64,000 nt of DNA, from contig DATHJY010000003.1 in assembly GCA_035489575.1 (NCBI GenBank), positions 53,800 to 117,799 on the forward strand. Reading direction: 5' to 3'. The notes beneath the pieces were generated by a model, which saw only the letters and a list, made by a program, of their open reading frames with translations, did no database searches and had not been told where the DNA came from. Positions 1-64,000 of this stretch are shown here, in pieces (positions within the stretch are counted from its first letter, which is position 1; the number at the start of each line of letters is the position of its first letter). The stretch comes from Verrucomicrobiia bacterium. Lineage in GTDB: Bacteria; Patescibacteriota; Saccharimonadia; Saccharimonadales; JAGQNK01. Made by a program: the position numbers and the translations under genes.

Positions 1-65
1 CCGATGAGCCACTTAATCTCGCCGCTCGTCCAGTCGGTTGATGCGGCTGCTGCCAGGATGGACAT
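1..65 (-). CDS. partial CDS (N-terminus only), hypothetical protein
   Basis: minus-strand ATG at 63-65 preceded by aggagc SD; reads MSILAAAASTDWTSGEIKWLIG and runs off the window edge. Confidence 0.3.
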   Translation of the reverse strand, partial: MSILAAAASTDWTSGEIKWLI

Positions 66-156
66 GTACTCACGCTCCTAGAGTTCGGGGGTGAACCGGA
101 GATGGAATAAGTATATTATGGCATATTGATTATAATTTTACAATACCCTGGTATGA

Positions 157-822
157 TTGACCTCGAGTATGCATACCCTTTTACGCGGCACTGACGACAA
201 AGAAATAGAACAAGCCCTCGACGCCAGCTGGGATCAAGTGCCTGCCGGCAGCACGGTGTGGAGGCTGGACGTGGCGCACCACGGTGACGCTGATGCGCCC
301 TCTTATCGTGCTTGGCAACAGGGGGATCGGCACCTGGCCGCACATATATTGCTGGCCGGCATTGGTCTACCGCACGACCCAGACGTACAGGCAGAACGGC
401 ACCAGCCGATGATCGACTTACTGGGCAGTATGCGCGCGTTTATAGACAAAGGTGGCAGATTAGAGCGCGTGGTGGTGATTGATCCTGCCGACCGCGAAGA
501 CCCCCTAGGGGGATTGGCCTGGCGCCACGAGCTGCTGTGGCCGCTGATTTATATGCCCCGGGGTGAAAGGGTCTGGCAGTTGTCGCACCAGGCGTGCAAA
601 GAGGCGGGTGTCGTTGTACCTGATTACGATGTTAATGATTTTACGGCTACAATGTTCGAGACTTATTACGAAGAACCTCGTCGGCGCGTGTTCTACGATC
701 TGGACCACCCAGAAGACCTGGGGCGTATACAGGCTGCATGGCAGCTTCGGGCTGTGGTCACCGAACTGATCAGGAGTGGCGCTGGTGTCGAACTGGAGCC
801 TCTGGACGAGTCCCTCTGGTAA
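157..822 (+). CDS. hypothetical protein
   Basis: 221-aa ORF (TTG start at 157, alternative ATG at 169); GC-rich; no recognisable motif. Confidence 0.45.
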   Translation: MTSSMHTLLRGTDDKEIEQALDASWDQVPAGSTVWRLDVAHHGDADAPSYRAWQQGDRHLAAHILLAGIGLPHDPDVQAERHQPMIDLLGSMRAFIDKGGRLERVVVIDPADREDPLGGLAWRHELLWPLIYMPRGERVWQLSHQACKEAGVVVPDYDVNDFTATMFETYYEEPRRRVFYDLDHPEDLGRIQAAWQLRAVVTELIRSGAGVELEPLDESLW

Positions 823-954
823 CAACCACTGATCTCGAAACCTTCAAGAGCACTGGTTGTGGGCCTTTTTCTCTTGTTCTTGGTGGTCTCCCTAAAGGGA
901 GGACAAGAATGAGAAAGGTATAACGGCCCGAACCTTGTATAGCAGTGCTTGGCA

Positions 955-1464
955 CTACGTGCGGTGACAGTACTCGCTCGGCTTCACGCCGTCGTCGATG
1001 GCGCTCAACAAGGTGAGAGGGAGGCGCATGCCACCAGGCTCATCCTGGAAGAACGTCTTCGTCACGCCGTCGTCGTTGACGCGGTACTGGACACGGCAGT
1101 CGCCCTTCCAGTCCTCGGCGGTGAAGCTGAACTCGCCACCATTCCACCCTGAGGCGTAGACCTTGTCGATCTCGTAGTCGAGATCGTGGCTCTGCTCGTA
1201 CTCCTGGAGGAGCACTTGGTGCTCGTCTTCCTGGATGTCGCTCAGGCGGCCATCGTGCGTGACGGTCGGGGTCAGCAGACCGATGAAGAACCACACGAAG
1301 ATGGCGATGACCCATGCGGCCCAACGAGGAATGGCCTCGTAGTTCCGACGGTAGTCCTGGTAATGGGCGTAGCTCACCAGCGCGAGGCAAGCGAGCGGGA
1401 TGCCGACCATCAGGGCGATCTGCCATCCCTCGAAGGGGATGGAGCGCGTCACTGCAAGCATCAC
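955..1464 (-). CDS. hypothetical membrane protein
   Basis: 169-aa ORF with two N-terminal hydrophobic helices; GC-rich patch. Confidence 0.5.
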   Translation of the reverse strand: MMLAVTRSIPFEGWQIALMVGIPLACLALVSYAHYQDYRRNYEAIPRWAAWVIAIFVWFFIGLLTPTVTHDGRLSDIQEDEHQVLLQEYEQSHDLDYEIDKVYASGWNGGEFSFTAEDWKGDCRVQYRVNDDGVTKTFFQDEPGGMRLPLTLLSAIDDGVKPSEYCHRT

Positions 1465-1611
1465 AGTCTCCTAACTGCTGCTAGGGGTGTCTCATCGATT
1501 GAAGAAACTATATAATTATAGCATTTTTTATAATATAAGTCAACATCCCTCACCCCCGTTGCTAGCTTTTGTTACAGGGTAGGCTACTCGTCAGTCCATA
1601 TCAGGGGTGGT

Positions 1612-2841
1612 ATGATATATCAAATGATTGAAATCTTGGATCTTGTGGCCCGAGCCGGCGGTGGCGGTTCCAGCGGCGGCGGCGGTGGTGGCGTGGGAAT
1701 TGTTGTGCTGCCATTGATACTTTTTAGCATAGTGGCCTCTCGGTGGGTGCGCAAGAAGAGGATCAAGAAAGCCCGGTCCAAGCAAAAGGCTGCTTTGGCC
1801 AAAGATCCTACCTGGTCAGAAGAGGTTATACAGCAAACCGCTGGCAACATCTTTTACGCCTTCCAGAAGGACTGGAGTGATTTTAATACCGACAGCATGA
1901 AGGCCTATCTGACGCCCCGATATCATTATCACACTTCCCTCATGCTGAACGCACTGTGGCACATGAATCGTCGCAACGAGATGCGAGACGTCAACCTAAA
2001 AAGCGTGACGCTGTTTGACGTGCATGACAATGCCGACGATGAACTAGATCGCTTCACGGTCGAGATCAGGGCTTCGGCAACCGACAATTTACTAGATATG
2101 GCCACTGGCAAGCTGCTGCATGGTACTTTTCCGGCGTTCGAAGAATTGTGGCACTTTGAGCGAGAGGGCAAGACCTGGATGCTGGACTCGGTTACCCAGA
2201 TAAATAGAGACAGCCTGATTGTTAAATACGACCCAGTGATCGACAAGAAATACGCCGATTTTGCCAAAGCCAATAAGTTCTTTTATAACGCCGACTTTGG
2301 CTGGCTGCTGATGCCGCTGCACGGTATTTTGTTTAGCGATGCCAGCTATGGCCGGTCGGACCTGAACCATCATGTCATCGGACTGTATCACAACCTGATA
2401 GTGCAGTTTTTTGAATATACTCCGCTTATCCAAAAGCAGGCACAGTTGAAAGATCACTTCAGGCACTTGTACCAACCGCGAAATCCCATGGCAAACTACA
2501 CGGTGGCGCATACCACTCTCCCCAAGAGTTACGGCAATATACTAGTCGCCCGGCACAAGTCATCTGCATTTTTCAAGTTCTCCCCACAAGGGATGCACAA
2601 GATTACGCTGGAATGGCCCCAGTTCAATAAGCTGTTCGATGTCTATGCCACTGATATGGATAGGATCGCTAGTCTTGAACTGGTGCATCCAGCATTTATG
2701 GAGCAGCTGGTTGGCCTGTCTTTCAAGGTCAGTATCGAGGTGATTGGCACTGACTTGTATCTGTATTCTACCGATAAGTCCGCAGACTATCAGCAGATGC
2801 TGGATATTCTCAAAAAAGCTTTCAAAGAAATGAAGCTGTAG
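1612..2841 (+). CDS. membrane protein with Gly-rich linker and Tim44-like/DUF-type C-terminal domains
   Basis: 409 aa: poly-Gly run, TM helix (IVVLPLILFSIVA), basic stretch, then soluble domains; no catalytic motif recognised. Confidence 0.5.
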   Translation: MIYQMIEILDLVARAGGGGSSGGGGGGVGIVVLPLILFSIVASRWVRKKRIKKARSKQKAALAKDPTWSEEVIQQTAGNIFYAFQKDWSDFNTDSMKAYLTPRYHYHTSLMLNALWHMNRRNEMRDVNLKSVTLFDVHDNADDELDRFTVEIRASATDNLLDMATGKLLHGTFPAFEELWHFEREGKTWMLDSVTQINRDSLIVKYDPVIDKKYADFAKANKFFYNADFGWLLMPLHGILFSDASYGRSDLNHHVIGLYHNLIVQFFEYTPLIQKQAQLKDHFRHLYQPRNPMANYTVAHTTLPKSYGNILVARHKSSAFFKFSPQGMHKITLEWPQFNKLFDVYATDMDRIASLELVHPAFMEQLVGLSFKVSIEVIGTDLYLYSTDKSADYQQMLDILKKAFKEMKL

Positions 2842-2845
2842 CCGG

Positions 2846-3994
2846 TTAGTAAAAGGTTTTGTCAAAGCCGGCACCCTTCAGGGTGTTTTTGTCGACTGGC
2901 TTGGCACTGAGGGTGATGGCATCCTGGCTGGCAATCAGCTCGGTGGGACGGGCAGGTGGTTGGCGGTCCTTGCTCATGACATGAATGTGGCTGATCACCA
3001 GGCTGTCTCCCACTGGATAATAGAGATACCGGACGTAATCATTGAGCCTGTTATAGAACTCTGCCTGGTAGTACGGGCCAATTTTGCGGCAGGCAACGTA
3101 TCCCATGGAATTGCCGGGGGACGGACCACAGTTTGGCCCCATGAGCTGGTAGTCTGAGAGGCGCCCGACATGCATAGTGACACTTTGTTCGTGGTTTTTT
3201 TGGTAGCTAAAGTTGATAAGGCTGGGGTGGTCGGCGTTGAGGCCGTCGATCTCCATGTGAGGTGGTGGGCCCAGCCGTTCGTTAATTGTCCAGCCCGGAG
3301 GTAGCGATTGTGGTATGGCCGGCGTGAAGTCTAGTTTGGAATAAGCCTGGGCGTTTTTTTGGCTCAGGGTAACTTTGTCTATTCTGGACTGGCTGTTTAT
3401 TTGCTCGACACGTCTGGCATTGGGTAACAAGTATAATCGATCGCTGCCGGGCGTAACTTCTGTGAAACTATCAAAATATTTCTGCCCACTGCTGCCACCT
3501 GCTGCTTTGATGTACAAAAATGTATTGCCAATGGTCACAAAACTTTCGTCTGTCGTAGATGGCATGCGCCGGCTTATGGTGTACACCGGTGCGCCCTGTA
3601 GGGTGCCTTTTTGAGTGCACGCGGAGGGGTAGTATGGTGTGATATCGGCAATGTTGGGACAAGCCGATGCCTTGAGTAGTGGGCTGGCCGGAAGGGCTAC
3701 GATGATTGTCCAAGGGCCAAGGGGCTCATCTCGGTGGAGTACGAGCGTCTGGGCAGAGCTGTACATGAGTCCTCGGCCATATTTGGTGAATACTTGTTGC
3801 TTCTGAACCGGTACGCCAAACATAAAGCTTCTGTCATCTGAAAAGTGGGTGGCATCGGGCAGCCAGACCCGACTGGGGAGCCTGATAGCAAAGGTTGCCG
3901 CAACCAGCAGCAGTCCTAGCGTTATCCAGCTGAGGGTACGCAGTGCCTGGGTGTAGCGGGGGTTTCTTTTGGCGAAGCGTCGGATGGCATGCAT
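2846..3994 (-). CDS. hypothetical N-terminally anchored/secreted protein
   Basis: 382-aa ORF with N-terminal TM/signal (WITLGLLLVAATFAI). Confidence 0.5.
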   Translation of the reverse strand: MHAIRRFAKRNPRYTQALRTLSWITLGLLLVAATFAIRLPSRVWLPDATHFSDDRSFMFGVPVQKQQVFTKYGRGLMYSSAQTLVLHRDEPLGPWTIIVALPASPLLKASACPNIADITPYYPSACTQKGTLQGAPVYTISRRMPSTTDESFVTIGNTFLYIKAAGGSSGQKYFDSFTEVTPGSDRLYLLPNARRVEQINSQSRIDKVTLSQKNAQAYSKLDFTPAIPQSLPPGWTINERLGPPPHMEIDGLNADHPSLINFSYQKNHEQSVTMHVGRLSDYQLMGPNCGPSPGNSMGYVACRKIGPYYQAEFYNRLNDYVRYLYYPVGDSLVISHIHVMSKDRQPPARPTELIASQDAITLSAKPVDKNTLKGAGFDKTFY

Positions 3995-4166
3995 ACGCTC
4001 ATAATATCATTGAACCCATCTCATATCTCCCCTCCAGCCTCAAGCCTTGCTGTTGGCGTGCTTCGCCAGTTTTGCTTCGCAACGTATCTACGGATACGTC
4101 TTGTCGCAAGAACTGACAAATCACGCTCACCAGCAAGGCTTTCACTTAACAGACGGGAGATATGAG

Positions 4167-4748
4167 ATGGGTTCATTAGGCCATTTACTTGGTATAATGA
4201 CCGGCATGATCGATATTATATTTGAGTCCCATGCCACTACGCTTGATAACGAAAAAAAGATTGCCTCTGGGCATTTTGATGTTGCTTTGTCCAACATAGG
4301 CATAGAAAAAGCCAAGCAATTGGGCGAACGCCGCGCTGGCGAACATTTTGACGCCATCTTTTGCTCTGACTTGCAGCGGTCTTATAAGACAGCCGAGCTG
4401 GCTTTTGGCGATAAGTTTCCGATATTTCAAGACCGTCGACTTCGTGAATGTGACTACGGTGACTACGAGCATCGGCCCAGTTCTGAAATAGAAGCCGAGC
4501 GACCCAAACGCGTAACCCGACCATTCCCCCACGGCGAAAGCTACGAGCAGTGTGCCGAATATATGAAGACTTTCCTGGAAGAGGTGCTGGCCAAATACGA
4601 TGGTAAGCGAGTCATGGTTGTTGGGTCGCGGGCTACCCAATATGGCCTGGAGAGATGGGTGGACGGCAAAACCCTAGAGGAAATTGTTGCTGCGTCTTGG
4701 CAGTGGCAACCCGGCTGGACGTACAGGCTTGAAAAAATTAGCGCATAG
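4167..4748 (+). CDS. histidine phosphatase (phosphoglycerate mutase-like) family protein
   Basis: N-terminal IDIIFESHATT (RHG-like catalytic His motif variant) and overall PGAM-like layout; start uncertain (ATG 4167 with GGAG SD, or 4197/4206). Confidence 0.55.
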   Translation: MGSLGHLLGIMTGMIDIIFESHATTLDNEKKIASGHFDVALSNIGIEKAKQLGERRAGEHFDAIFCSDLQRSYKTAELAFGDKFPIFQDRRLRECDYGDYEHRPSSEIEAERPKRVTRPFPHGESYEQCAEYMKTFLEEVLAKYDGKRVMVVGSRATQYGLERWVDGKTLEEIVAASWQWQPGWTYRLEKISA

Positions 4749-4871
4749 AGTTGAACTTGATGTGGCAGCGAGAGCTCCGTGTACCCACACGCTCTCGCTG
4801 CCACATCCCGATTTTTATAGAATAAGAGGCTCCCGTCAGGAAGCTTTTTTTGTTGGAGTACAATAGCATGC

Positions 4872-6139
4872 ATGCAAGTGTTCGAGAATTTTGCCAGCGT
4901 ACATGCCTATTTGAATCAGCGGTTGCCTCAGGCATGGCCCAGCGGGCACGCTTATACACTAGATCGCATGCGTCAGCTTATGGACTATTTGGGCAATCCC
5001 CAGGATAGTTACAAGGCTATACATATAGCTGGTACCTCTGGAAAAACCTCGACAGCTTACTACGTAGCGTCGCTACTACGCCAGGCAGGATTCAAGGTGG
5101 GGCTGACGGTCCCCATGTAGATGAGATTAATGAGCGTGTACAAATAAACAACAAGCCCCTTAGCGAATCGCGATTTTGTAGCAGTTTCGGAAAATTTATA
5201 GAGAAGGTGGAGAAAAGTGACATCAAGCCCACCTATTTTGAGACACTGGTAGCATTTGCCTTCTGGCAGTTTAGCCAGTCAAAGGTAGACTATGCCGTGA
5301 TAGAGGTTGGTCTGGGCGGCTTGCTGGATGGCACTAACGTGATGCATCGGCAGGATAAGGTATGCGTTATTACCGACATAGACTACGATCACACCTCTAC
5401 CTTGGGCAAAACCCTGGAAGCTATTGCGGCTCAGAAGGCCGGCATTATCCAGCCGCACACCGCTGTCTTTTCATACGAGCAGAACGACGAGGTGATGGGG
5501 GTGCTGCGCGAGGCGTCCCGGCAGCAGCAAGCCGAGCTGCACGAAGTATGGCCACTCAAGGACACAGAACTACCCGAGAACCTGCCGCTGTTTCAGCGGC
5601 GCAATTGGTACTTGGCCTACTCTGTAGTTGAGTACTTAACGACGCGAGATAACTTCAAGGCGCTGGGTGAGGCTGGGCTGGAAAAGTCGACGCATGCTTA
5701 CATCCCTGCGCGAATGGAACAACAGGAACTAGCGGGTCATACGCTTATTATGGATGGCGCCCACAATCCGCAGAAGTTCCAGATGCTTATGAAGAGTGTT
5801 GCGCATGCTTACCCAGATGCTCCCCTGGCCTGTATGGTTAGCTTTGTGCGCACCAAGCAGGCCAAGGTGCGAGACAGCTTGCAGGCCTTGGTGCCGTATT
5901 GTTCGCACCTTATCATTACTAGCTTTGCCCAAGACAGCATGGGTAAGACGTCTATAGACCCACTAAAAATAGCAGAGCAGTGTGAAGAGCTCGGCTTTGA
6001 AAACTGGGAAATTATACATGACCCAATCCAGGCCTATAAAAAATTACTGAAACGTCCTGAACCTTTATTGCTTATAAGTGGTTCGTTCTTTTTGCTAAAC
6101 TACGTCAGACCCTACATAAAAAAGGAACAGCCAACATGA
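4872..6139 (+). CDS. folC: folylpolyglutamate synthase/dihydrofolate synthase FolC, interrupted by a frameshift in a C4 run (5111-5114)
   Basis: Mur-ligase P-loop HIAGTSGKTSTAYYVASLL in the 4872-5120 frame. The conserved continuation PHVDEINERVQINNKPLSE...DYDHTSTLGKTLEAIAAQKAGII is in a different frame from 5114 on. One extra C would fuse the two frames. Confidence 0.75.
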
Positions 6140-6609
6140 TCAGGTGTATTGCAGTAATGGATGAAAAACAAGGCATAGCTGATGATCATGGCATTCCCTG
6201 GCAAGGTAAGCTCCCGACTGATATCCGGTATTATCGCCGGAAGTCCAGGGGCGGCACGGTACTCATGGGTGAGGTCATGTATAACGAACTGACCCGGCCT
6301 ATGCCTGGCAGGCGGAATTTGGTGTTGGCGCTGGCGCCCACCTTGCGTCCTGGCTTTGAAAAAGTAAAAGACCTTGCGACATTGTTGCAAAACCCTCCTG
6401 AGAACTTCTGGGTACTCGGCGGTGCTAGCATTTTTGAACAGACTTTAGATGCGGCGGACGAGCTGTATCTGACCCAAATAGAGGGCGACTTTGGATGCAC
6501 TAAATTCTTCCCAGAATTTAAAGATACATTTGAACTGGCAGAAGAAAGCCAGCCCCAAATAGAGAGTGGTATTACCTTTCGCTTTCAGATCTGGAAAAGA
6601 AAGACCTAG
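6136..6609 (+). CDS. folA: dihydrofolate reductase
   Basis: MIRCIAVMDEKQGIADDHGIPWQGKLPTDIRYYRRKSRGGTVLMG... is a DHFR signature; ATGA overlap with the folC stop. Confidence 0.85.
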   Translation: MIRCIAVMDEKQGIADDHGIPWQGKLPTDIRYYRRKSRGGTVLMGEVMYNELTRPMPGRRNLVLALAPTLRPGFEKVKDLATLLQNPPENFWVLGGASIFEQTLDAADELYLTQIEGDFGCTKFFPEFKDTFELAEESQPQIESGITFRFQIWKRKT

Positions 6610-6839
6610 CTTTTTAGCGGGCGACCGTCGGCGTCTTGCAGGTTTTTGGTGGCGATCAAGATGACGTCTATAAGCCACCAAACACCGCAGCCTCCAAAGG
6701 TCAGAAGCTTGAGGATGCCTAGGCCGATATAGCCCATGTAAAAACGGTCAATTCCCAGCTGACCCACCAAAATAGACAGTAGTAGTGCTACCAGAAACTC
6801 TCGTTGTTCGCCTTGTGGTTTTTTTGTTGTTTGTGCCAT
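6606..6839 (-). CDS. TM2 domain-containing small membrane protein
   Basis: GIDRFYMGYIGLGILKLLTFGGCGVWWLIDVI matches the TM2 domain pattern. Confidence 0.65.
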   Translation of the reverse strand: MAQTTKKPQGEQREFLVALLLSILVGQLGIDRFYMGYIGLGILKLLTFGGCGVWWLIDVILIATKNLQDADGRPLKS

Positions 6840-6854
6840 GACTGGCTCTCCTTG

Positions 6855-7199
6855 TTATGTCTGTATATCGTTAGTGTATGATTTTTTGCCTAGTATTGTC
6901 GACTGCTTTATACGATAAATGTCCCCCGCTATGACAACCAGGCCCACAACACACACGGGGACAATCAAGAAATTGCGGTCTAGAGCAGCAGCCGGATGGC
7001 CATGGATAAGCAGCCAGTAGGCACGGGTTAGGCCAATAGAGGGCGCCCAGTCAAAGCCGAGCCTTTGCCACAAAGACAGGTTGGATAGCCAGGAAAAGGG
7101 CACAATGAAGACAATGGTAGTTGCTGCAAGCCATGCCAGCACCCGCCCCTGGGGCGTGCCGAGGGTAACGATCTGCCAGACAAGCTGCTTGGCGTGCAT
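6855..7199 (-). CDS. hypothetical membrane protein
   Basis: 114-aa ORF with multiple hydrophobic segments. Confidence 0.4.
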   Translation of the reverse strand: MHAKQLVWQIVTLGTPQGRVLAWLAATTIVFIVPFSWLSNLSLWQRLGFDWAPSIGLTRAYWLLIHGHPAAALDRNFLIVPVCVVGLVVIAGDIYRIKQSTILGKKSYTNDIQT

Positions 7200-7227
7200 A
7201 GGGTTATTGTACCGATTTGCAGGGAGC

Positions 7228-8133
7228 TTAAGAAACCGAAGCGGTTATAAGTTCGGGTGTGGGCCATTCGGCGAACCGAGGGTGGGTAGTGATGTAATTG
7301 CTGGCCTCTAGTAGACCTTCGAAGCTACCGCCATCTAGATATTTGCCCAGTACTCGGTGGACATAGAAGCTTTGGTCGGCAGCCAGAGCGGACTGAATGG
7401 CAAATGTCACGTAGTGCTCGGCAAGGCCACGGTTGCGCTGCATCTCTGCATCTATATGCTCCCAGATAGAGCCGCTAAGCAAGTAACGGCTGATGTTGGC
7501 AACCGGGTGCTCTGCTATGCGTTCTAGTGGTGGTTTTTCATCAAAGGCGCCCAGGTTGCCATACTGGTCTACCAACAGATTGCCGTATTTTGTGGCCTGT
7601 TCGCGGTCAACGGGCAAGCCCATAATGGCATGTTCGGTGCCTTTTTCTTTCCAGTCAGCAATGGCTAGGCTCAGTTCCGAGGTGCCGTTCTGGTGGTAGA
7701 CAAAATCGTCACCGCCCATGAGGGCAAAGTGCTTCTCGCCCTGCAGGCGCTCTCGGGCTAGGAACGGCGGGATGGCTGTTCCGTAGTTGTCTGGGGGTTG
7801 AATAACGTATTCGAACTCGATGCCGTAAGCACGGCGGCGTTCAATCTCTTGATCTATTTTGTCAGTTTTGCCAACTCGCAGGAGCTGTTGGCGAATAGTG
7901 GGTGAGATGTCTTGCCCAAAGTAATCCCTGAGCTGCTGTTCTCCGCGTTCGCTTGTCACAAAGATAACCCGGCTGAGCCCAGCCAGGACGCAGTCTTCTA
8001 CCATGTAGTCCACAAGCGGTCGACTCTCTGGACCAGCATAGACAGGCATCATGCACTTTTCTATGGCTGTAGTAACGGGAAATTCACGGGACCCGGCTCC
8101 GGCAACCGGTATAACGGCTGTTTCTATATTCAT
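7228..8133 (-). CDS. galU: UTP--glucose-1-phosphate uridylyltransferase-like nucleotidyltransferase
   Basis: N-terminal AVIPVAGAGSR nucleotidyl-transferase loop; YVIQPPDNYGTAIPPF...GGDDFV sugar-nucleotide pyrophosphorylase motifs. Confidence 0.65.
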   Translation of the reverse strand: MNIETAVIPVAGAGSREFPVTTAIEKCMMPVYAGPESRPLVDYMVEDCVLAGLSRVIFVTSERGEQQLRDYFGQDISPTIRQQLLRVGKTDKIDQEIERRRAYGIEFEYVIQPPDNYGTAIPPFLARERLQGEKHFALMGGDDFVYHQNGTSELSLAIADWKEKGTEHAIMGLPVDREQATKYGNLLVDQYGNLGAFDEKPPLERIAEHPVANISRYLLSGSIWEHIDAEMQRNRGLAEHYVTFAIQSALAADQSFYVHRVLGKYLDGGSFEGLLEASNYITTHPRFAEWPTPELITASVS

Positions 8134-8195
8134 TGCCGTTTTATATCATAAAAAGCGCATAAATCAACGAGCTCACGCTTAAATCACCCAGAACC

Positions 8196-9335
8196 CTAGG
8201 TCTTTTGCTGTAAGGAAACCATAAACGAGGCAAGTCTGGTCAACCTTCTTAGTTGATGCTTTCTCATCCTTTTTTCTTTTATGTCTAGCGCAAGGTTTTC
8301 GTCGGCTTTGGTCAGGCGTTCTGCCTCCTCGTCAAAACCGTGTAGTTTCAAGAATTCAGCCTGGCTGCCACGATATAACTCCCGAAGGCCTGCTTGTTCG
8401 CCAGCACGCTTCATATGCTCAAAGTCCAGCGATACTGTGATATCCACGGCCCCTGGGAATAGATAGGCGTTTTCAATGCCATTCTTACTGATCGGATATA
8501 TCCGGGGAGCATACTTGGCAGGGTCTGCGACCCCATCTTCAATACCGTAATCTATGGTGAGTACGTGTCCACTCTTCATGACGCTGCTAAGGCTCTTTTG
8601 CCAGCGAGCTACCATGGGGCGTGTGGTGAATTCGGCGCCATCGGGAACGTCGTCTATGCTAACGGTGCCAGCTACGGCAAGCGAAAGCTCTCCTTCGACC
8701 TGTATAAATTCTCCTTCGTCATTCTGGGAGACATATATTTCTAGTAAAATATCTCCGCGACGAATAACGCGATGTGCTGGAAAAGCATCGGGCAGTTCAT
8801 TGGAAAGGAAAAAAGCGTTATCTACATGAAAAGGCAGGGCATCTGCCGAGGCATTGACCCACCGTACGGGCATATCCTGGAGTGATTGTTGCTGTCTTGC
8901 TATAAGGCCCGGTGATCGCTCTATTATTGTATAGCGGGTGCGCTCGTAGAGCATGGGATAAGCCTGTTCAAGCTTGGTTAGTATATCTTTGGCTAGCTTA
9001 CCGTTGCCGGCACCCATCTCTATGATGTCGAATGGTTCAGGCCGGCCACTGGCCTCCCATGTCTTATGAACTGCGTTGGCTACGCTGAACCCAAACGCCT
9101 CGTGCATCTCGGGGCATGTAGTAAAGTCCGCCCCAGGGCCTATATCTACTCGTCCCGAGGAGTAATACCCATGCTCGGAATACAGTGAAACGTCTGTAAA
9201 CTCGGCAAAGGTTATCCTGTTGTCGGGGCTGTCCTGTATGCGCTGACTTAGTAACTCCACCACCTCAGGAATTGGCTGTAGTTTTTCGGTAGCAGCAAAA
9301 GGATCGGGGGACTGATCTTCACAAACCTCTATCAT
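8196..9335 (-). CDS. SAM-dependent methyltransferase, MidA/NDUFAF7 (DUF185) family
   Basis: GPGADFTTCPEMHEAFGFSVANAV...IIEMGAGNGKLAKD is characteristic of the MidA family. Confidence 0.6.
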   Translation of the reverse strand: MIEVCEDQSPDPFAATEKLQPIPEVVELLSQRIQDSPDNRITFAEFTDVSLYSEHGYYSSGRVDIGPGADFTTCPEMHEAFGFSVANAVHKTWEASGRPEPFDIIEMGAGNGKLAKDILTKLEQAYPMLYERTRYTIIERSPGLIARQQQSLQDMPVRWVNASADALPFHVDNAFFLSNELPDAFPAHRVIRRGDILLEIYVSQNDEGEFIQVEGELSLAVAGTVSIDDVPDGAEFTTRPMVARWQKSLSSVMKSGHVLTIDYGIEDGVADPAKYAPRIYPISKNGIENAYLFPGAVDITVSLDFEHMKRAGEQAGLRELYRGSQAEFLKLHGFDEEAERLTKADENLALDIKEKRMRKHQLRRLTRLASFMVSLQQKT

Positions 9336-9404
9336 TTTTAGTTTTATAACATATTTTGTATTTTTTCACAACAATTATGTGATCAGAGATAGCTAAGTGG
9401 GTAA

Positions 9405-10156
9405 CTAGGCCTTGTGTACCAGGACGCTCACATCGTCCTGGGCATTGTGGGAAAAGGCCAAGTATCCCAGTGACTTCACGACGTTGGCAGCCGGGCTACC
9501 GTCGAATAAAGCAGCAATTTCCTCGGGCTGCACGCTGGACTTTTCGTCATGTTCCCACTCATCCAGCCCGTCAGTAAATAGCGCAATATAGTCGTCAGGT
9601 AATAATGGCACCTTTTTAAAGATCAGTGCTTCGTTTACGGCTTTTCTATTACCTAGGCCCGCATGAGAGAAAGCGCCAAGCCACGTTGCCTCCTTTGGCA
9701 ACTGGAATCGAATGCGGCCATCATTCACCACCAATAGGCTGCAGTCGCCATAGCTTGTGACTGAAAGCTGACTGTTGGCTACCGCGACTGCGATAAATGC
9801 AGCTTCGGGGGTGAGGTCTGTCGGGGTGTCTGCTTGTTCGCTTCCATAGCGTTCGAATAGAGCTGTCTGGAGGCGTGTTACCTTTGTCACGGCTTCGCTT
9901 CTGGCATGTGGGTTTTCTTCTGTGCCCAAAAATCAACAATGTGCTGTGCGGCCCCGTCTCCCCAGTGTCCGTCTGCGATACATGCGTTCAGGCTATTCTG
10001 CTCTGGCCACACCCCTAGACGATCTTCGTTTTCATGGCCAGTAGGGCCGCGCCGATTGAAAAATATGCTGTTTTTTCGTCTGGCGTGATTATATGTTTTT
10101 CCCAAGAACCAGCTTCTGTTCCCATAGCTGTAGTATACCTTCTGAGGCACGACCAT
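9405..10156 (-). CDS. PP2C-family Ser/Thr phosphatase, interrupted by a frameshift near 9905-9925
   Basis: N-part (9887-10156) has the ADGHWGDGAAQ metal-binding motif. C-part (9405-9929) has the GDCSLLVVNDGRI/...DDVSVLV PP2C motifs. The two frames are offset by 1 nt in an A/T-run region (gatttttgggcacagaagaaaaccc). Confidence 0.6.
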
Positions 10157-10220
10157 TTTGCTAAGGCGGCCTTGATGTAACAGATGTAATCTGTTAATAT
10201 AGCGGAGTTTAAGCAAACGT

Positions 10221-10297
10221 GGGCCAGTAGCTCAGCTGGTTAGAGCACCTGCCTCTTAAGCAGGGTGTCGAGGGTTCAAGTCCCTCCTGGCCCTCCA
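10221..10297 (+). tRNA. tRNA-Lys (anticodon CTT), CCA encoded
   Basis: cloverleaf: acceptor gggccag/ctggccc, D-arm gctc..gagc, anticodon stem cctgc/gcagg with loop ctCTTaa, T-arm gaggg-ttcaagt-ccctc, then tcca. Confidence 0.9.
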
Positions 10298-10301
10298 GAT
10301 A

Positions 10302-10331
10302 AAAAGACCTACCGAAGCGTAGGTCTTTTTA
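10302..10331 (+). terminator. rho-independent terminator after tRNA-Lys
   Basis: agacctac-cgaagc-gtaggtct hairpin followed by ttttt. Confidence 0.6.
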
Positions 10332-10467
10332 TCTGGTTGATTATCGAGAGACTTGAACCCGGGAGGGTGAGGACAGCCCGGTGGCTGTCCGAATTTTCCA
10401 TGCTTGGCCTCACACAAAAATGCTTGAAGTAGCGAGTCCCACTGAGGGCTCGGCGCTCCAAAACACT

Positions 10468-11559
10468 CTAAACTGGTCGACTCTCCGCAGGAACCTCCAG
10501 GCTTTCCGGCTTGCCGTTTCTGTTCAAGATCATGCCGGCTTGCTGCAGGAAAAATGCGCCAGGGAGACATCTGAGCTCGTTCATAGGCAGATCCGGATAC
10601 CAGGTACGCATCATTTCTAGCACGTGAGTAGTACCGGTTTCTAGGCGGATACCAAGCGCAGCAGACCAACCCAAAATAGTAGCGGTCTGGACACGCGCCC
10701 AAAAATTAATGAGCTCCAGGTCTACTTCGCTGCCCGTTTGTTCGTGATATGCTGTCGCAGCGCTCTTAACGGCTTCTCCCAAACCTAGCGCCGCCAGATG
10801 TCGGAGCTCTCGCTCTGGACTGCTCGGCTGGGTAGCCCCAAAGTCGATGACGCCGACAGGCACGTAGCACGGCTGATCGACGGAGCCGCTAGTGGTAAAA
10901 GTTAAATTGTTCGGACGCAGATCGCTATGACCAATAATCGGTCGAGGTTCCACGCCGTCAGGAAAATAGGCCAAGTGTTCTTGGGTCAGATCTTCCACGA
11001 TGCCAGCGAGCCTAGGGACGCCCATTTGCTGCAAAAAATCGGCGTTCATACTCAATCGGTAAAGCCTCTCTGTTCTGTCAGCAAATAGCAAAGGCTCGTC
11101 ACCGACGAGCTCGAAAAACTTGCCTGGGGTGATTGTTTGAGCCAACCACGCGACAAAGCTACCGATTTTGGTACCGAGCTCTTGCTGCGCCACTGGATCA
11201 AGCTGGTAGTAGCGGTTCAGCTGATCCGCGGTAACCACATCGCCCTCCACATAAGTCGATACCACAAAACCCGTACCGTCATCGTCCGTGTCGGTTTCGA
11301 TGAACTGTGGCACATGCAGAGGCGGCTCGCACGCTGCGCTGTCGAGTTCGTCGAGCATCATGGCTTCATGCCATGAGTGATGCCGCCCTCTGTCTTTATC
11401 GCGCAGCAACTTTACTACTACGCGCTCGCCGTCCCGCTGGCCAAAATGAACCGCCCCGTACGCCCCGCTAGCATCAGAGGGTTGGTCGAAAGACACCCCA
11501 AACCACGACTCCAGATACGCGATATGTGCTGCTTCGGAAGCCATGCCTGTAGTCATCAA
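10468..11559 (-). CDS. aminoglycoside/choline-kinase-like phosphotransferase (APH) family protein
   Basis: Brenner-type catalytic loop HSDLRPNNLTF and VIDFGAT (DFG-like) motif; kinase-like N-lobe VVVKLLRD. Confidence 0.6.
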   Translation of the reverse strand: MMTTGMASEAAHIAYLESWFGVSFDQPSDASGAYGAVHFGQRDGERVVVKLLRDKDRGRHHSWHEAMMLDELDSAACEPPLHVPQFIETDTDDDGTGFVVSTYVEGDVVTADQLNRYYQLDPVAQQELGTKIGSFVAWLAQTITPGKFFELVGDEPLLFADRTERLYRLSMNADFLQQMGVPRLAGIVEDLTQEHLAYFPDGVEPRPIIGHSDLRPNNLTFTTSGSVDQPCYVPVGVIDFGATQPSSPERELRHLAALGLGEAVKSAATAYHEQTGSEVDLELINFWARVQTATILGWSAALGIRLETGTTHVLEMMRTWYPDLPMNELRCLPGAFFLQQAGMILNRNGKPESLEVPAESRPV

Positions 11560-11655
11560 CCCAGAGCCATTTTCATTTCTCTATTCTAGCAACTACAACG
11601 GTGGCGACACGGTAATCATATTCGGCTTCATCGATACCCATGGTCAGCTGTACTA

Positions 11656-12192
11656 GTGTTTTTCGCGTCTAAGCTTCGCAACCTCTCGTACATAGAGGTA
11701 AACTTCGATAGAAGGTGTTCCACCTACGGGCAACTTGGCCCTCCATTCAAAAAGCTCACTCGTAAAAGTGGGCTTTTTGAATGTTATGATTTAGATATGC
11801 ATAAAGCACAAGTTGATACGCTAGACCTACGGCAAGCCATCGAAGCATCGTGGCAACTCGATTCGGCTTATGAACATATAGAAGAAAGGGGCAACCCATC
11901 CCTGGGGCAGTGCCATGTTACGGCACTTGTCGTACATCACTACTATCCAGAAACCAGGATTGTTGAAGGCGAAGTGCAAACCGGCAAAGGTTTAGAAAAA
12001 CATTTCTGGAATATGTTCCACATAGATGGTCACGACTTGCACCTCGATTGGACTTGGCAGCAATTCCCACACGGTTCAACGATTAAAAGTTGGAAAGTGC
12101 GTGCAAAAGACGACATAAATAATAGTCAAGATACTACTGATAGATTCAAACGACTATTGCGCAGAGTTAAGTATGAGCTAAGTAAACTTTAG
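11656..12192 (+). CDS. hypothetical protein
   Basis: 178-aa ORF (GTG start; internal ATG at 11797 possible); His/Trp-rich conserved-looking core; no known motif. Confidence 0.4.
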   Translation: MFFASKLRNLSYIEVNFDRRCSTYGQLGPPFKKLTRKSGLFECYDLDMHKAQVDTLDLRQAIEASWQLDSAYEHIEERGNPSLGQCHVTALVVHHYYPETRIVEGEVQTGKGLEKHFWNMFHIDGHDLHLDWTWQQFPHGSTIKSWKVRAKDDINNSQDTTDRFKRLLRRVKYELSKL

Positions 12193-12210
12193 TTTTTAGC
12201 AGCGCTCACT

Positions 12211-12252
12211 TTGACATTAAGTACTACCAGGTGTACTATATAAAGTACTATG
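12211..12252 (+). promoter_or_regulatory. sigma70-like promoter (TTGACA-17-TACTAT) with triple GTACTA operator repeats (12-bp spacing) for yefM-yoeB module 1
   Basis: TTGACA 12211-16, -10 TACTAT 12234-39; GTACTA at 12221, 12233, 12245 overlapping the -10 and ATG; resembles the E. coli yefM TGTACA operator. Confidence 0.5.
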
Positions 12253-12504
12253 AATGTTACATCTATCTCCAAGTTTCGTAAGGATACTAAGGGTTATTTT
12301 GATAAGGTCATTGATGACAAAGACGTTCTTCTTATAACGCGCAACGATGGCCAGACGGTTGTTGTAATGTCTTTAGATGAATACAACTCTAAGGCCGAGA
12401 CCGATTACCTAAACAGCAGCCCTGATAACCGAAAACATCTGGAGAAATCCATTGCCTCACTGCACGCGGGCAAGACTGAAAAGCACCACTTAGTAGAAGA
12501 ATAG
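12250..12504 (+). CDS. yefM: Phd/YefM-family antitoxin
   Basis: 84 aa; SISKFRKDTKGYFDKV...ETDYL YefM signature; ends 1 nt before yoeB. Confidence 0.8.
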   Translation: MNVTSISKFRKDTKGYFDKVIDDKDVLLITRNDGQTVVVMSLDEYNSKAETDYLNSSPDNRKHLEKSIASLHAGKTEKHHLVEE

Positions 12505-12505
12505 C

Positions 12506-12766
12506 ATGGCTCGTATTATAGCTTTTACCCCAGAAGGGTGGGACGACTACCAATTTTGGATGAATCAAGACAGAAAAACCCTCAGAAAGTTACATAAACT
12601 TATTGCCGACACGCAAAGGGACCCGTTCAATGGTCTAGGCAAGCCAGAACCTCTCAAAGAAAACTACGCAGGGTTTTGGTCGCGCCGCATAGATGAAAAG
12701 AATAGATTCGTTTACGCAGTTACAGAGAAAGAAATACAGATCATCAGCTGCAGGTTTCATTATTAG
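12506..12766 (+). CDS. yoeB: YoeB/Txe-family toxin (ribosome-dependent mRNA interferase)
   Basis: 86 aa; WDDYQFW...RDPFNGLGKPEPLK...SRRIDEKNRFVY...CRFHY is a canonical YoeB. Confidence 0.8.
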   Translation: MARIIAFTPEGWDDYQFWMNQDRKTLRKLHKLIADTQRDPFNGLGKPEPLKENYAGFWSRRIDEKNRFVYAVTEKEIQIISCRFHY

Positions 12767-13040
12767 CAGGTATGAAGTTGATCCTGACAATATCTATGAT
12801 GGCCGTCCAGGATAGGAGCCGGCTTTTCCCATGGTTGTTATTCATCTGACGTGAACACAGAATACGCCTAAACATCTTTCTCCTCCAAGTCTGCGAGGTA
12901 GACTTTGCCGTTATGATACTCCATGCCGAGGTCAACCAATCTGGCATATAATAAGATTAAATCTTCAATGAGATCGTCGATAGGCTGGGGTTTCAAAAAA
13001 GTATATGGTGCCAAGAAAAGAACTGAAAGACTTCAGTTCT

Positions 13041-13178
13041 GGGGACTTGAACGGGCATGCCCTGTGGGCATTCCCCGCCCTTGGTTTTTGAGCTGTGCTC
13101 AAAAATGCCCGTATGCAAAAGTAATTTTCTTATGCCGGGCAGGGCAAGTCCCTCCTGGCACTCCAATTCGGTTATGCT
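13041..13178 (+). repeat. ~135-bp repeat copy A with terminal inverted repeats; 3' end mimics the tRNA-Lys 3' end (att-like / MITE-like)
   Basis: ~80% identical to 15934-16066; 5' ggggacttgaac is the inverse of 3' gcaagtccctcc; 3' end gcagggcaagtccctcctggcactcca vs tRNA gcaggg..ttcaagtccctcctggccctcca (15/15 core). Confidence 0.6.
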
Positions 13179-13183
13179 TAAAA

Positions 13184-13209
13184 CAGAGGTAATTTGCCTC
13201 TGTTTTTTG
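13184..13209 (+). terminator. intrinsic terminator hairpin (cagagg-taatttg-cctctg + T6)
   Basis: perfect 6-bp stem plus T-run; 25/26 identical to a second copy at 21286-21311. Confidence 0.55.
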
Positions 13210-13222
13210 ATACACTTTTACT

Positions 13223-13750
13223 ATGAAATTGATTTTTATCTATGGACCGCCTGCTTCAGGAAAGTTAACCGTTGCAGAAAAGTTGTCAGAAGCTACCGGC
13301 ATACCACTTTTTCATAATCATCTTTCCAGAGATATTGTTAAAGATATATATAGGGATGAGCTTGGAAAGCGTTATGACTTAGTAGATAAAATTAGATTCG
13401 ACGTACTAGAGTACTGTGCAAAGAATAATACTGACTTGATTTTCACTTATGTTTACGGAGGATCCTTTGACGACAATAATGTAAGAGATTTCATTAACAT
13501 AATCGAAACTAATAGAGGCAAGGTTTTGTTCGTGGAGTTAACAGCAAACGTAGAAGATTTAATAGATAGAGTTGATAATGATTCTAGAAAAAGATTCAAA
13601 AAACTTACCGATAAAGAAATAATGGCGAAGCTATCAGAGGATATGTCTAAATTCTCAATTCCGTACGTAGAGTCTCTAAAGATCAACACTTCTGACTTAA
13701 GTTCTGAAGAGGCGGCAAGCCTAATTGCCAATGAACTACGATTGGTGTAG
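13223..13750 (+). CDS. P-loop NTPase / small-molecule kinase-like protein (AAA_33 / chloramphenicol-phosphotransferase-like fold)
   Basis: Walker A YGPPASGKLTV at N-terminus; 175 aa; strongly AT-rich codon usage unlike neighbours. Confidence 0.6.
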   Translation: MKLIFIYGPPASGKLTVAEKLSEATGIPLFHNHLSRDIVKDIYRDELGKRYDLVDKIRFDVLEYCAKNNTDLIFTYVYGGSFDDNNVRDFINIIETNRGKVLFVELTANVEDLIDRVDNDSRKRFKKLTDKEIMAKLSEDMSKFSIPYVESLKINTSDLSSEEAASLIANELRLV

Positions 13751-13864
13751 CTCTTCGTTGAAACTTGGTTGCAATAAGCTCTACGGCGGCCCTCCATACA
13801 AAGAACGTCGATCTTTTCGCTACCGGTGGGCGTTTTTTGTTTGATAAAATAATCTAGCGGATCT

Positions 13865-14686
13865 TTATTTTGATTCGATCTTTTCTATCACGGCAATACA
13901 ATCCAACTGTTGAATTAGGCCATGCTTACTTCTAATGAAGCCTAGGGCAGCTTGTTGGATGACTACTGGAATATCTGGCCACTGTTTATTGAGGTAGAAT
14001 TCTACAATTGATTCCGTATCTTCAGGGTTACTGTCAATGGGGATCTTTAACTCAGACTCACTGACATGTCGGGTAATCCTTAACTTGTTAATATTTGGAA
14101 GTGCGGACACAACGTCATCAATAGTCATGGCCGAGAAGCTCTTATCAGAAAGAAGTGGTTTAAATTTCATTTTAAACATGTACGCATCGTCCTTATCACG
14201 AAGAACAATAATAAGTCGCCCCTGGGGTTTGAGAAGAGACAGCATCTTTTCTAATTGCTGGGGCCATGAGGAGCGGGGAATATGGTAGAAAAGATGGGCG
14301 GCGATTATTGCATCAAACTTTTCGTTGCTCGAGAAGTTATCGAGATCAGAAGGAGCAATCGTCACGTTAGCTCCTGGAAGAATGACATCAAATCGGCCTT
14401 TTAGTTGTCTGACTAGGTCGGTGCTTGGTTCAACCAGAGTGAGGCGAATATCTTCCACATTCTCCATCCGAGATAACGCAAGACTAAGATATTCACCATT
14501 GCCCGCGCCGAGGTCTAAGATATTAGATTCACTACCAAGGGCTTGCAAAACGTTAGAGAGTTGCTTGGCTGACATTTCTTTTTGGTTTGTATATCTCAAG
14601 AAGGTCTCAAAAGGTGATTCGTTTTTCTTGTTCTTATATTCAAAGCCACTCGATTGTTTACTTACAGTCATAGACTGATTATACAT
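13865..14686 (-). CDS. class I SAM-dependent methyltransferase
   Basis: motif I ILDLGAGNGEYL, acidic motif II (LTLVEP), motif post-I; no DNA-MTase motifs; AT-rich. Confidence 0.7.
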   Translation of the reverse strand: MYNQSMTVSKQSSGFEYKNKKNESPFETFLRYTNQKEMSAKQLSNVLQALGSESNILDLGAGNGEYLSLALSRMENVEDIRLTLVEPSTDLVRQLKGRFDVILPGANVTIAPSDLDNFSSNEKFDAIIAAHLFYHIPRSSWPQQLEKMLSLLKPQGRLIIVLRDKDDAYMFKMKFKPLLSDKSFSAMTIDDVVSALPNINKLRITRHVSESELKIPIDSNPEDTESIVEFYLNKQWPDIPVVIQQAALGFIRSKHGLIQQLDCIAVIEKIESK

Positions 14687-14706
14687 CGCTTCTCATGTCC
14701 CCCGGG

Positions 14707-14760
14707 TTGACGTACGTGAATAGTGTGTGTACAATATTGCGTACAAGGAGTTGTACAATG
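14707..14760 (+). promoter_or_regulatory. promoter (TTGACG-17-TACAAT) with triple (T)GTACA operator repeats for yefM-yoeB module 2
   Basis: TTGACG 14707-12, TACAAT 14730-35, SD aaggag 14745-50; TGTACA/GTACA at 14728, 14741, 14752 (12-bp spacing). Confidence 0.5.
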
Positions 14761-15012
14761 AAAATAGCATCCATCTCGAAGTTTCGGAAAGACATAAAGC
14801 GCTATGTTGACGAAGTCGACCAAGATCAAGAGCCGTTAGTGGTAACACGCGGGGATAATGTTTCCGTCGTTGTGATACCTCTCAACACTTTTAACTCCTA
14901 CTCAGAAACTGACTACCTACTGCGCAGTCCAGCCAATGCCCGTCGCTTGCTAAAATCAGTGGAGAGCGCCCGTGCAGGCACTGTCGAGGCTCACGAACTC
15001 ATCGAGGAATAG
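14758..15012 (+). CDS. yefM: Phd/YefM-family antitoxin (second copy)
   Basis: MKIASISKFRKDIKRYVDEV...ETDYLL; the 14695 track ORF is an upstream extension; ATG 14758 has an SD. Confidence 0.8.
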   Translation: MKIASISKFRKDIKRYVDEVDQDQEPLVVTRGDNVSVVVIPLNTFNSYSETDYLLRSPANARRLLKSVESARAGTVEAHELIEE

Positions 15013-15015
15013 CCG

Positions 15016-15276
15016 ATGAGCCGAAGACTTACTTTCACAGCTCAAGCCTGGGAAGACTACCTTTATTGGCAAGGGCACGATAAACAGCTGCTAAAAAAGC
15101 TTAACCAACTACTAAAAGATTGTCAGCGAGACCCGTTGGCTGGGATTGGCAAACCCGAACCGTTGAAAGGCGATCTGTCAGGTGCATGGTCCCGCAGAAT
15201 CAATGATGAGCATCGTCTAGTGTATATCGTTGCCGACGAAGAAATAAGAGTCTCCTCCTGCCGCTACCATTATTGA
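15016..15276 (+). CDS. yoeB: YoeB/Txe-family toxin (second copy)
   Basis: WEDYLYWQ...RDPLAGIGKPEPLK...SRRINDEHRLVY...CRYHY. Confidence 0.8.
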   Translation: MSRRLTFTAQAWEDYLYWQGHDKQLLKKLNQLLKDCQRDPLAGIGKPEPLKGDLSGAWSRRINDEHRLVYIVADEEIRVSSCRYHY

Positions 15277-15354
15277 GGCGCGAATCTTAGTTGCGATAGC
15301 GTCTACTATGGCCCTCCAAAACAAGAGCTCCCTTCCCGGAGTTCTTTTTTTGCT

Positions 15355-15930
15355 ATGATAATAGAAATGCATGCCGATATTTTTAGGTGGTTTGCCGCGG
15401 TCGCTTTTTTAGGCTATTGGTCTACGGTCACGTTTTTATTAGCTCATTGGCCACGCAATAGATCAAAAAGCCTTAGTGACCATATCGCCACAGGAAAGAA
15501 ACAAATCAACCTGCTTCTTATCGTAGTGACAATAGAAACTTCTTTGTATGCCCTCTACTTTTATAATTGGTTCATTCCTACTTTTGGCATGTCGGCAATT
15601 TTCACATGTTTGATTACGATTGCTCTCATAACTCATTTAGCGACATTCGTGTTTCCAAGCACTCAGGGTAGGGTCAAAAGGACGCACTGGCTTGTGTCGT
15701 ACATAACAGCGCTTCTATTTATTCCATCTGCGTTATTACTAATTGCGCAATCAAACATACCACTAGCTGGGAGGTCGGCCGTAGTTGCTGCATTAATAAC
15801 TATGGTAGGCATTTCTTTGGGGCTATATGCGACATCACTTTTTCGCAGACACATACTCATTGTCCATTGCACATATATTTTTTCACTGCAGCTAGCTGTA
15901 GTATTTATATCGTTTTTAGAAGTGTCGTGA
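15355..15930 (+). CDS. hypothetical polytopic membrane protein
   Basis: 191 aa, ~5 hydrophobic helices. Confidence 0.45.
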   Translation: MIIEMHADIFRWFAAVAFLGYWSTVTFLLAHWPRNRSKSLSDHIATGKKQINLLLIVVTIETSLYALYFYNWFIPTFGMSAIFTCLITIALITHLATFVFPSTQGRVKRTHWLVSYITALLFIPSALLLIAQSNIPLAGRSAVVAALITMVGISLGLYATSLFRRHILIVHCTYIFSLQLAVVFISFLEVS

Positions 15931-15933
15931 TCG

Positions 15934-16066
15934 GGACTTGACCGGGAAGATCTTGTGGCTGTTTCCCGCCGTTGGCTTTGAGCTGTGCTCAAAAATGCCT
16001 GTATGCGAAAGCATTTTTCTTTCGCCAGGCAGGTCAAGTCCCTCCTGGCTCCCCAAAGAAAATACA
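15934..16066 (+). repeat. ~135-bp repeat copy B with an 11-bp terminal inverted repeat and tRNA-Lys-like 3' end
   Basis: 5' gggacttgacc / 3' ggtcaagtccc (perfect 11-bp TIR); 3' ggcaggtcaagtccctcctggc shares the 15-nt core with tRNA-Lys; ~80% identical to copy A. Confidence 0.6.
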
Positions 16067-16117
16067 CCTGCATGTCCGGTATTCTCTTTATTAAGCAATA
16101 GTATCAGAGGTATTTCT

Positions 16118-16156
16118 GCGAGCTGGGAACAAAATGGGTGTTTGTTCCCAGCTCGC
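16118..16156. terminator. 16-bp perfect hairpin between convergent genes (bidirectional terminator candidate)
   Basis: gcgagctgggaacaaa-atgggtg-tttgttcccagctcgc. Confidence 0.45.
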
Positions 16157-16179
16157 TGGTATGGCTTTCTTTCGTGGGG

Positions 16180-16785
16180 CTAGCTGGCGAGACCGTTGCG
16201 AACGCTCTCTAACACTTCCTCGGGTGACAGGTTGGACGTGTCGATGACTGTGGAATTGAACCACTCACGGCTCAATGTGATGAGTTCGTGCTCCATTGCC
16301 ATGAAGAGGTCTGGGTCGGTGAGGATGAGCAGGTCTTCGGTGGAACTCCAGGGAGCTTCGCGAAGCCGTGCGTTCAGCCGTGCCTTTCGGCTCTCGACGC
16401 TCGCGGTGAAAACGAACGAGGCGTCGAACTGCGGGTGCAGAGGGAGGTATGACTCAAGCAGTTTCATCAGACCGGTGGTGCCACGCACGCGGTGGATGGC
16501 GAGGGAGCGCAGCAGGATCGTTGATTCCTGGATCGTGTTGACCTCGGGCTTGTTGAAGGCCCTGATGTCTCCCAAGATGGCCGCGGCGTACATCACGCCC
16601 AGTACTTCGGGGTCGAACGCCTCCCGACGTCGCAGCGAGTCGGCGAAGTGGTAGATGGCGTTGTTGGGTCCCAGGGCGTTCCGGCGAACCTCCCAGGGTG
16701 AACTCTCGCGGGCAAAGCTGGCAGCGACGGTGGTCTTGCCAGCCAGATCCATGCCCTCCACGTGGACGTAACGAGGGATCATGAT
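16180..16785 (-). CDS. thymidylate kinase-like (dTMP/nucleotide kinase family) protein
   Basis: P-loop VEGMDLAGKTT (cf. IEGxDGxGKxT) with an LID/NMP-like region; GC-rich; likely start MIPRYV at 16785 (track ORF extends to 16899). Confidence 0.5.
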   Translation of the reverse strand: MMIPRYVHVEGMDLAGKTTVAASFARESSPWEVRRNALGPNNAIYHFADSLRRREAFDPEVLGVMYAAAILGDIRAFNKPEVNTIQESTILLRSLAIHRVRGTTGLMKLLESYLPLHPQFDASFVFTASVESRKARLNARLREAPWSSTEDLLILTDPDLFMAMEHELITLSREWFNSTVIDTSNLSPEEVLESVRNGLAS

Positions 16786-16989
16786 CCTCTTTTCTCGGTT
16801 TTCAATCAGCCGTGCGGCTACCAACTTGACAAACAAAGCCAATGACGGGATTATACGCAACAAATAGGTTTGACGCAATGGACGAAATATGTATTGCATA
16901 TGATATCTTACCCCTGTATACTGTGCCGGAACGATCCAAGATGGGTGGCTCGTTTTTTTGGACCTTCACAACCGAATTTGGAGGCTTAT

Positions 16990-18552
16990 GTGTCAGGCGG
17001 TATCGCCCTGGTAACCCCCTTCACCAAGTCCCATCGCACCGCCGAAGAGACTTTGGCGCTGGGGTACCTCGCTGCCGTTTTGCGTCATGCCGGACATGAT
17101 GTCTCTGTCGTTGATGGCTGGCTCGAAGCGCTCACCCTCGAAGAACTCGTCGATCGCATCGGCGCTGATGGACCCCCGGCCCTGGTCGGGATGTCCTGCT
17201 ATCAGTCCAACCTGCATCAGGCTGAACAAGTCGTACAGGCCCTCCGGGCTCGCTACGGCGATATCCCCGTGATCTGTGGCGGCTACGGCCCCACGTTCCA
17301 CGCGGAGTTCTTCCTGAAGGCCGGTTTCACCGTCGCTGTCATCGGCGAAGGCGAACACATCATCGTCCGTCTGGCGGAAGCGCTTATGAACGGGACCGAC
17401 CTCGGTTCCATTCCGAGCATTGCCTTCCTCAAGGATGGCCAGATGATGGAGACACTGCGGGCGGAACCGATCGTGGATCTGGACGAGATACCTTTCCCGT
17501 CCAGAGACACGGTGGGGCACGCCATTACGCGACGGAACTTCGTCCATGTCTGTACTTCACGCGGCTGTGAGGCGCACTGCAGCTTCTGTTCCATCTTCGC
17601 CTTCGCGGCCGGTGGATCCAGCAAGCTGCGTTGGCGTCACCGTGGTATCACGAACATCGTTGATGAACTCGAAGTCTTGCACCGCGAGTTCGGTGTGAGC
17701 GCCTTCAAGATCGTCGACGACAGCTTCATCGAACCGCCACGTGACGAAGCGTGGGCCGAAGCGTTCCGGGACGAGATCCTGGGCCGCGGGCTCACCATTC
17801 GGTTCCGTACTCAGGTGCGTGCCGACCGGCTCACTCCGGACATTGTCCGGGCACTCAGTGAAGCCGGTTGGTTCTCGACTGCGGTCGGCATCGAAAACGC
17901 GGCGCCAACCGCCCTCCGCCGGATGCGCAAGTTGGCATCCCCGGAAGACAACGAGGTAGCCCTCCAGCTCCTCGAAGCGCACGGCGTCTACGTCCAGATG
18001 GGCATGATCCTGTTCGACCCGGACACTACTCTGGACGAACTGGAGATCAACTTGGGGTTCCTGCGGCGCAACCGCTGGCCCTTCACTAAGGGGATCTTCA
18101 CCGAGATGTACGCCGCCGAAGGCACGCCGTTCACTGGACGGCTCGGCCGACGCGGACTGCTCGTCACGGCGAACGCCCAGAACTACAGCTATGAGGTTCA
18201 GGACCCGACGGTCCGGCGAGTGTATGAGATGCTCAAGTCCTGGCACCGTGCTCACAGCACGGTCTATGACTGGGTGATCGACTCACTCACCGCACCCAAG
18301 GTTTTGCCTGACGTTGCTTTTCGCGGGGCGCATGCTCTGTGTCGCCAGCTTCAGGCTATGGATCTTCGGTTTCTCGAGACTGTGCTCAGTCGTGTCTCGG
18401 AGGCTGCAATCCCCAGCGAAGACAGTGAGTTCGTAGCAGAATGGATTCGCACCGCGGAATCGTTCTACGTCGGCATCGAGGAAGCAATTGCTCGTCTCTA
18501 TGCAGACATCGGACTCCGGTACGAAGCTGTTCCCAACCCGTTCCTCACGTAG
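16990..18552 (+). CDS. B12-binding domain radical SAM protein (class B radical SAM, methyltransferase-like)
   Basis: N-terminal B12-binding Rossmann region (IALVTPF...LGYLAAVLRHAGHDVSVVDGW...ICGGYGPTF). CxxxCxxC in CTSRGCEAHCSFC. GC-rich. Start modelled at GTG 16990 after ggagg. Confidence 0.75.
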   Translation: MSGGIALVTPFTKSHRTAEETLALGYLAAVLRHAGHDVSVVDGWLEALTLEELVDRIGADGPPALVGMSCYQSNLHQAEQVVQALRARYGDIPVICGGYGPTFHAEFFLKAGFTVAVIGEGEHIIVRLAEALMNGTDLGSIPSIAFLKDGQMMETLRAEPIVDLDEIPFPSRDTVGHAITRRNFVHVCTSRGCEAHCSFCSIFAFAAGGSSKLRWRHRGITNIVDELEVLHREFGVSAFKIVDDSFIEPPRDEAWAEAFRDEILGRGLTIRFRTQVRADRLTPDIVRALSEAGWFSTAVGIENAAPTALRRMRKLASPEDNEVALQLLEAHGVYVQMGMILFDPDTTLDELEINLGFLRRNRWPFTKGIFTEMYAAEGTPFTGRLGRRGLLVTANAQNYSYEVQDPTVRRVYEMLKSWHRAHSTVYDWVIDSLTAPKVLPDVAFRGAHALCRQLQAMDLRFLETVLSRVSEAAIPSEDSEFVAEWIRTAESFYVGIEEAIARLYADIGLRYEAVPNPFLT

Positions 18553-18572
18553 GACCCGACAGAGGAGATGCA

Positions 18573-19751
18573 GTGACAGATACCACCAGCACGCCGGTCG
18601 TGCTCTCGCCCCGAGGCGGCATTCCGCCCCAGATCGAGAACATCGGCTGGACGCTCGGCAATGCGTGTCCCTACCGGTGCCCGCACTGCTACTCCACCAT
18701 CGTCCGTACCGCCAGTCTGAACATGACGACGGCTCACGTCGATCGTGTGGTCAGTGAGCTGGCGAGCATCGGCGTCCGTACCGTCAATCTGGGTGGCAAC
18801 GAGCCGCTCTACACCAGCGGTCCGAACGCCAAGGACACGGTGCTGCCGCACATCATCAAGTCGCTGTATGGCGCCGGCATCGTCGTGGGTCTCACCACGG
18901 CCGGCATCACCATGCAGTACATGTACAAGCATCACCGTGACGCGGTGGAGTTGCTCAACGACTGCGACATCAGCCTCGACAGCCCGTTCCCGGAGGAGCA
19001 CAACCGCAACCGCGGTGCCGCTCTCTACCCTCGGGCGCTTGATGCGATCCGCATCTGTCGCGAGCTCGGCATCGACCGCACTATCGTCATGTGCGGCATG
19101 AACTGGAACCTGTCGGAGAGTCACCTCAAGGCGCTCGTCCAAGCGGCGCGCGAGCAGGAGACCTTCATTAGGATCAACTTCATGAAGCCGACCGAATCGC
19201 AGCACATGGATCTAGTGCCAAGCCCGGCGGATTTCTACGCCGCGTGTGAGTACCTGTTCCGTCACTGCGACATCATCGAAATGGGCGAACCACTTGGTTC
19301 GGCTATATCCGGTGCGAAGTCCCGTGGCTGCCCTTGTGGCACGAAGTCGTTCCGGATCCACTCGATGACCGCCGACGGCAAGCTGCCGGTCAGCCCGTGC
19401 GTCTACGCCCACCAGTACAAGGTGGGAGACCTCCTGACTGACAGCCTCTACGACATCGTGCGCACCCCGGAGTTCCAGGCGTTCCGCCAGCGGCGACACG
19501 ACCCGGATTCCATCGCGGAATGCCATGGCTGTGAGTACGTCGAGGAGTGCCGGGGCGGCTGCGCCGCGCGTGCCTACCTGTGGCGGGAGTTCACGGAAGG
19601 TGGCGGTTCGATCGTGACCGATCGTGACCCCTACTGCCTCAAGGACTTCGGAGACTCCGGTCTCACGCCGCCGGCCAACATGGTCATGCAGGACAAGGTG
19701 CTCGTTCACCGCGACTACCTCTGCACGGTCATCGGGAAGCCGAAGGACTAA
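18573..19751 (+). CDS. radical SAM / SPASM-domain protein (peptide- or cofactor-modifying maturase-like)
   Basis: N-terminal CPYRCPHCY (CxxxCxxC); C-terminal Cys-rich SPASM region CHGCEYVEECRGGCAARAY plus CPCG...SPC; GTG start 18573 with gaggag SD; 21-nt gap after the upstream rSAM. Confidence 0.75.
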   Translation: MTDTTSTPVVLSPRGGIPPQIENIGWTLGNACPYRCPHCYSTIVRTASLNMTTAHVDRVVSELASIGVRTVNLGGNEPLYTSGPNAKDTVLPHIIKSLYGAGIVVGLTTAGITMQYMYKHHRDAVELLNDCDISLDSPFPEEHNRNRGAALYPRALDAIRICRELGIDRTIVMCGMNWNLSESHLKALVQAAREQETFIRINFMKPTESQHMDLVPSPADFYAACEYLFRHCDIIEMGEPLGSAISGAKSRGCPCGTKSFRIHSMTADGKLPVSPCVYAHQYKVGDLLTDSLYDIVRTPEFQAFRQRRHDPDSIAECHGCEYVEECRGGCAARAYLWREFTEGGGSIVTDRDPYCLKDFGDSGLTPPANMVMQDKVLVHRDYLCTVIGKPKD

Positions 19752-19839
19752 CCCCAACCCATCACTGTAGGGGCCGAGAAAGCCTCAAGCCGACTCGGCC
19801 CCTACCTCAACCTTTTATTCTCTGCTACCATATCTCCTT

Positions 19840-20202
19840 ATGACACATTCTCATCATCTCGCCCAAGCCTTGGGCTTTATAGGCAAAAAAGTAACCGTCG
19901 AGGTGGACCGGCCATTGTATTCGGAGCATCCCAAGCACGGCTTTGTGTATGAACTAAATTATGGCTTTGTACCCGGGACCGAATCTGGCGACGGGGAAGA
20001 ACTAGACGTGTATATTATGGGGATCGATAAACCAGTCGAGGCATTTGAAGGTACGTGCGTGGCCGTGGTCCACCGTACCAACGACAACGATGACAAGCTT
20101 GTTGTGGTACCCAATGGCGCTGGTGTGCCGAGTGACGCGGATATCCGAGCAGCAACGCACTTTCAGGAACAATTCTTCCAGTCGAAAATCTTTTTTACCT
20201 GA
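19840..20202 (+). CDS. inorganic pyrophosphatase-like protein (short)
   Basis: HPKHGFVYELNYGFVPGTESGDGEELDVYIMG resembles the PPase YPxNYGFIPxT..DGDPLDV core; only 120 aa. Confidence 0.45.
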   Translation: MTHSHHLAQALGFIGKKVTVEVDRPLYSEHPKHGFVYELNYGFVPGTESGDGEELDVYIMGIDKPVEAFEGTCVAVVHRTNDNDDKLVVVPNGAGVPSDADIRAATHFQEQFFQSKIFFT

Positions 20203-20548
20203 CAATTAGAACGATATTCGTCAGGATCACCCAACAAATCGAAAAAACAGAAGTTCATAACTGAGCATAGTGCTGGTAATTTCCCCCAGTACTTCATGCT
20301 GGTGCCTGAAGCATTGTCACCGGAAGAGCTCCGACCTTATATCTATGCAAGATCCTTGCGTACACAATCTCAATTAACGAACATGTTGACGAACGATTGA
20401 CTAAGCTTGGATAGCAAACAGCCTGATACAGGTTGAGGGGGTACTGGCAAAGTTCATAATTTTGCCCTGATAGTTCCACTGTGTCCAAATCAGCACCCCT
20501 CGCTAGGGGTTTGCGTATCTAAACGAGAAGTTTTACTATATCTCCACT

Positions 20549-21217
20549 GTGATAACTGTTAATCAGCCTTTTTATAGCCTTGAGCCATTAACCACTTACC
20601 TTGGGGCGTTAGAGCAAGTCACCGAGCATCCGACTGAAGCTAGTATTGCGGAGCTTGATGTTGCCGATAAGGCACTTACCGATCGAGCGGTGCTTTTCCC
20701 GAAGCAGCAGTATGTCCATCAAGAGGGGTACCGTACGTTCGGTTTCAAGCCCTGTACGATATCAGATGGCGTAGAAGCACTTGCTCGTTTAGCATTACAC
20801 GAGCCGGGCAGCTCGGGCTACTCTGAGGAATATGGTCGAGTGTTTCCTTCGGGAGCGAGCCCTAATAGTGATACTGCAACTGAAGAGAACCGTCGCAGTC
20901 AGGCCAGAGGAGCTCTGATTACGCTCGGAGGTAAACTTGCTGTCTCAGGAGCTTTTATTGAACATGAGATAGAGCCAGCGTATACGGCTATCAGTGAATC
21001 CCTCGGTGCTATTGGCAAAAGTGATGAAGATTTTAAGAAATTTGGGCTACATAGAATAAGCCACCATTTGTTCAAAGAGTGTGTTTATATGCGACAAAGT
21101 GGCACATATCAAAACCCCATCGGTAACAAAGAGGCAAGGAAAAATATAGACATTGCCTGGGGTGTCGTTGGTCGCCCATACGGTGTATTCACGAAACTTA
21201 TTGCAGCAGTATCATAA
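20549..21217 (+). CDS. hypothetical protein
   Basis: 222-aa ORF, no motif recognised. Confidence 0.4.
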   Translation: MITVNQPFYSLEPLTTYLGALEQVTEHPTEASIAELDVADKALTDRAVLFPKQQYVHQEGYRTFGFKPCTISDGVEALARLALHEPGSSGYSEEYGRVFPSGASPNSDTATEENRRSQARGALITLGGKLAVSGAFIEHEIEPAYTAISESLGAIGKSDEDFKKFGLHRISHHLFKECVYMRQSGTYQNPIGNKEARKNIDIAWGVVGRPYGVFTKLIAAVS

Positions 21218-21285
21218 ATCTATAAAGCCCGGTTGCCTTTACGTCGAGAGGCAGCCAAAAACATGAAACCTCTGTCGCGGGATGG

Positions 21286-21311
21286 CAGAGGTAAGTTGCC
21301 TCTGTTTTTTG
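21286..21311 (+). terminator. intrinsic terminator hairpin, near-identical copy of 13184-13209
   Basis: cagagg-taagttg-cctctg + T6. Confidence 0.5.
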
Positions 21312-21324
21312 TTATAGTAAGCAC

Positions 21325-22317
21325 ATGAATACAAAACCAACCGTTACCTTACTTATGACACCAGGGCTGGAGGATACTCTCTTTAATAAGCAGGCAAGAG
21401 CTGACCTGGAAGAACACTGTACGGTAGTTGACTGGTCTCCTGCTCAAGGTCAACCCTATACGGACAGCGATATTTTGCTGGCAAGCTGGGGCTGTCCAAA
21501 GTTCGATGCAGAGTTCTTGGAGGCTATGCCTAGTCTTGGGATGGTTGCTTACGCCGCTGGCACTGTGAAGAAGATTGTTTCCGATGAGTTCTGGAATCGT
21601 GATATAAAGATCACCTCCGCAGCAGCGGCGAACGCAGTTGCAGTCGCTGAATATACCGTAGCGGCGATGGTGATCATGGCAAAAAATATGCGACATGGCT
21701 CAGAACAGTATAAAAATGATGATAAAGAAAAGTTTCTCACACTCCGTGATATGCCGAGAGGTTTCAACGGTCTGAATATTGGCTTGGTGGGTGCTTCACA
21801 TGTTGGTCGAGAAGTCATCAGGTTACTCAAGTCATACAACGTCAAGATTGCCGTTTACGACCCATACCTAGCTAACGAAGAAGCTGATGCATTAGGCGTT
21901 ACGAAAATGGAGCTTAACGAACTAATGACTTGGTCTGATGTCGTCAGTGTTCATGCTCCAAAGCTACCTGAAACCCACCATCTCATTGGTCGGGAACAGC
22001 TGCTACTTATGCAGGGTGGCAGCTTCTTTATAAACACCGCTCGGGGCACAATCGTGGACTATGATGCCCTGGCCGAGATAACGCCCCAGAAAAATATTGA
22101 AGTAGTTTTGGACGTAACAGATCCTGATGAACCATTGATTGAAGACAGCCCCCTCCGAAAACTATCCAATGTCATGATTACGCCACATATTGCAGGGTCT
22201 CGTGGCAATGAACAGCAGCTAATGGGAACGCTGGCTGTTGAGGAAATTATTCGATATGTAACATCTCAGTCGCTCAAGCATGGTGTATTGCAGAGCGAAT
22301 TAAGCCACATTGGTTAG
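21325..22317 (+). CDS. D-isomer-specific 2-hydroxyacid dehydrogenase family (NAD-binding)
   Basis: GLVGASHVGREV (GxGxxG), catalytic-domain layout, FINTARGTIVD. Confidence 0.75.
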   Translation: MNTKPTVTLLMTPGLEDTLFNKQARADLEEHCTVVDWSPAQGQPYTDSDILLASWGCPKFDAEFLEAMPSLGMVAYAAGTVKKIVSDEFWNRDIKITSAAAANAVAVAEYTVAAMVIMAKNMRHGSEQYKNDDKEKFLTLRDMPRGFNGLNIGLVGASHVGREVIRLLKSYNVKIAVYDPYLANEEADALGVTKMELNELMTWSDVVSVHAPKLPETHHLIGREQLLLMQGGSFFINTARGTIVDYDALAEITPQKNIEVVLDVTDPDEPLIEDSPLRKLSNVMITPHIAGSRGNEQQLMGTLAVEEIIRYVTSQSLKHGVLQSELSHIG

Positions 22318-22331
22318 CTGCAGGGCAGCGC

Positions 22332-22859
22332 TCAAATTTTGCTGGCAATAATCTTTTTGAGCTCTTGGCTTCTTTGTTGTCGATCCATGCCTAGTGCCCA
22401 TTTCCAGGCTTTTTCATAGTATTCGGCATCTGCTAGTTCACGCTCCATGGCCGAATTTGCAAATGATTCATCCTTCAAGTCGCACCATGCGTCATAAAGA
22501 AAAAGATAAATGCGGCAGTGCTCGGCATACTTTGCGTCTTTGCGGTCGGAGTCTACCCCCACCCCGTTACCCCCTAGTAGCCGATGGGATAGCTCGTGTG
22601 AGAGCACTGCCAACTTCTCGTTATCTGTTCGATAGTCAGAGCCTACCCTCATGGGTTTGCCGGTCATGCCCGAGTTATTTACTGACCCCGCTACTACTAC
22701 GGCTGTGATTTCGGGCTGCTGGAAGCTCAGGCCCGTAAGCTCCTCTAGCTTGGCTTGGACATGGCTGCCATGTGCTTGCCAGCACTTTTGGTAGCCGTAC
22801 AAGGCAAGCGTGAGCTCAAATACATTTTCATCCTCAGGAGTGAACTCAAGTTTTAACAT
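22332..22859 (-). CDS. hypothetical protein with HExxH-like motif
   Basis: 175 aa; SHELSHRLLGG; putative metallopeptidase-like. Confidence 0.4.
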   Translation of the reverse strand: MLKLEFTPEDENVFELTLALYGYQKCWQAHGSHVQAKLEELTGLSFQQPEITAVVVAGSVNNSGMTGKPMRVGSDYRTDNEKLAVLSHELSHRLLGGNGVGVDSDRKDAKYAEHCRIYLFLYDAWCDLKDESFANSAMERELADAEYYEKAWKWALGMDRQQRSQELKKIIASKI

Positions 22860-22943
22860 AACAACCTATTCTATAATTTTAGTTCCGATTACGTCTACGC
22901 CACTTTCATCCGACCTCAAAACTGCTTCTGGTATACTCCTGGG

Positions 22944-23378
22944 ATGATGTATGAGATAGCCCAAGGTGTCGTGTTCCGGCGACACGAAACAGGAATTGAT
23001 TTTTTGGTGCTCAAACGTGCTCCTGAAGACGGAGGATTTTGGCAAGCAATTACCGGTACTATCGAGGACGGCGAGCTTGCTCTAGAAACGTTGGAGCGAG
23101 AGCTTATGGAAGAGGCTGGCATAAGCGAAGCTATACATATAAGTGACATGCTTGAAGAATACTTTTGGGAAATACCAGAACAGAACATGAAAGGCAAGGA
23201 CCACGTATATGCGGTTGAGGTAGCGGTAGATATGGAAGTGGTACTTGACCCTACGGAACATACCGAGTTCCGCTGGCTCCCACTTGCCGATGCCCTGGAG
23301 CTGCTTAGGTACGACGGCAACAAAAAGACTATGCAGCTCGTTTCAGACTATGCAGCCAGACGAGCGATGATGCCATGA
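22944..23378 (+). CDS. NUDIX hydrolase
   Basis: Nudix box GGFWQAITGTIEDGELALETLERELMEEAGI. Confidence 0.7.
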   Translation: MMYEIAQGVVFRRHETGIDFLVLKRAPEDGGFWQAITGTIEDGELALETLERELMEEAGISEAIHISDMLEEYFWEIPEQNMKGKDHVYAVEVAVDMEVVLDPTEHTEFRWLPLADALELLRYDGNKKTMQLVSDYAARRAMMP

Positions 23379-23872
23379 AGAAGATTTTGGTTACGGGCAA
23401 CGCTGGCTCGGGTAAGTCGACGCTGGGCAAAAGCTTGGCGGCATTTTCGGGCTTGCCCTATTTCGGGATGGACCAAATTGTCTGGAAGGAGAACTGGCAA
23501 AGGGCGTCAAAGGAAGAGGAGCAGAAAAAGGTTGCCGAGCTTGTCGCTCGGGAGGCTTGGATTATCGACGGTGTCTCGTACGAGGTAATGGCAGCAGCGG
23601 ACACGATAGTCTTTCTGGACATGCCTAGAAGCGTTTGCTTTTGGCGAGCGGCCAAGCGCAATCGAAAGTATTTGTTTGCGTCTCGTCCAGGGCTGCCGGC
23701 TAGTTGCCCTGAAATTCTTATTGTCCCCAAGCTCATTAAAATTATTTGGCGATTCCCTAAAAGAGTACGGCCAAATATTTTGGCAGAAAAAGACAGAAGA
23801 GGTACTGACTTTATCCATATCCGATCAGACAGGGATTTAAAGAAATATTTAGCCCAAAACAGCAAAGAATAG
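23375..23872 (+). CDS. P-loop NTPase, adenylate-kinase/topology-modulation-protein-like
   Basis: Walker A TGNAGSGKSTLGK; WIIDGVSYEV motif; 4-nt overlap with the NUDIX stop. Confidence 0.6.
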   Translation: MKKILVTGNAGSGKSTLGKSLAAFSGLPYFGMDQIVWKENWQRASKEEEQKKVAELVAREAWIIDGVSYEVMAAADTIVFLDMPRSVCFWRAAKRNRKYLFASRPGLPASCPEILIVPKLIKIIWRFPKRVRPNILAEKDRRGTDFIHIRSDRDLKKYLAQNSKE

Positions 23873-24115
23873 GTGTGTTTGCGGGTTGTCGAGCGGCAAT
23901 GATAGTTTCAGCAGACTTTTAATATGTCTTTCACAATTGTTGCGGCTGTTCGGTGCAGACTCTACAATGAAATTGCTTATGCGATTCAAATCAAAGACAA
24001 CCAAGGGTTACACCGTCTACGCCGTGAGTGGGGTCAACTCTATCTCGTTCGCAGTTGACGCCGCCATGGCAGCCAGCCCAAAAACTTGGACAGGAGCTCT
24101 CAGCCAATTGAAATC

Positions 24116-25543
24116 ATGGTGCAGACTGAGCCCCTGTATAGCCCGGATGACCAGCATGACGTATTTTTTAACCGCGGCGTAGCCAGCAGCCAGGCCTTTG
24201 CCCGGCAATTCAGTAATGAGACGCCGGATAAAATAGAAGACCCAGGCAAAAAGAAGGCGGTCCTGAACTGGTTGGCCCGTGACCTCAAGCGGGCATTTGT
24301 TGCCTTCATAGAGCAAGCCCAAAAGGGCGATACGGTGCTGGGCTGTTTTTATGAGTTCCGGTACGAAGAGATCGCAGTGGCGTTTAAAAAAGCTATCGAC
24401 CGAGGGGTGAAAGCTCGTATAATTATTGACGCCAAACCCAACAAGCTGGACTTTCCAAGGGCCGAGAACCTGGCGCTTATCAAGAAAGTCGGTATACCTA
24501 AAAAGCACATTATTTACCGCGAGGCCAATCCCAACAACATTCAACACAACAAGTTTATGGTGCTCTTAAGGGGATCGGAGCAGACTCCAGCTGCCGTGTG
24601 GACTGGCTCTACCAATGTGTCGGAGGGCGGATTGTTCGGCCAGACTAACGTGGGCCACTGGGTGCGCAACGAGAAAACTGCTCGCCAGTTTCGAGACTAT
24701 TGGCAGCTGCTGAGCACAGACCCGGGTGGGAAGGCCACGGATGATCGAGTACAGAAGATTGCCCACAACCGGGCCTTCAAGAAAGCTGTGGTTGCCTTGC
24801 AGAAAGACATTGCTGCGGATGACCTGGACGGCATTCAGACTGGTATTACTCCACTATTTAGCCCACGTACTACTGACGCCATGCTGAATACCTACGCTCA
24901 GTTGCTGGACAGCGCCAGCAGCTACGCCGGTATCACACTGGCCTTTGGGGTAAATGATGTCTTTAAGCAGCAGCTGGCCGACAACACCGCCAAAGATCAA
25001 CTAACCTTCATGCTACTAGAAAAACGTGACCAGCCACAGCCGGGCAGTACCAAAAAGTTTACCTCTCTGACGGCTGGCAACAATACTTACCAGGCGTTCG
25101 GGTCATACATAAAAGACCCGCTGTACCAATGGACCAAAGAGGTCAATACGCAGTTGCTGCAACTCAACCAGCACGTCCTGTACATTCATTCCAAGTTCAT
25201 GCTAATTGATCCACTCGGTGACGACCCGATTGTCGTCACTGGATCGGCCAACTTCAGTACTGCCTCGACCACCGCCAATGACGAAAACATGCTGATTATC
25301 AAGGGCAACAAAAGGGTGGCAGATATCTACTTTACCGAATTTAACCGTTTGTTTAATCACTACTATTTCCGCTCTGTCTATGAGACTCAGCAGGGCAAAA
25401 ACGATAAAGCGCCATCGTCTAAGCCGCCAGATCCAAACCAGAATAGCCTATTCCTGCTGCCCAACGACAACTGGCTTGCGAAATACAAAAAAGGTACGTT
25501 GCGAAACAAGCGTGTCCAGGTTTTTCGTAACGCGCAGGTGTAA
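24116..25543 (+). CDS. phospholipase D-family (HKD) protein
   Basis: two HKD motifs: HNKFMVLL...GSTNVSEGG and HSKFMLIDP...GSANFSTAS; start uncertain (TTG 24086/ATG 24116; possible upstream extension in another frame from 23962). Confidence 0.65.
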   Translation: MVQTEPLYSPDDQHDVFFNRGVASSQAFARQFSNETPDKIEDPGKKKAVLNWLARDLKRAFVAFIEQAQKGDTVLGCFYEFRYEEIAVAFKKAIDRGVKARIIIDAKPNKLDFPRAENLALIKKVGIPKKHIIYREANPNNIQHNKFMVLLRGSEQTPAAVWTGSTNVSEGGLFGQTNVGHWVRNEKTARQFRDYWQLLSTDPGGKATDDRVQKIAHNRAFKKAVVALQKDIAADDLDGIQTGITPLFSPRTTDAMLNTYAQLLDSASSYAGITLAFGVNDVFKQQLADNTAKDQLTFMLLEKRDQPQPGSTKKFTSLTAGNNTYQAFGSYIKDPLYQWTKEVNTQLLQLNQHVLYIHSKFMLIDPLGDDPIVVTGSANFSTASTTANDENMLIIKGNKRVADIYFTEFNRLFNHYYFRSVYETQQGKNDKAPSSKPPDPNQNSLFLLPNDNWLAKYKKGTLRNKRVQVFRNAQV

Positions 25544-25656
25544 CTAGGACATATCCACGGCACTGCTGCGGGCTGGGTGCGTACTTGAAAGAATATATAG
25601 AGAACTATTGAGCATCGCTTTAGTTGTGGTAGCGACTACGATATACTTTTTATCAC

Positions 25657-26592
25657 ATGGCAAGACGATCATTACTGCAAGCTGGTTTCTCTGTCGTTGA
25701 GCTACTCATTGGGTTGCTCATAATTGGCGCCATTGGTTTTGCGGGCTGGTTGTTCTTTGACCGCCAACAGCCAACACCTGCTACTACTCAGCCTGATACC
25801 GCGGCCCAATTAGGCGCTGAGGTCCTAGTGGATATTGGTAAAAGGGTAACTAGCAAGTACGACTACCTGGCGGCAGACTCTTCTTGGGTGGCACAAATGG
25901 GTTCTGGGGCTGCTCTGCAGCCAGATGGGTATAAGTTTCGGGTGAATAGTGAGTCTTTCCCCTCGCTACACATTAGCTACAAAGCTAACGCGGCGTCCGA
26001 TGCGCCTTTGCTGCCACAAACCTTGGACCCGGCTGTTCAGCTGGCCATGGAAAACGCCGGATACTATCGAGCCTCTGGCGAATACGATCTTGTAAGCACC
26101 CAGTCTACTTCGGACCTAAAATACAGCTCGTACTCCACTGACGAGTCCACGTGCTTATACATACAGGACACCCAAAGAGCTGCTACCATTAGCTGCTTTA
26201 CCAAAGACGAACTGAAGCAAGCCGCCGTGACCGCCAGCCCTTATATAACGAGCTACTTGGACGCTCAGCCTCACCTAGTTGCTAATCAGCTTACCTTTGG
26301 TCCTGTTACCATAAAGAGCCAAACCAAGTCGGGCGTTATTGGAGCAAGCGAGACGGCTGGATACGACATAGCCGAAGCAGTGATTGCAGTAGATGGCAGC
26401 AAAAAGTTGGTGTTGTACTACAGCCAGCAGGGCGGACCGTGGAAATACATCGCGCAGGCAGATGATGAGTATGGCTTTAGGTGCCAAGTCTTTATGGCAA
26501 ACGAGGACGTCCGGAAGGCTCTGCATGGTCAGGTGTGCTTGGGCGACACTGGACACGTGCGTCTGGATTCTACGCGTCGTGCGCTGCAGTAG
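25657..26592 (+). CDS. type IV pilin-like (prepilin N-terminal cleavage/methylation domain) protein
   Basis: N-terminus MARRSLLQAGFSVVELLIGLLIIGAIG = class III signal G-F-S-x-x-E plus a hydrophobic helix. Confidence 0.55.
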   Translation: MARRSLLQAGFSVVELLIGLLIIGAIGFAGWLFFDRQQPTPATTQPDTAAQLGAEVLVDIGKRVTSKYDYLAADSSWVAQMGSGAALQPDGYKFRVNSESFPSLHISYKANAASDAPLLPQTLDPAVQLAMENAGYYRASGEYDLVSTQSTSDLKYSSYSTDESTCLYIQDTQRAATISCFTKDELKQAAVTASPYITSYLDAQPHLVANQLTFGPVTIKSQTKSGVIGASETAGYDIAEAVIAVDGSKKLVLYYSQQGGPWKYIAQADDEYGFRCQVFMANEDVRKALHGQVCLGDTGHVRLDSTRRALQ

Positions 26593-26601
26593 GGACGTTC
26601 A

Positions 26602-27120
26602 GTGAAGGTTATATTTGTTGGTCACCCGGGCTCGGGCAAGACATATGCTGCGGACTTGTTAAGCAAAAAAGGGCATCTGAAGAAAATTGATATTGATAGT
26701 CTTTTTGATGAACATCCCTTGCATTTTTTCTTAAGAAATTCTTATAAAAAAGCTTTGCATGCGTTGCTAAAAAACGAAAACGAATGGGTTATTGATGGCT
26801 ATCATGGGCACCGGATGCCCGATAGTATTTGGACGGATTCAGATGTTATTGTGTTTTTAAATTTGCCAAAAGTTGAGCTAAAACAAAATGTATTTAACCG
26901 TTATAGAAATAAAAAGAGTGATAAAGATTTCTCGCACTGGCAGTCTACTTTTGTTAATGTACTGAAAAATCTAGGGCAGATTTATTTGCTAGACAAGCCG
27001 TTGGCCCGGAATGTCAGCAGAATAAGATCACTCACCCAAAACGATGGTAGGCTGGTGGAGCTAAGATCCAGACAGGATCTGGATGAGTTTATTGATACTT
27101 TGGTTCGCGAAAATAAGTGA
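26602..27120 (+). CDS. P-loop NTPase, adenylate-kinase/topology-modulation-like
   Basis: Walker A VGHPGSGKTYAADLL; WVIDGYHG. Confidence 0.55.
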   Translation: MKVIFVGHPGSGKTYAADLLSKKGHLKKIDIDSLFDEHPLHFFLRNSYKKALHALLKNENEWVIDGYHGHRMPDSIWTDSDVIVFLNLPKVELKQNVFNRYRNKKSDKDFSHWQSTFVNVLKNLGQIYLLDKPLARNVSRIRSLTQNDGRLVELRSRQDLDEFIDTLVRENK

Positions 27121-27167
27121 GCAGTATTGGAGCGGTGTGAGGTAGGGCGGGGGGCTGGCGCTTGTAC

Positions 27168-27207
27168 GGCCATCCGGAGTGACTTGATGCCGTTGCTCCG
27201 GATGGCC
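27168..27207. terminator. 12-bp hairpin between convergent genes
   Basis: ggccatccggag-N16-ctccggatggcc. Confidence 0.45.
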
Positions 27208-27214
27208 GTTTGCG

Positions 27215-27637
27215 CTACATGGTGAACTCGTTCCAGGACATGAGGTTGTACCTGATCATGCCGACGTAGGGGACGAGCTGGTTGTCGCTGTCGATCCAGG
27301 CCCGGACGTAGCGCGTCGCTCCGTCTTCTTGGACGAGGTTGATGAGCTCGTACTTGTAGCCGGCGGCAGCCAGATGGGCGGCGGCGGTGACGAGGTTCGC
27401 CAGGTTGTCGGGGTAGTAGAGAGAGATCTTCTGGCCGATCTCACTGGCTGCCTCTCGTTTCCGCTTGCTCAGAAACCACTGCTTCCTAAAGTCCCACAGG
27501 TGGTTGCGGGCTTCCTGCCCGAACCGCATGAGGAAGTCGAGGGAGCGGTAGAAGACATCCGTGTTGCGTGCGACGTCTTCGGGCACGGTGGCCAGGGTCG
27601 CTACCCGCGGGATCTCGGGTGGGGTCCAGGTGCTCAA
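27215..27637 (-). CDS. hypothetical protein (GC-rich)
   Basis: 140-aa ORF, GC-rich codon usage, no motif. Confidence 0.4.
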   Translation of the reverse strand: MSTWTPPEIPRVATLATVPEDVARNTDVFYRSLDFLMRFGQEARNHLWDFRKQWFLSKRKREAASEIGQKISLYYPDNLANLVTAAAHLAAAGYKYELINLVQEDGATRYVRAWIDSDNQLVPYVGMIRYNLMSWNEFTM

Positions 27638-27751
27638 GGTGACTCCAATACTGCCAAAGGACGAGACGGGAATATCTCTTGCAATATTATGCTGTTATAT
27701 GTGAATTACGTCAATAATCTTCCCTGGGAGCACTCTGTTATGATTTAGGGA

Positions 27752-28402
27752 GTGAAGATCTATAAATATACCACCAAAGAGCACGCCGTACGTTTGGCCC
27801 GGTATGGCAGTTTTCGGATTGGCACACTTTATGAGTACCGGAGCACCGAGCATAGAGGCGGCATAGCTGACCCTGAAGAGGGTACAAAAACAATCCAAGG
27901 GACTATCACCGAGTACTTCGCGTCGGGTAGTGACATTCCGACTAACCTCGCCGACCTCGGCATTATCAAGGTCGATGGCGCATCTTCTAACATAACGCTG
28001 AATGACTTTAGCTTTAGGTCTTCCGTCAGCTCGGGTGATGCGTATATATGGTGTGGTTCGCTCGAGAATTCCTTGGATGTACAGCGACAATTTGAAGGAG
28101 CAGAAAGCTGTGTTGAAATATTTAACGCAAAAGGCTTCTTTGACACCCTAGACGCACTCATGCGTGATGCATACAACGTGCGGTACAAGGGCCTGCATAT
28201 AGTTGCATACAAAGAGCGGCAGGAGGAGTGGCAGAGGGAAGGCCTGGGTGTGCATCCAGGGCTTATCAAGGCACCGGCCTTTGGCGGGCAAAAAGAGATT
28301 CGGGCCATCTGGGAACCTATCCCTGGCACCACCATTGCACCCATCACGGGCCAGAATAAACGGCTTGCTGATTGCTGCAGGCTAGTGAGGGTCAGGCGTT
28401 AG
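27752..28402 (+). CDS. hypothetical protein
   Basis: 216-aa ORF. Confidence 0.4.
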   Translation: MKIYKYTTKEHAVRLARYGSFRIGTLYEYRSTEHRGGIADPEEGTKTIQGTITEYFASGSDIPTNLADLGIIKVDGASSNITLNDFSFRSSVSSGDAYIWCGSLENSLDVQRQFEGAESCVEIFNAKGFFDTLDALMRDAYNVRYKGLHIVAYKERQEEWQREGLGVHPGLIKAPAFGGQKEIRAIWEPIPGTTIAPITGQNKRLADCCRLVRVRR

Positions 28403-28421
28403 AAGCCCCACTATTTTTTAC

Positions 28422-30107
28422 TTAGCGGATGGTGACGCAGTTGACGCTGGAGCGCTCGTCATCGTCTTGCTGCATGCGTAAGGTTTTTTCGTCTGTGAAT
28501 TGCTGAGCGTTGATAGTAATTTTGGCGGGCATTTGCCACAAGTGCGCTAGTGACTCGTAGAGATTACACGTTTGCTGGCTGCTGAAGGTAAACTCGTCCG
28601 CAGCAGTGATGGTAAAACCAGCGTCACCATTCATCCAGACACGGTCCTGGGGAAAGCCGGGGGTTATGCCTGTGATACTTAGTGTGCGGGTGTCTGGCGT
28701 TGGGCTGGGGTCTTGCGGGGAGCCTTCTGTATTCAGCAGCACGTGCTTGGCGTGTACATGAGACAGAAACAGGTTGGCGTCTTTTTTTGTTACCACGGTC
28801 AGATTTTCTTGGTGTAACTCTTTTTCAGAACGAAACGCAGCGTTTTCGTGCACGGTTACCTTTTGGAGCTGTGGTCCCCGGACCGTGACCGAGACATCTT
28901 GGTTATCGATACAGAACCAGTCGCAGCCTTTGCTTCGGATATCAGAGACATTTACGGACAGTGTACTGTTCTGCAGGTCTGTTTTGACCGAGTCTTCTTT
29001 TGCCTCACCGATAACGCGGATATCTACTGAGGGGGTGGCGGCATATTCGTAGTAAACGGCCGCCTGGTCACCACTGACTTCTAGTGTCTGAAAGTCACCT
29101 ACCTGGCGAGTTACGGTTTTGTGGGCCGCCTCATATCGGTCATGAATGCGAGGGCCAAACTTGGCGCCCAGTCCGACGCTCACCGCAGCGCCGACGATAA
29201 AGACAGTCCCCAGCGCAGCCGAAACCCAGAGGGGTAGGGGCCACTTTTTGCGCAAGAAAGCCACGCCAGATCCCAGCAACAGCACCAAGGCGCTGAGCGC
29301 TACGGCCATGACCAATATCACTAGAGCTGTTTCTCCGGCACCAATTGGAAAGATACGACCCGCACTCAACAACCGTTCTGGGCTGGTCAGTACATATGTA
29401 CCGGCACCTATAGTCCAGATAATCGCAATCAAGGATATAACGGTCAGGAAGGTACCAATGGCGTATCGCGCCAATTTGACCAAAGCCCGAAACATTTCGG
29501 ACAAGGCCTGGCCTATTCGATTACCAGCTTGTTTGGCGTCGTGCTCGAAGTCTTGGCTGGACACATAGTCGGTCAGGGCTTCGATAGTTACGGGCTTGCC
29601 CTTCATCTGCAAGAAGTCGCTATTGGTCTTTGCCTTTGGGACAAGCAACCAGAGCAGGGCATAAATCATGAACCCGCTACCACCGGCAAAAGTCAGTGCA
29701 GCGAATGCGGCGCGGAAAATCCAGGCATCGATACCAAAGTATGTGCCCAGGCCCGACGCTACTCCGCCCAAGATTTGGTCGCGCGGATCGCGCAACAAGC
29801 GGCGCGATGGATAGTCCTCGGCCTGGTGCTTTTTGGAAGGCTTTTCGTCGTCGTCCTCGAAATCGCTCGGGCTGCCCAGCTGCTCTTTTAAAAACTCTAC
29901 GTCTTTGGCTACGACCACTTTGTCGGCGGTGACACCTCGTTCGGTTAGCAGTTCTGCCATGCGCAGCTCGACTTCTTCTAGCACCTCTTCGTGCTTTGGG
30001 CCTACATGTCTTTTGATGGCGTCTAGGTAGTGCCGCAGTTGCTTGTGTGCGTCTATGGCAATGGTAAATGCCGTGCGACCTAGATGAATTTTGGTTATTT
30101 CGTTCAT
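28422..30107 (-). CDS. PspC-domain membrane protein
   Basis: LLRDPRDQILGGVASGLGTYFGIDAWIFRAAFAALTFAGGSGFMIYALLWLLVP is a PspC domain; multiple TM helices; co-oriented with and overlapping PadR. Confidence 0.6.
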   Translation of the reverse strand: MNEITKIHLGRTAFTIAIDAHKQLRHYLDAIKRHVGPKHEEVLEEVELRMAELLTERGVTADKVVVAKDVEFLKEQLGSPSDFEDDDEKPSKKHQAEDYPSRRLLRDPRDQILGGVASGLGTYFGIDAWIFRAAFAALTFAGGSGFMIYALLWLLVPKAKTNSDFLQMKGKPVTIEALTDYVSSQDFEHDAKQAGNRIGQALSEMFRALVKLARYAIGTFLTVISLIAIIWTIGAGTYVLTSPERLLSAGRIFPIGAGETALVILVMAVALSALVLLLGSGVAFLRKKWPLPLWVSAALGTVFIVGAAVSVGLGAKFGPRIHDRYEAAHKTVTRQVGDFQTLEVSGDQAAVYYEYAATPSVDIRVIGEAKEDSVKTDLQNSTLSVNVSDIRSKGCDWFCIDNQDVSVTVRGPQLQKVTVHENAAFRSEKELHQENLTVVTKKDANLFLSHVHAKHVLLNTEGSPQDPSPTPDTRTLSITGITPGFPQDRVWMNGDAGFTITAADEFTFSSQQTCNLYESLAHLWQMPAKITINAQQFTDEKTLRMQQDDDERSSVNCVTIR

Positions 30108-30451
30108 AGGAATCCTTTCTCCAGTTTGTTTATTGAAGTTATCAGGCTTTTATACGATTGTTTGAGTTCCTTCAGCATGTCGTGGCCTTTGTTGGTCAGC
30201 CAATAGTATTTGCGCGGCGGGCCTTGTTCGGACTCTTGCCATTCGTAGCCCAGCAACTCCTCGCGCGCTAGCCGATTGAGCAGGGGGTAGAGGGTGCCTT
30301 CTACTACGATAAGTTCTGCCTGGCGAAGGGCTTTGATGATATCAGAACTGTACACCTTGCCGTCTTTGCAAAGCAGGAGCACACAGTAGACCAACATGCC
30401 TTTGCGCATTTGGCTGTCCGTTTGACTGGTGAGGTCGGTAGTTTCATTCAT
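30104..30451 (-). CDS. PadR-family transcriptional regulator
   Basis: wHTH: IIKALRQAELIVVEGTLYPLLNRLAREELL...PPRKYYWLTNKG. Confidence 0.75.
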   Translation of the reverse strand: MNETTDLTSQTDSQMRKGMLVYCVLLLCKDGKVYSSDIIKALRQAELIVVEGTLYPLLNRLAREELLGYEWQESEQGPPRKYYWLTNKGHDMLKELKQSYKSLITSINKLEKGFL

Positions 30452-30549
30452 ACGGTACTATGTTATACAAGGTACTATAAAAAGTCAACCACCCGGACTT
30501 GTCACGTTAATCGGCCGAATAGTGGAGGAGTTTTTGCTATAGTGAGCGC

Positions 30550-31194
30550 ATGAATACGCTCTATCTACTTGGTGGACCCCCGCGGACTGCAAAGACCACT
30601 ATCATGACTGGCTTGATAGCTAAAAGAAAAATCCAGTTTGTCGCTGCTGATGCCGTAGAGCATGGGCTGCGAAACGTCTTAACGGGCCAGCCACACCAGA
30701 TGTTGCGGGACATCGAGTTCACTGGCAGCGCAGAGCATAAAGCTTCGTTCACGGGTGGGGGCGAACGGAAACCTTTTGCCAACAGTGGTAAGGAATCAGA
30801 GCTGACGCTTCAGGCGGTTGTGGGTATGTTTGATTACTATCGTCGTAACAAAGAGTCTGTGGCGTTTGAGGGTTCGTTGTTTACGCCTGAGTGGGTGGCT
30901 GACTTCAAGCTGTCAGGTTTCCAGATTCGGGCGGCCTTTGTTGGTTACACAAATCCGTCGCATGCAGACTCGGTTATTGCTCATGCTAAAGAAAATCCCC
31001 ATGACTGGATAAACGAATGGCTGAAAAAAGAGGGCGACGAAACCGGTGTTCGGAAGTGGGTGGCCAAGCAGGTTGAAGAGTGCGCGCGCCTGAAGTCAGA
31101 AGCCGACAAGCGCGGGTATCCATTCTTTGACATTTCCAGCATGCCCTTCGACGCATACATAGACTCTGTCCGAGCCTACCTGCTTGAAGTCTGA
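30550..31194 (+). CDS. P-loop NTPase-like protein
   Basis: N-terminal LGGPPRTAKTTIM Walker-A-like loop. Confidence 0.45.
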   Translation: MNTLYLLGGPPRTAKTTIMTGLIAKRKIQFVAADAVEHGLRNVLTGQPHQMLRDIEFTGSAEHKASFTGGGERKPFANSGKESELTLQAVVGMFDYYRRNKESVAFEGSLFTPEWVADFKLSGFQIRAAFVGYTNPSHADSVIAHAKENPHDWINEWLKKEGDETGVRKWVAKQVEECARLKSEADKRGYPFFDISSMPFDAYIDSVRAYLLEV

Positions 31195-31269
31195 CTTTGG
31201 CATACTGCCGCTATTTGTTCTCGGATATGCAACTCCTAGGAGCTTGTAGAGGACTTTCCCGTCAGAGAA

Positions 31270-33018
31270 TTATTTGTCGTGGAAGATGCGCAGGCTGTGA
31301 TCGTCGCCGGGGTCTACCTCGGCATCTTTATGAGGTTTTTTAGGGTGCTCTTCTGGGTGGGGTTTTGCCGGCTCGGCTTCGGGCGCCTTGTGGTGTTCGG
31401 CTGGTTTTGGTTCCGGCTTGGGTTCGGTGGGTGGAGTGTGGTGCTCGACGGGAGGTGTGGGCTGCACAATTGGCGGCGGGCTTGCGTAGTGCGCGGGGCT
31501 GAACATGTCTTCGGGCTCATCTGGTTTGGGCTGATCGGACTTGTGATACTTGGCGTCCAAGTCTTGGCGGACCAGTTCGGGCAATGTGGGAGTGTGCGCG
31601 GGCGATGCAGACGAGTGGGGCGTGGGGGCGGTGGGATAGGAGGGTGAGGGCAAGATTCGCCGCCTACTTCTACGCCGGAAGATCACTAGCGCTGCTGCGC
31701 CAACACCGCCAAACAGCAGGATTGGCAGGACTATCTTCCATGGGTTTAGCTTTTTGTCTCCTGATGCGCTGGACTTTGACTCAGAGGCTGGTTTGAGGTC
31801 GATGGTAACCAGTTGGGGCGCAGCTTCTTCGGCGCCAGGAAGGGCGATCTCTGCCGATATGTCGGTGGTCAGGTCGTCTTTTGTGGCCCTGATAGACACT
31901 GCGCCTTCGGGGACGATCAACTGAGCAATGCCCGCGTCGTCGGTAGATGCATCGACTGTATCGGTCTGAACGCTGGCTCCCAGAACTGGCTGACCTTGAG
32001 TGTCGACTACTTTGACACGAATACTTATGCCTTTGGTAGAGAACTTACCATCCAGTGTAACTGGTCCGGCACCGTCGTCGCTGGTGATACGCACGGCATA
32101 TTCCGTGCCGGCACGAATGACATCGCCCTGCACGACTAACCGGTGGGTAGTCGTTTTGGCCTGATCGACAACATCGTACGGCATATTCTTGTCGGTGTAT
32201 CCATAGTTGACCTTGCCGCTGGCTGGCTTGTTGGTCTCCCAGTTGAGGACGGCCGAACGATATCCAACCTCCGTGATGGAGAAGTTGGATATTTTGAGGT
32301 TAGAGGCCGAGGGGGCTGACTCGGTCTGGGGCACCGTAGCCGTGGGCGTTGTGGAAGGCGCTGGTCGTGATGAGGAGGGACGGGGTGTGGGAGAGGGGGC
32401 GGGGGAAGGTTTTGGTGCTGGAGCGGGTGCGGGCGTTGGTGCTGGCGAGGGCGTCGGTGCGGGGGGTGGCGGGGCTGGTGCGGGCGGTGTAACAAAGGTG
32501 TAGTCACCCCGGCCGGTGGTAAAGGAGATACTGTTGTTGGGATAATTGACCATATAGCAACTCGCTAAGGGTGTAATACCAAATGTGCCCGTCCTTCTTG
32601 CTCTGAAAGTAATAGTTGCGTAGTGAAAATCACCTGCCGTCGAGACGTTTCGGGTGCTTTGCATTTTGATAGTGCCCGTGCCGGTAGTGCTGGGTGTATG
32701 TTGTGTTGCGGCGTTTTGGTTGGGAAAGTCGGTGCCACGCTGGATGCTCAGCACCTGCAAACCCACACCGTTATAGTTCATATCTACAAAGGCGGCGTTA
32801 ATAGCGCTGGTTGACCTGACCCGTACCTGCACAGAAAATGTCTCGCCCACATTCCTGGTGCCCGTGGTCGGCGAGATATAAATATATCCAGCGGCAGCTT
32901 GGGCTTGAATGAGGAAGTAGCTGCCTATAGCCATGAAGGAAACAACGGTAATAATGGCCAGCCGCTGCCTAAAGCGCCCTAGTTTGATTTTCTGTATGTG
33001 TGTTTTGTATCTATTCAT
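31270..33018 (-). CDS. cell-surface protein with Pro-rich linkers, FN3-like domain and single TM anchor
   Basis: signal/TM at N-terminus; (PAPxP)n low-complexity; NWETNKPASGKVNYGYT FN3-like; TM ILLFGGVGAAALVIF then RRRSRRR; Pro-rich cytoplasmic tail. Confidence 0.5.
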   Translation of the reverse strand: MNRYKTHIQKIKLGRFRQRLAIITVVSFMAIGSYFLIQAQAAAGYIYISPTTGTRNVGETFSVQVRVRSTSAINAAFVDMNYNGVGLQVLSIQRGTDFPNQNAATQHTPSTTGTGTIKMQSTRNVSTAGDFHYATITFRARRTGTFGITPLASCYMVNYPNNSISFTTGRGDYTFVTPPAPAPPPPAPTPSPAPTPAPAPAPKPSPAPSPTPRPSSSRPAPSTTPTATVPQTESAPSASNLKISNFSITEVGYRSAVLNWETNKPASGKVNYGYTDKNMPYDVVDQAKTTTHRLVVQGDVIRAGTEYAVRITSDDGAGPVTLDGKFSTKGISIRVKVVDTQGQPVLGASVQTDTVDASTDDAGIAQLIVPEGAVSIRATKDDLTTDISAEIALPGAEEAAPQLVTIDLKPASESKSSASGDKKLNPWKIVLPILLFGGVGAAALVIFRRRSRRRILPSPSYPTAPTPHSSASPAHTPTLPELVRQDLDAKYHKSDQPKPDEPEDMFSPAHYASPPPIVQPTPPVEHHTPPTEPKPEPKPAEHHKAPEAEPAKPHPEEHPKKPHKDAEVDPGDDHSLRIFHDK

Positions 33019-33288
33019 TGGCGAAAGCTCTCTTGGTAGTTTACAGAAAGAGTCTGCACCTATCTACCTTTCGCTCTGCTTTCAACCGGCCATGACCGGC
33101 CTGTAAGCAGTTAACGACGGGGCAGAGCAGTTACGATATCGTCCAGATAGGCTGCTAGCTTGAGGGCTTTTGAGCCGACTTCGCGGCTAACCGCAGGAGC
33201 TAGCCGCTCTGAGTTGTCATCCTGCGCTGCATCTACTAAAGATCCCAGCGTTTCAAATCCGTTATTGTAATGCTCTTTTTGCTCATGC

Positions 33289-34215
33289 TTGCATCCGGAA
33301 GGATATCAGGCATTATTAATTTCTATGTGGCCCGAGCGTAATGGAGGTAAGGAAAACGGAGAAAAGATAGCGGCAACAGCTGTCGAGACATACTTGCAAT
33401 TTGCCCAAACCACCCCGCCTCGCACTGAATTGCAAAGACTGATTGGGGGCATGCGACAGGATATAAGTGATCGCTATGTGGGTATGGTTTGTAGCGGCGC
33501 TTATCTTGACCTAGCTTTGCACCCCGACACGCCCAGTGAAGAAGCGCTGGGACTTGTAGATCAGGCTTTTGAAGAATTCCACGGCTTAGACTCTGATGAC
33601 TGGGAAAAGGCGTCGCCCGAAGAGTTGTCTTATCTATACCGGACATCTCTGTACGAGGCGTATGCATCAAAGTACAAAAAGACTTTGATAGGAGATGCGC
33701 TCAATCTGGCAGACGAAATAGATCTGTACAATCGGTTTCTGTACCTTGCTCATACCATGGTAGACCCTGCACCGTATCTGACCGAGGGGGCAGAGGTGCG
33801 TGGTGTGCAATTTGAGGCAAGCGTGCACTTACTGAACGCACGGTTCAATGTACGGCATCGCGGGATGCTTCAATCGGCCTGGCCCAGCCTGCCCCGCGAA
33901 GACGACCCACACGACTTCAAGCGCGCTAGCACGGCTTGGGATATTGCCGTTAGTACCGTTGATTTTATGGATCAGTCAGAGCGCAAACTTGTCCAGCTGA
34001 AGGCAGTCAAAGACAGCAGCAGATATGACCCAGCCATAACGGTCATTGTGGGCAAGACGCATTTATACACGCAGAATAGCGAAGATATTCTAAGAACAGC
34101 AATACAAGAATCCTACCCCAGCTCTGAAACGCATCGTACGCAAGCCGAAGCAAAAATGAATATGCACGAGCGTTACTTAATGGAACGATTGGGCTGGCAG
34201 TTCACGGATGACTAA
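33289..34215 (+). CDS. hypothetical protein
   Basis: 308-aa ORF (TTG 33289; ATG 33325 alternative). Confidence 0.4.
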   Translation: MHPEGYQALLISMWPERNGGKENGEKIAATAVETYLQFAQTTPPRTELQRLIGGMRQDISDRYVGMVCSGAYLDLALHPDTPSEEALGLVDQAFEEFHGLDSDDWEKASPEELSYLYRTSLYEAYASKYKKTLIGDALNLADEIDLYNRFLYLAHTMVDPAPYLTEGAEVRGVQFEASVHLLNARFNVRHRGMLQSAWPSLPREDDPHDFKRASTAWDIAVSTVDFMDQSERKLVQLKAVKDSSRYDPAITVIVGKTHLYTQNSEDILRTAIQESYPSSETHRTQAEAKMNMHERYLMERLGWQFTDD

Positions 34216-35150
34216 GCTGCTATTTTTAGAAACTTTCGGCCAGCGGCCATGTTGATACCTTGCTGCATGCCGGCCACTAGCAGGTGTGGTGCCAAGTTTC
34301 TGTTGGCAATATCTTGCTGTATTTCGGCTCGTGCTTGTTCGATCTCTTCGTCGGTTTGGGCGCGGATGGTCTGGTGCAGGTCGTTTTTTGCCAAGCTGTC
34401 AGCGACAAAGAAAATACCCATTTCGCGTACCATATCTGGGTACAGGCTGGCGATTTCCTGTGCCATGTCCTCGAATTCCTCGGACTCTGTAAAGGCGATG
34501 GTGTAGCCAAGCTCGCTGTCCTTGGCTTTGTCACGTAGCTTGCCAAGCTCGTAGTGCAGTTGGGCGCACTGGGCCACGTACTCTATTTGGTCTTCTGTCA
34601 TGCCAAATTTGGCAAAGCGATCCTTCCAGGCCCGGACAATGTTACCAGACTCGGCCTCGTGACCAGCAAAAGTAAACATGGGGTTGCCGTCAGCGTCATC
34701 GCCTCTGTATTGTCGCTTGGCGAACTTACCGTAGTCGTGGGTAGGGGCGGCAATCCTCAGCAAGTCCCACTTGGACATGCTGTCTATAGATTCATCGGCC
34801 AGACCTAGTTTGCTACCTCCGGTATCGGGGCCAAACCACTCCTCGGACTCAAGGAGGCCTGGGACGATGTCGTCAAGATATTTACCAGTCATTAGGGTGT
34901 GTCGTATGATGCCCCACTGATGCCATTTGGAATGCATTTCTGTAGCGTTGGGGTTTTCGGCAAACTGGTCCCGGTGCGGGTCGTCCGGGTTTTCATAGCG
35001 TTCACTGTTAACAAGTTCGTTGGCCCATTCAGGTAGCCTCTTTTGCAATTCCAGTACGATCTCGTCCGGGCTTAGTTCGGGATTGCCCAAGCTCTCCTGC
35101 GGGGCAGGTTGGTGTGACATATCTGGTTGGGGCGCCGAGTCTGTGTTCAT
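34212..35150 (-). CDS. HD-domain phosphohydrolase-like protein
   Basis: H...HD motif (HQWGIIRHT...AAPTHDYGKF). Confidence 0.45.
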   Translation of the reverse strand: MNTDSAPQPDMSHQPAPQESLGNPELSPDEIVLELQKRLPEWANELVNSERYENPDDPHRDQFAENPNATEMHSKWHQWGIIRHTLMTGKYLDDIVPGLLESEEWFGPDTGGSKLGLADESIDSMSKWDLLRIAAPTHDYGKFAKRQYRGDDADGNPMFTFAGHEAESGNIVRAWKDRFAKFGMTEDQIEYVAQCAQLHYELGKLRDKAKDSELGYTIAFTESEEFEDMAQEIASLYPDMVREMGIFFVADSLAKNDLHQTIRAQTDEEIEQARAEIQQDIANRNLAPHLLVAGMQQGINMAAGRKFLKIAA

Positions 35151-35370
35151 GCGACTAGCTTAGCATAGCTATTGACATTTTGCTTACTATTTGTTATTAT
35201 ACTTTTAACCTAAGATTTCTCTTTTTGGCAAATTTATCATAAAACTATCGGTTTCCCTCTGGAAATCACCACAACCACACCATCTTTTTATAAGTCGCTG
35301 CCCGTAAACCTCTTTTAGAACGGCAGCCAAATGAAACAACTATAACCAATAAAATTTAAAGGAAATATAT

Positions 35371-37317
35371 ATGAATATATCTACTAACAAAACTCGTGGC
35401 GCAGCCATCCGGGCGCAAAGACGCAACCAAGACGACGCCCAGCGAGTGATAGATCAGTATGCGGCTGCTGGCCAAAAGCCTGGCAAGCGAGCCAATGTTG
35501 TCACTGACACTTTTGACAAACTCAAGGTCACTTTTTTGGGTGGACTATACGACGTGGGCGAGAAAAACATGGCCGTTATCGAGTACCAGAACGACGCAAT
35601 TGTATTGGACTGTGGCATCAATTTGAGCGTTGATCTGCCCGGTATCAACTACGAGGTCAACGACATGGCGTACTTGGAAACTATCAAGCATAAACTAAAG
35701 GCCTATGTCATCACCCACGGGCACCTAGATCACATAGGTGGACTCCGGCATACGGTGCCAAAATATCCTGCACCTATTTATGGGTCACGATATACCATTG
35801 GCGTGATCGAAAAGACTTTCCAGGACGAGATTACAGAAACTGACTTTGTGCCAGAGTTTGTCACCATAGACATTGATGCGCACGAGCGTATCAAGATGGG
35901 CGCGTTTTTCGTGGAGTTCATCCGCGTTACGCACGCTATTCCTGATCCCGCGGCGGTCTGCATTGATACGCCGGTTGGGCGGATTGTTGCCACCGGCGAC
36001 TTCCGGCTGGATCCAGAGCCACTAGACAATCGGCCAAGCGACAAAGCTCGCCTGAAAGAGTTGGGTGACCAAGGCGTTCTGTTGCTGATGAGCGATAGTA
36101 GCTATGCGGATGTTGAAGGTCGTACCCCCACAGAGCACACACTGCAAAAGAGTTTTCATGACGTTATCACAAATGCCACAGGGCGCATTTTTGTGGCAGT
36201 CTTTTCCAGTAATATCAACCGCACTCAAATGATTATCGATGCCGCCGTAGCTGCTGGGCGTAAGGTAGCGTTGGATGGCCGCAGCATGATTGCTTATGCC
36301 GAGATTGCTGTGCGCCAAGGGATCTTAAAAGTTCCAAAAGGCACCATTGTATCCATGCAGCAGGCCAGCACCATCCCGGCAGACCAGTTGCTGGTGATGT
36401 GCACGGGTGGGCAGGGCGAACCAAACGCTGCACTGCAGCGCATGAGCGAGGGCCAGCACAAGTACGTTAACCTGAACCAAGGCGACACGGTCCTCATCAG
36501 CTCGTCACCAATACCCGGCAACGAAGTGTCTTATGATCACATCAGCAATCGGCTCAGCAAAAAAGGCGTGCACTTGTTTCGTCACCCAACCCACCAACTG
36601 GACGGCTGCGGTCCGCTGCACGTGTCTGGGCATGCCAAACGCGACGAATTGCGAGAGATGCTGCAGCTGGTTCGGCCCAAGTTCTTTATCCCTGTGCATG
36701 CCGGTACCTTGCGACGAACCTATCATGCCGAGTTGGGTGTGCAGGAGGGTATTCCGCGCCGGAATGTTTTCCTACCGGACAATGGCGACAGCTTATTGTT
36801 TACGGCTCAGACTGGTGAGCCCGGTGGGCAAGTGCCACATGGCAGTTTGTTGGTCGACCAGACTGGCTCTATCGTCAGTGGCATTGTCGTGAAAGACCGT
36901 CTGATGCTGAGTGAAGAAGGTATCTTGGCGGTTGTCCTAACCATAGACAAGAAATCCGGCAAGCTGCTAACCAGCCCCGATATCATTAGTCGTGGTTTTA
37001 TAGCCATGCGCGATAACGAGGAGCTCATGAATAGTTTTAGAGATGAACTGCGTCGGGCGGTCCAGCAGCGTTTCAAGCGAATTGACCTGGACCGTTTCAA
37101 ACTAGAAATGAAGGACCTCATTGCCCATTTTTGGTTTGAGCAAACCGGCCGCACGCCCATTGCCATTCCGGTAGTTAACGTTATCAGTGGCAAGGCATCA
37201 GCCCAAACTAGTCACGCAAGCGCCAAACAAAAACCTGGTGAAGATTTGGTGGCACTGGAACAAAAGCGTTTCCAAGAAATGCGTGCCCGCCTGCTGGGCC
37301 AAGACCAAAGAGACTAA
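35371..37317 (+). CDS. rnj: ribonuclease J
   Basis: metallo-beta-lactamase motif VITHGHLDHIGG, beta-CASP and C-terminal domain, HVSGHAKRDEL; 648 aa; ~170-nt 5' UTR after TTGACA-17-TATTAT. Confidence 0.85.
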   Translation: MNISTNKTRGAAIRAQRRNQDDAQRVIDQYAAAGQKPGKRANVVTDTFDKLKVTFLGGLYDVGEKNMAVIEYQNDAIVLDCGINLSVDLPGINYEVNDMAYLETIKHKLKAYVITHGHLDHIGGLRHTVPKYPAPIYGSRYTIGVIEKTFQDEITETDFVPEFVTIDIDAHERIKMGAFFVEFIRVTHAIPDPAAVCIDTPVGRIVATGDFRLDPEPLDNRPSDKARLKELGDQGVLLLMSDSSYADVEGRTPTEHTLQKSFHDVITNATGRIFVAVFSSNINRTQMIIDAAVAAGRKVALDGRSMIAYAEIAVRQGILKVPKGTIVSMQQASTIPADQLLVMCTGGQGEPNAALQRMSEGQHKYVNLNQGDTVLISSSPIPGNEVSYDHISNRLSKKGVHLFRHPTHQLDGCGPLHVSGHAKRDELREMLQLVRPKFFIPVHAGTLRRTYHAELGVQEGIPRRNVFLPDNGDSLLFTAQTGEPGGQVPHGSLLVDQTGSIVSGIVVKDRLMLSEEGILAVVLTIDKKSGKLLTSPDIISRGFIAMRDNEELMNSFRDELRRAVQQRFKRIDLDRFKLEMKDLIAHFWFEQTGRTPIAIPVVNVISGKASAQTSHASAKQKPGEDLVALEQKRFQEMRARLLGQDQRD

Positions 37318-39269
37318 TACATCACAACGTCGCTGGCTTTGACATATGCCTGGCGGTGACCGTAAGTGATGGGTAGGTACTTCTCGGTGCCCATGGTAAT
37401 AGTGCCATCACCCGGGGTGCTGCGGTCAAAGGCCAATACATGGAAGTAGTCGTTGGGCACCTTTGGCTCATAGACGACGTAGGATTGACCGGCTGGAATA
37501 GTGTATTGCAGGGGCACAATAGTTTGCACTGGAGCGTGTGTGGTATTGTAGGCGCCAGGCTCGGGCAGGGGTCTTCCGTAGACCGGCACAGAACTTGCTC
37601 CGTTTTTTGCTTTTACAAGTTTTGAACGGCCCGGTAGCGCGGTTTTGCTGGGTCCGGATGGGTTGTAGAACCAGCCTTTTTGGCCGTTAAACCAGATAGC
37701 TGTCCAGTCGCCGCTCCTTCCAGCAACAGCAAAGTGCTGACCGTGCGTGGCTTTGGCGCTCCAATCTTCGGCTTTGGTCGTGCCTGCCGTGCCGTCAGGA
37801 TGCAAGCCGGCGTCAGTCAGTAAGTCAGCGGTTGGGCTGGGCTCTTTACGCAAGTACACAAAATTAGCAGATTGGCTTGGTAGCGGGGTGCACGTGGTGC
37901 CTGTGCAGGTGGTGATTGGTGGTTTGTTGGTAGTAAAGTTTGGGGCGATGGTAACTACGTCGCTGCTACCTGGCGCTGCGGATGTGTGTGTTCCGAGTAG
38001 CTCCATGTAATGGTTCCAGTCCCAGAAAGGGCCTGGGTCCCAATGTGCACCGGCTACTCGCTCGGGTGTGGGGGCGTGATATTGACTGTGCCCAACAATA
38101 TGTTCGCGGTCCAACGGTACGTTATACTTCTCGGCCAGATAGCGGACAAGTTTGGCAGACGAGCGGTACATAGCCTCGGTGTACCAGGCGGCACCCTCGG
38201 TTGCAATGCCCTCATGCTCAACGCCAATAGAATGCATGTTGACATACCAGTTGCCAGCATGCCAGGCAACATCTTCATTTTTGACCATTTGCGTTACTTC
38301 ACCATCAGAGGACCGAATCACATAATGAGCCGCTACGTATGATGCCGGGTCACGGAACCAGTCTATGGCGCTTTGATACGAGCCTTCGGTATCATGAATG
38401 ACAATATATTTGACCTTCATATCGTTCGGACGGTGGGCTTGGTCATAGTTGCCGTAGTCAACGGGGTCATTTGGGTTGTTCTGTGCAAACCGAGCCGGTA
38501 CGAATTTGCAAATGATGGTACGGGGACATTCTGTCTGGTTTTGCTGCTGGTTGGTGTGGCGGCCAGATCGGGGTAAGCGTAACCGCTCTACTCGTGATCG
38601 GTTTGGTCTAACTGGTCTGCCCGGCATGCTGACCGACTGACCATCCTCGGTGTGGCGGGCAGCGCCATTTTGTACTGTGTTATATACGTCATTGGCGAAG
38701 TCCTCGGCGCTTTCTTGGTCGGGCGAATCGGCTATTTTGGCAACTGCGCCATACCACTCGTCAACGTGTGTAGGCTCTTGTCCGTCGTTAGTTTCACGGC
38801 CGTATTTGGCCAATATGGCTGCCCCACCTCTTATGTTTTGGCGGTCATCATGCTTCAGTGTTTCGACAGAGACTTGCAGTTGGGCAGCTGCCTCGTCCAG
38901 GGTGTGTTTTCTTGAAGAGTGTCTGTTTTGTCTGGGGCGGTGCGGATCACCACGGCCGTCCTCTGACTCGGCTTCTGAAGTCAAGTGCATCAGGCCATAG
39001 CCACCACTGGCGCTGGGCCTGCCTTTGTGATTTTCCCAGCGTGTTTGGTTATATGAAACGGCCATTAAGATTTCTTGAGGCACGCCAAACTCTGTGCTAG
39101 CCACCGCAAAGTCTTGTTGTGTGTTTTGATTGGCAGCCGATGCTACTCCAGAAAGAGGGAGTGATACCGTAGCAAGCACTGCAGCAAACAAACTCGCTTC
39201 TTTGACACATCTTTTAAAGGTTAAGCGCATACAGGATCCTTGATTAAGTTTCTTTACTTTACTAAACAA
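37314..39269 (-). CDS. secreted N-acetylmuramoyl-L-alanine amidase (Amidase_2/PGRP domain) protein
   Basis: signal peptide; YIVIHDTEGS...AAHYVIRSSDGEVTQMV...AWHAG...HSIGVEHEG. Confidence 0.65.
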   Translation of the reverse strand: MFSKVKKLNQGSCMRLTFKRCVKEASLFAAVLATVSLPLSGVASAANQNTQQDFAVASTEFGVPQEILMAVSYNQTRWENHKGRPSASGGYGLMHLTSEAESEDGRGDPHRPRQNRHSSRKHTLDEAAAQLQVSVETLKHDDRQNIRGGAAILAKYGRETNDGQEPTHVDEWYGAVAKIADSPDQESAEDFANDVYNTVQNGAARHTEDGQSVSMPGRPVRPNRSRVERLRLPRSGRHTNQQQNQTECPRTIICKFVPARFAQNNPNDPVDYGNYDQAHRPNDMKVKYIVIHDTEGSYQSAIDWFRDPASYVAAHYVIRSSDGEVTQMVKNEDVAWHAGNWYVNMHSIGVEHEGIATEGAAWYTEAMYRSSAKLVRYLAEKYNVPLDREHIVGHSQYHAPTPERVAGAHWDPGPFWDWNHYMELLGTHTSAAPGSSDVVTIAPNFTTNKPPITTCTGTTCTPLPSQSANFVYLRKEPSPTADLLTDAGLHPDGTAGTTKAEDWSAKATHGQHFAVAGRSGDWTAIWFNGQKGWFYNPSGPSKTALPGRSKLVKAKNGASSVPVYGRPLPEPGAYNTTHAPVQTIVPLQYTIPAGQSYVVYEPKVPNDYFHVLAFDRSTPGDGTITMGTEKYLPITYGHRQAYVKASDVVMY

Positions 39270-39441
39270 AACTTAGGGTAAGTATGAGCTTTTTCACAGA
39301 CGTAAATGGGATCTGGCGCTCGTTTAATAATCTTTGAAGAAGTGCCCTATAATATCATAGTCGTTACATAAGATTCTTTACAGCGCGTTTTGGCATAGTT
39401 TTATAAGCTAGTATTGCCACCTAACCGAAAGGAGGCAAAAC

Positions 39442-39561
39442 ATGGCAGAAAAAAGCAAACGTGGGTTGGCTAGCGCTGATGCGGCAACCCGAAAAGCAGT
39501 CGCCAGCAAAGGTGGCAAAGCCAGTCGTGGCGGTGGCCGTCGCAAGGTCACCATCCCTTAA
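39442..39561 (+). CDS. small KGG-repeat stress-protein-like peptide (YciG/YmdF-like), 39 aa
   Basis: strong SD aaggagg 7 nt upstream; MAEKSKRGLASADAATRKAVASKGGKASRGGGRRKVTIP; followed by a terminator; not in the ORF track (<60 aa). Confidence 0.5.
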   Translation: MAEKSKRGLASADAATRKAVASKGGKASRGGGRRKVTIP

Positions 39562-39604
39562 CGGTGCCCAAAAAAGCACGAACAAAAAGAGACATGTGAC
39601 CCTA

Positions 39605-39633
39605 AGAGCCTCCCATCCCCGGAGGCTCTTTGG
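39605..39633 (+). terminator. intrinsic terminator
   Basis: agagcctcc-catcccc-ggaggctct + tttgg. Confidence 0.55.
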
Positions 39634-40008
39634 CTATACTAGTAAGCTTTGTATGGTAAGCGCCAGTTGCTTGGGCGATAGGGTAGACTTGAGGATATTT
39701 TCGGACACTCCCAAAGCTATCATTTGGTCCAGTTTCTGTTGATCAGATAGGTTGCTAAAAGCAATAACTTTAACACTTGGAAAATTCTTGGTGAGCTTTG
39801 CGAGGGTTAGGAATGTCACTCCATCCATTTCGGGCATGAGGATGTCTAGCAGAATAAGGTCGGGCTGAAAAGTTTTGAGCTGCTTGAGCGCCAGCCGGCC
39901 ATTGGTGGCCGTTGCCACTTCATAACCTTCCTGCGTCAGGATTTGGCAATACGCCTCGCGCAAGATTTGTTCGTCCTCGACAACCAGTATTTTATACTTA
40001 GTTCCCAT
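39634..40008 (-). CDS. receiver-only response regulator (CheY-like)
   Basis: ILVVEDEQ...DLILLDILMPEMDG...K; 124 aa, no output domain; 11-nt overlap with upstream HK. Confidence 0.75.
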   Translation of the reverse strand: MGTKYKILVVEDEQILREAYCQILTQEGYEVATATNGRLALKQLKTFQPDLILLDILMPEMDGVTFLTLAKLTKNFPSVKVIAFSNLSDQQKLDQMIALGVSENILKSTLSPKQLALTIQSLLV

Positions 40009-42112
40009 CTCCTGTGTGCTTGCCTTGAGGGATTTTTATGGTAAATGTCGACCCTTTATGCAGCCTTGAAGTAACGTCAATGCTGCCATGGTGGAGACTC
40101 ACGATCTTCTCCGCCCAGTATAATCCCAAACCGGTACCGCCGACTAGTGTAGATAACGAATTGCTGACGCGTGAGAACTTTTGAAACAAGCGAGGGATAT
40201 CTTTTTGGGCAATACCTACGCCTTCGTCCGTAACGCTGATAGTAACGTGGTCTTTGTTTTTCTTCAGCTGCACCATGATTTTCTTGCCCTCGGGCGAGTA
40301 TTTGCCGGCATTGTCTATCAAGTTCTCTAGGACCATGCGCATGCGTTCGGGGTCTATAGACGCTGGCACTTTTTTACGCACGTGCCTAAAGCTGACGCCT
40401 TGTTTCTTTTGCTTGAACTTGTCGGCTTGCTCGTCGATGATGTCGTCTATCATGTCCACCAGGTCGACCTTTTGCTTGCGCAGGGCGACCTTGCCGGCGT
40501 CTATGTGTGCCACCTTGAGTAAGTCGTCGATGATATTCAGCTGGCGTTCGTTGCTTTCATAGGCGGTATGTAGCATCTTCATCTGAGGCTTGCTGAGCGG
40601 CCCCCCATACCCCTCTAGCAGCATGCCGATGTACTGCTTGACCCCCGTAGCCGGTGTACGTAGCTGGTGCGATGCCAGCGAAATAAACTCGTCCTTGGAG
40701 TTGTTTAGTGTCACCAACTGGTACTGCTGTTCGCGTAATTTTTGGTTGACCTCCTCCAGCTCCTCTTTGCTTTTCTTGGTGTTTTTGACCTCTTGTATGT
40801 CGGTCATGGAGCCAATAAATCCCAAGAACTCGCCCTCGGGTGAATAGCGCGGAGTGCCATTGGCCAGCATCCAATGGTAGGTGCCATCGTGGTGGTGCAG
40901 GCGATATTCCAGACTGTAGGAGGCGCGCTCATCAAAAGCTTGGTTATAGGTTTTTAGATTGCGCTCGTAGTCGTCTGGGTGGATGCCTTTGGTCCAGCCG
41001 CTCCCCAGCTCTTCGGGGAGGGTGTGGCCGGTAAAATCCAGCCACGGTTTATTAAAATAGGTGCGTTGTTTGTCTGGCCCGGCCATCCAGATCAGTACTG
41101 GAGCTGTGTCGGCCATCATTCGAAAACGTTGCTCGCTCTCGTGCAGGGCTATCTCGTATCGCTTGCGTTTGTCTATGAGCATGCTGGTGCCCACCATGCG
41201 CACGGCCCGGCCGTTTTCTAGGTAGGCCCGGCCCTGGCCCATCACCCAATGCTCAGTGCCATTGGGCCACAACACCCGGTGTTCAAAGCTGTAGCTGCTG
41301 CCGTCGCTGAGGGATTTGTCTATGAATGATTGCACGCGTTGGCGGTCGTCAGGGTGAACGATTTGTTTGTAGAGCGCATAGGTGACAACATCCTTGGCCT
41401 TCAGGCCAAAGATACGCTTGAGCTCGTTGGTCCAGGTCAGCTTGTCGTTGGCGATATCCCATTCCCACATGCCGGTTTGCGAAGCGGCTAGGGATAGTTC
41501 TAGGCGTTCCTGGCTGGCGTGCAATGCCCGTAGAGCAACGCGTTGCTCGGTGATGTTCTGTTGTGTTCCCCAGGCATGTACCAAATGGTCGTCTCGCACC
41601 ATACCTACCAGACTATTCCGGAAGTATTTATCGTTACCCTTGGTGTCGTGCTCGTGTGACTCGGCACCGGAGAGGTTGTAGCCGTTGGCGATAAAAGCTT
41701 TGAGGTATTCGATGTTTTTTGGGTCGTCTTGTATCAGCAGGTCACCCAGCCGGGCGCCCACAATATCTTCGACCGCTTTTAGCCCATACATGCGGGCCAT
41801 GGCTTCGTTGGCCTCAGCCAAGTAGGCGTACTTGTACATCAGCTCGATTTGCCGAGTGGGCGATAGCCTTATAGAAATAGGCTTTTCGACCTCGACCCGC
41901 CAGATACCTTCGTTACTGTTATGAATAAAGGCCTGGTAACGTTCTTCGCTGGCGCGCAAGCGATTCTCGATAGTGTGTGTGCTATCGACTGGTTCAGTGC
42001 CTTTGGCCGTCTCCTGACCTGTTTTGGCTTTCACAGTTTTATTATAACGCTGTAAATCTGCGTGAAAATATAAGATCGCATACAGTAGACGTTTCGTCTT
42101 GGCAGAACTCAC
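39998..42112 (-). CDS. PAS-domain sensor histidine kinase
   Basis: several PAS/PAC-like segments, H-box SHQLRTPATGV, N/G-boxes LIDNAGKYS, GGTGLGLYWAEKIV. Confidence 0.8.
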   Translation of the reverse strand: MSSAKTKRLLYAILYFHADLQRYNKTVKAKTGQETAKGTEPVDSTHTIENRLRASEERYQAFIHNSNEGIWRVEVEKPISIRLSPTRQIELMYKYAYLAEANEAMARMYGLKAVEDIVGARLGDLLIQDDPKNIEYLKAFIANGYNLSGAESHEHDTKGNDKYFRNSLVGMVRDDHLVHAWGTQQNITEQRVALRALHASQERLELSLAASQTGMWEWDIANDKLTWTNELKRIFGLKAKDVVTYALYKQIVHPDDRQRVQSFIDKSLSDGSSYSFEHRVLWPNGTEHWVMGQGRAYLENGRAVRMVGTSMLIDKRKRYEIALHESEQRFRMMADTAPVLIWMAGPDKQRTYFNKPWLDFTGHTLPEELGSGWTKGIHPDDYERNLKTYNQAFDERASYSLEYRLHHHDGTYHWMLANGTPRYSPEGEFLGFIGSMTDIQEVKNTKKSKEELEEVNQKLREQQYQLVTLNNSKDEFISLASHQLRTPATGVKQYIGMLLEGYGGPLSKPQMKMLHTAYESNERQLNIIDDLLKVAHIDAGKVALRKQKVDLVDMIDDIIDEQADKFKQKKQGVSFRHVRKKVPASIDPERMRMVLENLIDNAGKYSPEGKKIMVQLKKNKDHVTISVTDEGVGIAQKDIPRLFQKFSRVSNSLSTLVGGTGLGLYWAEKIVSLHHGSIDVTSRLHKGSTFTIKIPQGKHTGDGN

Positions 42113-42241
42113 CTGAGGTGAGTTCTAGACTCGTCAGCACAAGCAAAACTTGTGGACGTCTATCTGTATGCCGGTGGGCGGGGGGTGAGTGTGCCCTCCG
42201 GCATACAGATGGTGCAGACGTATAGAGAGGATGTGGCTGGG

Positions 42242-42925
42242 TTAGCCGACGGGTGTGCTGGCGACTGCCTGCATGACGGCTTCGTGCCGCTGCAGCCTGC
42301 CGTATTCGGCCGTGGTCTCCGTGACCCATCCATCGTTGCGGATGCGGGCGAGGGTGGTGGTCAGGTCGAACCCGAACATGCCATCGCGGTTGGTCACGTC
42401 GACCTTCAGCATCTTGCTCAGCATGGTGAGTGCTCGGATGTTGCCGGCGGTCTTGATCTGCAGCCAGTCGGGTACGAAGAAGAAGCCGTCACGCATCTCG
42501 TCGTTGTACCCCGCGGCTCGCGGGTGGGACAGACGGACGTGACCTTGGGCGCGCAGCTCGGGCTTGGTGTCACGGGGACCGGTCAGGGTCGTGACGAGGG
42601 TCTGTCGCAGTATGCGCTGCTTCTCGAGCTCTCGCGATAGCTTGACGATGTCACCTCGCTTGACCATGCTACAGGCCTCGCACATGAGGTCGTCCTGGCT
42701 CAACCGCTCCTTGACCACGTCGAACGTGGGCTCGTCGCCGATGATCCAGGCCCGGTACACGTGGTTGCCCTTGCAGAGGCGGCAGGGGGCGAAGACCCGG
42801 AGGATGTCGTCGTAGGATCGGTCCGTCACCTCGAGCTTGATGATGTAATCGCCGTAGCGGAAGCCCGAGTCGGTCGTGACCGACTCGTCGAGGGTCAGGC
42901 CGAAGGCGGTGGTGGGGTGGGTCAT
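42242..42925 (-). CDS. hypothetical protein with CxxC...CxxC zinc-ribbon (GC-rich)
   Basis: CRLCKG...CEAC; likely start MTHPTT at 42925. Confidence 0.4.
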   Translation of the reverse strand: MTHPTTAFGLTLDESVTTDSGFRYGDYIIKLEVTDRSYDDILRVFAPCRLCKGNHVYRAWIIGDEPTFDVVKERLSQDDLMCEACSMVKRGDIVKLSRELEKQRILRQTLVTTLTGPRDTKPELRAQGHVRLSHPRAAGYNDEMRDGFFFVPDWLQIKTAGNIRALTMLSKMLKVDVTNRDGMFGFDLTTTLARIRNDGWVTETTAEYGRLQRHEAVMQAVASTPVG

Positions 42926-42952
42926 GGGTAGTGCTCCAGTCTCTCTGGTGTT

Positions 42953-43005
42953 TCGAATGCGAATAGCAGGACACAACATCCGGTGATGTCCTGTTACTCG
43001 CATTC
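42953..43005. promoter_or_regulatory. ~20-bp imperfect palindrome in divergent promoter/5'UTR region
   Basis: cgaatgcgaatagcaggaca-N13-tgtcctgttactcgcattcg, 25 nt upstream of the minus-strand start. Confidence 0.35.
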
Positions 43006-43193
43006 GTGCCAGCGTGGAATACTACGTCTCTCTAAACGTGCGTGAGTTGCCCGTGAGGGCAATCATATAATTTATAACATTTTTGTTTATAAAAAGCAAT
43101 AGATCTTCAGTATGACAAACAGGGGTGATTGGTGTGCCTAGCGCGACGCTGCAATTAGTCAAGAGGTAGCTTTTCTGCTAGGATGTACCCCAT

Positions 43194-44000
43194 ATGAAGC
43201 TACTAAACGGCAAGGAACTCGCTGATTTTATTAAGCAGCGCCAGGCCCAGCAGGTGCGTGCACTGCGTCAGGCCTCTGGCGTGGTACCCAAGCTGGCTAT
43301 TATTCAGTGCATAGATGACCCCGTTATTGATACGTACGTTCGGCTCAAAAAACGCTACGGCGCAGACATCCTAGTAGAAGTAGAGCATCACAAAATAGAG
43401 CAATCAGAAATTGCAAATCTGTTGCAACAACTGAATAAAGACGACACCGTTCATGGCGTTATCGTTCAGTTGCCGCTAGTAGACCCTGCTCAGACTGACG
43501 AGATCGTAAACTTGGTGGCGCCAGAAAAAGACGTAGACGCCCTTGGCAAAGAGGCCAAGTTTGACCCAGCCACACCCATGGCAATACTGTGGCTACTGGC
43601 CGGCTATAACGTAGACCTGAAAGGCAAACACATCTTGCTGATTGGTCGTGGCAAGCTGGTGGGCGCACCATTGGAGCGCATGCTGTTATCTGCTGACCAA
43701 GATGTAGAAGTCATTGATCGCGAAACTACTGACCTGTCTGCTCACACAAAGGGTGCAGACGTTATCATCACCGCCACCGGCAGCCCTGCCATTTTGTATC
43801 CCGACATGATCAAAGAAGGGGCAGTAGTGGTAGACGCAGGTGTTGCCTCAGAATCTGGCAAAACTGTCGGCGACCTAGCAGCAGAAGTCTACAACCGCGA
43901 CGACCTGACCATCACCCCCTCAAAGGGTGGTGTAGGACCTCTCACCGTCTGCGCCCTCTTTGATAATGTCATCCGCGCCGCTCGCCGCACAACAGAGTAG
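43194..44000 (+). CDS. folD: bifunctional methylenetetrahydrofolate dehydrogenase/cyclohydrolase
   Basis: characteristic FolD sequence incl. VIVQLPL, GRGKLVGAPL, DVIITATGSP, VVDAGV. Confidence 0.85.
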   Translation: MKLLNGKELADFIKQRQAQQVRALRQASGVVPKLAIIQCIDDPVIDTYVRLKKRYGADILVEVEHHKIEQSEIANLLQQLNKDDTVHGVIVQLPLVDPAQTDEIVNLVAPEKDVDALGKEAKFDPATPMAILWLLAGYNVDLKGKHILLIGRGKLVGAPLERMLLSADQDVEVIDRETTDLSAHTKGADVIITATGSPAILYPDMIKEGAVVVDAGVASESGKTVGDLAAEVYNRDDLTITPSKGGVGPLTVCALFDNVIRAARRTTE

Positions 44001-44118
44001 AAATATTGACTTTTTCACTATAAATTATAAAGTATATTGGTCTTCGTAGTTTTCTCTTGGAGGCACCTTAAGGCATCTTATCTTTGTTTACCCCGAACGT
44101 CATGAAAGGACGTGAATC

Positions 44119-44916
44119 GTGAGTAATGCAGTTTCGAACGATCTGCTGGAGTGGATCGCCCAGGGCCATTTCAGCCCGCGTGTGCGCGAGGCTGTGGATG
44201 ACATCCTCAACCCTGTCGCTGGTACCAGCTGGTACACAGAGTTGGAGCAATCTGTCGGACCCGGTGGTGCGCTCAGGCAACTGAAGGAGTGGGTGGATGC
44301 CATGCGCATCGATGAGATCAGTAGCTCCATGGAAAGCATCGCTGCAGGCATCATGCATCTGGCTGCCTCTGACACCGCCAGCGATCTGCCCAACACGGGT
44401 CCCATCGAGGTGGTTACTGCCGATAGCGGCAGTCTCTTCCCCGGGATGGTGGACTGTGCCAGCGACGCAAAGATGGTCGTCGTCCTCAACCCCAGCACTC
44501 CCCGCTGTCCGTGCAAGCCGCCCGTTCACGCGGACGTGTTCAGTCCCAAGGCACCCCTTGGCCTGAGGGCGATCACCCTCAGCTGTCACCCCGCCACACC
44601 GACGCGCAATCGCCTCTGTCTGGTGCTGCAGCCGCCGGGTGCCGACCCCGCCACGTACAATCTTGTCGAGTTCGACATGGCGGGGATCATGACCGTTCAG
44701 GCAGTCAAGCCCTTCCTGTTGGCCGGCGGCCCTTTCCAGGCCGCCATGGGCGTGCTTCCCTTCGACCAGGTCTGGGCGGCGAGCGCAAACGACCTCAGCA
44801 GGGATCCAGACCGTGCCTTGGGCGCTGGTTGTAGCGAGCTGCTACGGCAGAAGGTGCCCTTCCTGGGGATGTACCTCACCGCTCTGGCCAATCTGCTGAA
44901 CAACCACGAACACTGA
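44119..44916 (+). CDS. hypothetical protein (GC-rich)
   Basis: 265-aa ORF, GC-rich; followed by a 14-bp hairpin at 44929-44974. Confidence 0.4.
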   Translation: MSNAVSNDLLEWIAQGHFSPRVREAVDDILNPVAGTSWYTELEQSVGPGGALRQLKEWVDAMRIDEISSSMESIAAGIMHLAASDTASDLPNTGPIEVVTADSGSLFPGMVDCASDAKMVVVLNPSTPRCPCKPPVHADVFSPKAPLGLRAITLSCHPATPTRNRLCLVLQPPGADPATYNLVEFDMAGIMTVQAVKPFLLAGGPFQAAMGVLPFDQVWAASANDLSRDPDRALGAGCSELLRQKVPFLGMYLTALANLLNNHEH

Positions 44917-45199
44917 AGAAGATGCCACCTCGTGGGAGCACCAGCAATATGAGCACTTCGCTCGCTGGTGCTCCCACTACTTCATTCCTATGCATGCGTA
45001 ACTATTAAAAACTTTATAAATGCCTTTAACTCCATGCGTATTTTTGACTACAACTAGTGGTCAATTTTCCAGATGTGAAAATGCTTAAGCTGATTAAGTA
45101 ATATATTTAGCTTGTTGGAATTCTCTCATAGCACTTAGATGCCTGGCATTATATAAGGACTGGTAGATCTACGCTTCATAAATCTAAGGGGGAAATGCA

Positions 45200-45412
45200 A
45201 TGAGCGACACAAGTTCTGTGCCAGCTGTTGCTAGTGCCAAAGCGGTGACAACCCGCAAGAACTCCTACTGGTGGATTGTGGCTATTGTAGCCATAGTCGC
45301 TGTAGCCGTTATTGCCGGTATCTGCATTGTGCGAGGTATGCGCTTTTCCGGCCAGTTTGTTGTCGGCAGCAAATCTTGGTACGGTAGCAAGGTGTATGTC
45401 GGCTGCCAATAG
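45200..45412 (+). CDS. small single-pass membrane protein (70 aa) heading an ABC exporter operon
   Basis: SD aagggggaaa; polar N-term, TM IVAIVAIVAVAVIAGICIV, C-tail ...SKSWYGSKVYVGCQ. Confidence 0.4.
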   Translation: MSDTSSVPAVASAKAVTTRKNSYWWIVAIVAIVAVAVIAGICIVRGMRFSGQFVVGSKSWYGSKVYVGCQ

Positions 45413-45427
45413 GCACTAAAAGGTAAC

Positions 45428-46222
45428 ATGAGGAAAAACATGCCCACTACTCGGAGTAAACAAGCAATTCGGATCGATAAAGTAAGTATCGTATATGGCC
45501 AGAATACGGCCGTAGACAACGTATCTTTTTCGGTACGGACGGGTAGTGTGCATGCCCTCATTGGACCAAACGGAAGTGGCAAGAGCAGCATTATCCATGC
45601 GGTCATGGGAATCAATCCTCTCCACGCTGGCCAAATTGAGGTTGCTGGCACATCTGTGTATGGCGATGGGACAAGTCTGGCAGCCTTGCGGCGTGAGTTT
45701 GGTATCGTTCCCGACGAGGACGACCTGATTGAACCGTTGACCGGGCACGAATATGCCCGTCTTTCGGCAGCGCTTTACGGCTTGGACTCTGATCAGGCAC
45801 ATGCAAGAATCCAGGAACTGGGTGAGCTATTTGAGCTAAAGGCTCTAGATGATCGTATTGGTTCGTACTCGCATGGCATGCGCAAGAAGCTGGCATTTAT
45901 TGCAGCCATGGTCGCCAAACCAGCTCTCTATATTATTGATGAGCCTACCAACGGCTTGGACCCAGACATGATCTTGCTGATCAAAGAAATCATCTTGTCT
46001 CTCAAGAGAAACGGCAAGAGCGTTTTGCTAGCTACACATAATCTGGATTTTGCCCAAGACATTGCTGACGACATTACGATGATTCGGTCTAAGCGTATAG
46101 CCAGCGGCAGCGTGAAAGAAGTTTTGCAAAAGGCCAAAGCAAAGACACTCGAAGAGGCTTATTTAAAGTTAAGCGGTGGGCAGAAAAAGCATGAAGCAAT
46201 CGAATCCTATATTGTTGATTAG
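45428..46222 (+). CDS. ABC transporter ATP-binding protein
   Basis: Walker A GPNGSGKSS, signature YSHGMRKKL, Walker B LYIIDEP, H-loop. Confidence 0.8.
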   Translation: MRKNMPTTRSKQAIRIDKVSIVYGQNTAVDNVSFSVRTGSVHALIGPNGSGKSSIIHAVMGINPLHAGQIEVAGTSVYGDGTSLAALRREFGIVPDEDDLIEPLTGHEYARLSAALYGLDSDQAHARIQELGELFELKALDDRIGSYSHGMRKKLAFIAAMVAKPALYIIDEPTNGLDPDMILLIKEIILSLKRNGKSVLLATHNLDFAQDIADDITMIRSKRIASGSVKEVLQKAKAKTLEEAYLKLSGGQKKHEAIESYIVD

Positions 46223-47696
46223 CGCTACGCTGCTAAAAGTATGGCGGCGCAAAGCAGTTGGTCTGGTGGCGGGTAAGCCGCACATGGTTGCCATGTTGCT
46301 ACCAATCGTGGCCCTCTACGGTTTCTTTGCCTGGCAGATACGTCAGCTCCTAGTGCCTTTTTCGGGCATGGTGGCAGGTGATAGCGAGCAGGCCGGGCTG
46401 GTGGTGCTGGTGGCGGGACTTACCTTTGGGGTGGCCGTTTCTTCTACTTGGTTTTTGGCTAGACAGACTATTGCGGTAAATGTGCCGTCTACACTCCAGT
46501 CCTTGCCCTTCATGAGTCGTACTTGGCTCCGGGCTCAGTCTCTGCTGTTTGTTGGTGCTATCTGGTTACTTAACAGCCTGGTGGCATTACCACTCTTCGT
46601 AGCTCTTGGGCAACAGCAGGGGATGCAGTTGGGCTGGTGGTTGCTATTTGCCGAACTGACGCTGCTTATGTACGTAACGGTTGGGCTACTGCTGTACTTA
46701 TTAGTAGAGCGCGTGATTCATGTAGAGCGCTTACGAAAGCTGGCGGGTGGGCTGAGTAGTCTGCATACCATTGGGCAAGTTGGGCTGGTGGTTCTGGTTG
46801 GGTACGGCCGGCTCTTTAGCAGCGGGGCTTTGAACCGCATCAATATAGGACTGGAGACTAGCTACTTCACGGATATGATTCGTGATGGCGGTTTAGGGAT
46901 ACTGCTTCCATTTGGTGCTGTGCTGCTATGCACCGCCCTAGGTGCTGTGACCATCGACGCTATCAGTAGGGGCTTTACCTCATCGGTAGTAGAGCATCAT
47001 GCCTCACGGCCTTTATCTGCCCGATTGCTGCCGGTGCCAAAAAGCAAAACAGGAACATTGCTGGTTATGGCCTGGCGAATTATTTTGAGTGACAAAGAGA
47101 TATCTATGCCAAATTTGCTGATCATTGGCATTGTGCTGGCCGCCGCATTCGGAGTAAGGGCAGAAGCGTTGTCGGTCACGGCGGGTCTAATCCTCTATTC
47201 GATATATAATGTGCTGTTCCTGCTGCTCTTTTCTAGCTGGGCCCTCTCGGTCCGTGGTCGGCTGGGGACGAGCCGCGCGGTTGTCTATGGTCTGCCAGTT
47301 GACCCAAAGATTTTTATTCGGACCCTTGGGGTTATGACCCTGGGTTCAATCCTTGCCCTGTACGCAATCGTGGAGCTGGCTTTGTTTGCGGTGATGGGCG
47401 ATGTCACGGGCGAGAGTTTGGGAAATATCGGCAAGAATGCGCTGACACTGGCAGCGGTTGCTTCTCTGACTTTTATGCTTGGTGTTATGAGCTATGCGGG
47501 CCAAAAGAACAGGCTCAATCAGGTGCCAGTGGCTGTTGGCTTTGCGGTAACGAACATTTTGGGATTGGCTCTGCTGGCGTGGCTTAGTGGAAAATATGGC
47601 ATGCCCGGTTTAGCCGTGGCCGCTTGTGCCTGTGTTATGGCTAGCGTTATTTTTGCAACTAGTTACGAAAGGGAACACATCCTCGATGAGGTCTGA
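46191..47696 (+). CDS. ABC-2-type polytopic permease
   Basis: ~500 aa, ≥10 hydrophobic helices, overlaps ATPase stop. Confidence 0.6.
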   Translation: MKQSNPILLISATLLKVWRRKAVGLVAGKPHMVAMLLPIVALYGFFAWQIRQLLVPFSGMVAGDSEQAGLVVLVAGLTFGVAVSSTWFLARQTIAVNVPSTLQSLPFMSRTWLRAQSLLFVGAIWLLNSLVALPLFVALGQQQGMQLGWWLLFAELTLLMYVTVGLLLYLLVERVIHVERLRKLAGGLSSLHTIGQVGLVVLVGYGRLFSSGALNRINIGLETSYFTDMIRDGGLGILLPFGAVLLCTALGAVTIDAISRGFTSSVVEHHASRPLSARLLPVPKSKTGTLLVMAWRIILSDKEISMPNLLIIGIVLAAAFGVRAEALSVTAGLILYSIYNVLFLLLFSSWALSVRGRLGTSRAVVYGLPVDPKIFIRTLGVMTLGSILALYAIVELALFAVMGDVTGESLGNIGKNALTLAAVASLTFMLGVMSYAGQKNRLNQVPVAVGFAVTNILGLALLAWLSGKYGMPGLAVAACACVMASVIFATSYEREHILDEV

Positions 47697-48177
47697 TGTG
47701 CTGTTTGCTGCCGCCTTTGCGCTTGCTCACACGTTGCTGGCTATCCTGTGGTTTGATATTTTGTCAGGTTCAGCGCTACTTGTTGTGGGTCTAGCTAGCG
47801 TGATTGTCTACGGAGTTCTGCTGGCCTATGTCCATGAGGGTGCTCACTTTGTGGCTGCAAAGTTGGCTGGTGCCCAGGATGTGAAACTGCATGCTAGTAC
47901 AAAAGGTTTTAGCGTGACGTACGCACTACATGACTTTCCCCTAAGGCTCTTGGCAATCAGTCTGGCAGGCCCATTGAGTGGTGTGGTGTATGGAACTCTG
48001 GGACTCATTGCCGCCGGCAGCTGGCAGCAAGCTCATCCTGTGTGGGCTACTTGGGTGGCTATGATATCGATCATAGCCTGCTTGCAGGCGGTGCTACTGT
48101 TGCCATTTGTAGCAGATGGCAACATGTTTTGGACCAGCTTGTGGAATATTATAATGAGAAAGAAGGGAACATCGTGA
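47686..48177 (+). CDS. M50/site-2-protease-like intramembrane metalloprotease (minimal)
   Basis: HEGAHFVAAKLAG (HExxH in TM helix) and LLPFVADGNMFW (LDG-like); overlaps permease stop. Confidence 0.45.
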   Translation: MRSDVLFAAAFALAHTLLAILWFDILSGSALLVVGLASVIVYGVLLAYVHEGAHFVAAKLAGAQDVKLHASTKGFSVTYALHDFPLRLLAISLAGPLSGVVYGTLGLIAAGSWQQAHPVWATWVAMISIIACLQAVLLLPFVADGNMFWTSLWNIIMRKKGTS

Positions 48178-48191
48178 AACAAAATAAAGCA

Positions 48192-48455
48192 ATGTCTTGG
48201 AGCGCAACAGCGTTTATCGCATCGTTCAGTAGTATACTTTTTGCTCCAATGACGTATCTGATTGTTGTTGGCAAAAGCAATAATCATCTGAATCCGAGTA
48301 TTGGACCAGTCGAACTCTTTTCTGTAGATTCACAAAGCTCTGGAAGTTTTTCGTTGTCCTACGGACTGGGCGCATTGCTTGTCCCTGCTGTGTTTAGCTT
48401 GCTTGTGTGGGGTGTCTTGCAGGTTCTTGCAAGCAGAAAACAAGCTTCTAAGTAG
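48192..48455 (+). CDS. small membrane protein
   Basis: MSWSATAFIASF...; two TM helices; track ORF 48042 upstream part overlaps the previous gene out of frame. Confidence 0.35.
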   Translation: MSWSATAFIASFSSILFAPMTYLIVVGKSNNHLNPSIGPVELFSVDSQSSGSFSLSYGLGALLVPAVFSLLVWGVLQVLASRKQASK

Positions 48456-48637
48456 TCCGTTTTTCGTCCTTTGGGCCTTGTCGGAGTTTTACTCCCAATG
48501 GGTCCGGGACTCGTCAGCACAAACGCACATTTGTGGAAACGGTATAACAATGGAGGGTGTGGCGGGGTGTGTTGCGGCGGCGCGCATAAAGTACCTGAGC
48601 GGTACACCACACCCATCTGGGCTTGTTGGTCGTGATC

Positions 48638-49186
48638 TCACTGGGGCAGCAGAGCCTTGAAGGCGCCTTCCTTCCGGTTTTGGACCTTGTGCTTGATGAG
48701 CTTTCGGACCAGCCAGTAGGTGACTAGGAGCAGGAGCCCCAGCTTGCTGCAGAGGGACCACAGTTGGAACGCTTCTTGCTGCAGGGGCAGGTGTGTCATG
48801 CCGACGGCAGTCCACGCTTTCTGCATGAGTAGGTCGGCGTTGCCGAGGACGATGGTCAGGAGCTGCTGCATCAGGATGACGTCCAGGAGCTTGATGAGCA
48901 AGAACACGAAGGGGGCCATCATGGTGGTAGCCATGGCCACGTCGACGGTGGTGCCTTCCACCTTGCTTGGGGTTCGATGAGCCTGCAGGTACTTGGTCTC
49001 GGCGGCGTCCAGGACGGACAGGTGGCCGAGCCAGAAGATCACCGCGCAGATGGCAGTAAACACGATCCAGCCAACCACGGCGGGCAGGCTGAGGAGTGCG
49101 AGTACCAAGGCAAGTCCTCCATTGTTAAGGGTGACACGAGTTGTCACGCTTATGATTATACCATATTTGATAAGTATTTTACACAA
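48638..49186 (-). CDS. hypothetical membrane protein (GC-rich)
   Basis: multiple TM helices. Confidence 0.4.
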   Translation of the reverse strand: MCKILIKYGIIISVTTRVTLNNGGLALVLALLSLPAVVGWIVFTAICAVIFWLGHLSVLDAAETKYLQAHRTPSKVEGTTVDVAMATTMMAPFVFLLIKLLDVILMQQLLTIVLGNADLLMQKAWTAVGMTHLPLQQEAFQLWSLCSKLGLLLLVTYWLVRKLIKHKVQNRKEGAFKALLPQ

Positions 49187-49363
49187 CTAGATGGTGTAAT
49201 AGTTGTTTTTGGGGTCTGCAACAGCGTGCATAAACCTACGGGTGATACAGGCTAGTTTGCAAATATATCAGGGAATCCAAAAATCTGTGCGCGCTTTTGT
49301 GTGCGAGGACAAGGGCATGCTTCGCTGTCTTGGTATGGCGGTATTCGTCTCGTCCGATGGCGG

Positions 49364-50650
49364 TTATACTTGGGAGATAGCCAGTCGTAGCATGTCTTCG
49401 GGCATGCGGCTGGGGTAGATGGTTTTGTAGTCGTAGTTGGGCGGCAGCTCGTAATGATACTTGAGCAAGTCTGGATAGACGGTTTGCGCCATGGTCATGG
49501 CGGCCCGCGATTCTTTGACTTCGCCCACGCACTCTAGTGGTTTTTCGCCGGCAATGCCCAGCAGCTGTTCGTAGGTAGGTTCTAGCTTGGGGTCGTGCAG
49601 CAGGTTTTTGCCACTCCACAATTTTTCTAGATCCGCGCGGGGGATGAACGGTGTGAGCATGAGGAAGATAAAGGCACACTTTGGACATTCACCACACCAC
49701 GACATGCGGTCACTGGTGTGTATGTAGGCGCGGTTACAGCTGCTAAAAACATCTTTGTATTTCTCGAAACTCAGGCGCGCAAAGAACTCGGCAATGCGGA
49801 GCTCACTAAAGGGACGCAGCAGAGAGTAGTAGCGAATGCTATCACCAAAAAAAAGAGTCAGCACTGCTTGAAAATCCTGTTCGAATTCCTCGGATTTTGA
49901 GTACTGATGGTTGATGGCTACACCTTGATAGTGCAGAGTTGGCTCGTTGGCAGATTGCTCATTGGCCATAACCACGTCTCTTTTACCAGTCAGGATGGCT
50001 ACGACAGTACCCACACAGGCAAAGATAGCGGATATGGGAATATGACCGTTCAGGGCATCTTTTTCTTTAAGCTCCATAATTTGCTTGTCCCACTGACGCT
50101 CTACCCATTTGTGGGGCAGCCCAATACGTTCGACTAATGGTGTAAGCTGCGGGCGATGATTGACACTCCAGGTGGCTAAGTCAGAATGCTTAGGACGTAG
50201 TAGTTCTATGGCTACCAGGGAGTCTTTCCCGCCGCCTACGCTCGCGAGTGGGCCGGTGCCGGTATGGTGTGCTTCCTTGATAACGTTCGTGGTTATTGGA
50301 AAGGTGACCGGTGTGCGGGGGTCTAGTTGGTTTTCATACCAGAATTCACCCAAACCACGTTGATAGGTCTTAGAGAAAAAGCTGGCGAGCGGCCTATCCA
50401 GCTGACCACGGCGCACAACAATTTCTGAAGGAATATACATTTTGTAGTAAGAGACGCCGGCCATAAAAAACAGCAGCTGAAAGGCGCGGTCTAGGGTTGC
50501 TTGGTTGTACTGCGCAAAATCAAAGTCGAACTTGTAGGTTTCGGTCAGCTTGAGGGCATCATCAAAAGCATATTGGAGCTTTAGTATTTTGGTGTTTTCG
50601 TCAAACTGGTAGTCTTCAAAGATGAATTGATTGTATTTGTTGGGTCTCAT
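49364..50650 (-). CDS. PP-loop (SGGxDS) ATP-pyrophosphatase superfamily protein with C-terminal CxxC
   Basis: LASVGGGKDSLVAIELL; CGECPKC; 4-nt overlap with murD stop. Confidence 0.45.
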   Translation of the reverse strand: MRPNKYNQFIFEDYQFDENTKILKLQYAFDDALKLTETYKFDFDFAQYNQATLDRAFQLLFFMAGVSYYKMYIPSEIVVRRGQLDRPLASFFSKTYQRGLGEFWYENQLDPRTPVTFPITTNVIKEAHHTGTGPLASVGGGKDSLVAIELLRPKHSDLATWSVNHRPQLTPLVERIGLPHKWVERQWDKQIMELKEKDALNGHIPISAIFACVGTVVAILTGKRDVVMANEQSANEPTLHYQGVAINHQYSKSEEFEQDFQAVLTLFFGDSIRYYSLLRPFSELRIAEFFARLSFEKYKDVFSSCNRAYIHTSDRMSWCGECPKCAFIFLMLTPFIPRADLEKLWSGKNLLHDPKLEPTYEQLLGIAGEKPLECVGEVKESRAAMTMAQTVYPDLLKYHYELPPNYDYKTIYPSRMPEDMLRLAISQV

Positions 50651-51975
50651 AGGGCGTTCACTGCTTCTTTGTACTGGATGCCTCGGTCCTCGAAGTTCTT
50701 GAACATATCAAAACTGGCAAAACCTGGTGACAGCACTACCTTGTCGCCGGGATGAGCAGCGGACTTGGCGTGATCGACAACATTTTTCATGGCGGCGTCT
50801 TGCAGTACGTCGTAATTGGTAAAACCATGCACGGACAAGGCTTTTTCTATATGAGGGGCTGATTGGCCGATGATAATAACCCGCCGTAGGTCCTCTTGGT
50901 GTTTGACGATACCACGAGCTAGTTCGCCCAGATCCAGCCCGCGGTCAAAGCCGCCAATAAGCATGACTTTGCTGCCAACAATTGCGTCCATGGCCGCTAC
51001 AGTAGCTGGGGGTGCGGATGCAAAAGAGTCGTTGTAATAAGTTACGCCGTCTACCTCACGGACGCGCTCCAGGCGGTGGGGTAGGCCAGCCAGACCGGCA
51101 ATGGCCTTACGAATAGCTGGCACGTCTTGGGTGATATTCCATACAGCGGTGACGGCAGCGCAGACATTTTGCCAGTTGTGTTTGCCCAAGAGTTTGATGT
51201 CTGATATGTCACAAATTTTGTGGTGGTCTATCATGACGTACTCTTCGCCTTCGGCGTTGTCGGTCACGTAGGCACCCGGGTCGGCCATGAAGGGCATGAT
51301 ACTGCCGGCGGTAGATTCTGCTATAGCTTGGGAATAGTGGTTGTTGGCGTAATAAATGGCAATGTCTTGTTCTGCCTGGTGGACAAATAGCTGGCGTTTA
51401 GCCTCTACATATTCGTCTATGTCGGCATGCCAGTTGAGGTGTTCGGGCTCGATTAGCAGGCAGACGGCAATATGGGGTGACGATTTGAGATCTATCAGCT
51501 GGAAGTTGGCTAGCTCTAGTACCACCCAATCATCTGGCTTGATACCGTCCTTTAGCATGTCCAATGGTGGTATGCCAATATTACCGCCCAGATGTACTCG
51601 GTGGCCGGCTGCTTCTAGCATCCGGGCAATAAGGATACAGGTAGTGCCTTTACCCTTTGTGCCGGTGACGCCAATGATATTGCGGGTGGGACAGACCTCG
51701 AGGAATTCGTTGGTATTGGTCCAGATTTTTTCTAGGATATCCGGTGCATCGGGATTTGCCTCTTGGATTTGCCGAGGATGAATAACGGGGGTGCGAATAA
51801 TTAGATCGTATTGGTCCAACTTTTCCAGGTATTCTGGCCCCAACTGTTTTTTTGCACCAGGCGGGATGTGCTTTTTGGTGTCAATATCGCAAATAGTAAT
51901 ATCGTTTTCGGGTTTGCCCCAATAGTCGTAGGCCGACTTGCCCTGTCCTTCAAAGCCCAAGATAGCTATCTTCAT
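50647..51975 (-). CDS. murD: UDP-N-acetylmuramoylalanine--D-glutamate ligase
   Basis: GVTGTKGKGTT P-loop, GGNIGIPPLD, C-terminal LSPGFASFDMFKNFEDRG is the typical MurD end. Confidence 0.8.
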   Translation of the reverse strand: MKIAILGFEGQGKSAYDYWGKPENDITICDIDTKKHIPPGAKKQLGPEYLEKLDQYDLIIRTPVIHPRQIQEANPDAPDILEKIWTNTNEFLEVCPTRNIIGVTGTKGKGTTCILIARMLEAAGHRVHLGGNIGIPPLDMLKDGIKPDDWVVLELANFQLIDLKSSPHIAVCLLIEPEHLNWHADIDEYVEAKRQLFVHQAEQDIAIYYANNHYSQAIAESTAGSIMPFMADPGAYVTDNAEGEEYVMIDHHKICDISDIKLLGKHNWQNVCAAVTAVWNITQDVPAIRKAIAGLAGLPHRLERVREVDGVTYYNDSFASAPPATVAAMDAIVGSKVMLIGGFDRGLDLGELARGIVKHQEDLRRVIIIGQSAPHIEKALSVHGFTNYDVLQDAAMKNVVDHAKSAAHPGDKVVLSPGFASFDMFKNFEDRGIQYKEAVNAL

Positions 51976-51996
51976 AGGGTCTATTGTATCAAGAAT

Positions 51997-52503
51997 CTAG
52001 CTGTCCTCTTTGACTTGCTTTCGAAAAGCAAAACGGTAGCTTCCATACTGACTGATAGCAGCCGCAATCACTATGAAGAGCTGAAACTGTAGAAAGGTTG
52101 GAAGATTACTGGTCAGTGTGGGGTCGGGCCCCTCTGGTGAAGCTGTAAGGCTTACGATCGTAATGAATAAAACAACAAGGATCAGGAGAAAGACCCAGGG
52201 TAGTACTTTGAGTCGTAGCTGTTTTCTGAATATAAACAAGACAAATGGCTGTACCAGGAGGGCAAAATACTGTAGCGCTGCCAGAAGAGACCACAGGGGA
52301 TTGTAGTAGGACGGCAGCTGCCGGTAGCTTGGATCTTTTAGCGCGAACATGTTTTGTTCGTACTCAACACGGAATTTGCCCAGAACGACAATAAGTATAA
52401 AACCCAAGACCATCAACCCTGTGAGTACAAGCAGCCCCTTGAGCGCTTGTCTAAGAAAATCGGACTGACTTGTGGTGGGTGAATTACTTTCCATGGCGAC
52501 CAT
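51997..52503 (-). CDS. hypothetical membrane protein
   Basis: 168 aa, 4-5 TM. Confidence 0.4.
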   Translation of the reverse strand: MVAMESNSPTTSQSDFLRQALKGLLVLTGLMVLGFILIVVLGKFRVEYEQNMFALKDPSYRQLPSYYNPLWSLLAALQYFALLVQPFVLFIFRKQLRLKVLPWVFLLILVVLFITIVSLTASPEGPDPTLTSNLPTFLQFQLFIVIAAAISQYGSYRFAFRKQVKEDS

Positions 52504-52525
52504 GCACTAGAGGATTCAACGCTTA

Positions 52526-52888
52526 TCAGGAGCCAAGAAAGCTGATAGATAGATCGCTTATCCAGTCGGCCAGAGGTTTCAGGATGATCAGCTGTATGCC
52601 AAACAAGATGAGTAATATGTTGGTGGTGCGATTGAAAACCTGTTTTTTATCCTTCACAAATAGCAAAAGGATGGGAAGCATGATCAAGGTTGCTACCGAG
52701 AGTACGACCCATACAAGCGCTAGGGGCTCGGCGGCGCTCACCAGCCAGCCATCCTGTTTGTCTATGGTCAGATATGACACAAGCGTACCGATGATATAAA
52801 AGATAATTTGAAGTGACAGAACTACATTAAATGCCCACAAAAACTTCTTTGCAAACGGTTCAGAAAAATATTTCATTACTCTTAGCAA
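52526..52888 (-). CDS. hypothetical membrane protein
   Basis: 120 aa, 3-4 TM. Confidence 0.4.
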   Translation of the reverse strand: MLRVMKYFSEPFAKKFLWAFNVVLSLQIIFYIIGTLVSYLTIDKQDGWLVSAAEPLALVWVVLSVATLIMLPILLLFVKDKKQVFNRTTNILLILFGIQLIILKPLADWISDLSISFLGS

Positions 52889-53069
52889 AGCACACGATTT
52901 GCCCTACTTCAATCAAAATGTCGACAAAGGCGAAGATATCGACTTTTCGGATATACTTTTTCTTGTAAAATAATTTCTGCTATTGAACATTTCCAGATTG
53001 TTAGAGGTGTTATACCAAAGCTGAGGCATCCCCTGCTTCAGGATCCGCCGCAAATCCGAGGAGTCCCCC

Positions 53070-54092
53070 GTGCGAAAGTACATCGTCGGTCTACTGACCG
53101 TTGTGTGCATGACCATCGGCATGCTGTGCATGCCGACCGCCCCCGCTGACGCTCAGGCGTCACAGACCTTTCGGATCGCTCGGACCGAGATCGGCATCCG
53201 CTTCCGGACCAACCCGAACGACTGGAACTCCGCTGCTGGCCCCGCTGGCTACGACGGTGACTGGGTGACGCTGCACTGCGTGCGCGAAGGCACCGCTGTC
53301 GGCCCCTACAACAACCGCATGTGGTACCAGGCCACGACTGCCACAGGGTCGGGCTGGCTCCCGGATCGGTACACCACCACGCCGATCAACGCCAACGAGT
53401 GGCTGCCCAACCTGTCCAAATGTGACCAGCCGGCTCCGGCTGCTGCGCCAACCCCGGCAAGCCAGTCGGTGTTCTTCTCGCCCAACGAGACCCCCGGTGG
53501 GCAGGACGGGCTGAACCCCGGAACGACCAACCTCAAGCTGTCGCAGTGGGCTGGCGGTGAAGGGTGTTCGGCTGACAACGTCATGTCCTCGGTCCCGGCC
53601 AACACGACCACCATCGCTGGCTGGAGTCGCGGGCGTATGGGTGTGGTCTACTTCCTGACAAAGGCTACGCCCCGGCAGATGCAGCAGCTGGACACCATCG
53701 TCCTCTTCGATCCAGGCAGCGCCCGCAATTTCGAGGATCGCTGGGTCATCAGCTGGGATCCACACCAGGAGGCTTGCGATGACAATTACGACATCAATGG
53801 CTTGCTGGCCAACTGGCTGAAGTCTGAGCGCGAGAAGCGGTTGATCGTGGTAACTGGTCACGACAGTGAGATGTACGAGTTCGCCGGCCTTTGGGACCAC
53901 TATTTCGCTGGCATCTGGGCGTTGGACGATGACATCAGTGCGGCGCGTGCGCGCGTTTGCGACTACACCAACATGGACCACTACGTCCTGATGCGGCAGT
54001 TCGCTGGCATGGTGAAGAGCCCTCCAGACAGCTGCCCCCGTGGTGTCGGCAACCAGGACGCCGTCAAGGGCGCCCAGGGCTGGCACCCGTAG
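53070..54092 (+). CDS. secreted hypothetical protein (GC-rich)
   Basis: signal peptide LLTVVCMTIGMLCMPTAPADA; GC-rich. Confidence 0.5.
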   Translation: MRKYIVGLLTVVCMTIGMLCMPTAPADAQASQTFRIARTEIGIRFRTNPNDWNSAAGPAGYDGDWVTLHCVREGTAVGPYNNRMWYQATTATGSGWLPDRYTTTPINANEWLPNLSKCDQPAPAAAPTPASQSVFFSPNETPGGQDGLNPGTTNLKLSQWAGGEGCSADNVMSSVPANTTTIAGWSRGRMGVVYFLTKATPRQMQQLDTIVLFDPGSARNFEDRWVISWDPHQEACDDNYDINGLLANWLKSEREKRLIVVTGHDSEMYEFAGLWDHYFAGIWALDDDISAARARVCDYTNMDHYVLMRQFAGMVKSPPDSCPRGVGNQDAVKGAQGWHP

Positions 54093-54185
54093 TTCAATAG
54101 CAACCTTGCCGGAGGGCAGCGTGTTCGAGCGTTTTTCGCTCCTCGCACTGCTCCTCCGGCCCTACCATTTATAAAATATTCCACA

Positions 54186-54283
54186 CATGAAGAAAGACCC
54201 GTCAAGCGCAGAACCCTGGTAAGGGTATCGGTGCTGAAGAATCTTTCTCCAGTACGTGCATTTGACGAGTCTTGTTGCTCGTT
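54186..54283. repeat. conserved ~100-nt structured element, copy 1 (3' of membrane-protein paralog)
   Basis: catgaagaaagacccgtcaagcgcag...gtgctgaagaa.tctttctcc...ttgacgag.cttgttgctcgt; interleaved complementary blocks agaaagac/gtctttct and cgtcaagc/gcttgacg. Confidence 0.5.
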
Positions 54284-54293
54284 CTTTGTTGGG

Positions 54294-54782
54294 CTAGCCC
54301 TGGGGCTGGGGTGGGAAGGGGTCGAGGCGCCAGATGCACCACTCCAGGAAGTGCGCGTAGGCGTAGCCTCCAGCCAGCATGATCGGCAGGGCCCAGGGAA
54401 GGACCAAGAACATGCCCAAGCTGGCAGGCACGACCACCCCGAGGCCCAGCACGAGTGCGCCGAACGTGGCGACCTGGTGCTTTGTGGGTAGGAGCAGGCA
54501 GCCAAGGGCCAGCGAGAAGACCACCACGGAGACGACTCCACCTAGCAGCAGGAAGCTGACAGAGAGGCGTTCACCAGGCAGCTTGGTTCCAAGGCACACG
54601 GTACCCAGGAAGAGGGGCCACTGCAGGGCAGCCAGGACTCTGGTCAGACGCAGCCGGATGGGACCCCAGCCGGTTGTCTGGCTCTTCAGCCATTGCTCTC
54701 GCTGAGCATCTACCTGAGCGGCATCAACTGCCTTGATGGCTGCGTCCGTAGTCACGGATGCGGAAGTGTCTTGAGGGGTCAA
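54294..54782 (-). CDS. small polytopic membrane protein, paralog 1 of 3
   Basis: TM helices; C-terminal ...LDPFPPQPQG shared with paralog 3 (...LDPYPPALQ). Confidence 0.5.
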   Translation of the reverse strand: MTPQDTSASVTTDAAIKAVDAAQVDAQREQWLKSQTTGWGPIRLRLTRVLAALQWPLFLGTVCLGTKLPGERLSVSFLLLGGVVSVVVFSLALGCLLLPTKHQVATFGALVLGLGVVVPASLGMFLVLPWALPIMLAGGYAYAHFLEWCIWRLDPFPPQPQG

Positions 54783-54836
54783 AAGAGAGACTCCAGGGGT
54801 TAGATACGAGCAAGGACATACAACCTGTTACGACAG

Positions 54837-54871
54837 ATCGTAGGACATATATTATAATATTTTTCCACATA
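54837..54871 (-). promoter_or_regulatory. conserved promoter motif (TTATAATATATnTnnTACGAT) upstream of paralog 1
   Basis: shared with 55593-55620 and 57245-57272, each ~60-85 nt upstream of a paralog start. Confidence 0.4.
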
Positions 54872-54881
54872 AATTACAAGG

Positions 54882-54977
54882 CATGAAGAAAGGCTCGTCA
54901 AACGTGGGATACCCTGTAGGGGCGCCAGGTGTGAAGAGACTTTCTTCACTCACGTCTGACAAGCCTTGATGCTCGTC
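54882..54977. repeat. conserved structured element, copy 2
   Basis: catgaagaaaggctcgtcaaacg...gtgaagagactttcttc...tgacaagccttgatgctcgtc. Confidence 0.45.
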
Positions 54978-54995
54978 GTACTGGGCGGATGTTCG

Positions 54996-55541
54996 TTAGA
55001 CCGGCCGGGTGGGTCGGCGGTTGAGGAGCGCCATGGGGATGTGGGCGTGCAGCACCATGAAGATGATGCCGAGGTAGCCCATGATGATGCCGGTGAGCAC
55101 CGGATAGTCACTGCCCGCCGGACCGTCGAAGGCTGCGTTGATCAGCAGGACGGGAACGACAGACGAAACCACGGTGGCCGCGCCAACGTAGAGCAGTCCA
55201 CGGTGGTGGGCGGGACGCCACAGGACGGCGCACGACAGGCCGATGGCCACAATCCTGACGATCAGGAAGGCGGCGGTGGGCAGCGTGTGCGTCGAGGCCT
55301 GCGACGAATCGTCGGGCAAGTTGGGCAGAGCCCATGCGGCCGTAGCGAACCACTGTACGAAGCCGGCCGGAACCAGCCACAGCATCCGGGCGTCGTATGA
55401 CTCCCATTGGGCCATGCGCTGCCGGTGCTCCTCGTCCCGATGGGCTTGCTCGCGGCGAGCGGCAGCCTCGGCGAGGGAGGGTTGAGTGGTCTTGCCAGCG
55501 CCGGTGATGAGCAGCGATAGTACGGTGTCAAGAAAGGGCAT
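54996..55541 (-). CDS. small polytopic membrane protein, paralog 2 of 3
   Basis: 181 aa; similar architecture. Confidence 0.45.
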   Translation of the reverse strand: MPFLDTVLSLLITGAGKTTQPSLAEAAARREQAHRDEEHRQRMAQWESYDARMLWLVPAGFVQWFATAAWALPNLPDDSSQASTHTLPTAAFLIVRIVAIGLSCAVLWRPAHHRGLLYVGAATVVSSVVPVLLINAAFDGPAGSDYPVLTGIIMGYLGIIFMVLHAHIPMALLNRRPTRPV

Positions 55542-55592
55542 GGTATCTCCAGGGGGTGGGTGAGTACGAACGAGAACGTACGATCTGCCGAA

Positions 55593-55620
55593 GACTAATC
55601 GTAATAGATATATTATAACA
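55593..55620 (-). promoter_or_regulatory. conserved promoter motif upstream of paralog 2
   Basis: aatcgtaatagatatattataaca. Confidence 0.4.
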
Positions 55621-55636
55621 CAAAAAATTACTTAAT

Positions 55637-56557
55637 TCAATCTCTTGTCAGGAGGGAGTCCAGCAAGGCGCCACCTCCCCCCAGCAAAATATGCGGGTCG
55701 GTTGGTCCTTGTTTGTGGACAAAGCGTGTTTCTGGCACGTGCCCCGCCAAGGGAGTGTCCGAGGCCATGAGCTCATCGACGGCAGTTCTGTAAGCATCTT
55801 CGTCCAGCTTGAGCCCGTGTCCGGTCGTATCCCAGCTGATGATAAGTACCTGGGCAGTGGAAGCTCGACCAAGTCTGCCTGCCATCAGCGCCAACTGGTG
55901 GGGATCAATCTCTGACGGCGTATCTGGTGTCTGCTCTGGCGCTTGTTCTACTGCGGGCTTATCGGGCAGTTGTGGCCAGTCCGGGTGAGCAATGTCGTGG
56001 AAGGGCGCCGGAAGGTCGATAGCCCTCCAGGATTTGTTGATCCTGTGTACTGCACCACCGGTCAAATTCCTCCTGCCTAAATCGATTCCAGCAACGGCAT
56101 CGGCACTGGGATTGTAGGCTGCCGCCGCATGGGCTACGAGGGTGTTGTAGTGGACCACTTCATACAGGGGTCTATACTGGAATAAACGGTCAAACTCCTC
56201 TCCTTGGGCGCGGATTCCGCTGACGATATTGATCGGATCTTCTATGTCATGCACATGTGGCGTGTCCCGCAGCCAATTTGGCGCCGCCGCGCCGTCATAG
56301 ACGCCTCTACGACGTATATTCCCGTGCAGCGCAACTACGGTGGATCCGGTGCCTTTTTGGCGCCCTTCCTGCAAGGTGTGAGCTAAGAACCTGTAAAAGT
56401 TCTCTAGATCGTATGGCACATCTGTAAATTCGTAGGCTTCGGCAGAGGCCTCGCCCCGGAGTCTGGTGGTAGTTTCGCCTACCAAAGCACCATTATCGCT
56501 GTCGATTGCCACTACCAGATCACGTCCGACCACCACGGGGGCTCGTTCGTCTGCCAT
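55637..56557 (-). CDS. hypothetical protein (possibly metallophosphoesterase-like)
   Basis: 306 aa, GC-rich; weak LHGN motif only. Confidence 0.35.
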   Translation of the reverse strand: MADERAPVVVGRDLVVAIDSDNGALVGETTTRLRGEASAEAYEFTDVPYDLENFYRFLAHTLQEGRQKGTGSTVVALHGNIRRRGVYDGAAAPNWLRDTPHVHDIEDPINIVSGIRAQGEEFDRLFQYRPLYEVVHYNTLVAHAAAAYNPSADAVAGIDLGRRNLTGGAVHRINKSWRAIDLPAPFHDIAHPDWPQLPDKPAVEQAPEQTPDTPSEIDPHQLALMAGRLGRASTAQVLIISWDTTGHGLKLDEDAYRTAVDELMASDTPLAGHVPETRFVHKQGPTDPHILLGGGGALLDSLLTRD

Positions 56558-56623
56558 AGCTTGACCCTCTTTTAGTACTTAATAGTATAAATCGCCTGAG
56601 AATCAAATTCAAAGCTTGGGCCA

Positions 56624-56723
56624 CATGAAGAAAGACCCGTCAAGCGCAGAAAACCCAGTAAAGGGCATCGGTGCTGAAGAAGTCTTTCTCCAGTGTCTGT
56701 GCTTGACGAGCCTTGTTGCTCGT
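56624..56723. repeat. conserved structured element, copy 3
   Basis: ~85% identical to copy 1 with non-triplet indels. Confidence 0.5.
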
Positions 56724-56737
56724 CTCTGTTGGTGTGG

Positions 56738-57187
56738 CTATTGCAGTGCGGGCGGGTAAGGGTCCAGGCAGGACAGCGCCAGCCTGAGGCTGATGGCGTA
56801 GGCGGCGCAGCCCAGGACCGTCAGTGGCAGTGGGCTGTCGAGCTGGTAGCCCGCATAGAGCGGCCCGAAGGTGCCGAATACGAGAATGGCTGCCAGGAAC
56901 AGGGTCCGCTGCTTCGTGCTGCCTGAACTGGGCAGGAGACACATGGTGGCGATCATTACTCCACTGCTGGTGATCGCGCCAATCAGCCAGGGGCCGATGG
57001 GGAGCACTGGATGCTCGTGGAGCTTGGTGGCCATGAGGTTGAAGTAGATATCCCACTGCAGGACGGCCAGGATGGAAAGCACGATCACAGCGAGTCGCTG
57101 GTCATGTTGACGCTTCTCCCATGCCTCTCGCTTGGCCATCAGCTTGGTGACGTCGGCATCAGGGGTGGTCGGTGATTGGAGGTTCAT
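56738..57187 (-). CDS. small polytopic membrane protein, paralog 3 of 3
   Basis: ATG MNLQSPTT with SD cgggag (track ORF extends to GTG 57229). Confidence 0.5.
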   Translation of the reverse strand: MNLQSPTTPDADVTKLMAKREAWEKRQHDQRLAVIVLSILAVLQWDIYFNLMATKLHEHPVLPIGPWLIGAITSSGVMIATMCLLPSSGSTKQRTLFLAAILVFGTFGPLYAGYQLDSPLPLTVLGCAAYAISLRLALSCLDPYPPALQ

Positions 57188-57244
57188 TGAAAACTCCCGG
57201 TAGACGAGCAAGAACGTACAATTTGTCACATCACGCGTGAAGTA

Positions 57245-57272
57245 CCAAATCGTAAGATGTATACTATAAAAC
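57245..57272 (-). promoter_or_regulatory. conserved promoter motif upstream of paralog 3
   Basis: aatcgtaagatgtatactataaaac. Confidence 0.4.
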
Positions 57273-57297
57273 TTTTACGGCTATATATCAATTGCTT

Positions 57298-57675
57298 CTA
57301 GGTTGCCAGCTCGGCTTTGACCATCTCGGCCACCTGGCGGGGTGTCATCTCTGCTTTTACGATAAAACGGCGGACGTTGAGTTCTTTGATAATGTCGGGT
57401 GCTTCTTGTTCGCCCATGTTGGTCAAAACAATAACTTTGATGTTCTTGCCCCAGTCGGTGCCACGAAGTTTTTGTAGCATCTCGTCGCCGTTCATTTCGG
57501 GCATCATCAGGTCTAGAAGAATAATGTCGGGCTTCAGGTGTTCTGCTAGGGCTAGGCCGCGCCTGCCGTTATCAGCGGTCTCTACCTGATAGCCTTCGGC
57601 CTCAAACTTGATGCGATACATCTGGGCAATGGCTTGGTCGTCCTCGATGATCGCGATCTTTATATGAGAGCTCAT
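57298..57675 (-). CDS. receiver-only response regulator
   Basis: IAIIEDDQ...DIILLDLMMPEMNG...; 125 aa. Confidence 0.75.
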   Translation of the reverse strand: MSSHIKIAIIEDDQAIAQMYRIKFEAEGYQVETADNGRRGLALAEHLKPDIILLDLMMPEMNGDEMLQKLRGTDWGKNIKVIVLTNMGEQEAPDIIKELNVRRFIVKAEMTPRQVAEMVKAELAT

Positions 57676-57740
57676 ATATCCATCCTACACCTTTTTAGAG
57701 CCTATCTCCACGCCCTCTTGTAAAGAAGCGTGCAGATGAC

Positions 57741-58124
57741 TCACCGCTTAGTGCCCAAGATTTCGTCGACGACTTCGCATACCTGGGTAGGGGTGTAGTG
57801 GGCTTTTACGATATAGCGATCGACATTCAGCAATCGCAGCGTATGAGGGGCTTCGTCTTTGCTGAGGTTGGTTAGAATAATAACCTTTATCCTGCTGCCC
57901 CAGTCGGTGGCACGCATCTTCTGCAACATTTGATCACCGTTCATTTCGGGCATCATAAGATCTAGCAAAATCAAGTCAGGAGTAAAAGACTCAACGAGTG
58001 CCAAGCCTTGCTTTCCATCGTGGGCGGTCATGACCTTGTACCCACAATTTTCCAACTTGAAAGCATACATAGCAGCTATCGCTGGATCATCTTCTATAAC
58101 GGCAATTTTGTGGAGCGATGACAT
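57741..58124 (-). CDS. receiver-only response regulator (tandem paralog)
   Basis: IAVIEDDP...DLILLDLMMPEMNG...; ~60% identical to neighbour. Confidence 0.75.
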   Translation of the reverse strand: MSSLHKIAVIEDDPAIAAMYAFKLENCGYKVMTAHDGKQGLALVESFTPDLILLDLMMPEMNGDQMLQKMRATDWGSRIKVIILTNLSKDEAPHTLRLLNVDRYIVKAHYTPTQVCEVVDEILGTKR

Positions 58125-58267
58125 TTTTAGAATATTTTACGCCTTGAACTATTACATTAGTATAAACACAAACCTACACAATGCTGCAAGAAAAACTGCT
58201 AAAGATAATTCCGGCCTCTATTTTTGACATACAGGAGTATTATTGATTTATATAACAAGAAGTATCC

Positions 58268-59203
58268 ATGAAGACCGACGCCCATGCCTTTAAGACGTTT
58301 CCGGAGTTTTCTAAGCTGACCTTAGCAGATCGAGAGCTATATGAAGAGCTGATTGCTCAGTATCCTCCCATTGATGAGATAACTTTTCCGATTTTAATGA
58401 CATGGTGGAGTGATTTGGGTGATTGTATGGTGGCGCTACTGAATGGCAATCTCGTAATCTGTTATTGGAGGCCCGGAGACGAAAAAAACTCTGGATTATG
58501 TCTTGTGGGCAACAAGCTCATTGATGAGTCAATGGCAACGATATTTGATTGGCTACGTGCCCAGGGAGAGTTGATGCATCTGGTTCATGTGCCAGAATTT
58601 GTGGTAAGTAGCATGAAATACCCCGAGATGTATACGTTTACCTCTGAAAGAGGCTATGACGAATGCATTGTCTCTGTAAAAACTCTCTGCTCCCTTAGCA
58701 AGATGATACAGTATCGTCGCTGGAAAATCCGCAGATTCAAATCTGAGGTGAATGACGAACGCGTGGTTCTTAAAAATCTGGACCTAGATTCTGACCAAAA
58801 TCAAGAGCTGTTACTGGAGGCAATGGATCGTTGGAAAATCAAAGGTCGCCTGAATGTGATTAACAAACGAGAGGAGGAGATTCTGAAGGTGTGTATTAGG
58901 CAAGCCTCAGACTTCGGATACGAGAATGTGTGTCTATTTATAGATGGTGAGCTGCATAGTTTTCTTTTGTACCAACTGACCACGGATCCTGACTATGTCA
59001 TCGTAGATTATTCTCGCTATAGCTACGCAGCCCCTCATCTTTTTGAGTTTGCAGTTTATGAGTATGCTCAGTATCTGAGGGACTTGGATATTACTTATGC
59101 AAATATAGTGCTTGATATGGACGTTCCTATTTTACGTACGGTGAAACTCGCGCTTGGGCCCCGCAATTTCTTTAGGAAGTACACAGTTCAGCCTAAGCAA
59201 TGA
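58268..59203 (+). CDS. hypothetical protein, possibly DUF2156 (MprF C-terminal-like) fold
   Basis: 311 aa; weak resemblance only. Confidence 0.3.
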   Translation: MKTDAHAFKTFPEFSKLTLADRELYEELIAQYPPIDEITFPILMTWWSDLGDCMVALLNGNLVICYWRPGDEKNSGLCLVGNKLIDESMATIFDWLRAQGELMHLVHVPEFVVSSMKYPEMYTFTSERGYDECIVSVKTLCSLSKMIQYRRWKIRRFKSEVNDERVVLKNLDLDSDQNQELLLEAMDRWKIKGRLNVINKREEEILKVCIRQASDFGYENVCLFIDGELHSFLLYQLTTDPDYVIVDYSRYSYAAPHLFEFAVYEYAQYLRDLDITYANIVLDMDVPILRTVKLALGPRNFFRKYTVQPKQ

Positions 59204-59397
59204 TCTTTTAATTAAATATTTAGGTAATTTTAACTAAATATTTTCTACTGGATCCGGCGAAGGGATAGAGGTCTAAAAATAAAAAACTATTAACTAAACC
59301 ACGATCAACATATCCGTTAATAGTAAAATTTTCACTTCGCGTTGACTTTTTTTGTGGTATTTGTTGCAATAGTGCTAAGTTCGTTAGTAGATAAAAC

Positions 59398-59429
59398 GGC
59401 ACCAGCTCCTGAGGGGCTGGTGCCTTTTG
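59398..59429 (+). terminator. intrinsic terminator (possibly ending a ~55-nt sRNA from a TTGACT-17-TGCAAT promoter at 59342)
   Basis: ggcaccagc-tcctgaggg-gctggtgcc + ttttgc. Confidence 0.5.
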
Positions 59430-59451
59430 CATCTTTCAGGACACATTAAAA

Positions 59452-59480
59452 TTGACAAGAGTGCATAATAGTGCTATAAT
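59452..59480 (+). promoter_or_regulatory. perfect consensus sigma70 promoter TTGACA-17-TATAAT
   Basis: TTGACA 59452-57, 17-nt spacer, TATAAT 59475-80; SD gaaaggtgg; ATG 59514. Confidence 0.6.
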
Positions 59481-59513
59481 TAATAAATACTTTTAATCTT
59501 GAAAGGTGGAAGT

Positions 59514-60284
59514 ATGACTGAAGCAGAACTATGGCTGACCCAGGAGACAGATGATCTCTTATCACGCCCTGATGCTAACCTTACTTCACGGGTATTTGAT
59601 GCTGGTGAAGGTGCTGAAACCTTTGACGACAAAACTGCGACTGCGCCAGAAACAGTGATTACTTATAATACAGAAGAAGATTCGCCTAACTCACTCCTAG
59701 GCCGTGCTGCCGAGTGGGCCAAGAAGCATGCCGGAACTATTAAATGGGCTGGTGCAGGTGCTTTGGCGCTTGCCAGTGGCGCTCTGACGTTTATGAATAA
59801 TGGCTTTCAGGAGCTCAGGGAGCAGGTTGTAGAAACGCTGCCCTGGGCTGTAGCTGCGGGTGCTGCAACGGAAGTAGCTTTTGTAGCTGGCGGCGCAATG
59901 ATGCTGACTGCGGCTGGCATGAAAGTTGGAGGAAATGTTCTGAAGATCAGAAAGAAAACAACTGAGCTGCAGGAACAAATGGCTGAAGGTGAGACGTCGA
60001 GTCGACCCTTGCGAGAGAGCATGCTTTTCCGTGCTGGTTTTGTTATAAACACGGCTGGTGCGCTTGGCACCGCTGCTGTTGTAGCGGCCGGTGGCGCAAC
60101 CTTGCCAAGTGAATCATGGCCGGGTGTTGCTGGGCTGGTAGCCCTAGATGTCGCCAGTACCTTTGGGTTGCGCGCAGCTATTCTAAGAGCAGCCGGTGGC
60201 TGGCGTGCCGAGAGTACCGATACCGACACTGAAGAGTCGGTTGCAGCAGTAATCCCACCACTTGAAGATGCAGAGGTGGCGTAA
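59514..60284 (+). CDS. Ala/Gly-rich membrane protein, hypothetical
   Basis: 256 aa with AG-rich hydrophobic segments. Confidence 0.45.
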   Translation: MTEAELWLTQETDDLLSRPDANLTSRVFDAGEGAETFDDKTATAPETVITYNTEEDSPNSLLGRAAEWAKKHAGTIKWAGAGALALASGALTFMNNGFQELREQVVETLPWAVAAGAATEVAFVAGGAMMLTAAGMKVGGNVLKIRKKTTELQEQMAEGETSSRPLRESMLFRAGFVINTAGALGTAAVVAAGGATLPSESWPGVAGLVALDVASTFGLRAAILRAAGGWRAESTDTDTEESVAAVIPPLEDAEVA

Positions 60285-60286
60285 TT

Positions 60287-61333
60287 ATGGCCATTGAGTT
60301 TACACGAGAAACCGGCGAAGACAACAATCGTGTTGGCGAACGGCAGCCGCAGGAAGAGTTCGTTACCGACTCGGCCGAGTGGATGGGAAGTGCCGAGACC
60401 CCTATGCTTGACGTCACGGACGTCCGTGGCTTGGTGGAGGCGGCTTTTGAAGCACCAGACATATTTGTGATATCAGATGCTATTGCTCCCAAAAGTGCAG
60501 CAGCACCGACAGACACAACTGCCGCTCGTGAACAGCGCGAAGCTATCCGTGGCCCCGGCAAGACGCACATTCGTCGTGCGGAAGAAAAGGACCTGGACCG
60601 CTTGGCCGAGGTAGACCTGATGATGTTTGACAGCGCTTATGGCGAAGAGCCGCCATCGCACGCCGAAGTGCGGGACATGCTTGCCCGAAGGCTCGAGAAC
60701 ATTAAGGAAGGCGGCACTATGCTGGTCTGCGAAGTTGACGGCGAGATAAACGCTTTCTCTACTTATTTTAGAACTAACAAACCTTGGGAAGACTTTACGT
60801 CCTGGGAGCATTCAACCAAAAACGGAACACTAGACGGCATAGTAGAGCCGGATGGAAAGTATTTGTATGCTGTTAACATGACCGTAACCCCCCGCGGTTC
60901 TGAAGTTCGGGCTATGCAAAAAGTGTTGGCCAACCTCTTCTCTTCTGCAATGAAAGAAGGGATCGAATATGGCTATTTTGTGAGCCGAGTGCCTCAGCTT
61001 ACCAAATGGCTAGCTGACAATGGTATTGACTACAATACAACCGATCCTGAGCAGCTTGACGCTCTGGCAGAGCAATATGTCGGCACTACTAAGGAGAGTA
61101 AGAAAGGCAAAGAAGAAGCGTACGACTACGAACTGAGAACATATGACCGTGCCGGTTTCGAACGAGGCAAATTAGTAAAGGGTGGGTTTAGTGACGCCGA
61201 GTCGCTGAACTACGGGGTTGCGTTCAAGGTTGATGTTCCGTTGGCCGGTAAGCCCAAATCCGTAAGGTGGCTTGCCGCTACCGGCCTGTCATTGGCTGCT
61301 CGGTCTACCAAGATTGCTGCAAAACTCTTCTAG
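60287..61333 (+). CDS. hypothetical protein (central GNAT-like region possible)
   Basis: 348-aa ORF 2 nt after previous stop. Confidence 0.4.
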   Translation: MAIEFTRETGEDNNRVGERQPQEEFVTDSAEWMGSAETPMLDVTDVRGLVEAAFEAPDIFVISDAIAPKSAAAPTDTTAAREQREAIRGPGKTHIRRAEEKDLDRLAEVDLMMFDSAYGEEPPSHAEVRDMLARRLENIKEGGTMLVCEVDGEINAFSTYFRTNKPWEDFTSWEHSTKNGTLDGIVEPDGKYLYAVNMTVTPRGSEVRAMQKVLANLFSSAMKEGIEYGYFVSRVPQLTKWLADNGIDYNTTDPEQLDALAEQYVGTTKESKKGKEEAYDYELRTYDRAGFERGKLVKGGFSDAESLNYGVAFKVDVPLAGKPKSVRWLAATGLSLAARSTKIAAKLF

Positions 61334-61356
61334 ACTAACTTCTAACCGGAGATCCT

Positions 61357-61992
61357 ATGACCACATCTACTATTTCCAGACAGACTGTACCTATCAACAC
61401 CGATCATCTGCACAGCGTTGAATTCTTCCACGTCTATACTGACGATGATATAGATGGCATTCAGACCAATAGCCTCGAGCAACTAGGGGCCCTCAAACAG
61501 ATGATGGGTTCCAAGGCGCAGCCGATTATCCTTATAGATAACTACAACCCTACGGCCCATACGCTGGGACCGGATGACATCTTTAGGTTTCTGGAGGAGC
61601 GCGAGGCGCTACCAGCCTATTGGGCCTACGAGGCCGACCTGGTCGCCAATGCCGGAGAGCTGCTGGACAACATAACAGATCGCCGTTTGGCAAAGAGCTA
61701 TCGTAGATATGTAGAAGCTCATGATAAGTTTCCATGCTCGCTCCTGACGGCTGCCTGGTATCTTACACGACTCGGTGCCTTGGATTCCCGGGGAGTAATA
61801 CGCAAGGTTCGGCTTGACGAACCAGAGTATGCTCCGGTTGATTCGCTTATTAATATTCTGCCCGAAATGTATCATGGGGTAGAAGAGCGGGCCTGCAAGA
61901 TCATTGTTGAGAGCGAGTATGCTCAGTTTGCCCCGAAGATCCGGTACATACTCTATCAAACAGAACAGTTTGAAAAGCCAAACGCTTATTAG
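61357..61992 (+). CDS. hypothetical protein
   Basis: 211-aa ORF. Confidence 0.4.
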   Translation: MTTSTISRQTVPINTDHLHSVEFFHVYTDDDIDGIQTNSLEQLGALKQMMGSKAQPIILIDNYNPTAHTLGPDDIFRFLEEREALPAYWAYEADLVANAGELLDNITDRRLAKSYRRYVEAHDKFPCSLLTAAWYLTRLGALDSRGVIRKVRLDEPEYAPVDSLINILPEMYHGVEERACKIIVESEYAQFAPKIRYILYQTEQFEKPNAY

Positions 61993-62029
61993 AGTGGTAA
62001 AACATAAGCACTCGACCTAGAATAGGAGT

Positions 62030-64000
62030 ATGTTCGCCACATTATTTGGGCTGATTATCTGTAGCTCGATAGCTGTCATGGTGGCCGGGTTATTGAGTTA
62101 TCTTCGTAATCCAGAAAAACTTCAGAACCGACTTTTTCTTGCCCTTAGTCTAAAGGTGGGGCTGTGGGCAATTTTTAACTTCCTTGGGAGTAATATCGTT
62201 GACCCAACGCTGACCCAGGTTTTTGTCTACCTGGACTTTATATTTGCGCTCTTGCTGGGCTGGTCCTTGCTGTCCTTTGTGGTAGTCACCACGTGGCAGC
62301 TTGAGGGTATGAAGATGTCTCGCGTGCTGTTATCCAGGCGTTTTGTTGTTGGCGCGGGGATCTTTAACACCTTGCTTATTGTGGGGCTTGCATCGGGCGC
62401 AATGATAGATGTGTCAGTTGCAATGAGTGAACTCGAGGTTCATATGAGTCCACTGTTTTTCTTGTATCTCGTTCCGCTGGTTGGATACTTGCTGGGTGCC
62501 TGTATCTTGCTAGTTCGTGGATACAGGGTTGCTCGCCACGCCGAGAGGCAGCAGCTAGGACTCATGGTGTTGGGTCTGGTCGTAACGGTTATAGCTAATC
62601 TGCTGAGCAACCTAGTGTTTCCGGAGCTTTTTGCCGAGCGATCTACCGTCGTGGCCCTTAATCTTGTGGGCTATCTGGGTTTGTTCTTCTTTGTGCTGTG
62701 CATATACCTGGCCATCACCATGCGTCAGCTCTTTGATATCCGACTGGTCCTAGCCCGAAGCGTCACATACGTGACATTGGTTGGCTTGATCGCTGCCTTT
62801 TATGCGGCGGTCTTGATTCTTATTGGGTATTTGTTCTTGGGGGGACAGGATTTGAACACCAGGACTCTTGCGACCAACATTGCGGTGACATTTGTGGTGG
62901 CAGTGACCTTTCCGTTTTTGCGAAAAGCCCTGTCTAGGGTGACCGACAGAATATTCTTTCGTGGAGCTTATGATGCGGAAATGTTTGTTGATCAAATGAA
63001 CGCTATTGCCACTGCAAACCTAGATATCAACCGACTACTCAGACAATCTACTCTGTTGTTCCATGACATGCTTAAATCTGCCCACTGTGTATTCCTGATC
63101 TTTGAGGAAAAGGACGGAATAAAGCATGTCATAGGTGAACAGAAAGCCAGTCTGGACTACCGCTCACTGGCCGAAGAGCTCAGGCCCGCATTGTATGCAA
63201 GGCGGTGTTTCACAAAAGACGAACTAGAAGACAGCAAGCTCAAATCAAAGCTGCAGCGAGCTGCTTCAGATGTCATCATGCCGCTGTATGCAAACAACGT
63301 TTTGGTAGGCTGCGGCTTGCTGGATATCAAGCAAGACGGGGCTGCTTATACACGTCAAGACATGCGCGTGCTGGATGTGGCAGCCGCCAGCTTGTCGATT
63401 GCTGTTCAGAACGCCTTGCGGTTTGAGGAGATTCAGAACTTCAACGTTACCCTGCAAGAGCAGATTGAGCGGGCGACGCATAAGCTGCAAAAGACTAACG
63501 AAAAGCTTCGGGCGTTGGACGAGACCAAAGATGACTTTATTAGTATGGCCTCGCACCAGCTACGTACACCGCTGACAAGCGTAAAGGGCTATCTGAGTAT
63601 GGTTATAGAGGGCGATGCCGGTAAGATAACCAGCAAACAAGAGAAGCTGCTCAACCAAGCTTTTGTCAGTAGCCAGCGCATGGTCTATCTGATTGCTGAC
63701 CTGCTGAACGTGTCACGCTTGCGCACTGGCAAGTTTGTCATAGAATCTACCGCCACTAATTTGGCTGACGTCATTGAAGGCGAGGTAGATCAGCTGGTAG
63801 AAGTGGCCGAGGGCCGGGAGCTGAAGCTGGCCTATACCAAGCCCAAAGATTTCCCGAGCCTTATGCTAGACGAGACAAAGATTCGCCAGGTGCTCATGAA
63901 CTTTATAGACAACGCCATTTACTACACTCCCGCCGGCGGGCATATAGAGGTCAAGCTGGAGGAAACGGCGGACAGTATCACGCTAAAAGTCGTAGACGAC
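62030..64000 (+). CDS. membrane-anchored sensor histidine kinase (partial, runs off window end)
   Basis: open frame with no stop from ATG 62030 (SD aggag) to 64000, absent from the ORF track because it has no stop. ~7 N-terminal TM helices, GAF-like middle. H-box MASHQLRTPLTSVKGYL, N-box MNFIDNAIYYTPAGGHIEV. Confidence 0.75.
   Translation, partial: MFATLFGLIICSSIAVMVAGLLSYLRNPEKLQNRLFLALSLKVGLWAIFNFLGSNIVDPTLTQVFVYLDFIFALLLGWSLLSFVVVTTWQLEGMKMSRVLLSRRFVVGAGIFNTLLIVGLASGAMIDVSVAMSELEVHMSPLFFLYLVPLVGYLLGACILLVRGYRVARHAERQQLGLMVLGLVVTVIANLLSNLVFPELFAERSTVVALNLVGYLGLFFFVLCIYLAITMRQLFDIRLVLARSVTYVTLVGLIAAFYAAVLILIGYLFLGGQDLNTRTLATNIAVTFVVAVTFPFLRKALSRVTDRIFFRGAYDAEMFVDQMNAIATANLDINRLLRQSTLLFHDMLKSAHCVFLIFEEKDGIKHVIGEQKASLDYRSLAEELRPALYARRCFTKDELEDSKLKSKLQRAASDVIMPLYANNVLVGCGLLDIKQDGAAYTRQDMRVLDVAAASLSIAVQNALRFEEIQNFNVTLQEQIERATHKLQKTNEKLRALDETKDDFISMASHQLRTPLTSVKGYLSMVIEGDAGKITSKQEKLLNQAFVSSQRMVYLIADLLNVSRLRTGKFVIESTATNLADVIEGEVDQLVEVAEGRELKLAYTKPKDFPSLMLDETKIRQVLMNFIDNAIYYTPAGGHIEVKLEETADSITLKVVDD

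Follow-up and report, generated by a model that had tools for sequence, protein, structure and literature searches.

The window, by which we mean the whole 64-kb stretch of DNA analysed, has an overall GC content of 51.4% and belongs to Saccharibacteria (TM7), its RNase J being 80% identical to that of a Saccharibacteria MAG. The organism is an epibiont-type Saccharibacterium, in keeping with the epibiont-like genome proposed in a preliminary description of this sequence. Synteny with the three nearest MAGs is not conserved over the 9-22 kb around RNase J. Core genes of intermediate GC content, namely those for a FolC-like protein (5207-6139), DHFR (6136-6609), RNase J (35371-37317, GC3 0.58), FolD (43194-44000) and a MurD-type ligase (50647-51975), together with a pilin-like ORF (25657-26592), flank the GC-rich genes, as already described. 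The GC-rich genes and the features around them are as follows.

955-1464, minus strand: GC-rich orphan of 169 residues with predicted membrane segments and a C-terminal domain (GC 0.62, GC3 0.86)
10221-10297, plus strand: tRNA-Lys(CUU), its 3' end repeated at 13144-13172 and 16034-16062
10298-16062, no strand: two islets in tandem, with copies of the tRNA-Lys 3' end at their borders, each carrying a YefM/YoeB pair
16180-16899, minus strand: P-loop kinase-like ORF, divergent from the B12-binding radical-SAM gene (GC3 0.74)
16870-18552, plus strand: B12-binding radical-SAM enzyme (Pfam PF02310 and PF04055; GC3 0.70)
18441-19751, plus strand: radical-SAM/SPASM enzyme (Pfam PF04055 and PF13186; GC3 0.79)
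19840-20202, plus strand: small pyrophosphatase-like gene of the same cassette (Pfam PF00719; background GC3 of 0.54)
27215-27637, minus strand (uncertain): GC-rich orphan of 140 residues (GC3 0.87)
42242-43003, minus strand: GC-rich orphan of 253 residues (227 residues, 42242-42925, in the public call; GC3 0.83)
44119-44916, plus strand: GC-rich ORFan of 265 residues (GC3 0.76)
48638-49186, minus strand: GC-rich orphan membrane protein (169 residues, 48638-49147, in the public call; GC3 0.78)
53070-54092, plus strand: predicted secreted protein in which a signal peptide is combined with an SH3-like and a compact alpha/beta-hydrolase domain (GC3 0.81)
54184-54282, minus strand: ~100 nt conserved just 3' of the membrane-protein paralogues (repeat families D4, D7 and D12)
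54294-54782, minus strand: small membrane protein, paralogue of 56738-57229 with 32% amino-acid identity (GC3 0.76; own predicted promoter 54879-54851)
54832-54857, minus strand: AT-rich upstream motif GACnnATCGTA...ATATAnTATAA (repeat family D6, promoter scan)
54996-55541, minus strand: small membrane protein of the same architecture (GC3 0.82)
55637-56557, minus strand: island gene (GC12 0.56, background GC3 of 0.58)
56738-57229, minus strand: small membrane protein, paralogue of 54294-54782 (GC3 0.78; predicted promoter 57291-57263)

Over a set of 71 ORFs in the window, GC3 has a median of 0.558 and a robust standard deviation of 0.077, and 12 ORFs reach 0.70 or more (range 0.70-0.87), with the interval 0.65-0.70 empty. 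Each of these 12 departs from the median with a binomial z of 5-10, the robust z being 1.9-4.1. The GC-rich genes, at least 12 in number, together cover ~10 kb, which is 16% of the window. The GC3 bias earlier reported for the listed ORFs is therefore borne out by 12 ORFs against a median of 0.56, except that the region 53070-57230, described as biased throughout, is so in four ORFs and not in 55637-56557. The 12 outliers and the gap in the GC3 distribution place the patches well beyond the variation normally seen inside a genome, contrary to what would have refuted the earlier suggestion.

The codon usage and lower lysine content of the patches are those of GC-rich genomes. Both G-ending and C-ending codons are raised in the GC-rich set compared to the background set (C3 0.48 and G3 0.31 in the former), with fractions of 0.95 for AAG, 0.90 for TTC and 0.87 for ATC, and lysine makes up 2.7% of residues versus 5.4%. 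As a highly expressed reference we used genes of L093, a related contig from a relative that is a different organism. Its rpoA, L17, L13 and S9 genes avoid CCG, ACG, GCG, CGG and CTC, all five of which are used by the GC-rich set; the fractions of CCG, ACG, CGG and CTC are 0.34, 0.27, 0.26 and 0.38 in this set, compared to 0.00, 0.02, 0.02 and 0.09 in the ribosomal-protein genes. The GC-rich set thus reflects a general shift towards G and C rather than translational optimisation. It is very improbable that the pattern stems from ordinary within-genome variation or from strong codon optimisation of highly expressed genes. The two-fold C-ending codons TTC, TAC, AAC and ATC are indeed preferred in the L093 ribosomal-protein genes too, but those genes shun the other codons just named, and the z values, the gap in the distribution and core genes such as RNase J at 0.58 all argue against ordinary variation.

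The GC plateau is confined to the ORFs and stops at their ends, with spacers of 33-43% GC between the genes. The promoter-like sites of the GC-rich genes are AT-rich, of sigma-70 type, and lie in these spacers, as exemplified by a TTGACT...TATAAT-like promoter in the spacer (38-43% GC) upstream of 955-1464; seven 3' flanks read as long, GC-rich hairpins with no T-tract. Long antisense ORFs overlie the GC-rich genes, as had been pointed out, for example 53160-54086(-), 17557-18255(-), 18498-19205(-) and 42152-42640(+). The GC-rich ORFs are real accessory genes, each its own predicted transcription unit in which a promoter-like spacer precedes a GC-rich coding sequence. That reads of a high-GC organism were stitched into the contig by assembly or binning is hardly credible. 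The ENA assembly ERZ27268085 does break inside two GC-rich regions, at window positions ~19207 and ~53246; however, the patches at 27215, 42242, 44119 and 48638 are internal to ENA contigs matching the window (by 100% tblastn identity for 42242 and 44119, and by corresponding gene calls for 27215 and 48638), each patch has its own predicted promoter in native-like spacer DNA, and a cassette with the same GC3 mosaic as the radical-SAM cassette occurs in three other samples (JGI 3300010383, ERZ23579008 and SRR11131034).

No match was found for 955-1464 in Pfam, NCBIfam, PHROG or PADLOC, and no family match for 42242-43003 or 55637-56557 in the collections scanned, Pfam, PHROG and PADLOC among them; 42242-43003 also has no relative in viral contigs. 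The membrane protein at 48638-49186 belongs to no curated family, with a sub-threshold match to Pfam Arif-1 (E 0.009, 16 bits versus a cutoff of 27). At 27215-27637, the public gene call is a plus-strand ORF (27374-27748), and the minus strand is favoured by GC3 periodicity, a promoter-like TTGACG...CATAAT and a downstream hairpin. The ORF at 44119-44916, with a promoter-like site at 44006-44033 and a long hairpin downstream, matches only itself among 5.8 billion proteins, a strange outcome had it been imported recently from a well-sampled phylum. Ten orphans gave no tblastn match against 50,697 phages and 72,556 plasmids, the orphans match no PHROG family, and three scans of viral contigs for relatives were all negative. 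An integrase, att site, transposase or flanking direct repeat was sought and is absent from all GC-rich patches, and no integrase, recombinase or other mobility Pfam family was detected in any window ORF scanned.

The radical-SAM cassette is the only patch with recognisable families. Its B12-binding enzyme has a later start, near 16990, in the public call (520 residues), and the true start of the SPASM enzyme is probably near 18600. The cassette resembles prokaryotic viperins and the PADLOC candidate PDC-M51 in that a radical-SAM enzyme stands beside a P-loop nucleotide-kinase-like gene, and profile matches to such kinase-associated systems are weak and far below family level (PDC-M51A 1.9e-10, pVip 5e-9, and PDC-M51B 0.009, the last from 16180-16899). 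It differs from them in having two radical-SAM enzymes, B12-binding and SPASM, along with a mini-pyrophosphatase and, in some cases, an amidohydrolase. The cassette likely has a nucleotide- or small-molecule-modifying role. The ORF at 16180-16899 shares only 19-21% amino-acid identity with the Tmk-like gene of related cassettes, which rules it out as an orthologue. The radical-SAM pair is carried by Streptomyces plasmids and chromosomes, and the pyrophosphatase gene adjoins it in Enterococcus and Phaeobacter plasmids and in CPR contigs as well; its presence on plasmids of these three genera indicates that the cassette is mobile across phyla.

The nearest homologues of the cassette are patescibacterial (53-65% identity, with 58-65% between the SPASM enzyme and its L087 and L088 partners), and in the tree it is nested among patescibacterial sequences, whereas Streptomyces sequences, at 44-52%, form a distant branch. 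A same-lineage best-match test, applied to this cassette, hence goes against the earlier suggestion of a high-GC donor such as an actinobacterial host. We regard it as improbable that the epibiont recently and repeatedly took up the genes directly from its actinobacterial host. The codon usage does resemble that of high-GC Actinobacteria, and the Streptomyces replicons with the radical-SAM pair would also fit such a transfer, but the patescibacterial matches are closer, the orphans lack phage, plasmid and PHROG matches, 44119-44916 is an ORFan, and the flanks, rich in AT, lie tight against the ORFs. Recent transfer of the cassette as a block from the host is moreover a poor fit because a gene-by-gene GC3 mosaic recurs across lineages despite nearly saturated synonymous sites.

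This mosaic is seen in the GC3-rich genes of the cassette, with GC3 of 0.70-0.79 in the window, 0.73-0.86 in L087 and 0.74-0.90 in L112, and in the embedded pyrophosphatase gene, at 0.54, 0.49 and 0.405, respectively; in 5/5 CPR loci, including L088 and L114, pyrophosphatase GC3 is below that of both radical-SAM genes. Between the window and L087 or L112, same-codon identity is 0.42-0.48 for the B12-binding enzyme (expected 0.41-0.42) and 0.65-0.67 for the SPASM enzyme (expected 0.59), so the orthologues have elevated GC3 in common even though synonymous change between them has almost reached saturation. In the comparison of L087 with L112, the radical-SAM genes keep synonymous similarity (z ~8) while the intervening pyrophosphatase gene does not. 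These observations, and the position of the cassette within a patescibacterial clade, suit a high GC3 that is a gene-specific state kept in situ by recombination-linked GC-biased conversion or by selection on these accessory genes, and no waning trace of a foreign source, an alternative that we rate as unlikely but worth weighing. The comparison comprises just two independent lineages (the window, and L087 plus L112), tract-based conversion should not halt at gene borders or skip a 360-bp middle gene, and the codon usage is not translationally optimal. Since amino-acid composition is shifted too, selection on synonymous sites alone cannot be the cause, and we know of no mechanism that gives a GC3 shift of this size. 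Somewhat more doubtful still is the narrower proposal that the kinase and two radical-SAM genes, not the embedded pyrophosphatase, exemplify a subset of patescibacterial accessory genes whose high GC3 is stable, gene-specific and not eroded by amelioration. Such a state would imply a gene-targeted force rather than a one-off import, candidates being biased conversion that accompanies recurrent exchange with partners of high GC, or selection acting on the nucleotide composition of these genes. Import followed by neutral amelioration, for its part, should have erased the mosaic, and its persistence past near-saturation counts against that course.

At the island, the secreted protein belongs to an unnamed family of 342 representative homologues, mostly on contigs of 62-71% GC, in which the GWS186xGR motif, D214 and H304 are invariant (alignments A1 and A2). 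Its AlphaFold2 model (pLDDT 86) gives weak fold matches to alpha/beta-hydrolases and SH3 domains. The nearest relatives are genes in CPR contexts (39-45% identity), and the best actinobacterial identities are ~34-42%, which again speaks against transfer from the host, even though the family is found on L115, an actinobacteria-like contig of 71% GC. There the gene lies near a mycothiol-type MDMPI gene and has a GC3 of 0.86 versus 0.95-0.98 in its neighbours. On contigs of 62-67% GC it likewise falls below its flanks (0.55 versus 0.67 in L094, 0.48 versus 0.66 in L110), and in L091 it adjoins a resolvase within a patch of lower GC. In CPR-type contigs its GC3 varies, with 0.33 in L090, 0.55 in L093 and 0.74 in L092; a range of 0.33-0.81 among CPR contigs argues against a state conserved in situ. 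The 3' flank conserved between the membrane-protein paralogues occurs a second time at 56622-56723 and in part at 54880-54909. The upstream motif recurs at 55593-55618 and 57244-57269 and overlaps the predicted -10 elements of the three membrane-protein genes, the promoter of 54996-55541 being predicted at 55640-55612 (TTGAAT-17-TGnTATAAT). The secreted SH3-hydrolase protein and the small membrane proteins likely act at the cell surface or host interface.

The orphan or patchy distribution of the GC-rich genes, together with their composition, leads us to infer a foreign origin. The explanation we favour, with belief and doubt about evenly balanced, is that the patches were acquired horizontally, and are of differing ages, from a pool of GC-rich genes. 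Such a pool, of ~60-70% GC, would have supplied genes at different times, and its members may pass between Patescibacteria and, in the case of at least one family, to or from actinobacteria-like high-GC bacteria. The earlier suggestion of a high-GC source is upheld in part: codon usage, reduced lysine and the GC-rich contigs of the hydrolase family agree with it, but homologue, phage and plasmid searches found no direct actinobacterial donor. Similar isolated GC-rich genes occur in other patescibacterial contigs (L002 7168-7671, L087 20771-21373 and the PspA gene of L090). Because AT-rich intergenic DNA surrounds the patches, the imported unit would need to be almost exactly an ORF plus its hairpin, and this counts against the explanation, as do the nesting of the cassette among patescibacterial sequences, the ORFan at 44119-44916 and the lack of an integrase, transposase or direct repeat flanking any GC-rich patch. 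Genes such as 55637-56557, which is possibly an older, ameliorated acquisition, combine GC-rich first and second codon positions with background GC3 and may mark older imports, hence the mixed ages.

Acquired genes are usually AT-richer than their host, whereas the window patches are GC-richer than the host genome. They share with acquired genes and islets of the Lawrence-Ochman amelioration type an outlying codon usage and GC3, a content of accessory genes or orphans, an integration hot spot at a tRNA nearby, and genes with GC-rich first and second positions and background GC3 that resemble older imports. They differ in that each unit is either a single gene (0.4-1.3 kb) or, in one case, a cassette of 3.6 kb, with limits that coincide almost exactly with ORF and hairpin and with no integrase, att site or transposase. 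In one cassette the signature also outlasts synonymous saturation. GC-biased gene conversion would also increase the GC content of genes that are often exchanged, whatever the codon position, and natural competence is a trait of Saccharibacteria. However, the reported effects of such conversion amount to a few percent, whereas here GC3 differs by +0.2 to +0.5, the borders follow genes sharply and one gene is skipped. Host-to-epibiont transfer has a precedent in Saccharibacteria clade G6, a region of which is ~95% identical to Streptococcus salivarius (PMC8386444), and this lends some credit to transfer from the host. The clade G6 case shares with the window the phylum, the lifestyle and the idea of a composition shifted by imported genes, but no high-identity match to a host-type genome was found for the window, and the closest labelled relatives of its annotated genes are other Patescibacteria.

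The region 10298-16062 is an integration hot spot. The islets are of low GC from 11.6 kb on, the APH-type kinase gene at 10468-11559 being at background GC, and their end lies 118 bp short of the GC-rich radical-SAM patch, which merely abuts the last repeat. Insertion next to a tRNA with direct repeats of its 3' end is thus true of the islets and of no GC-rich patch. These att-flanked low-GC islets at tRNA-Lys indicate that the genome takes in DNA of several compositions. Low-GC patches, on which the preliminary description is silent, are present in the window at 11.6-16 kb, 26602-27120 and 58268-59203.

The window has a GC content of 51.4% over its 64 kb, and 71 greedily chosen ORFs have a median GC3 of 0.558 with a robust standard deviation of 0.077. 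Twelve of the 71 lie at GC3 0.70-0.87 (binomial z of 5-10), and none falls between 0.65 and 0.70. The preliminary description had listed GC-rich, GC3-biased gene patches overlain by long antisense ORFs; the 12 outliers coincide with the ORFs it listed and the antisense ORFs are present, and the observation of the patches is real and strong. Within 53070-57230 the bias holds for all but 55637-56557, which has background GC3 (0.58). The patches are as follows.

955-1464, single-gene patch
16180-19751, 3.6-kb radical-SAM (rSAM) cassette patch, with its last gene just beyond: a P-loop kinase-like gene (- strand), a divergent B12-binding rSAM gene (16870-18552), an rSAM/SPASM gene (18441-19751) and a small pyrophosphatase-like (PPase) gene at background GC (19840-20202)
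27215-27637, single-gene patch
42242-43003, single-gene patch
44119-44916, single-gene patch
48638-49186, single-gene patch
53070-57229, 4.2-kb islet: a secreted protein (53070-54092, + strand), three small membrane proteins and an unrelated 306-aa protein

At 120-nt resolution, the GC plateau of 0.58-0.68 starts and stops at the ORF together with its downstream hairpin, and the spacers on either side have a GC of 0.33-0.43. Low-GC patches are also found in the window, at 11.6-16 kb, 26602-27120 and 58268-59203. A sigma-70-like promoter is readable in the AT-rich upstream spacer of nine GC-rich genes, and a consensus promoter scan is also positive for five (44119, 54294, 54996, 55637 and 56738). 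Downstream of seven genes there is a GC-rich hairpin without a T-run (16180, 19751, 27215, 42242, 44916, 54092 and 54294). In the islet, two of the three membrane proteins are paralogues sharing 32% identity. The three membrane-protein genes have in common an AT-rich upstream motif that overlaps the -10 elements (54832-54857, 55593-55618 and 57244-57269), and two of them a 3' flank of ~100 nt (54184-54282 and 56622-56723, with a partial copy at 54880-54909) that includes 30 nt of 100% identity; motif and flank could represent a shared regulatory or RNA element. Neither an att site nor an integrase or transposase was found at any GC-rich patch. A search for an uptake signal in transformable DNA gave no over-represented k-mer. 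Public gene calls for 16870-18552 and 42242-43003 have later starts than the longest ORFs. The strand of 27215-27748 is ambiguous: the public call is 27374-27748 on the + strand, and three features of 27215-27637 favour the - strand, namely its periodicity in GC3 (0.87), a hairpin and a site resembling a promoter.

Codon fractions in the GC-rich set reach 0.95 for AAG, 0.90 for TTC, 0.88 for TAC and 0.87 for ATC, with G-ending and C-ending codons both raised in every codon family. Lysine drops from 5.4% to 2.7%, and GC at the first two codon positions (GC12) rises by about 0.05. On a related contig of 50% GC (L093), rpoA and the genes for L17, L13 and S9 prefer C-ending two-fold codons and avoid CCG (0.00), ACG (0.02), CGG (0.02), GCG (0.08) and CTC (0.09), whereas the GC-rich set uses the same codons at 0.34, 0.27, 0.26, 0.21 and 0.38, respectively. 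Because G and C rise in all families and these avoided codons are used, the bias is an overall shift in base composition such as a GC-rich genome imposes, and translational optimisation was rejected.

The rSAM cassette is the sole patch that could be placed by phylogeny. A search of 5.8 billion proteins with the B12-rSAM protein gave next-best matches of 65-53% identity after the query itself, the named ones belonging to Candidatus Paceibacterota, and a Streptomyces match no higher than 47%. In a neighbour-joining tree the protein groups with P0002, P0004 and P0021, deep within a radiation whose members have an amino-acid composition of low-GC type, and the Streptomyces branch is distant. The preliminary description proposed acquisition from a high-GC donor such as an actinobacterial host and named best-match lineage and phylogeny as the check; for this patch both the closest named matches and the tree position are patescibacterial, which contradicts acquisition from the actinobacterial host. 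Among the plasmids searched, one of Streptomyces clavuligerus (47%) and one of Enterococcus (41%) carry both rSAM genes, and the SPASM gene is also present on Phaeobacter plasmids (49%); like the window, the Enterococcus and Phaeobacter plasmids have a gene for a small inorganic diphosphatase close by. A scan of viral contigs for the SPASM rSAM was negative. The arrangement of P-loop/Tmk-like kinase, B12-rSAM, SPASM rSAM and a PPase-like protein of ~120 aa is conserved in the window (16180-20202) and in the comparison contigs L084-L088, L112 and L114, some cassettes adding an amidohydrolase or an HSP70-like gene, and is spread over many Patescibacteria and the Streptomyces, Enterococcus and Phaeobacter plasmids. 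Weak PADLOC matches to PDC-M51A/B and pVip were also recorded for the cassette.

GC3 of the cassette genes in the window and in four relatives (kinase or Tmk-like; B12-rSAM; second rSAM; PPase)
Window: 0.74; 0.70; 0.79; 0.54
L087 (JGI 3300010383): 0.81; 0.73; 0.86; 0.49 (amidohydrolase 0.40, flanks 0.40-0.50)
L112 (ERZ23579008): 0.84; 0.74; 0.90; 0.405 (flanks 0.44-0.61)
L088: 0.64; 0.61; 0.67; 0.60
L114 (Paceibacterota MAG): 0.53; 0.49; 0.51; 0.385

In L087 and L112 the low-GC3 PPase gene sits between the Tmk-like and B12-rSAM genes, and L088 and L114 keep the same GC3 ordering with small differences. Saturation was assessed as the use of the same codon at sites with an identical amino acid, window versus L087 and L112. 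Same-codon use is 0.42-0.48 for the B12-rSAM, compared to 0.41-0.42 by chance, and 0.65-0.67 for the second rSAM, compared to 0.59 expected. The synonymous sites are therefore close to saturation, and GC3 still stands high in each lineage. When L087 is compared with L112, the rSAM genes retain synonymous similarity (z of ~8), whereas their PPase genes (9557-9919 and 1960-2337, respectively) have none and lie far below their neighbours in GC3. Transfer of a single block followed by neutral amelioration does not predict such a mosaic, which suggests, with the support of two independent lineages, repeated gene-specific replacement or a gene-specific force. High GC3 might be a maintained, gene-specific state, a reading that we rate as a serious but less probable rival. 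Foreign origin from a GC-rich gene pool is the best single explanation of the patches, and we give it about an even chance. If the persistent gene-by-gene mosaic proves general, it would offer a tractable case of non-neutral base-composition control in very small genomes, and would call for caution in dating or detecting transfers by amelioration in this bacterial group.

The secreted protein encoded at 53070-54092 belongs to a family that has no Pfam model. Exhaustive searching with HMMER gave 342 cluster representatives at E <= 0.001, with identities of up to 47% for the top match. In the alignment, a signal peptide and SH3-like domain precede a C-terminal domain with invariant Ser186 (GWSxGR), Asp214 (LFDPG) and His304, and five cysteines are invariant in the family alignment A1. 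The AlphaFold2 model has a mean pLDDT of 86, and a structure search against the PDB gave weak alpha/beta-hydrolase and SH3 matches (E >= 0.01) with no close fold match, so that no specific enzyme family can be named. Sequence and model point to a putative serine hydrolase that is secreted and carries a domain of wall-binding type. Twenty members looked up by cluster gave metagenome singletons alone. For the metagenome scan a nine-sequence alignment served as the query; a scan of viral contigs for the family was negative.

Genomic context of the hydrolase-family gene in comparison contigs
L090, mid-GC Patescibacteria (CPR)-type contig (GC 0.47): GC3 0.33
L092, mid-GC CPR-type contig (GC 0.495): GC3 0.74, flanks 0.35-0.60
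L093, mid-GC contig, gene adjoining rpoA, L17, L13 and S9: GC3 0.55
L094, high-GC contig: gene at GC 0.55 between flanks at 0.67
L103, high-GC contig: gene at GC 0.56 between flanks at 0.65
L110, high-GC contig: gene at GC 0.48 between flanks at 0.66
L091, high-GC contig (GC 0.648): gene in a lower-GC patch adjoining a resolvase
L115, contig of 71% GC, MDMPI_N/C (mycothiol-type) gene close by: GC3 0.86, against 0.95-0.98 in neighbouring genes

At least eight high-GC contigs (62-67% GC) carry the family. In contigs of 64-67% GC, lower-GC patches surround the gene (L091 5825-11418, L100 7974-17000 and L094 917-2178), mirroring the window. In the family tree the window protein shares its group with members from CPR contexts (L093 and next L092) and with a few sequences of unknown context. 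High-GC contexts predominate in the family as a whole. Members in GC-rich genomes are thus GC-poor, and in some mid-GC genomes they are GC-rich, as exchange between both kinds of genome, in either direction, would produce. Common to high-GC, actinobacteria-like genomes and to Saccharibacteria, it is a plausible host-interface tool.

Apart from the rSAM pair, the GC-rich genes match no curated Pfam, NCBIfam, PHROG or PADLOC family, those without a recognised family (orphans) staying at noise level in PHROGs, NCBIfam and PADLOC. Ten orphans, searched by tblastn as two concatenated proteins, matched none of 50,697 phage records and none of 72,556 plasmids; a viral-contig scan for 42242 was negative, and a tblastn comparison of every window protein with all retrieved loci of relatives revealed no further orphan homologues. 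The protein of 44119-44916 matched itself alone among 5.8 billion proteins. Had the gene been imported recently from a phylum sampled so heavily, one would not expect homologues to be missing altogether; a fast-evolving, lineage-restricted gene fits better. The motif TTGTGCTGACGAGTC (minus-strand reading) occurs at 42119-42142 and 48499-48522, ~100-140 nt downstream of two unrelated orphans; a hammerhead-like ribozyme is unsupported, Rfam having matched tRNA alone.

Evidence for uptake of foreign DNA is also found beside the GC-rich patches. The 3' end of tRNA-Lys(CUU) (10221-10297) is repeated at 13144-13172 and 16034-16062, each copy preceded by the same ~55-nt sequence. These copies bound two tandem islets, low in GC from 11.6 kb and with one YefM/YoeB pair each, in which (10221-16062) no integrase was found; the rSAM patch begins 118 bp past the last repeat. 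The islets show that foreign DNA does become integrated into this genome, and that such DNA varies in composition. Genes such as 157-822, 55637-56557 and 59499-60284 combine GC richness at codon positions 1 and 2 with background GC3, as older, ameliorated imports would, and protein function could be an alternative cause. Isolated GC-rich genes with GC3 of 0.62-0.81 also occur in patescibacterial contigs of 45-50% GC (L090 7991-9551, L002 7168-7671 and L087 20771-21373), one of them being PspA/IM30, and a mosaic of GC-rich genes may be general in Patescibacteria.

Saccharibacteria live attached to Actinobacteria, and the extent of their reliance on host genes is debated; the window shows that a case for host-derived genes built on composition alone is overstated. 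Host-to-Saccharibacteria transfer has already been described (PMC8386444), so the finding as originally put is of a known kind. Features that exceed this known kind are the single-gene, ORF-bounded patches that are GC-rich rather than AT-rich, a hydrolase family whose composition mirrors that of the window, and an rSAM cassette whose mosaic persists.

RNase J (35371-37317) has 80% identity to an uncultured Candidatus Saccharibacteria MAG, 69-70% to two more Saccharibacteria/Patescibacteria MAGs and ~40% to Firmicutes. The window further encodes FolA, a FolC-like protein, FolD, Mur ligases, a MurL-type gene, a pilin-like ORF, PspC/PadR, histidine kinases, single-domain response regulators and YefM/YoeB pairs, a content that fits a small epibiont genome. 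The ENA assembly ERZ27268085 holds matching sequence (tblastn 100% across 31-48 kb), and the window's proteins are also present on a JGI contig of ~132.8 kb. Contigs of ERZ27268085 end at window positions ~19207, ~31055 and 53246, two of these inside GC-rich genes, and strain variation or a drop in coverage at the patches could be the source. A FolC/Mur-ligase-like gene is seemingly split into an 82-aa ORF (4872-5120, the start of Mur_ligase_M) and a 310-aa ORF (5207-6139, the remainder), which may reflect a frameshift or a pseudogene. Of the three single-domain response regulators (39634-40008, 57298-57675 and 57741-58124), the latter two are tandem paralogues with 62% amino-acid identity that share a conserved 46-nt DNA stretch. 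In addition, 31270-33018 (GC 0.565, strong positive GC skew) encodes a probable surface protein of 582 aa that combines cohesin and CarboxypepD_reg-like domains.

What the first reader, a model, noticed from the sequence alone, without database searches (positions are those of the whole stretch)
10221..19751. tRNA-Lys-anchored, integrase-less mosaic of three compositionally distinct gene cassettes
Downstream of tRNA-Lys(CTT) lie an APH-family kinase, an unknown 178-aa protein and two diverged YefM-YoeB modules, all mid-GC. They are followed by an AT-rich P-loop kinase plus SAM methyltransferase cassette and a membrane protein. Next comes a GC-rich cassette with a dTMP-kinase-like gene, a B12-radical SAM gene and a radical-SAM/SPASM gene. 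There is no integrase or transposase. The cassettes are punctuated by tRNA-3'-end-like repeats. This looks like serial accretion at one tRNA hotspot from donors of different GC content.
Basis: partly seen in the sequence, partly recalled or inferred. Interest (0 to 1): 0.65.

Follow-up and report, generated by a model that had tools for sequence, protein, structure and literature searches.

The report
Integrase-less gene-cassette array behind tRNA-Lys
Behind a lysine tRNA gene of an uncultured Saccharibacteria-like bacterium lies a 5.8-kb stack of small imported gene cassettes, each ending in a copy of the tRNA's tail, with no recombinase gene nearby; the GC-rich genes next to it belong to a conserved operon and are not part of the stack.

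Summary
The observation mostly holds. tRNA-Lys(CTT) lies at 10221-10297. No integrase or transposase was detected in the 64 kb. The GC steps are real.

The tRNA tail recurs five times in direct orientation:
- Two 22-nt copies (13144, 16034). Each ends a conserved 117-nt structured 'A' element. They split the region into two ~2.9-kb modules.
- Three 9-10-nt copies (11736, 13787, 15309). Each follows a conserved 'B' arm.

Each module carries its own YefM-YoeB pair (50% identical).

Other Saccharibacteria loci support small mobile units at this tRNA:
- The A element sits directly behind an identical tRNA-Lys with no cargo (L018; L023's tRNA is 95% identical).
- A 72%-identical methyltransferase plus B site sits behind tRNA-Lys in L025.

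Best reading: serial site-specific insertion of small non-autonomous cassettes, recombined in trans. This resembles cis-mobilizable elements (CIMEs) or tycheposon remnants.

The third, GC-rich 'cassette' is not supported:
- No repeat bounds it.
- B12-rSAM, SPASM-rSAM and the flanking pyrophosphatase form an operon that co-diverges in four relatives.
- One relative shows the same high GC in the rSAM genes but not in the pyrophosphatase.

Verdict: a new variant of a known kind. The A element is the unusual part.

The parts
10221..10297 (+). tRNA-Lys(CTT). Its last 22 nt (10276-10297) are repeat copy DR1.
   Evidence: ARAGORN. Rfam tRNA 72 bits. 100% identical to the tRNA-Lys of Saccharibacteria MAG locus L018.
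10295..10336 (+). Intrinsic-terminator-like hairpin directly after the tRNA. It is followed by an inverted T-arm fragment at 10346-10360.
   Evidence: Inverted repeats I2 and I13. Terminator scan. Similar to the terminator after the A element of L023.
10468..11559 (-). Cargo gene: APH-family phosphotransferase. Segment 1 has host-like GC (0.537).
   Evidence: PF01636, 2e-12. Composition.
11700..11783 (+). B1 site: diverged B arm, then TGGCCCTCCA (11736-11745), then a terminator hairpin (11744-11783).
11797..12192 (+). Cargo gene: YunG-family protein. The mechanical ORF starts at 11656.
   Evidence: PF24585, 3.4e-17; the match starts at residue 56 of the long ORF.
12250..12766 (+). YefM-YoeB toxin-antitoxin pair #1 (12250-12504 and 12506-12766). 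A sigma-70-like site lies at 12211-12239.
   Evidence: PF02604 1.1e-16 and PF06769 1.5e-38. Promoter scan.
13042..13166 (+). A1 element. Closing stem GGGACTTG/CAAGTCCC, three main hairpins (plus a short 3-bp stem-loop in the consensus fold), and repeat copy DR2 (13144-13165, 19/22 identical to the tRNA end). A hairpin with a T-run follows at 13180-13208.
   Evidence: Repeat families D1-D3. Fold z-score -3.0. Covariation. Covariance model 152 bits.
13223..13750 (+). Cargo gene: P-loop kinase (AAA_18-like). It has the lowest GC of the region (0.35).
13760..13796 (+). B2 site: B arm CTTGGTTGCAATAAGCTCTAC, then CGGCCCTCCA.
   Evidence: (family D5).
13865..14686 (-). Cargo gene: class I SAM methyltransferase.
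   Evidence: Pfam. 72-76% identical homologues in Saccharimonadales. The homologue in L025 lies behind tRNA-Lys and ends at a B site.
14758..15276 (+). YefM-YoeB toxin-antitoxin pair #2 (14758-15012 and 15016-15276). A sigma-70-like site lies at 14707-14735.
15282..15346 (+). B3 site: B arm, then TGGCCCTCCA (15309-15318), then a terminator (15323-15346).
   Evidence: Nearly identical to the B site of L025.
15367..15930 (+). Cargo gene: membrane protein with no known family (187-191 aa).
   Evidence: No Pfam, NCBIfam or PADLOC hit.
15933..16056 (+). A2 element with repeat copy DR3 (16034-16055, 20/22 identical to the tRNA end). This is the right end of the array.
   Evidence: Covariance model 137 bits.
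16180..16899 (-). NOT part of the array. Nucleoside-monophosphate-kinase-like P-loop gene, probable start at 16785. GC 0.61.
   Evidence: No Pfam hit itself. Family of 214 representatives, 25 of 40 sampled members hit Thymidylate_kin. Not an orthologue of the Tmk genes of the relatives.
16990..19751 (+). NOT part of the array. B12-binding radical SAM gene (16990-18552) and radical SAM/SPASM gene (18573-19751). GC 0.61-0.63.
   Evidence: Pfam. Conserved together with the pyrophosphatase in L013, L014, L016 and L017.
19840..20202 (+). Small pyrophosphatase-like gene (GC 0.50). It is an operon partner of the two rSAM genes, not the 'native gene after the island'.
   Evidence: PF00719. 56-60% identical and adjacent to the rSAM genes in four relatives.

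Best explanation
Window 10298-16056 is a tandem array of small, non-autonomous integrative cassettes. They were inserted one after another by site-specific recombination into the 3' end of tRNA-Lys(CTT). The host is a Saccharibacteria-like (candidate phyla radiation, CPR) genome.

HOW IT WORKS
- Each incoming unit carries its own copy of the tRNA tail plus a terminator. The tRNA therefore stays intact.
- The previous tail is pushed downstream. The newest unit lies next to the tRNA.

TWO SITE TYPES
- 'A' sites have 15-22 nt of identity starting in the T-loop. A 95-nt arm with a conserved fold precedes them. They bound two ~2.9-kb modules.
- 'B' sites have 9-11 nt of identity at the extreme 3' end. 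A ~27-nt conserved arm precedes them. They subdivide the modules into units of 0.6-1.5 kb.

SHOWN
- The repeats, their orientation and their statistics.
- The atypical composition of segments 2-5.
- The conserved, covarying fold of A.
- A alone behind tRNA-Lys in two other genomes.
- The same methyltransferase + B unit behind tRNA-Lys in a third genome.
- Absence of any recombinase gene in 64 kb.

INFERRED
- A tyrosine recombinase encoded elsewhere (in the genome or on a helper element) acts in trans on these sites.
- The two YefM-YoeB pairs, which may have their own promoters (sigma-70-like sites upstream), hold the array in place by post-segregational killing.

The GC-rich block 16180-19751 is not part of the array. 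It belongs to a conserved B12-rSAM / SPASM-rSAM / pyrophosphatase operon.
For: REPEATS
- Three copies of the 16-nt tRNA-tail core and four of GGCCCTCCA. All are direct and all lie within 10276-16055. They far exceed chance.
- Spacings are 2868 and 2890 nt.
- Each copy is followed by a hairpin with a T-run.

INDEPENDENT ARRIVAL OF THE MODULES
- A1 is 81.5% identical to A2 and 83% identical to the copy in L018.
- The two toxin-antitoxin pairs are only 50% identical.
- So the two modules arrived separately; they are not a local duplication.

THE A FOLD
- 94% of cells are paired.
- 9 of 40 pairs show compensatory changes.
- 0 of 500 shuffles reach this, and slid controls are far lower.

OTHER GENOMES
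- L018 and L023: tRNA-Lys, terminator, A element with a perfect 22-24-nt repeat, and no cargo.
- L025: tRNA-Lys, a 187-nt unit, a 20-nt repeat matching that genome's own different T-arm, the methyltransferase homologue (72%; GC 0.38 against 0.48 for the locus), then a B site almost identical to B3. No integrase in 20 kb.
- L027: a homologue lies 2 nt from the tRNA-Val 3' end.
- The cargo methyltransferase has relatives at 72-76% identity. The flanking core MidA methyltransferase has none above 45%.

GC-RICH BLOCK.
Against: - No recombinase was found, so mobility in trans is inferred only.
- No empty site or circular junction was seen. Every assembly of this strain has the same order.
- Close relatives for true synteny tests do not exist in the collections.
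- B-site identity with the tRNA is only 9-11 nt, and B1 is diverged.
- The small L025 unit lacks the A-type closing stem, so the A architecture is not universal.
- Segment 1 (APH) is compositionally host-like.
- Only four A copies support the covariation. The closing stem of one of them (L023) was fixed by the search pattern.
Confidence: 0.5

Rival explanations
1. Scars of ordinary large islands. Each tail copy marks a former integrase-bearing island or prophage that has since lost its integrase and most of its genes by deletion. The present small segments are inert leftovers and the A and B arms have no current function.
For: - Partial tRNA copies and degenerate elements in islands are well documented (bioRxiv 10.1101/2020.12.28.424599; PMC5704250).
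- No integrase in 64 kb.
- DR2 and DR3 carry 2-3 mutations in the acceptor part.
Against: - Random deletion would not leave complete A elements with compensatory base changes in four copies from three genomes.
- It would not leave B arms ~80% conserved across three genomes.
- It would not leave the same methyltransferase + B unit behind tRNA-Lys in L025.
- No integrase fragments were seen.
Confidence: 0.2
2. Folded single-strand attachment site. The cassettes move as single-stranded DNA. The A element folds so that its closing stem (GGGACTTGA/TCAAGTCCC) re-creates a duplex copy of the tRNA T-loop and T-stem. A host recombinase exchanges this stem with the tRNA gene, as with CTXphi attP(+) at dif or integron attC x attI. 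The array would be a tRNA-anchored, integron-like cassette system.
For: - Structure is conserved while sequence is not in hairpins 1 and 3; 9 pairs covary.
- The closing stem is invariant and equals the tRNA core.
- The arrangement armL - ~95 nt - armR joined to the displaced tRNA tail at the right end of each unit is what single-strand integration predicts (own knowledge of CTXphi and integrons).
- Cassette-sized units, toxin-antitoxin modules and no nearby integrase.
- Analogous inverted-T-arm sites with unrelated interiors in L019-L021.
- G.U pairs favour the + strand, 6 against 2.
Against: - No IntI-like or other recombinase was found.
- The integron R''/R' consensus is absent.
- Genes lie in both orientations, some with promoter-like sites upstream.
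- B sites and the L025 unit show no such fold.
- Only four sequences.
- The inverted arm in L019-L021 was required by the search pattern.
Confidence: 0.12
3. The A element is a small structured RNA gene or 3'-UTR element linked to tRNA-Lys. Its tRNA-like tail serves RNA processing or stability, not recombination. The cargo was inserted around it by other means.
For: - Covarying fold with a mild + strand G.U bias.
- It always has the same orientation as the tRNA and is followed by a terminator-like hairpin (window copies, L023).
- It lies directly behind tRNA-Lys in L018 and L023.
Against: - No Rfam family matches.
- No promoter-like site upstream of A1 or A2.
- Two diverged copies, each at the end of a cargo module with its own toxin-antitoxin pair, mean that A travels with cargo.
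- In L025 the repeat matches the local, different T-arm, as expected for a recombination core.
Confidence: 0.08
4. One reading: three cassettes, including the GC-rich kinase / B12-rSAM / SPASM block, were all added at the tRNA hotspot from donors of different GC, and the native chromosome resumes at ~19840.
For: - Sharp GC steps at ~16.1 kb and ~19.76 kb. The block is the most GC-rich 3.7 kb of the window.
- In one strain the SPASM gene carries a 26-nt frameshifting deletion.
Against: - No tail repeat after the block.
- The pyrophosphatase at 19840 is an operon partner of the rSAM genes in four relatives, with parallel divergence.
- The same gene-specific high GC occurs in L013, with a normal-GC pyrophosphatase between the GC-rich genes.
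- Many other GC3-rich genes are scattered in the window.
Confidence: 0.05
5. No site-specific recombination. The cassettes are exchanged between Saccharibacteria by DNA uptake and homologous recombination, using the conserved tRNA, A and B sequences as anchors.
For: - The tRNA (77 nt, 95-100% identical between genomes) and A (117 nt, ~80%) could serve as homology arms.
- No recombinase nearby.
Against: - B identity (9-11 nt plus a 27-nt arm) and ~80% identity in A are poor RecA substrates (own knowledge).
- This does not explain why every junction carries a tRNA-tail copy in direct orientation.
- It does not explain why the repeat tracks the local T-arm.
Confidence: 0.05

Closest known systems
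Cis-mobilizable elements (CIMEs) and tandem accretion at tRNA genes (ICESt1/CIME of Streptococcus thermophilus; IME_Sag2603_tRNAlys)
   Same: - The elements keep attL and attR but lack integration and transfer genes.
- They sit in tandem at the 3' end of a gene, often tRNA-Lys.
- Newer arrivals integrate into the regenerated site (PMC5704250).
   Different: - The units here are 0.6-2.9 kb, with no trace of conjugation or integrase genes.
- Two distinct site types alternate.
- One site has a conserved, covarying multi-hairpin fold.
- The host is a CPR bacterium, for which the paper searches run here returned no description of such elements.
Tycheposons and the tRNA-seeded genomic islands of Prochlorococcus
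   Same: - Successive integrations at one tRNA push older elements further in.
- Partial tRNAs and degenerate elements punctuate the island.
- The genomes are streamlined and have few classic mobile elements (bioRxiv 10.1101/2020.12.28.424599).
   Different: - Tycheposons are defined by a tyrosine recombinase and a replication module. None is present here.
- The attachment identity here is 9-22 nt, against about 40 nt there.
Integron gene-cassette arrays (attC sites)
   Same: - Cassette-sized units.
- Each ends in a structured site of ~60-140 nt whose fold is conserved more than its sequence.
- Toxin-antitoxin cassettes stabilise the arrays.
- Composition is a mosaic (own knowledge).
   Different: - No IntI, attI or Pc.
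- No RYYYAAC/GTTRRRY boxes.
- Genes lie in both orientations, some with promoter-like sites upstream.
- The anchor is a tRNA gene.
- B sites are unstructured.
CTXphi attP(+), a folded single-stranded site used by host XerCD
   Same: - An inverted repeat ~90 nt apart can fold to mimic the chromosomal target duplex.
- The element itself encodes no integrase (own knowledge).
   Different: - The target there is dif, not a tRNA.
- CTXphi is a replicating filamentous phage. No phage or replication genes are present here.
- The mechanism is untested here.
YefM-YoeB type II toxin-antitoxin modules on islands
   Same: - Antitoxin upstream of the toxin, with tight spacing.
- Sigma-70-like site upstream of each pair.
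- Pfam scores above the cut-offs.
   Different: Nothing unusual in the modules themselves. The notable point is one diverged pair per A-bounded module.

Membership tests
tRNA-targeting integrative element / genomic island | Inserted at the 3' end of a tRNA gene, which stays intact | tested here: met
   Intact tRNA-Lys at 10221-10297; cargo starts at 10298.
tRNA-targeting integrative element / genomic island | Flanked by direct repeats of the tRNA 3' end (attL/attR) | tested here: met
   16-22-nt copies at 13144 and 16034; 9-10-nt copies at 11736, 13787 and 15309.
tRNA-targeting integrative element / genomic island | Encodes its own integrase | tested here: not met
   No Phage_integrase, Recombinase, rve or DDE hit in any ORF of at least 90 aa in 64 kb.
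tRNA-targeting integrative element / genomic island | Absent from the same site in related genomes (empty site) | tested here: inconclusive
   L018 and L023 have tRNA-Lys followed only by an A element, but their flanking genes differ. All assemblies of this strain carry the array.
Cis-mobilizable element (CIME) | Retains both att sites but has lost integration and transfer genes | tested here: met
   Repeat cores of 15-16 nt are intact at both ends of each module; no such genes.
Cis-mobilizable element (CIME) | Derived by decay of an ICE or IME and mobilised by an element integrated in tandem | not testable with these tools
   No remnants of conjugation or integrase genes and no helper element in the window.
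Tycheposon | Hallmark tyrosine recombinase plus replication module (primase/helicase) | tested here: not met
   None in the array or in the window (same calls as for the integrase).
Integron cassette array | IntI integrase with attI and Pc next to the array | tested here: not met
   No integrase. The upstream genes are PP2C-like and MidA methyltransferase.
Integron cassette array | attC sites with RYYYAAC...GTTRRRY boxes and a folded bottom strand | tested here: not met
   The A ends read GGGACTTGAAC...(T)CAAGTCCC and do not fit the boxes (read). The fold is conserved, but the G.U bias favours the + strand.
Integron cassette array | Mostly promoterless cassettes in one orientation | tested here: not met
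   APH and the methyltransferase are on the - strand. Both toxin-antitoxin pairs have sigma-70-like sites (10 of 12 matches) upstream.
YefM-YoeB type II toxin-antitoxin | PhdYeFM antitoxin followed by YoeB toxin, both above the Pfam gathering scores | tested here: met
   60.8 and 131.2 bits; 69.9 and 135.4 bits.
Known RNA families (Rfam 15) for the A element | Match at or near a family's gathering score | tested here: not met
   Best hits are 14-18 bits against cut-offs of 41-229.
Thymidylate kinase (gene 16180-16785) | PF02223 match or sequence similarity to solved Tmk structures | tested here: inconclusive
   The protein itself has no hit. 25 of 40 family members hit PF02223. The family profile hits cytidylate kinase at 1.2e-4 and Tmk at 6e-3. 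Similarity to the Tmk of the relatives is limited to the Walker A motif.
B12-binding radical SAM and radical SAM/SPASM enzymes | Domain pairs above the Pfam cut-offs, plus a CxxxCxxC motif | tested here: met
   PF02310 + PF04055 and PF04055 + PF13186. Motifs CEAHCSFC and CPYRCPHC read. No NCBIfam equivalog reached its cut-off.

The most novel reading that the evidence does not exclude
Saccharibacteria possess a dedicated, tRNA-Lys-anchored gene-cassette system. Units of 0.6-3 kb end in one of two conserved attachment sites. The A site works as a folded single strand whose closing stem mimics the tRNA T-arm duplex, in the manner of integron attC or CTXphi attP(+). A chromosomally encoded recombinase captures and shuffles the units in trans. 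In effect this would be an integron analogue in an ultra-small symbiotic bacterium.
Probability: 0.12. Interest if true: 0.85.

Novelty: new variant of a known kind. Interest (0 to 1): 0.5.

Why it matters
CPR and Saccharibacteria genomes are tiny and are thought to carry few classic mobile elements. How they exchange genes is poorly understood.

A recurrent array of small cassettes at tRNA-Lys would give a concrete, testable route for gene flux in this phylum. The array has no integrase. It has two conserved site types, one of them a structured 117-nt element also found on its own behind the tRNA in other genomes. It also gives two sequence models (A and B) with which such arrays can be mined.

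There is a methodological caution as well. A sharp GC step is not proof of foreign origin. Here the GC-rich genes are part of a conserved operon whose high GC is shared with a relative.

Tried and rejected
- Protein-seeded scans of genome contigs and metagenome contigs with the flanking MidA methyltransferase found nothing.
- The best MidA homologue is 45% identical. A 41% homologue on a long contig (L005) shows no synteny, so the 'tRNA directly followed by the 19840 gene' test could not be done on close relatives.
- The contig break inside the tRNA in SRR7026570 (L002 ends at 10250, L009 starts at 10268) is not evidence of an empty site. The tRNA is 100% identical in another Saccharibacterium, so assembly graphs branch there.
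- Rfam, searched at permissive thresholds, gives no family for A.
- Viral contigs show no A, B or tRNA-tail pattern.
- Plasmid and phage collections show only generic YoeB similarity.
- PADLOC gives only weak or generic hits. PDC-M51A/B for the rSAM and the kinase is a lead, not a membership.
- B sites do not share a fold beyond the downstream terminator.
- The 187-nt unit of L025 lacks the A-type closing stem.
- The covariance model of A finds no further copies in the window.
- tRNA-tail-like hits at 56020-56077 lie inside an ORF and look like chance.
- The island kinase and the low-GC AAA_18 gene at 26602 share only the P-loop.
- No small excisionase-like ORF was recognised between YoeB#1 and A1.

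Full report
WHAT IS THERE

ARAGORN and Rfam find one tRNA in the window, tRNA-Lys(CTT) at 10221-10297. Downstream lie these genes:
- an APH-family gene, 10468-11559(-);
- a YunG-family gene (ORF 11656-12192; probable start 11797);
- YefM-YoeB pair #1, 12250-12766;
- an AAA_18-type P-loop kinase, 13223-13750;
- a class I SAM methyltransferase, 13865-14686(-);
- YefM-YoeB pair #2, 14758-15276;
- a membrane protein with no known family, 15355/15367-15930;
- a P-loop gene, 16180-16899(-);
- a B12-binding radical SAM gene, 16990-18552;
- a radical SAM/SPASM gene, 18573-19751;
- a 120-aa pyrophosphatase-like gene, 19840-20202.

In fact the second pair follows the methyltransferase. No integrase or transposase domain was found in any ORF of at least 90 aa anywhere in the 64 kb.

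COMPOSITION

The window averages 0.514 GC. I compared each repeat-bounded segment with 400 length-matched segments from the rest of the window.
- Segment 10298-11745 (APH) is host-like at 0.537.
- Segments 11746-13166, 13167-13796, 13797-15318 and 15319-16056 have GC 0.433, 0.362, 0.444 and 0.430. Each lies in the lowest 0-2%.
- Block 16057-19760 has GC 0.600, above every matched segment.

So the discontinuities are real.

The window is heterogeneous elsewhere too. At least ten other genes have GC3 of 0.76-0.87. All those checked lack any significant Pfam domain.

REPEATS

The 16-nt core of the tRNA tail, TCAAGTCCCTCCTGGC, recurs in direct orientation at 13144 (1 mismatch) and 16034 (0 mismatches). 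The spacings are 2868 and 2890 nt.

Each of these copies is the 3' end of a ~117-nt element. I call them A1 (13042-13166) and A2 (15933-16056). Each starts with GGGACTTGA, the complement of the tail core. Each folds into a closing stem around three main hairpins, with z-scores of -3.0 to -5.8.

The last 9-10 nt of the tRNA, (T)GGCCCTCCA, recur at 11736, 13787 and 15309.
- These are the only occurrences in the window apart from the tRNA itself. All are on the + strand. Chance expectation is 0.24 per strand.
- Each is preceded by a related ~27-nt 'B' arm, CTTRGTTGCRATAG..TCYAC.
- B1 and B3 are followed by a terminator-type hairpin.

The tRNA and DR2 are also followed by a hairpin with a T-run. 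DR3 is followed about 60 nt downstream by a perfect 16-bp hairpin.

The repeats therefore define two A-bounded modules of about 2.9 kb, each with its own YefM-YoeB pair. They further divide into five A- or B-bounded segments of 0.6-1.5 kb. No tail copy follows the GC-rich block.

WHOSE GENOME

NCBI labels the source a 'Verrucomicrobiae bacterium' MAG. The evidence points to Saccharibacteria instead:
- The tRNA-Lys is 100% identical to that of a Candidatus Saccharibacteria MAG, L018.
- The cargo methyltransferase is 72% identical to a Saccharimonadales protein.
- The rSAM genes have their nearest named relatives in Candidatus Paceibacterota.

Four independent assemblies of the same strain (ENA, JGI and two Logan runs) reproduce the order. 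They also span both edges of the GC-rich block, so the mosaic is not an assembly chimera.

EVIDENCE FROM OTHER GENOMES

A pattern scan for the A element found it in L018. Another scan, which fixed only the closing stem, found it in L023.
- In both loci an intact tRNA-Lys(CTT) and its terminator are followed within about 50-75 nt by an A element.
- That element ends in a perfect 22-24-nt copy of the tRNA tail.
- There are no genes in between.

The four A copies are 68-83% identical. A1 is as close to the L018 copy (83%) as to A2 (81.5%).

Their consensus fold is well supported.
- 94% of cells are paired.
- 9 of 40 pairs show compensatory double changes.
- 0 of 500 column shuffles reach this, and slid-partner controls drop to 35-60% paired.
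- G.U pairs favour the tRNA-sense strand, 6 against 2.
- Rfam has no matching family.
- A covariance model finds no further copies in the window.

The methyltransferase has only 72 relatives. The closest long-contig one, L025 from a Saccharimonadales MAG, lies directly behind a tRNA-Lys(CTT).
- The order there is tRNA, terminator, a 187-nt unit, and a 20-nt repeat. The repeat matches that genome's own, different, T-arm.
- Then come the methyltransferase (GC 0.38 in a 0.48 locus) and a B site almost identical to B3.
- No integrase lies within 20 kb.

A 56% homologue in L027 ends 2 nt from the 3' end of tRNA-Val. L018 also carries a B site 1.8 kb beyond its A element.

Sites with analogous architecture but unrelated interiors occur in unrelated bacteria. 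They consist of an inverted T-arm, about 95 nt, and then a tRNA tail.
- Two tandem copies lie behind a tRNA-Trp in L021.
- Others lie next to HigBA-like and Fic genes in L019 and L020.
- That inverted arm was demanded by my search pattern, so it is not independent evidence.

INTERPRETATION OF 10298-16056

The simplest account is repeated site-specific integration into the tRNA tail. Each unit supplies a replacement tail and terminator and displaces the earlier one. This has been described for tandem accretion of integrative elements and cis-mobilizable elements (PMC5704250) and for tRNA-seeded islands with partial tRNAs (bioRxiv 10.1101/2020.12.28.424599).

Several points argue that the small units, or at least their sites, are functional and have not simply decayed:
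- the two modules carry diverged toxin-antitoxin pairs (50%) and diverged A elements;
- the repeat core tracks the local tRNA in L025;
- the same cargo + B unit recurs behind tRNA-Lys in another genome;
- A keeps its fold through compensatory changes.

Not shown: any recombinase, any excised form, or any empty site in a close relative. Action of a recombinase in trans is therefore an inference.

THE A ELEMENT

The closing stem of A would rebuild, in a folded single strand, a duplex identical to the T-loop/T-stem segment of the tRNA gene. The layout arm - ~95 nt - arm + displaced tail at the right end of each unit is what integration of a folded single strand would leave. This is known for CTXphi attP(+) and resembles integron attC sites (own knowledge).

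It is the most novel reading. I give it about 12%, for four reasons:
- B sites and the L025 unit lack such a fold;
- no IntI-like gene or integron boxes exist;
- genes lie in both orientations, some with promoter-like sites upstream;
- only four sequences support the fold.

The paper searches run here returned no description of a folded attachment site at a tRNA gene or of integron-like arrays in this phylum.

THE GC-RICH BLOCK

The B12-rSAM family is common in CPR genomes at 45-65% identity.

In four relatives the B12-rSAM, the SPASM-rSAM and a 120-130-aa pyrophosphatase are always adjacent, although their order and orientation vary. A thymidylate kinase always lies nearby. Identities to the window proteins run in parallel:
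- 64/64/60% in L013;
- 60/65/60% in L014;
- 56/59/56% in L016 and L017.

The pyrophosphatase at 19840 is therefore part of the same operon. It is not the resumption of native DNA.

In L013 (locus GC 0.50) the composition is as follows:
- Tmk: GC 0.59, GC3 0.81.
- B12-rSAM: GC 0.59, GC3 0.73.
- SPASM gene: GC 0.63, GC3 0.86.
- Pyrophosphatase, lying between them: GC 0.47, GC3 0.49.

This is the same pattern as in the window. High GC is thus a shared, gene-specific property. It is not the signature of a cassette added at the tRNA.

The P-loop gene at 16180-16785 belongs to a distinct family of ~200-aa proteins.
- The family has 214 representatives.
- 25 of 40 sampled members hit Thymidylate_kin.
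- The family profile hits cytidylate and thymidylate kinases weakly.
- So 'nucleotide-kinase-like' is fair, but the gene is not an orthologue of the Tmk genes of the relatives.

VERDICT

The array is a new variant of a known kind: tandem, integrase-less units flanked by tRNA tails. Its unusual traits are its very small units, its two conserved site families, and a structured site that also occurs on its own behind the tRNA in other Saccharibacteria.

Noticed in passing
window 16990-20202; loci L013 6847-10906, L014 8001-13136, L016/L017: B12-binding rSAM + rSAM/SPASM + 120-130-aa pyrophosphatase form a conserved CPR gene cluster of unknown function. A thymidylate-kinase-type gene always lies nearby, and an amidohydrolase or HSP70-like gene often does. 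No NCBIfam equivalog is reached. The B12-rSAM and the P-loop gene hit PADLOC candidates PDC-M51A (1.9e-10) and PDC-M51B (0.009).
   Followed up: partly
window 955-1464, 27215-27637, 42242-43003, 44119-44916, 48638-49186, 53070-55541, 56738-57229: Scattered genes have GC3 of 0.76-0.87, against about 0.5-0.6 for their neighbours. All checked lack any significant Pfam domain (one marginal 0.009 hit). L013 shows the same two classes of GC3. The cause is unexplained.
   Followed up: partly
window 19212-19237 and 16117-16134 (versus L003 and L008, JGI 3300020034): The JGI strain has a 26-nt deletion that frameshifts the SPASM gene. It also has an 18-nt deletion removing the left arm of the hairpin after DR3. 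Otherwise it is 99.8% identical.
   Followed up: yes
L023 1208-1226: A 19-nt copy of the 5' end of tRNA-Lys lies about 100 nt upstream of the intact tRNA. This suggests small insertions on the 5' side of this tRNA as well.
   Followed up: no
window 13182-13197 (also 10179-10194 and 43118-43133); L018 2149-2164; L023 1100-1115: The motif AACAGRGGTAATTTGC lies upstream of tRNA-Lys in L018 and L023 (a variant occurs in L025). A perfect copy sits just after DR2 in the window, where it forms the terminator-like hairpin before the kinase gene. Degenerate copies lie upstream of the window's tRNA and upstream of folD. In L018, folD neighbours the tRNA.
   Followed up: partly
whole window: The NCBI name of the source MAG is 'Verrucomicrobiae bacterium'. 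The tRNA-Lys, the A element, the cargo methyltransferase and the rSAM relatives all point to Saccharibacteria/CPR. The record is probably mislabelled.
   Followed up: partly
L021 280-640; L019 205-1095; L020 338-1563: In unrelated, mostly GC-richer bacteria a tRNA tail copy is preceded about 95 nt upstream by an inverted T-arm. L021 has two near-identical tandem 143-nt units behind tRNA-Trp. L019 and L020 have GGGGGTAAC direct repeats and an adjacent HigBA-like pair or Fic gene.
   Followed up: partly
L027 9211-10104; L025 19563-20606: A methyltransferase homologue ends 2 nt from the 3' end of tRNA-Val. An unrelated APH-family gene lies 41 nt downstream of tRNA-Arg(TCT). Small cargo genes directly behind tRNA genes may be common in Saccharibacteria.
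   Followed up: no
window 26602-27120: A second low-GC (0.38) AAA_18-type P-loop gene. It shares only the P-loop with the island kinase. A third AAA_18-like gene lies at 23375-23872.
   Followed up: partly
window 12868-13014 (-) and 13019-13040: A 48-aa acidic ORF on the minus strand, and a 9-bp hairpin abutting the 5' end of A1, lie in the 275-nt gap between YoeB#1 and A1. Their function is unknown.
   Followed up: no

Follow-up and report, generated by a model that had tools for sequence, protein, structure and literature searches.

Several described systems resemble the array reported here. Integron arrays, including the integrase-less CALIN, consist of cassettes with attC sites, and the head of an integron is attI with an adjacent intI gene. 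The tycheposon islands of Prochlorococcus, CIME/ICE accretion and archaeal integrated elements use the 3' part of a tRNA gene, the SCC and composite islands (large serine recombinases CcrAB) the 3' end of rlmH, and the CTX phage (XerCD/dif) has a folded single-stranded attP. Saccharibacteria are naturally competent episymbionts with reduced genomes of about 1 Mb, and their acquisition of accessory genes is poorly understood. Our searches, which covered the literature incompletely, turned up no account of a tRNA-anchored cassette array from Saccharibacteria or Patescibacteria.

Here we analysed a 64-kb stretch of DNA (the window), probably from a Saccharibacteria genome, in which two repeats (copies A and B) resemble the 3' end of a nearby tRNA-Lys(CTT). 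Our preferred reading of the sequence, to which we give a probability of roughly 0.6, is that A and B are the 3'-terminal recombination elements of two cassettes in an integron-like array anchored at this tRNA gene. Comparison of related loci (designated L) showed the same units in other orders in other genomes, with the boundary at the CCA.

Results

The initial annotation had described two repeats of about 80% identity, oriented like the tRNA, with its 3' end at their own 3' ends and its inverted T-arm at their 5' ends. Both repeats are real, lie approximately where they had been placed (Table 1) and carry CCA at their 3' ends; their alignment of 124 columns has 81.5% identity. In the window, the 15-mer CAAGTCCCTCCTGGC is found at exactly three places, namely the tRNA, A and B; with at most three mismatches, 9 matches were observed against 1.88 in shuffles, none of which gets 9. 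The repeated core is the last 21 nt of tRNA-Lys, CAAGTCCCTCCTGGCCCTCCA. In both copies, the 5' end, GGGACTTGA(A/C)C, is the T-arm GTTCAAGTCCC in reverse complement, and the 11-bp inverted repeat of copy B (GGGACTTGACC/GGTCAAGTCCC) is indeed perfect. The two copies bracket the P-loop kinase gene, the methyltransferase gene, toxin-antitoxin module 2 and the membrane-protein ORF. Moreover, a 20-mer from the centre of the repeat is exact in both A and B (0 expected by chance). Copy A is 83% identical to the copy of L011, from another species, slightly more than to copy B; A and B are therefore not a local duplication.

In copy A, GGGACTTG pairs with CAAGTCCC to form the closing helix P1 around three hairpins, and the tRNA-like 3' end reads CAAGTCCCTCCTGGCACTCCA. 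Its inverted repeat resumes 5' of a small hairpin (P0), into GGTGCCAAGA (13007-13016), which the initial annotation had overlooked. This left extension folds with an outer stem, and L013 and L015 are arranged alike. P0 was also considered as a minus-strand terminator, a reading not adopted, as no minus-strand gene has this hairpin downstream of it. The most decayed 3' end is that of copy B (CAAGTCCCTCCTGGCTCCCCA), and beyond copy B the GC content rises to 55-62% versus 39-44% for 12-16 kb.

The array behind tRNA-Lys consists of six small cassettes between 10.3 and 16.06 kb, each of which closes with a copy of the tRNA 3' end after an A-, C- or S-type element (Table 1). A unit is laid out as about 6 nt, a terminator or leader hairpin, 0-3 genes, the terminal element and the tRNA 3'-end copy. 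Cassettes measure about 0.2-2.9 kb, often hold one gene or none, and show no integrase remnants. The locus thus has inserted DNA between a tRNA and a direct repeat of the tRNA 3' part, as a tRNA island does. Two kinds of repeat had escaped the initial annotation: a decayed third structured repeat (C-type) directly past the tRNA terminator, and three short S-type repeats ending in GGCCCTCCA. This 9-mer occurs four times in the window (0.62 expected), always on the plus strand and inside the array. Terminator hairpins come after cores, and in about half of the copies after the CCA.

Table 1. Coordinates of the tRNA anchor, terminal elements and cassette cargo in the window
Feature	Position	Strand	Remarks
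tRNA-Lys(CTT), array anchor (attB-like head)	10221..10297	+	ARAGORN; Rfam tRNA model 72 bits
Terminator hairpin, first element of cassette 1	10295..10336	+	stem CCAGATAAAAAG.../...CTTTTTATCTGG includes CCA of tRNA
C-type terminal element, decayed; makes ORF-less cassette 1	10346..10460	+	aligned with C-type copies of L013 and L009; first letters GAGAGACTTGAACCC, last GGCGCTCCA
APH-family phosphotransferase gene, cassette 2 cargo	10468..11559	-	Pfam PF01636, E 2e-12
S-type element S1	11700..11745	+	core GGCCCTCCA at 11737-11745, then terminator 11744-11783; near-identical element in L019
YunG-family gene and YefM/YoeB toxin-antitoxin module 1, cassette 3 cargo	11797..12766	+	Pfam
Copy A, left extension	13007..13040	+	GGTGCCAAGA, inverted acceptor part TCCTGGCAC of own 3' end, then hairpin P0 13019-13040
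Copy A, A-type terminal element	13042..13165	+	139.8 bits, covariance model
Cassette 4 leader hairpin	13180..13209	+	AAAACAGAGGTAATTTGCCTCTGTTTTTT; precedes kinase gene in L019 and L020 too
P-loop kinase (AAA_18) gene, cassette 4 cargo	13223..13750	+	Pfam
S-type element S2	13760..13796	+	core at 13788-13796
SAM-dependent methyltransferase gene (-) and YefM/YoeB module 2 (+), cassette 5 cargo	13865..15276		Pfam
S-type element S3 and terminator hairpin	15282..15346	+	core 15310-15318; hairpin 15323-15346 opens cassette 6
Membrane-protein ORF, cassette 6 cargo	15355..15930	+	no Pfam match
Copy B, A-type terminal element, distal array end	15933..16055	+	125.7 bits, covariance model

The same architecture stands directly behind tRNA-Lys in related Saccharibacteria contigs, namely L009, L011, L013, L015, L019, L020 and L021-L030. 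The kinase cassette is preceded by all three types of end, A in the window, C in L019 and S in L020, with kinase protein identities of 91% and 74% across these contexts, and its similarity begins 6-7 nt past the CCA. By this comparison, the leader hairpin is part of the kinase cassette and moves with the kinase gene between genomes. The kinase has 547 homologues at E up to 1e-5, and identity is 65-91% among the 120 of the 547 matches listed. L021 and L028, two strains with the same sequence up to and including the first core, diverge exactly there and then carry different cassettes. In both cases the cassettes of other genomes have their boundaries where the repeats end. Similarly, strain differences among the L021-L031 arrays are whole cassettes with breakpoints at the sites. 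A unit without ORF, made of a terminator, an A'-type element and a core, stands behind the tRNA in L030 and behind S-type ends in L021 and L022. For the A-type cassette, neither an excised circle nor a single-population empty-site pair was observed. Pattern-search matches in L012 (Alcanivoracaceae) and L014 had no similarity past the pattern and were set aside.

About 105 nt on the 5' side of the tRNA-like end form a conserved, covarying four-way junction in several Saccharibacteria. In the alignment of six A-type sequences, 94% of the cells are paired. Compensatory change was found at 11 pairs against 4.7 +/- 1.4 in shuffles (0 of 500 shuffles reach 11), with far lower values in slid controls, though these statistics rest on only six close sequences that are related to one another. 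The outer stem is GTGCC/GGCAC in copy A versus GGCC/GGCC elsewhere, a compensatory difference that keeps the pairing and leaves the tRNA sequence. G.U occupies 13 cells versus none for A.C, which points to a fold on the tRNA-sense strand. The z-scores of the fold are -3.6 and -5.0 as RNA and -5.8 and -6.3 as DNA.

The initial annotation had suggested, among other options, a structured tRNA-like sRNA. As the fold is strand-specific, such an RNA may exist, but ARAGORN called no tRNA in the repeats and recognised only the genuine tRNA-Lys, and the Rfam tRNA model did not match A or B at E up to 10. The resemblance to tRNA is confined to the last 21 nt, with no recognised cloverleaf. Nor did any Rfam 15 family match the A-, C- and A'-type copies (E up to 10 in the window, E up to 1 in six related loci), and the DNA directly upstream of A and of B holds no promoter-like site.

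In the window, L013 and L015, whose host T-loop is TTCAAGT, the core reads CAAGTCCC; it reads CGAGTCCC in L019 and CGAGCCCC in L021, L028 and L030. The inverted 5' arm changes along with it, from GGGACTTGAAC to GGGGCTCGAAC. Across these loci, the tRNA-like ends evidently follow each host's own T-arm sequence.

No recombinase domain was found in the window by Pfam annotation of most called genes, nor within 10 kb of the L020 array, and no cassette of the window, L019, L020 or L021-L031 carries an integrase; the recombination step is therefore only one that we infer. A prophage of oral Saccharibacteria beside tRNA-Lys, with a tyrosine integrase of 285-291 aa, was considered as the source of the missing recombinase and rejected, because comparison with the free phage puts its junction at a tRNA-Arg(TCT) 3' fragment on the opposite strand. 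In addition, a large-serine-recombinase element was found at two kinds of end: in L134 it adjoins the 3' end of a genuine tRNA-Phe, and in L026 the left end, tRNA-like and inverted, of a C-type element. From these junctions, this element evidently uses tRNA-like ends as att sites in these Saccharibacteria arrays. As a mover of the cassettes it was set apart, being a separate insertion in L026 with 95-bp inverted repeats.

Discussion

We propose that the cassettes, as circles or single strands, bear a tRNA 3'-end copy through which they undergo site-specific recombination with the 3' end of tRNA-Lys. Integration would rebuild the tRNA gene with the cassette's own terminator, and older cassettes would be pushed distally, where their ends would decay. 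The recombinase would be supplied in trans and not encoded in the array. With less certainty, the A-type body may act as a same-sense single-strand fold, in which the tRNA-derived 3' strand pairs with its own inverted copy. Such a fold would mimic, as a duplex, the stretch of the tRNA gene from T-arm to acceptor, would be closed by the three-hairpin junction, and would be analogous to an integron attC or the folded attP of CTX phage. Less probably, cassettes might be exchanged by homologous recombination between the conserved ends.

A tentative and rather doubtful extension of this proposal is that Saccharibacteria own an integron analogue, in which a tRNA gene serves as capture site, folded single-strand ends mimic the tRNA 3' end and an unlinked recombinase acts in trans, perhaps on single-stranded DNA taken up by the host. 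It might possibly reach other Patescibacteria, as a locus at tRNA-Trp (L010) would suggest.

The A-type element might instead be a structured non-coding RNA gene of about 125-160 nt, with a cloverleaf-like four-way junction and a tRNA-like acceptor end with CCA, though we consider this unlikely. Such an RNA would either belong to tRNA-Lys as a resident partner or travel as cargo in ORF-less cassettes. Its tRNA-like 3' end would function in the processing or stability of the RNA or in CCA-dependent recognition, and the T-arm of tRNA-Lys may be a pairing partner of its 5' arm. The strong covariation and the G.U-only asymmetry on the tRNA-sense strand fit it, and this asymmetry, the terminators after about half of the CCAs and the conserved junction nucleotides suit an RNA equally well as a recombination site. 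Terminator hairpins stand directly after the CCA in copy A, L013 and L015. In four of the five clade genomes (L009, L011, L013 and L015) the first unit after tRNA-Lys is an ORF-less A-type unit, which could be a resident functional gene or site instead of a cassette end. With the P0 extension both ends make an acceptor-like stem with a free NCCA tail, and in L013 and the A' copies the 5' arm fits the tRNA T-arm (11 nt) better than its own 3' strand. However, this acceptor-forming extension is absent from copies B, L009 and L011, the element starts about 15-20 nt past the tRNA terminator in L011 and L009, and the missing upstream promoter-like site and the blank Rfam and ARAGORN searches also count against an RNA gene. 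Moreover, an RNA gene leaves unexplained why the 3' 21 nt match the host tRNA in every species and why cassette boundaries fall exactly at the CCA.

Passive attR scars of classical integrase-bearing islands or prophages in tRNA-Lys, whose integrases have since been lost and whose upstream part is P-arm DNA, are improbable. Such scars would leave a partial tRNA 3' end on the far side of inserted DNA of lower GC, as is seen here, and tRNA islands are known to accrete in tandem and to decay with distance from the tRNA (tycheposon preprint). On the other hand, units this small, often with one gene or none and without integrase remnants, are not classical islands, and compensatory changes and strand-specific G.U pairs are unexpected of protein-binding arm DNA. 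The inverted 5' arm also tracks the host tRNA, and with their conserved junction the repeats are more than mere scars. No viral contig in IMG/VR carries the element, and viral contigs gave nothing or chance coding matches to the termini pattern, the central hairpin, the core-leader junction and the S-type motif; the 16-nt core has 76 loci in IMG/VR, of which only three are real tRNA-Lys genes. The sole prophage found beside this tRNA sits, as described above, in the neighbouring tRNA-Arg. Among the three options of the initial annotation, the attR-type reading is nevertheless the closest: A and B mark distal ends of units serially inserted at the tRNA-Lys 3' end, with coinciding boundaries in other genomes.

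A tRNA-derived MITE- or SINE-like transposable element, which would explain terminal inverted repeats of 9-11 bp (about 20 bp counting the P0-interrupted left end) and the shifting of ORF-less units of about 190 bp as blocks, is very improbable, since every covariance-model match in the window and in 254 kb of related loci lies within tRNA-anchored arrays in the tRNA orientation, the only two species-representative genomes matched have the element directly behind tRNA-Lys, the copies found in public-collection scans are all linked to tRNA-Lys, and the target-site duplication would be nothing but the tRNA 3' end itself.

Behind tRNA-Lys, a conserved hotspot that stacks self-terminated mini-cassettes of kinases, methyltransferases, NUDIX, GNAT and APH-type enzymes and toxin-antitoxin pairs would be a concrete mechanism of gene capture for this phylum. 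Structured ends that track the host tRNA would add a recombination site of a new type, or else an RNA family that is new. If the integron analogue is true, its ends would form a new class among structure-specific recombination sites, and these reduced genomes would gain genes mainly by this route. In practice, the array can also serve as a marker to type strains, and it offers genetic tools a candidate neutral landing site.

Like integron arrays, those of L020-L031 consist of small, mostly single-gene cassettes in one orientation, whereas cassettes in the array of the window hold 0-3 genes, and their orientation is mixed. As in integrons, strains differ by entire cassettes and the breakpoints are at the sites, toxin-antitoxin cassettes are present and sites decay away from the array head. 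Similarly to attC, the terminal elements vary in sequence and length, keep their structure and could act as folded single strands. On the other hand, the head is a tRNA gene and not attI with an adjacent intI, and an integrase is absent nearby. By inspection, the A-, C- and S-type ends lack the R''(RYYYAAC)...R'(GTTRRRY) boxes of attC, with GGGACTTGA...TCAAGTCCCTCCTGGCCCTCCA as ends. The cassettes here also appear to bring their own terminator and an extended -10 promoter, and the strand asymmetry favours the top (sense) over the bottom strand.

The array shares with tycheposon islands, CIME/ICE accretion and archaeal integrated elements the insertion at the tRNA 3' part with duplication of this segment, the distal displacement of older elements by new ones and the partial-tRNA repeats through the island. 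The hosts of tycheposon islands have streamlined genomes with few other mobile elements, likewise here (tycheposon preprint). Unlike those islands, the units here are far smaller and none has an integrase, and their ends are structured, RNA- or ssDNA-like and covarying, with an inverted copy of the tRNA end. As in the folded attP of CTX phage, the 5' part of the element is an (interrupted) inverted copy of the target, so that folding of the strand would restore the tRNA gene from T-arm to acceptor as a duplex; the target here is a tRNA gene instead of dif, and the single-strand fold is predicted from sequence. Finally, SCC and composite islands, whose CcrAB are large serine recombinases like that of the element described above at tRNA-like ends, differ in target and host, but short direct repeats from the 3' end of a conserved gene likewise bound their cassettes, and some cassettes in SCC arrays have no recombinase genes and are mobilised in trans.

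Results

Copies A and B within a cassette array

The initial annotation described two repeats with tRNA-Lys-like 3' ends and inverted T-arm 5' ends, and these proved to be real direct repeats of 81.5% identity (here A-type). At the 3' end, both carry CAAGTCCCTCCTGGC-N-C-N-CCA; their 5' ends read GGGACTTGA(A/C)C, which is the T-arm in reverse complement, and in copy B the inverted repeat is perfect over 11 bp. Within the 64 kb there are exactly three occurrences of the 15-mer CAAGTCCCTCCTGGC, one in the tRNA and one in each copy, and an exact central 20-mer is common to both copies, none being expected by chance.

A and B belong to a regular series, unseen in that annotation, which includes C-type and S-type repeats (Table). 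Because of this regularity, 10.3-16.06 kb reads as six units, each of which opens with a terminator-like hairpin immediately behind the previous CCA, continues with zero to three genes and closes with an A, C or S terminal element whose end copies the tRNA 3' end (the core). The 9-mer GGCCCTCCA, made up of the 3' strand of the acceptor and CCA, has four occurrences in the window against 0.62 expected, in all cases on the + strand inside the array at 10.2-15.3 kb, and conservation is also seen in ~30 nt upstream of the short S-type cores. The GC content is 39-44% over 12-16 kb versus 55-62% in 16-20 kb just beyond. No recombinase was found in the 64-kb window.

Table. Features of the window and prophage loci in other contigs
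Feature	Position	Remark
tRNA-Lys(CTT)	10221-10297	sole tRNA gene of the window
Terminator hairpin after core	10293-10338	
C-type repeat	10346-10460	third structured repeat, decayed; directly 3' of tRNA terminator
S-type short repeats (three)	cores at 11737, 13788, 15310	+ strand; end in GGCCCTCCA
Short open frame	12868-12999	minus strand
Copy A	13042-13165	A-type direct repeat
AAA_18 kinase	13223-13750	175 aa
Copy B	15933-16055	A-type direct repeat
High-GC block	16870-19751	~3 kb, just past the array
APH-family kinase		cargo
YunG + YefM/YoeB		cargo
P-loop kinase (the AAA_18 kinase above)		cargo
Methyltransferase + second YefM/YoeB		cargo
Membrane protein		cargo
Prophage	L039 13000-14889	
Prophage	L040	
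Prophage	L041 9360-10934	
Prophage	L131	
Prophage, free form	L129 8082-8700	

The terminator hairpin after the core is extended, in that the core (C)TCCA pairs with TGGA(G) beyond the T-tract, as it does in related contigs (L013 1841-1886, L019 130-175, L028 2135-2182). Thus, each terminator sits between two convergent tRNA-like ends, which goes beyond an ordinary bidirectional terminator. The cassette leader TTATGCTTAAAACAGAGGTAATTTGCC (window 13172-13222; L021 5351-5380; L019 328-380) resembles the tRNA-Lys promoter spacer TTGCAAAAACAGAGGTAATTTGCTAATAT of relatives. Since this leader and then an extended -10-like TGNTAnnnT precede the start codon, the latter by ~10-15 nt, the cassettes seem to carry a predicted promoter of their own. 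The short open frame between YoeB-1 and copy A (~43 codons, TTG start, ending in ...KPQPIDDLIEDLILLYARLVDLGMEYHNGKVYLADLEEKDV before the stop) may be the remnant of a gene or encode a small protein. The block past the array has 60-62% GC against mostly 42-58% in other parts of the window and codes for two enzymes, one a B12-binding radical SAM and the other a radical SAM/SPASM protein. At this point L016 and L017, contigs from other samples, either differ or break, suggesting a second variable segment.

Cassettes in different contexts and strains

Further arrays were located through homologues of the kinase cassette of the window. The kinase is preceded by copy A in the window, by a C-type end in L019 (91% identical kinase) and by an S-type end in L020, a 979-kb scaffold in which tRNA-Lys is followed by four single-gene cassettes divided by S-type ends. 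In all three, similarity begins 6-7 nt past CCA, leader hairpin included. For the AAA_18 kinase, 547 homologues were recovered (E up to 1e-5); among the 120 listed, identity is 65-91%, and their sources place some in different phyla (Saccharimonadales, Limnocylindrales). Such strong conservation is unusual in an accessory gene and may point to frequent horizontal transfer.

In closely related strains (L021-L031), arrays of up to ~10 kb carry small same-orientation genes with cassette-wise presence or absence, and end elements distant from the tRNA are degenerate. L021 and L028 are 100% identical over the tRNA and first unit and diverge exactly at the core of that unit, and an ORF-less block of terminator, A'-type (A-like) element and core lies behind the tRNA in L030 and behind S-type ends in L021 and L022. 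Cassette boundaries in other strains therefore coincide with repeat ends, the check that the initial annotation had proposed. Separate assemblies break in or at tRNA-Lys (L002 position 1, L009 position 4004), the outcome expected where members of a population differ in the downstream array.

The tRNA-like ends match the resident tRNA: they read CAAGTCCC where the T-loop is TTCAAGT, CGAGTCCC in L019 and CGAGCCCC in L021, L028 and L030, and the inverted 5' arm of the A-like element shifts in step from GGGACTTGAAC to GGGGCTCGAAC.

A-type relatives and their fold

When one genome per species was scanned with a termini pattern, true homologues appeared in two Candidatus Saccharibacteria MAGs (L009, L011), and a 5'-half pattern gave two more in JGI metagenomes (L013, L015). 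In all four, the A-type comes first among the units behind tRNA-Lys plus terminator, and its last 21 nt are exactly those of the tRNA; C- and S-type ends lie downstream in the same contigs. A covariance model matched at full strength (126-151 bits) only the six A-type sites and weakly (15-37 bits) C-type and A' copies, all within arrays and in tRNA orientation, with no other match in the window; the element matches no Rfam family. On the minus strand of L010 (uncultured bacterium, 160-920), three ORF-less structured units stand in tandem behind tRNA-Trp, one with the 5' arm GGGACTTGAA. Each ends in the tRNA-Trp 3' end GGGTTCAAGTCCCTCCTGGCCTG; the principle extends beyond tRNA-Lys.

The consensus of the six A-type sequences is a four-way junction with three hairpins and a closing helix (P1), in which the 5' arm pairs with the tRNA-derived strand; 94% of cells are paired. 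Compensatory changes occur in 11 pairs versus 4.7 +/- 1.4 in shuffles (0/500 reach 11) and 1-5 in register-shifted controls, and single copies fold far better than shuffles under RNA and DNA parameters alike. Selection maintains intrastrand pairing in the A-type body. With 13 G.U cells against zero A.C cells in the alignment, it is the tRNA-sense strand that folds. The element extends upstream in copy A, L013 and L015: (TGG)-N-GCCAAGA is followed by a small hairpin (P0) and GGGACTTGAAC, and on the opposite strand this stretch gives the entire tRNA 3' end in interrupted form (GTTCAAGTCCC..TCTTGGCA.TCCA in L013). In the modelled fold, the extended ends can form an outer, acceptor-like stem, and that of copy A has a compensatory change, GTGCC/GGCAC, off the tRNA sequence yet with pairing kept.

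Recombinase elements near tRNA-like ends

A large serine recombinase gene lies between perfect ~95-bp inverted repeats (L026 208-300 and 1952-2045). One end of this element abuts a genuine tRNA-Phe 3' end (..GAGCC/ACCA) in L134 (9400-9607); in L026 (junction L026:2046) it abuts the left end, tRNA-like and inverted, of a C-type element. Its recombinase has 7876 homologues at E up to 1e-30, ~60% identical, from sources named Saccharibacteria, Nomurabacteria, Negativicutes and Veillonellaceae. Separately, a Saccharibacteria prophage from a human oral metagenome adjoins tRNA-Lys (Table) and encodes a tyrosine integrase of 285-291 aa. Targeting of tRNA-Lys by it was ruled out: its attachment core is the tRNA-Arg(TCT) 3' half on the opposite strand, and thus it targets the convergent neighbouring tRNA gene.

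Discussion

Taken together, the anatomy of the array, cassettes that swap contexts, a breakpoint located at the core and ends that track the host tRNA identify A and B as cassette-end elements of a capture site anchored at tRNA-Lys. No enzyme was found for the recombination step, which is thus inferred. The A-type may be a folded single-strand recombination site that would rebuild a duplex copy of the 3' segment of the tRNA gene, by analogy with attC and CTX attP. Such a function is supported by three observations: the strand that pairs is precisely the recombining core, cassettes are bounded at the CCA of that core, and the tRNA-like end of these elements serves as an insertion site (L026). 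The probability that these structured ends are a new kind of folded recombination site is substantial, though well below even.

A structured RNA with a tRNA-like end also fits the data, given the G.U asymmetry, the terminators that follow CCA in some of the copies and the element's frequent place as first unit behind the tRNA, but no promoter-like site was found for it. The attR-type reading of the initial annotation was essentially right in placing the copies at integration boundaries and too narrow, since passive att scars would not show the selection for pairing seen in these structured cassette ends. Homologous recombination is favoured less than site-specific exchange, because the three contexts of the kinase cassette have no sequence in common on its left side except the 9-21-nt core.

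As a capture site for cassettes, the array resembles integrons in its small cassettes, strain-variable content, structured variable end sites and toxin-antitoxin cassettes, but it lacks an adjacent intI and the attC consensus, the defining features of an integron. Tandem accretion at tRNA genes is shared with tycheposon islands, whereas tRNA-targeting islands carry element-encoded integrases that the array lacks. No description of a comparable array was found in the searchable literature, whose coverage is incomplete. The array is most suitably classed as a new variety of site-specific cassette capture.
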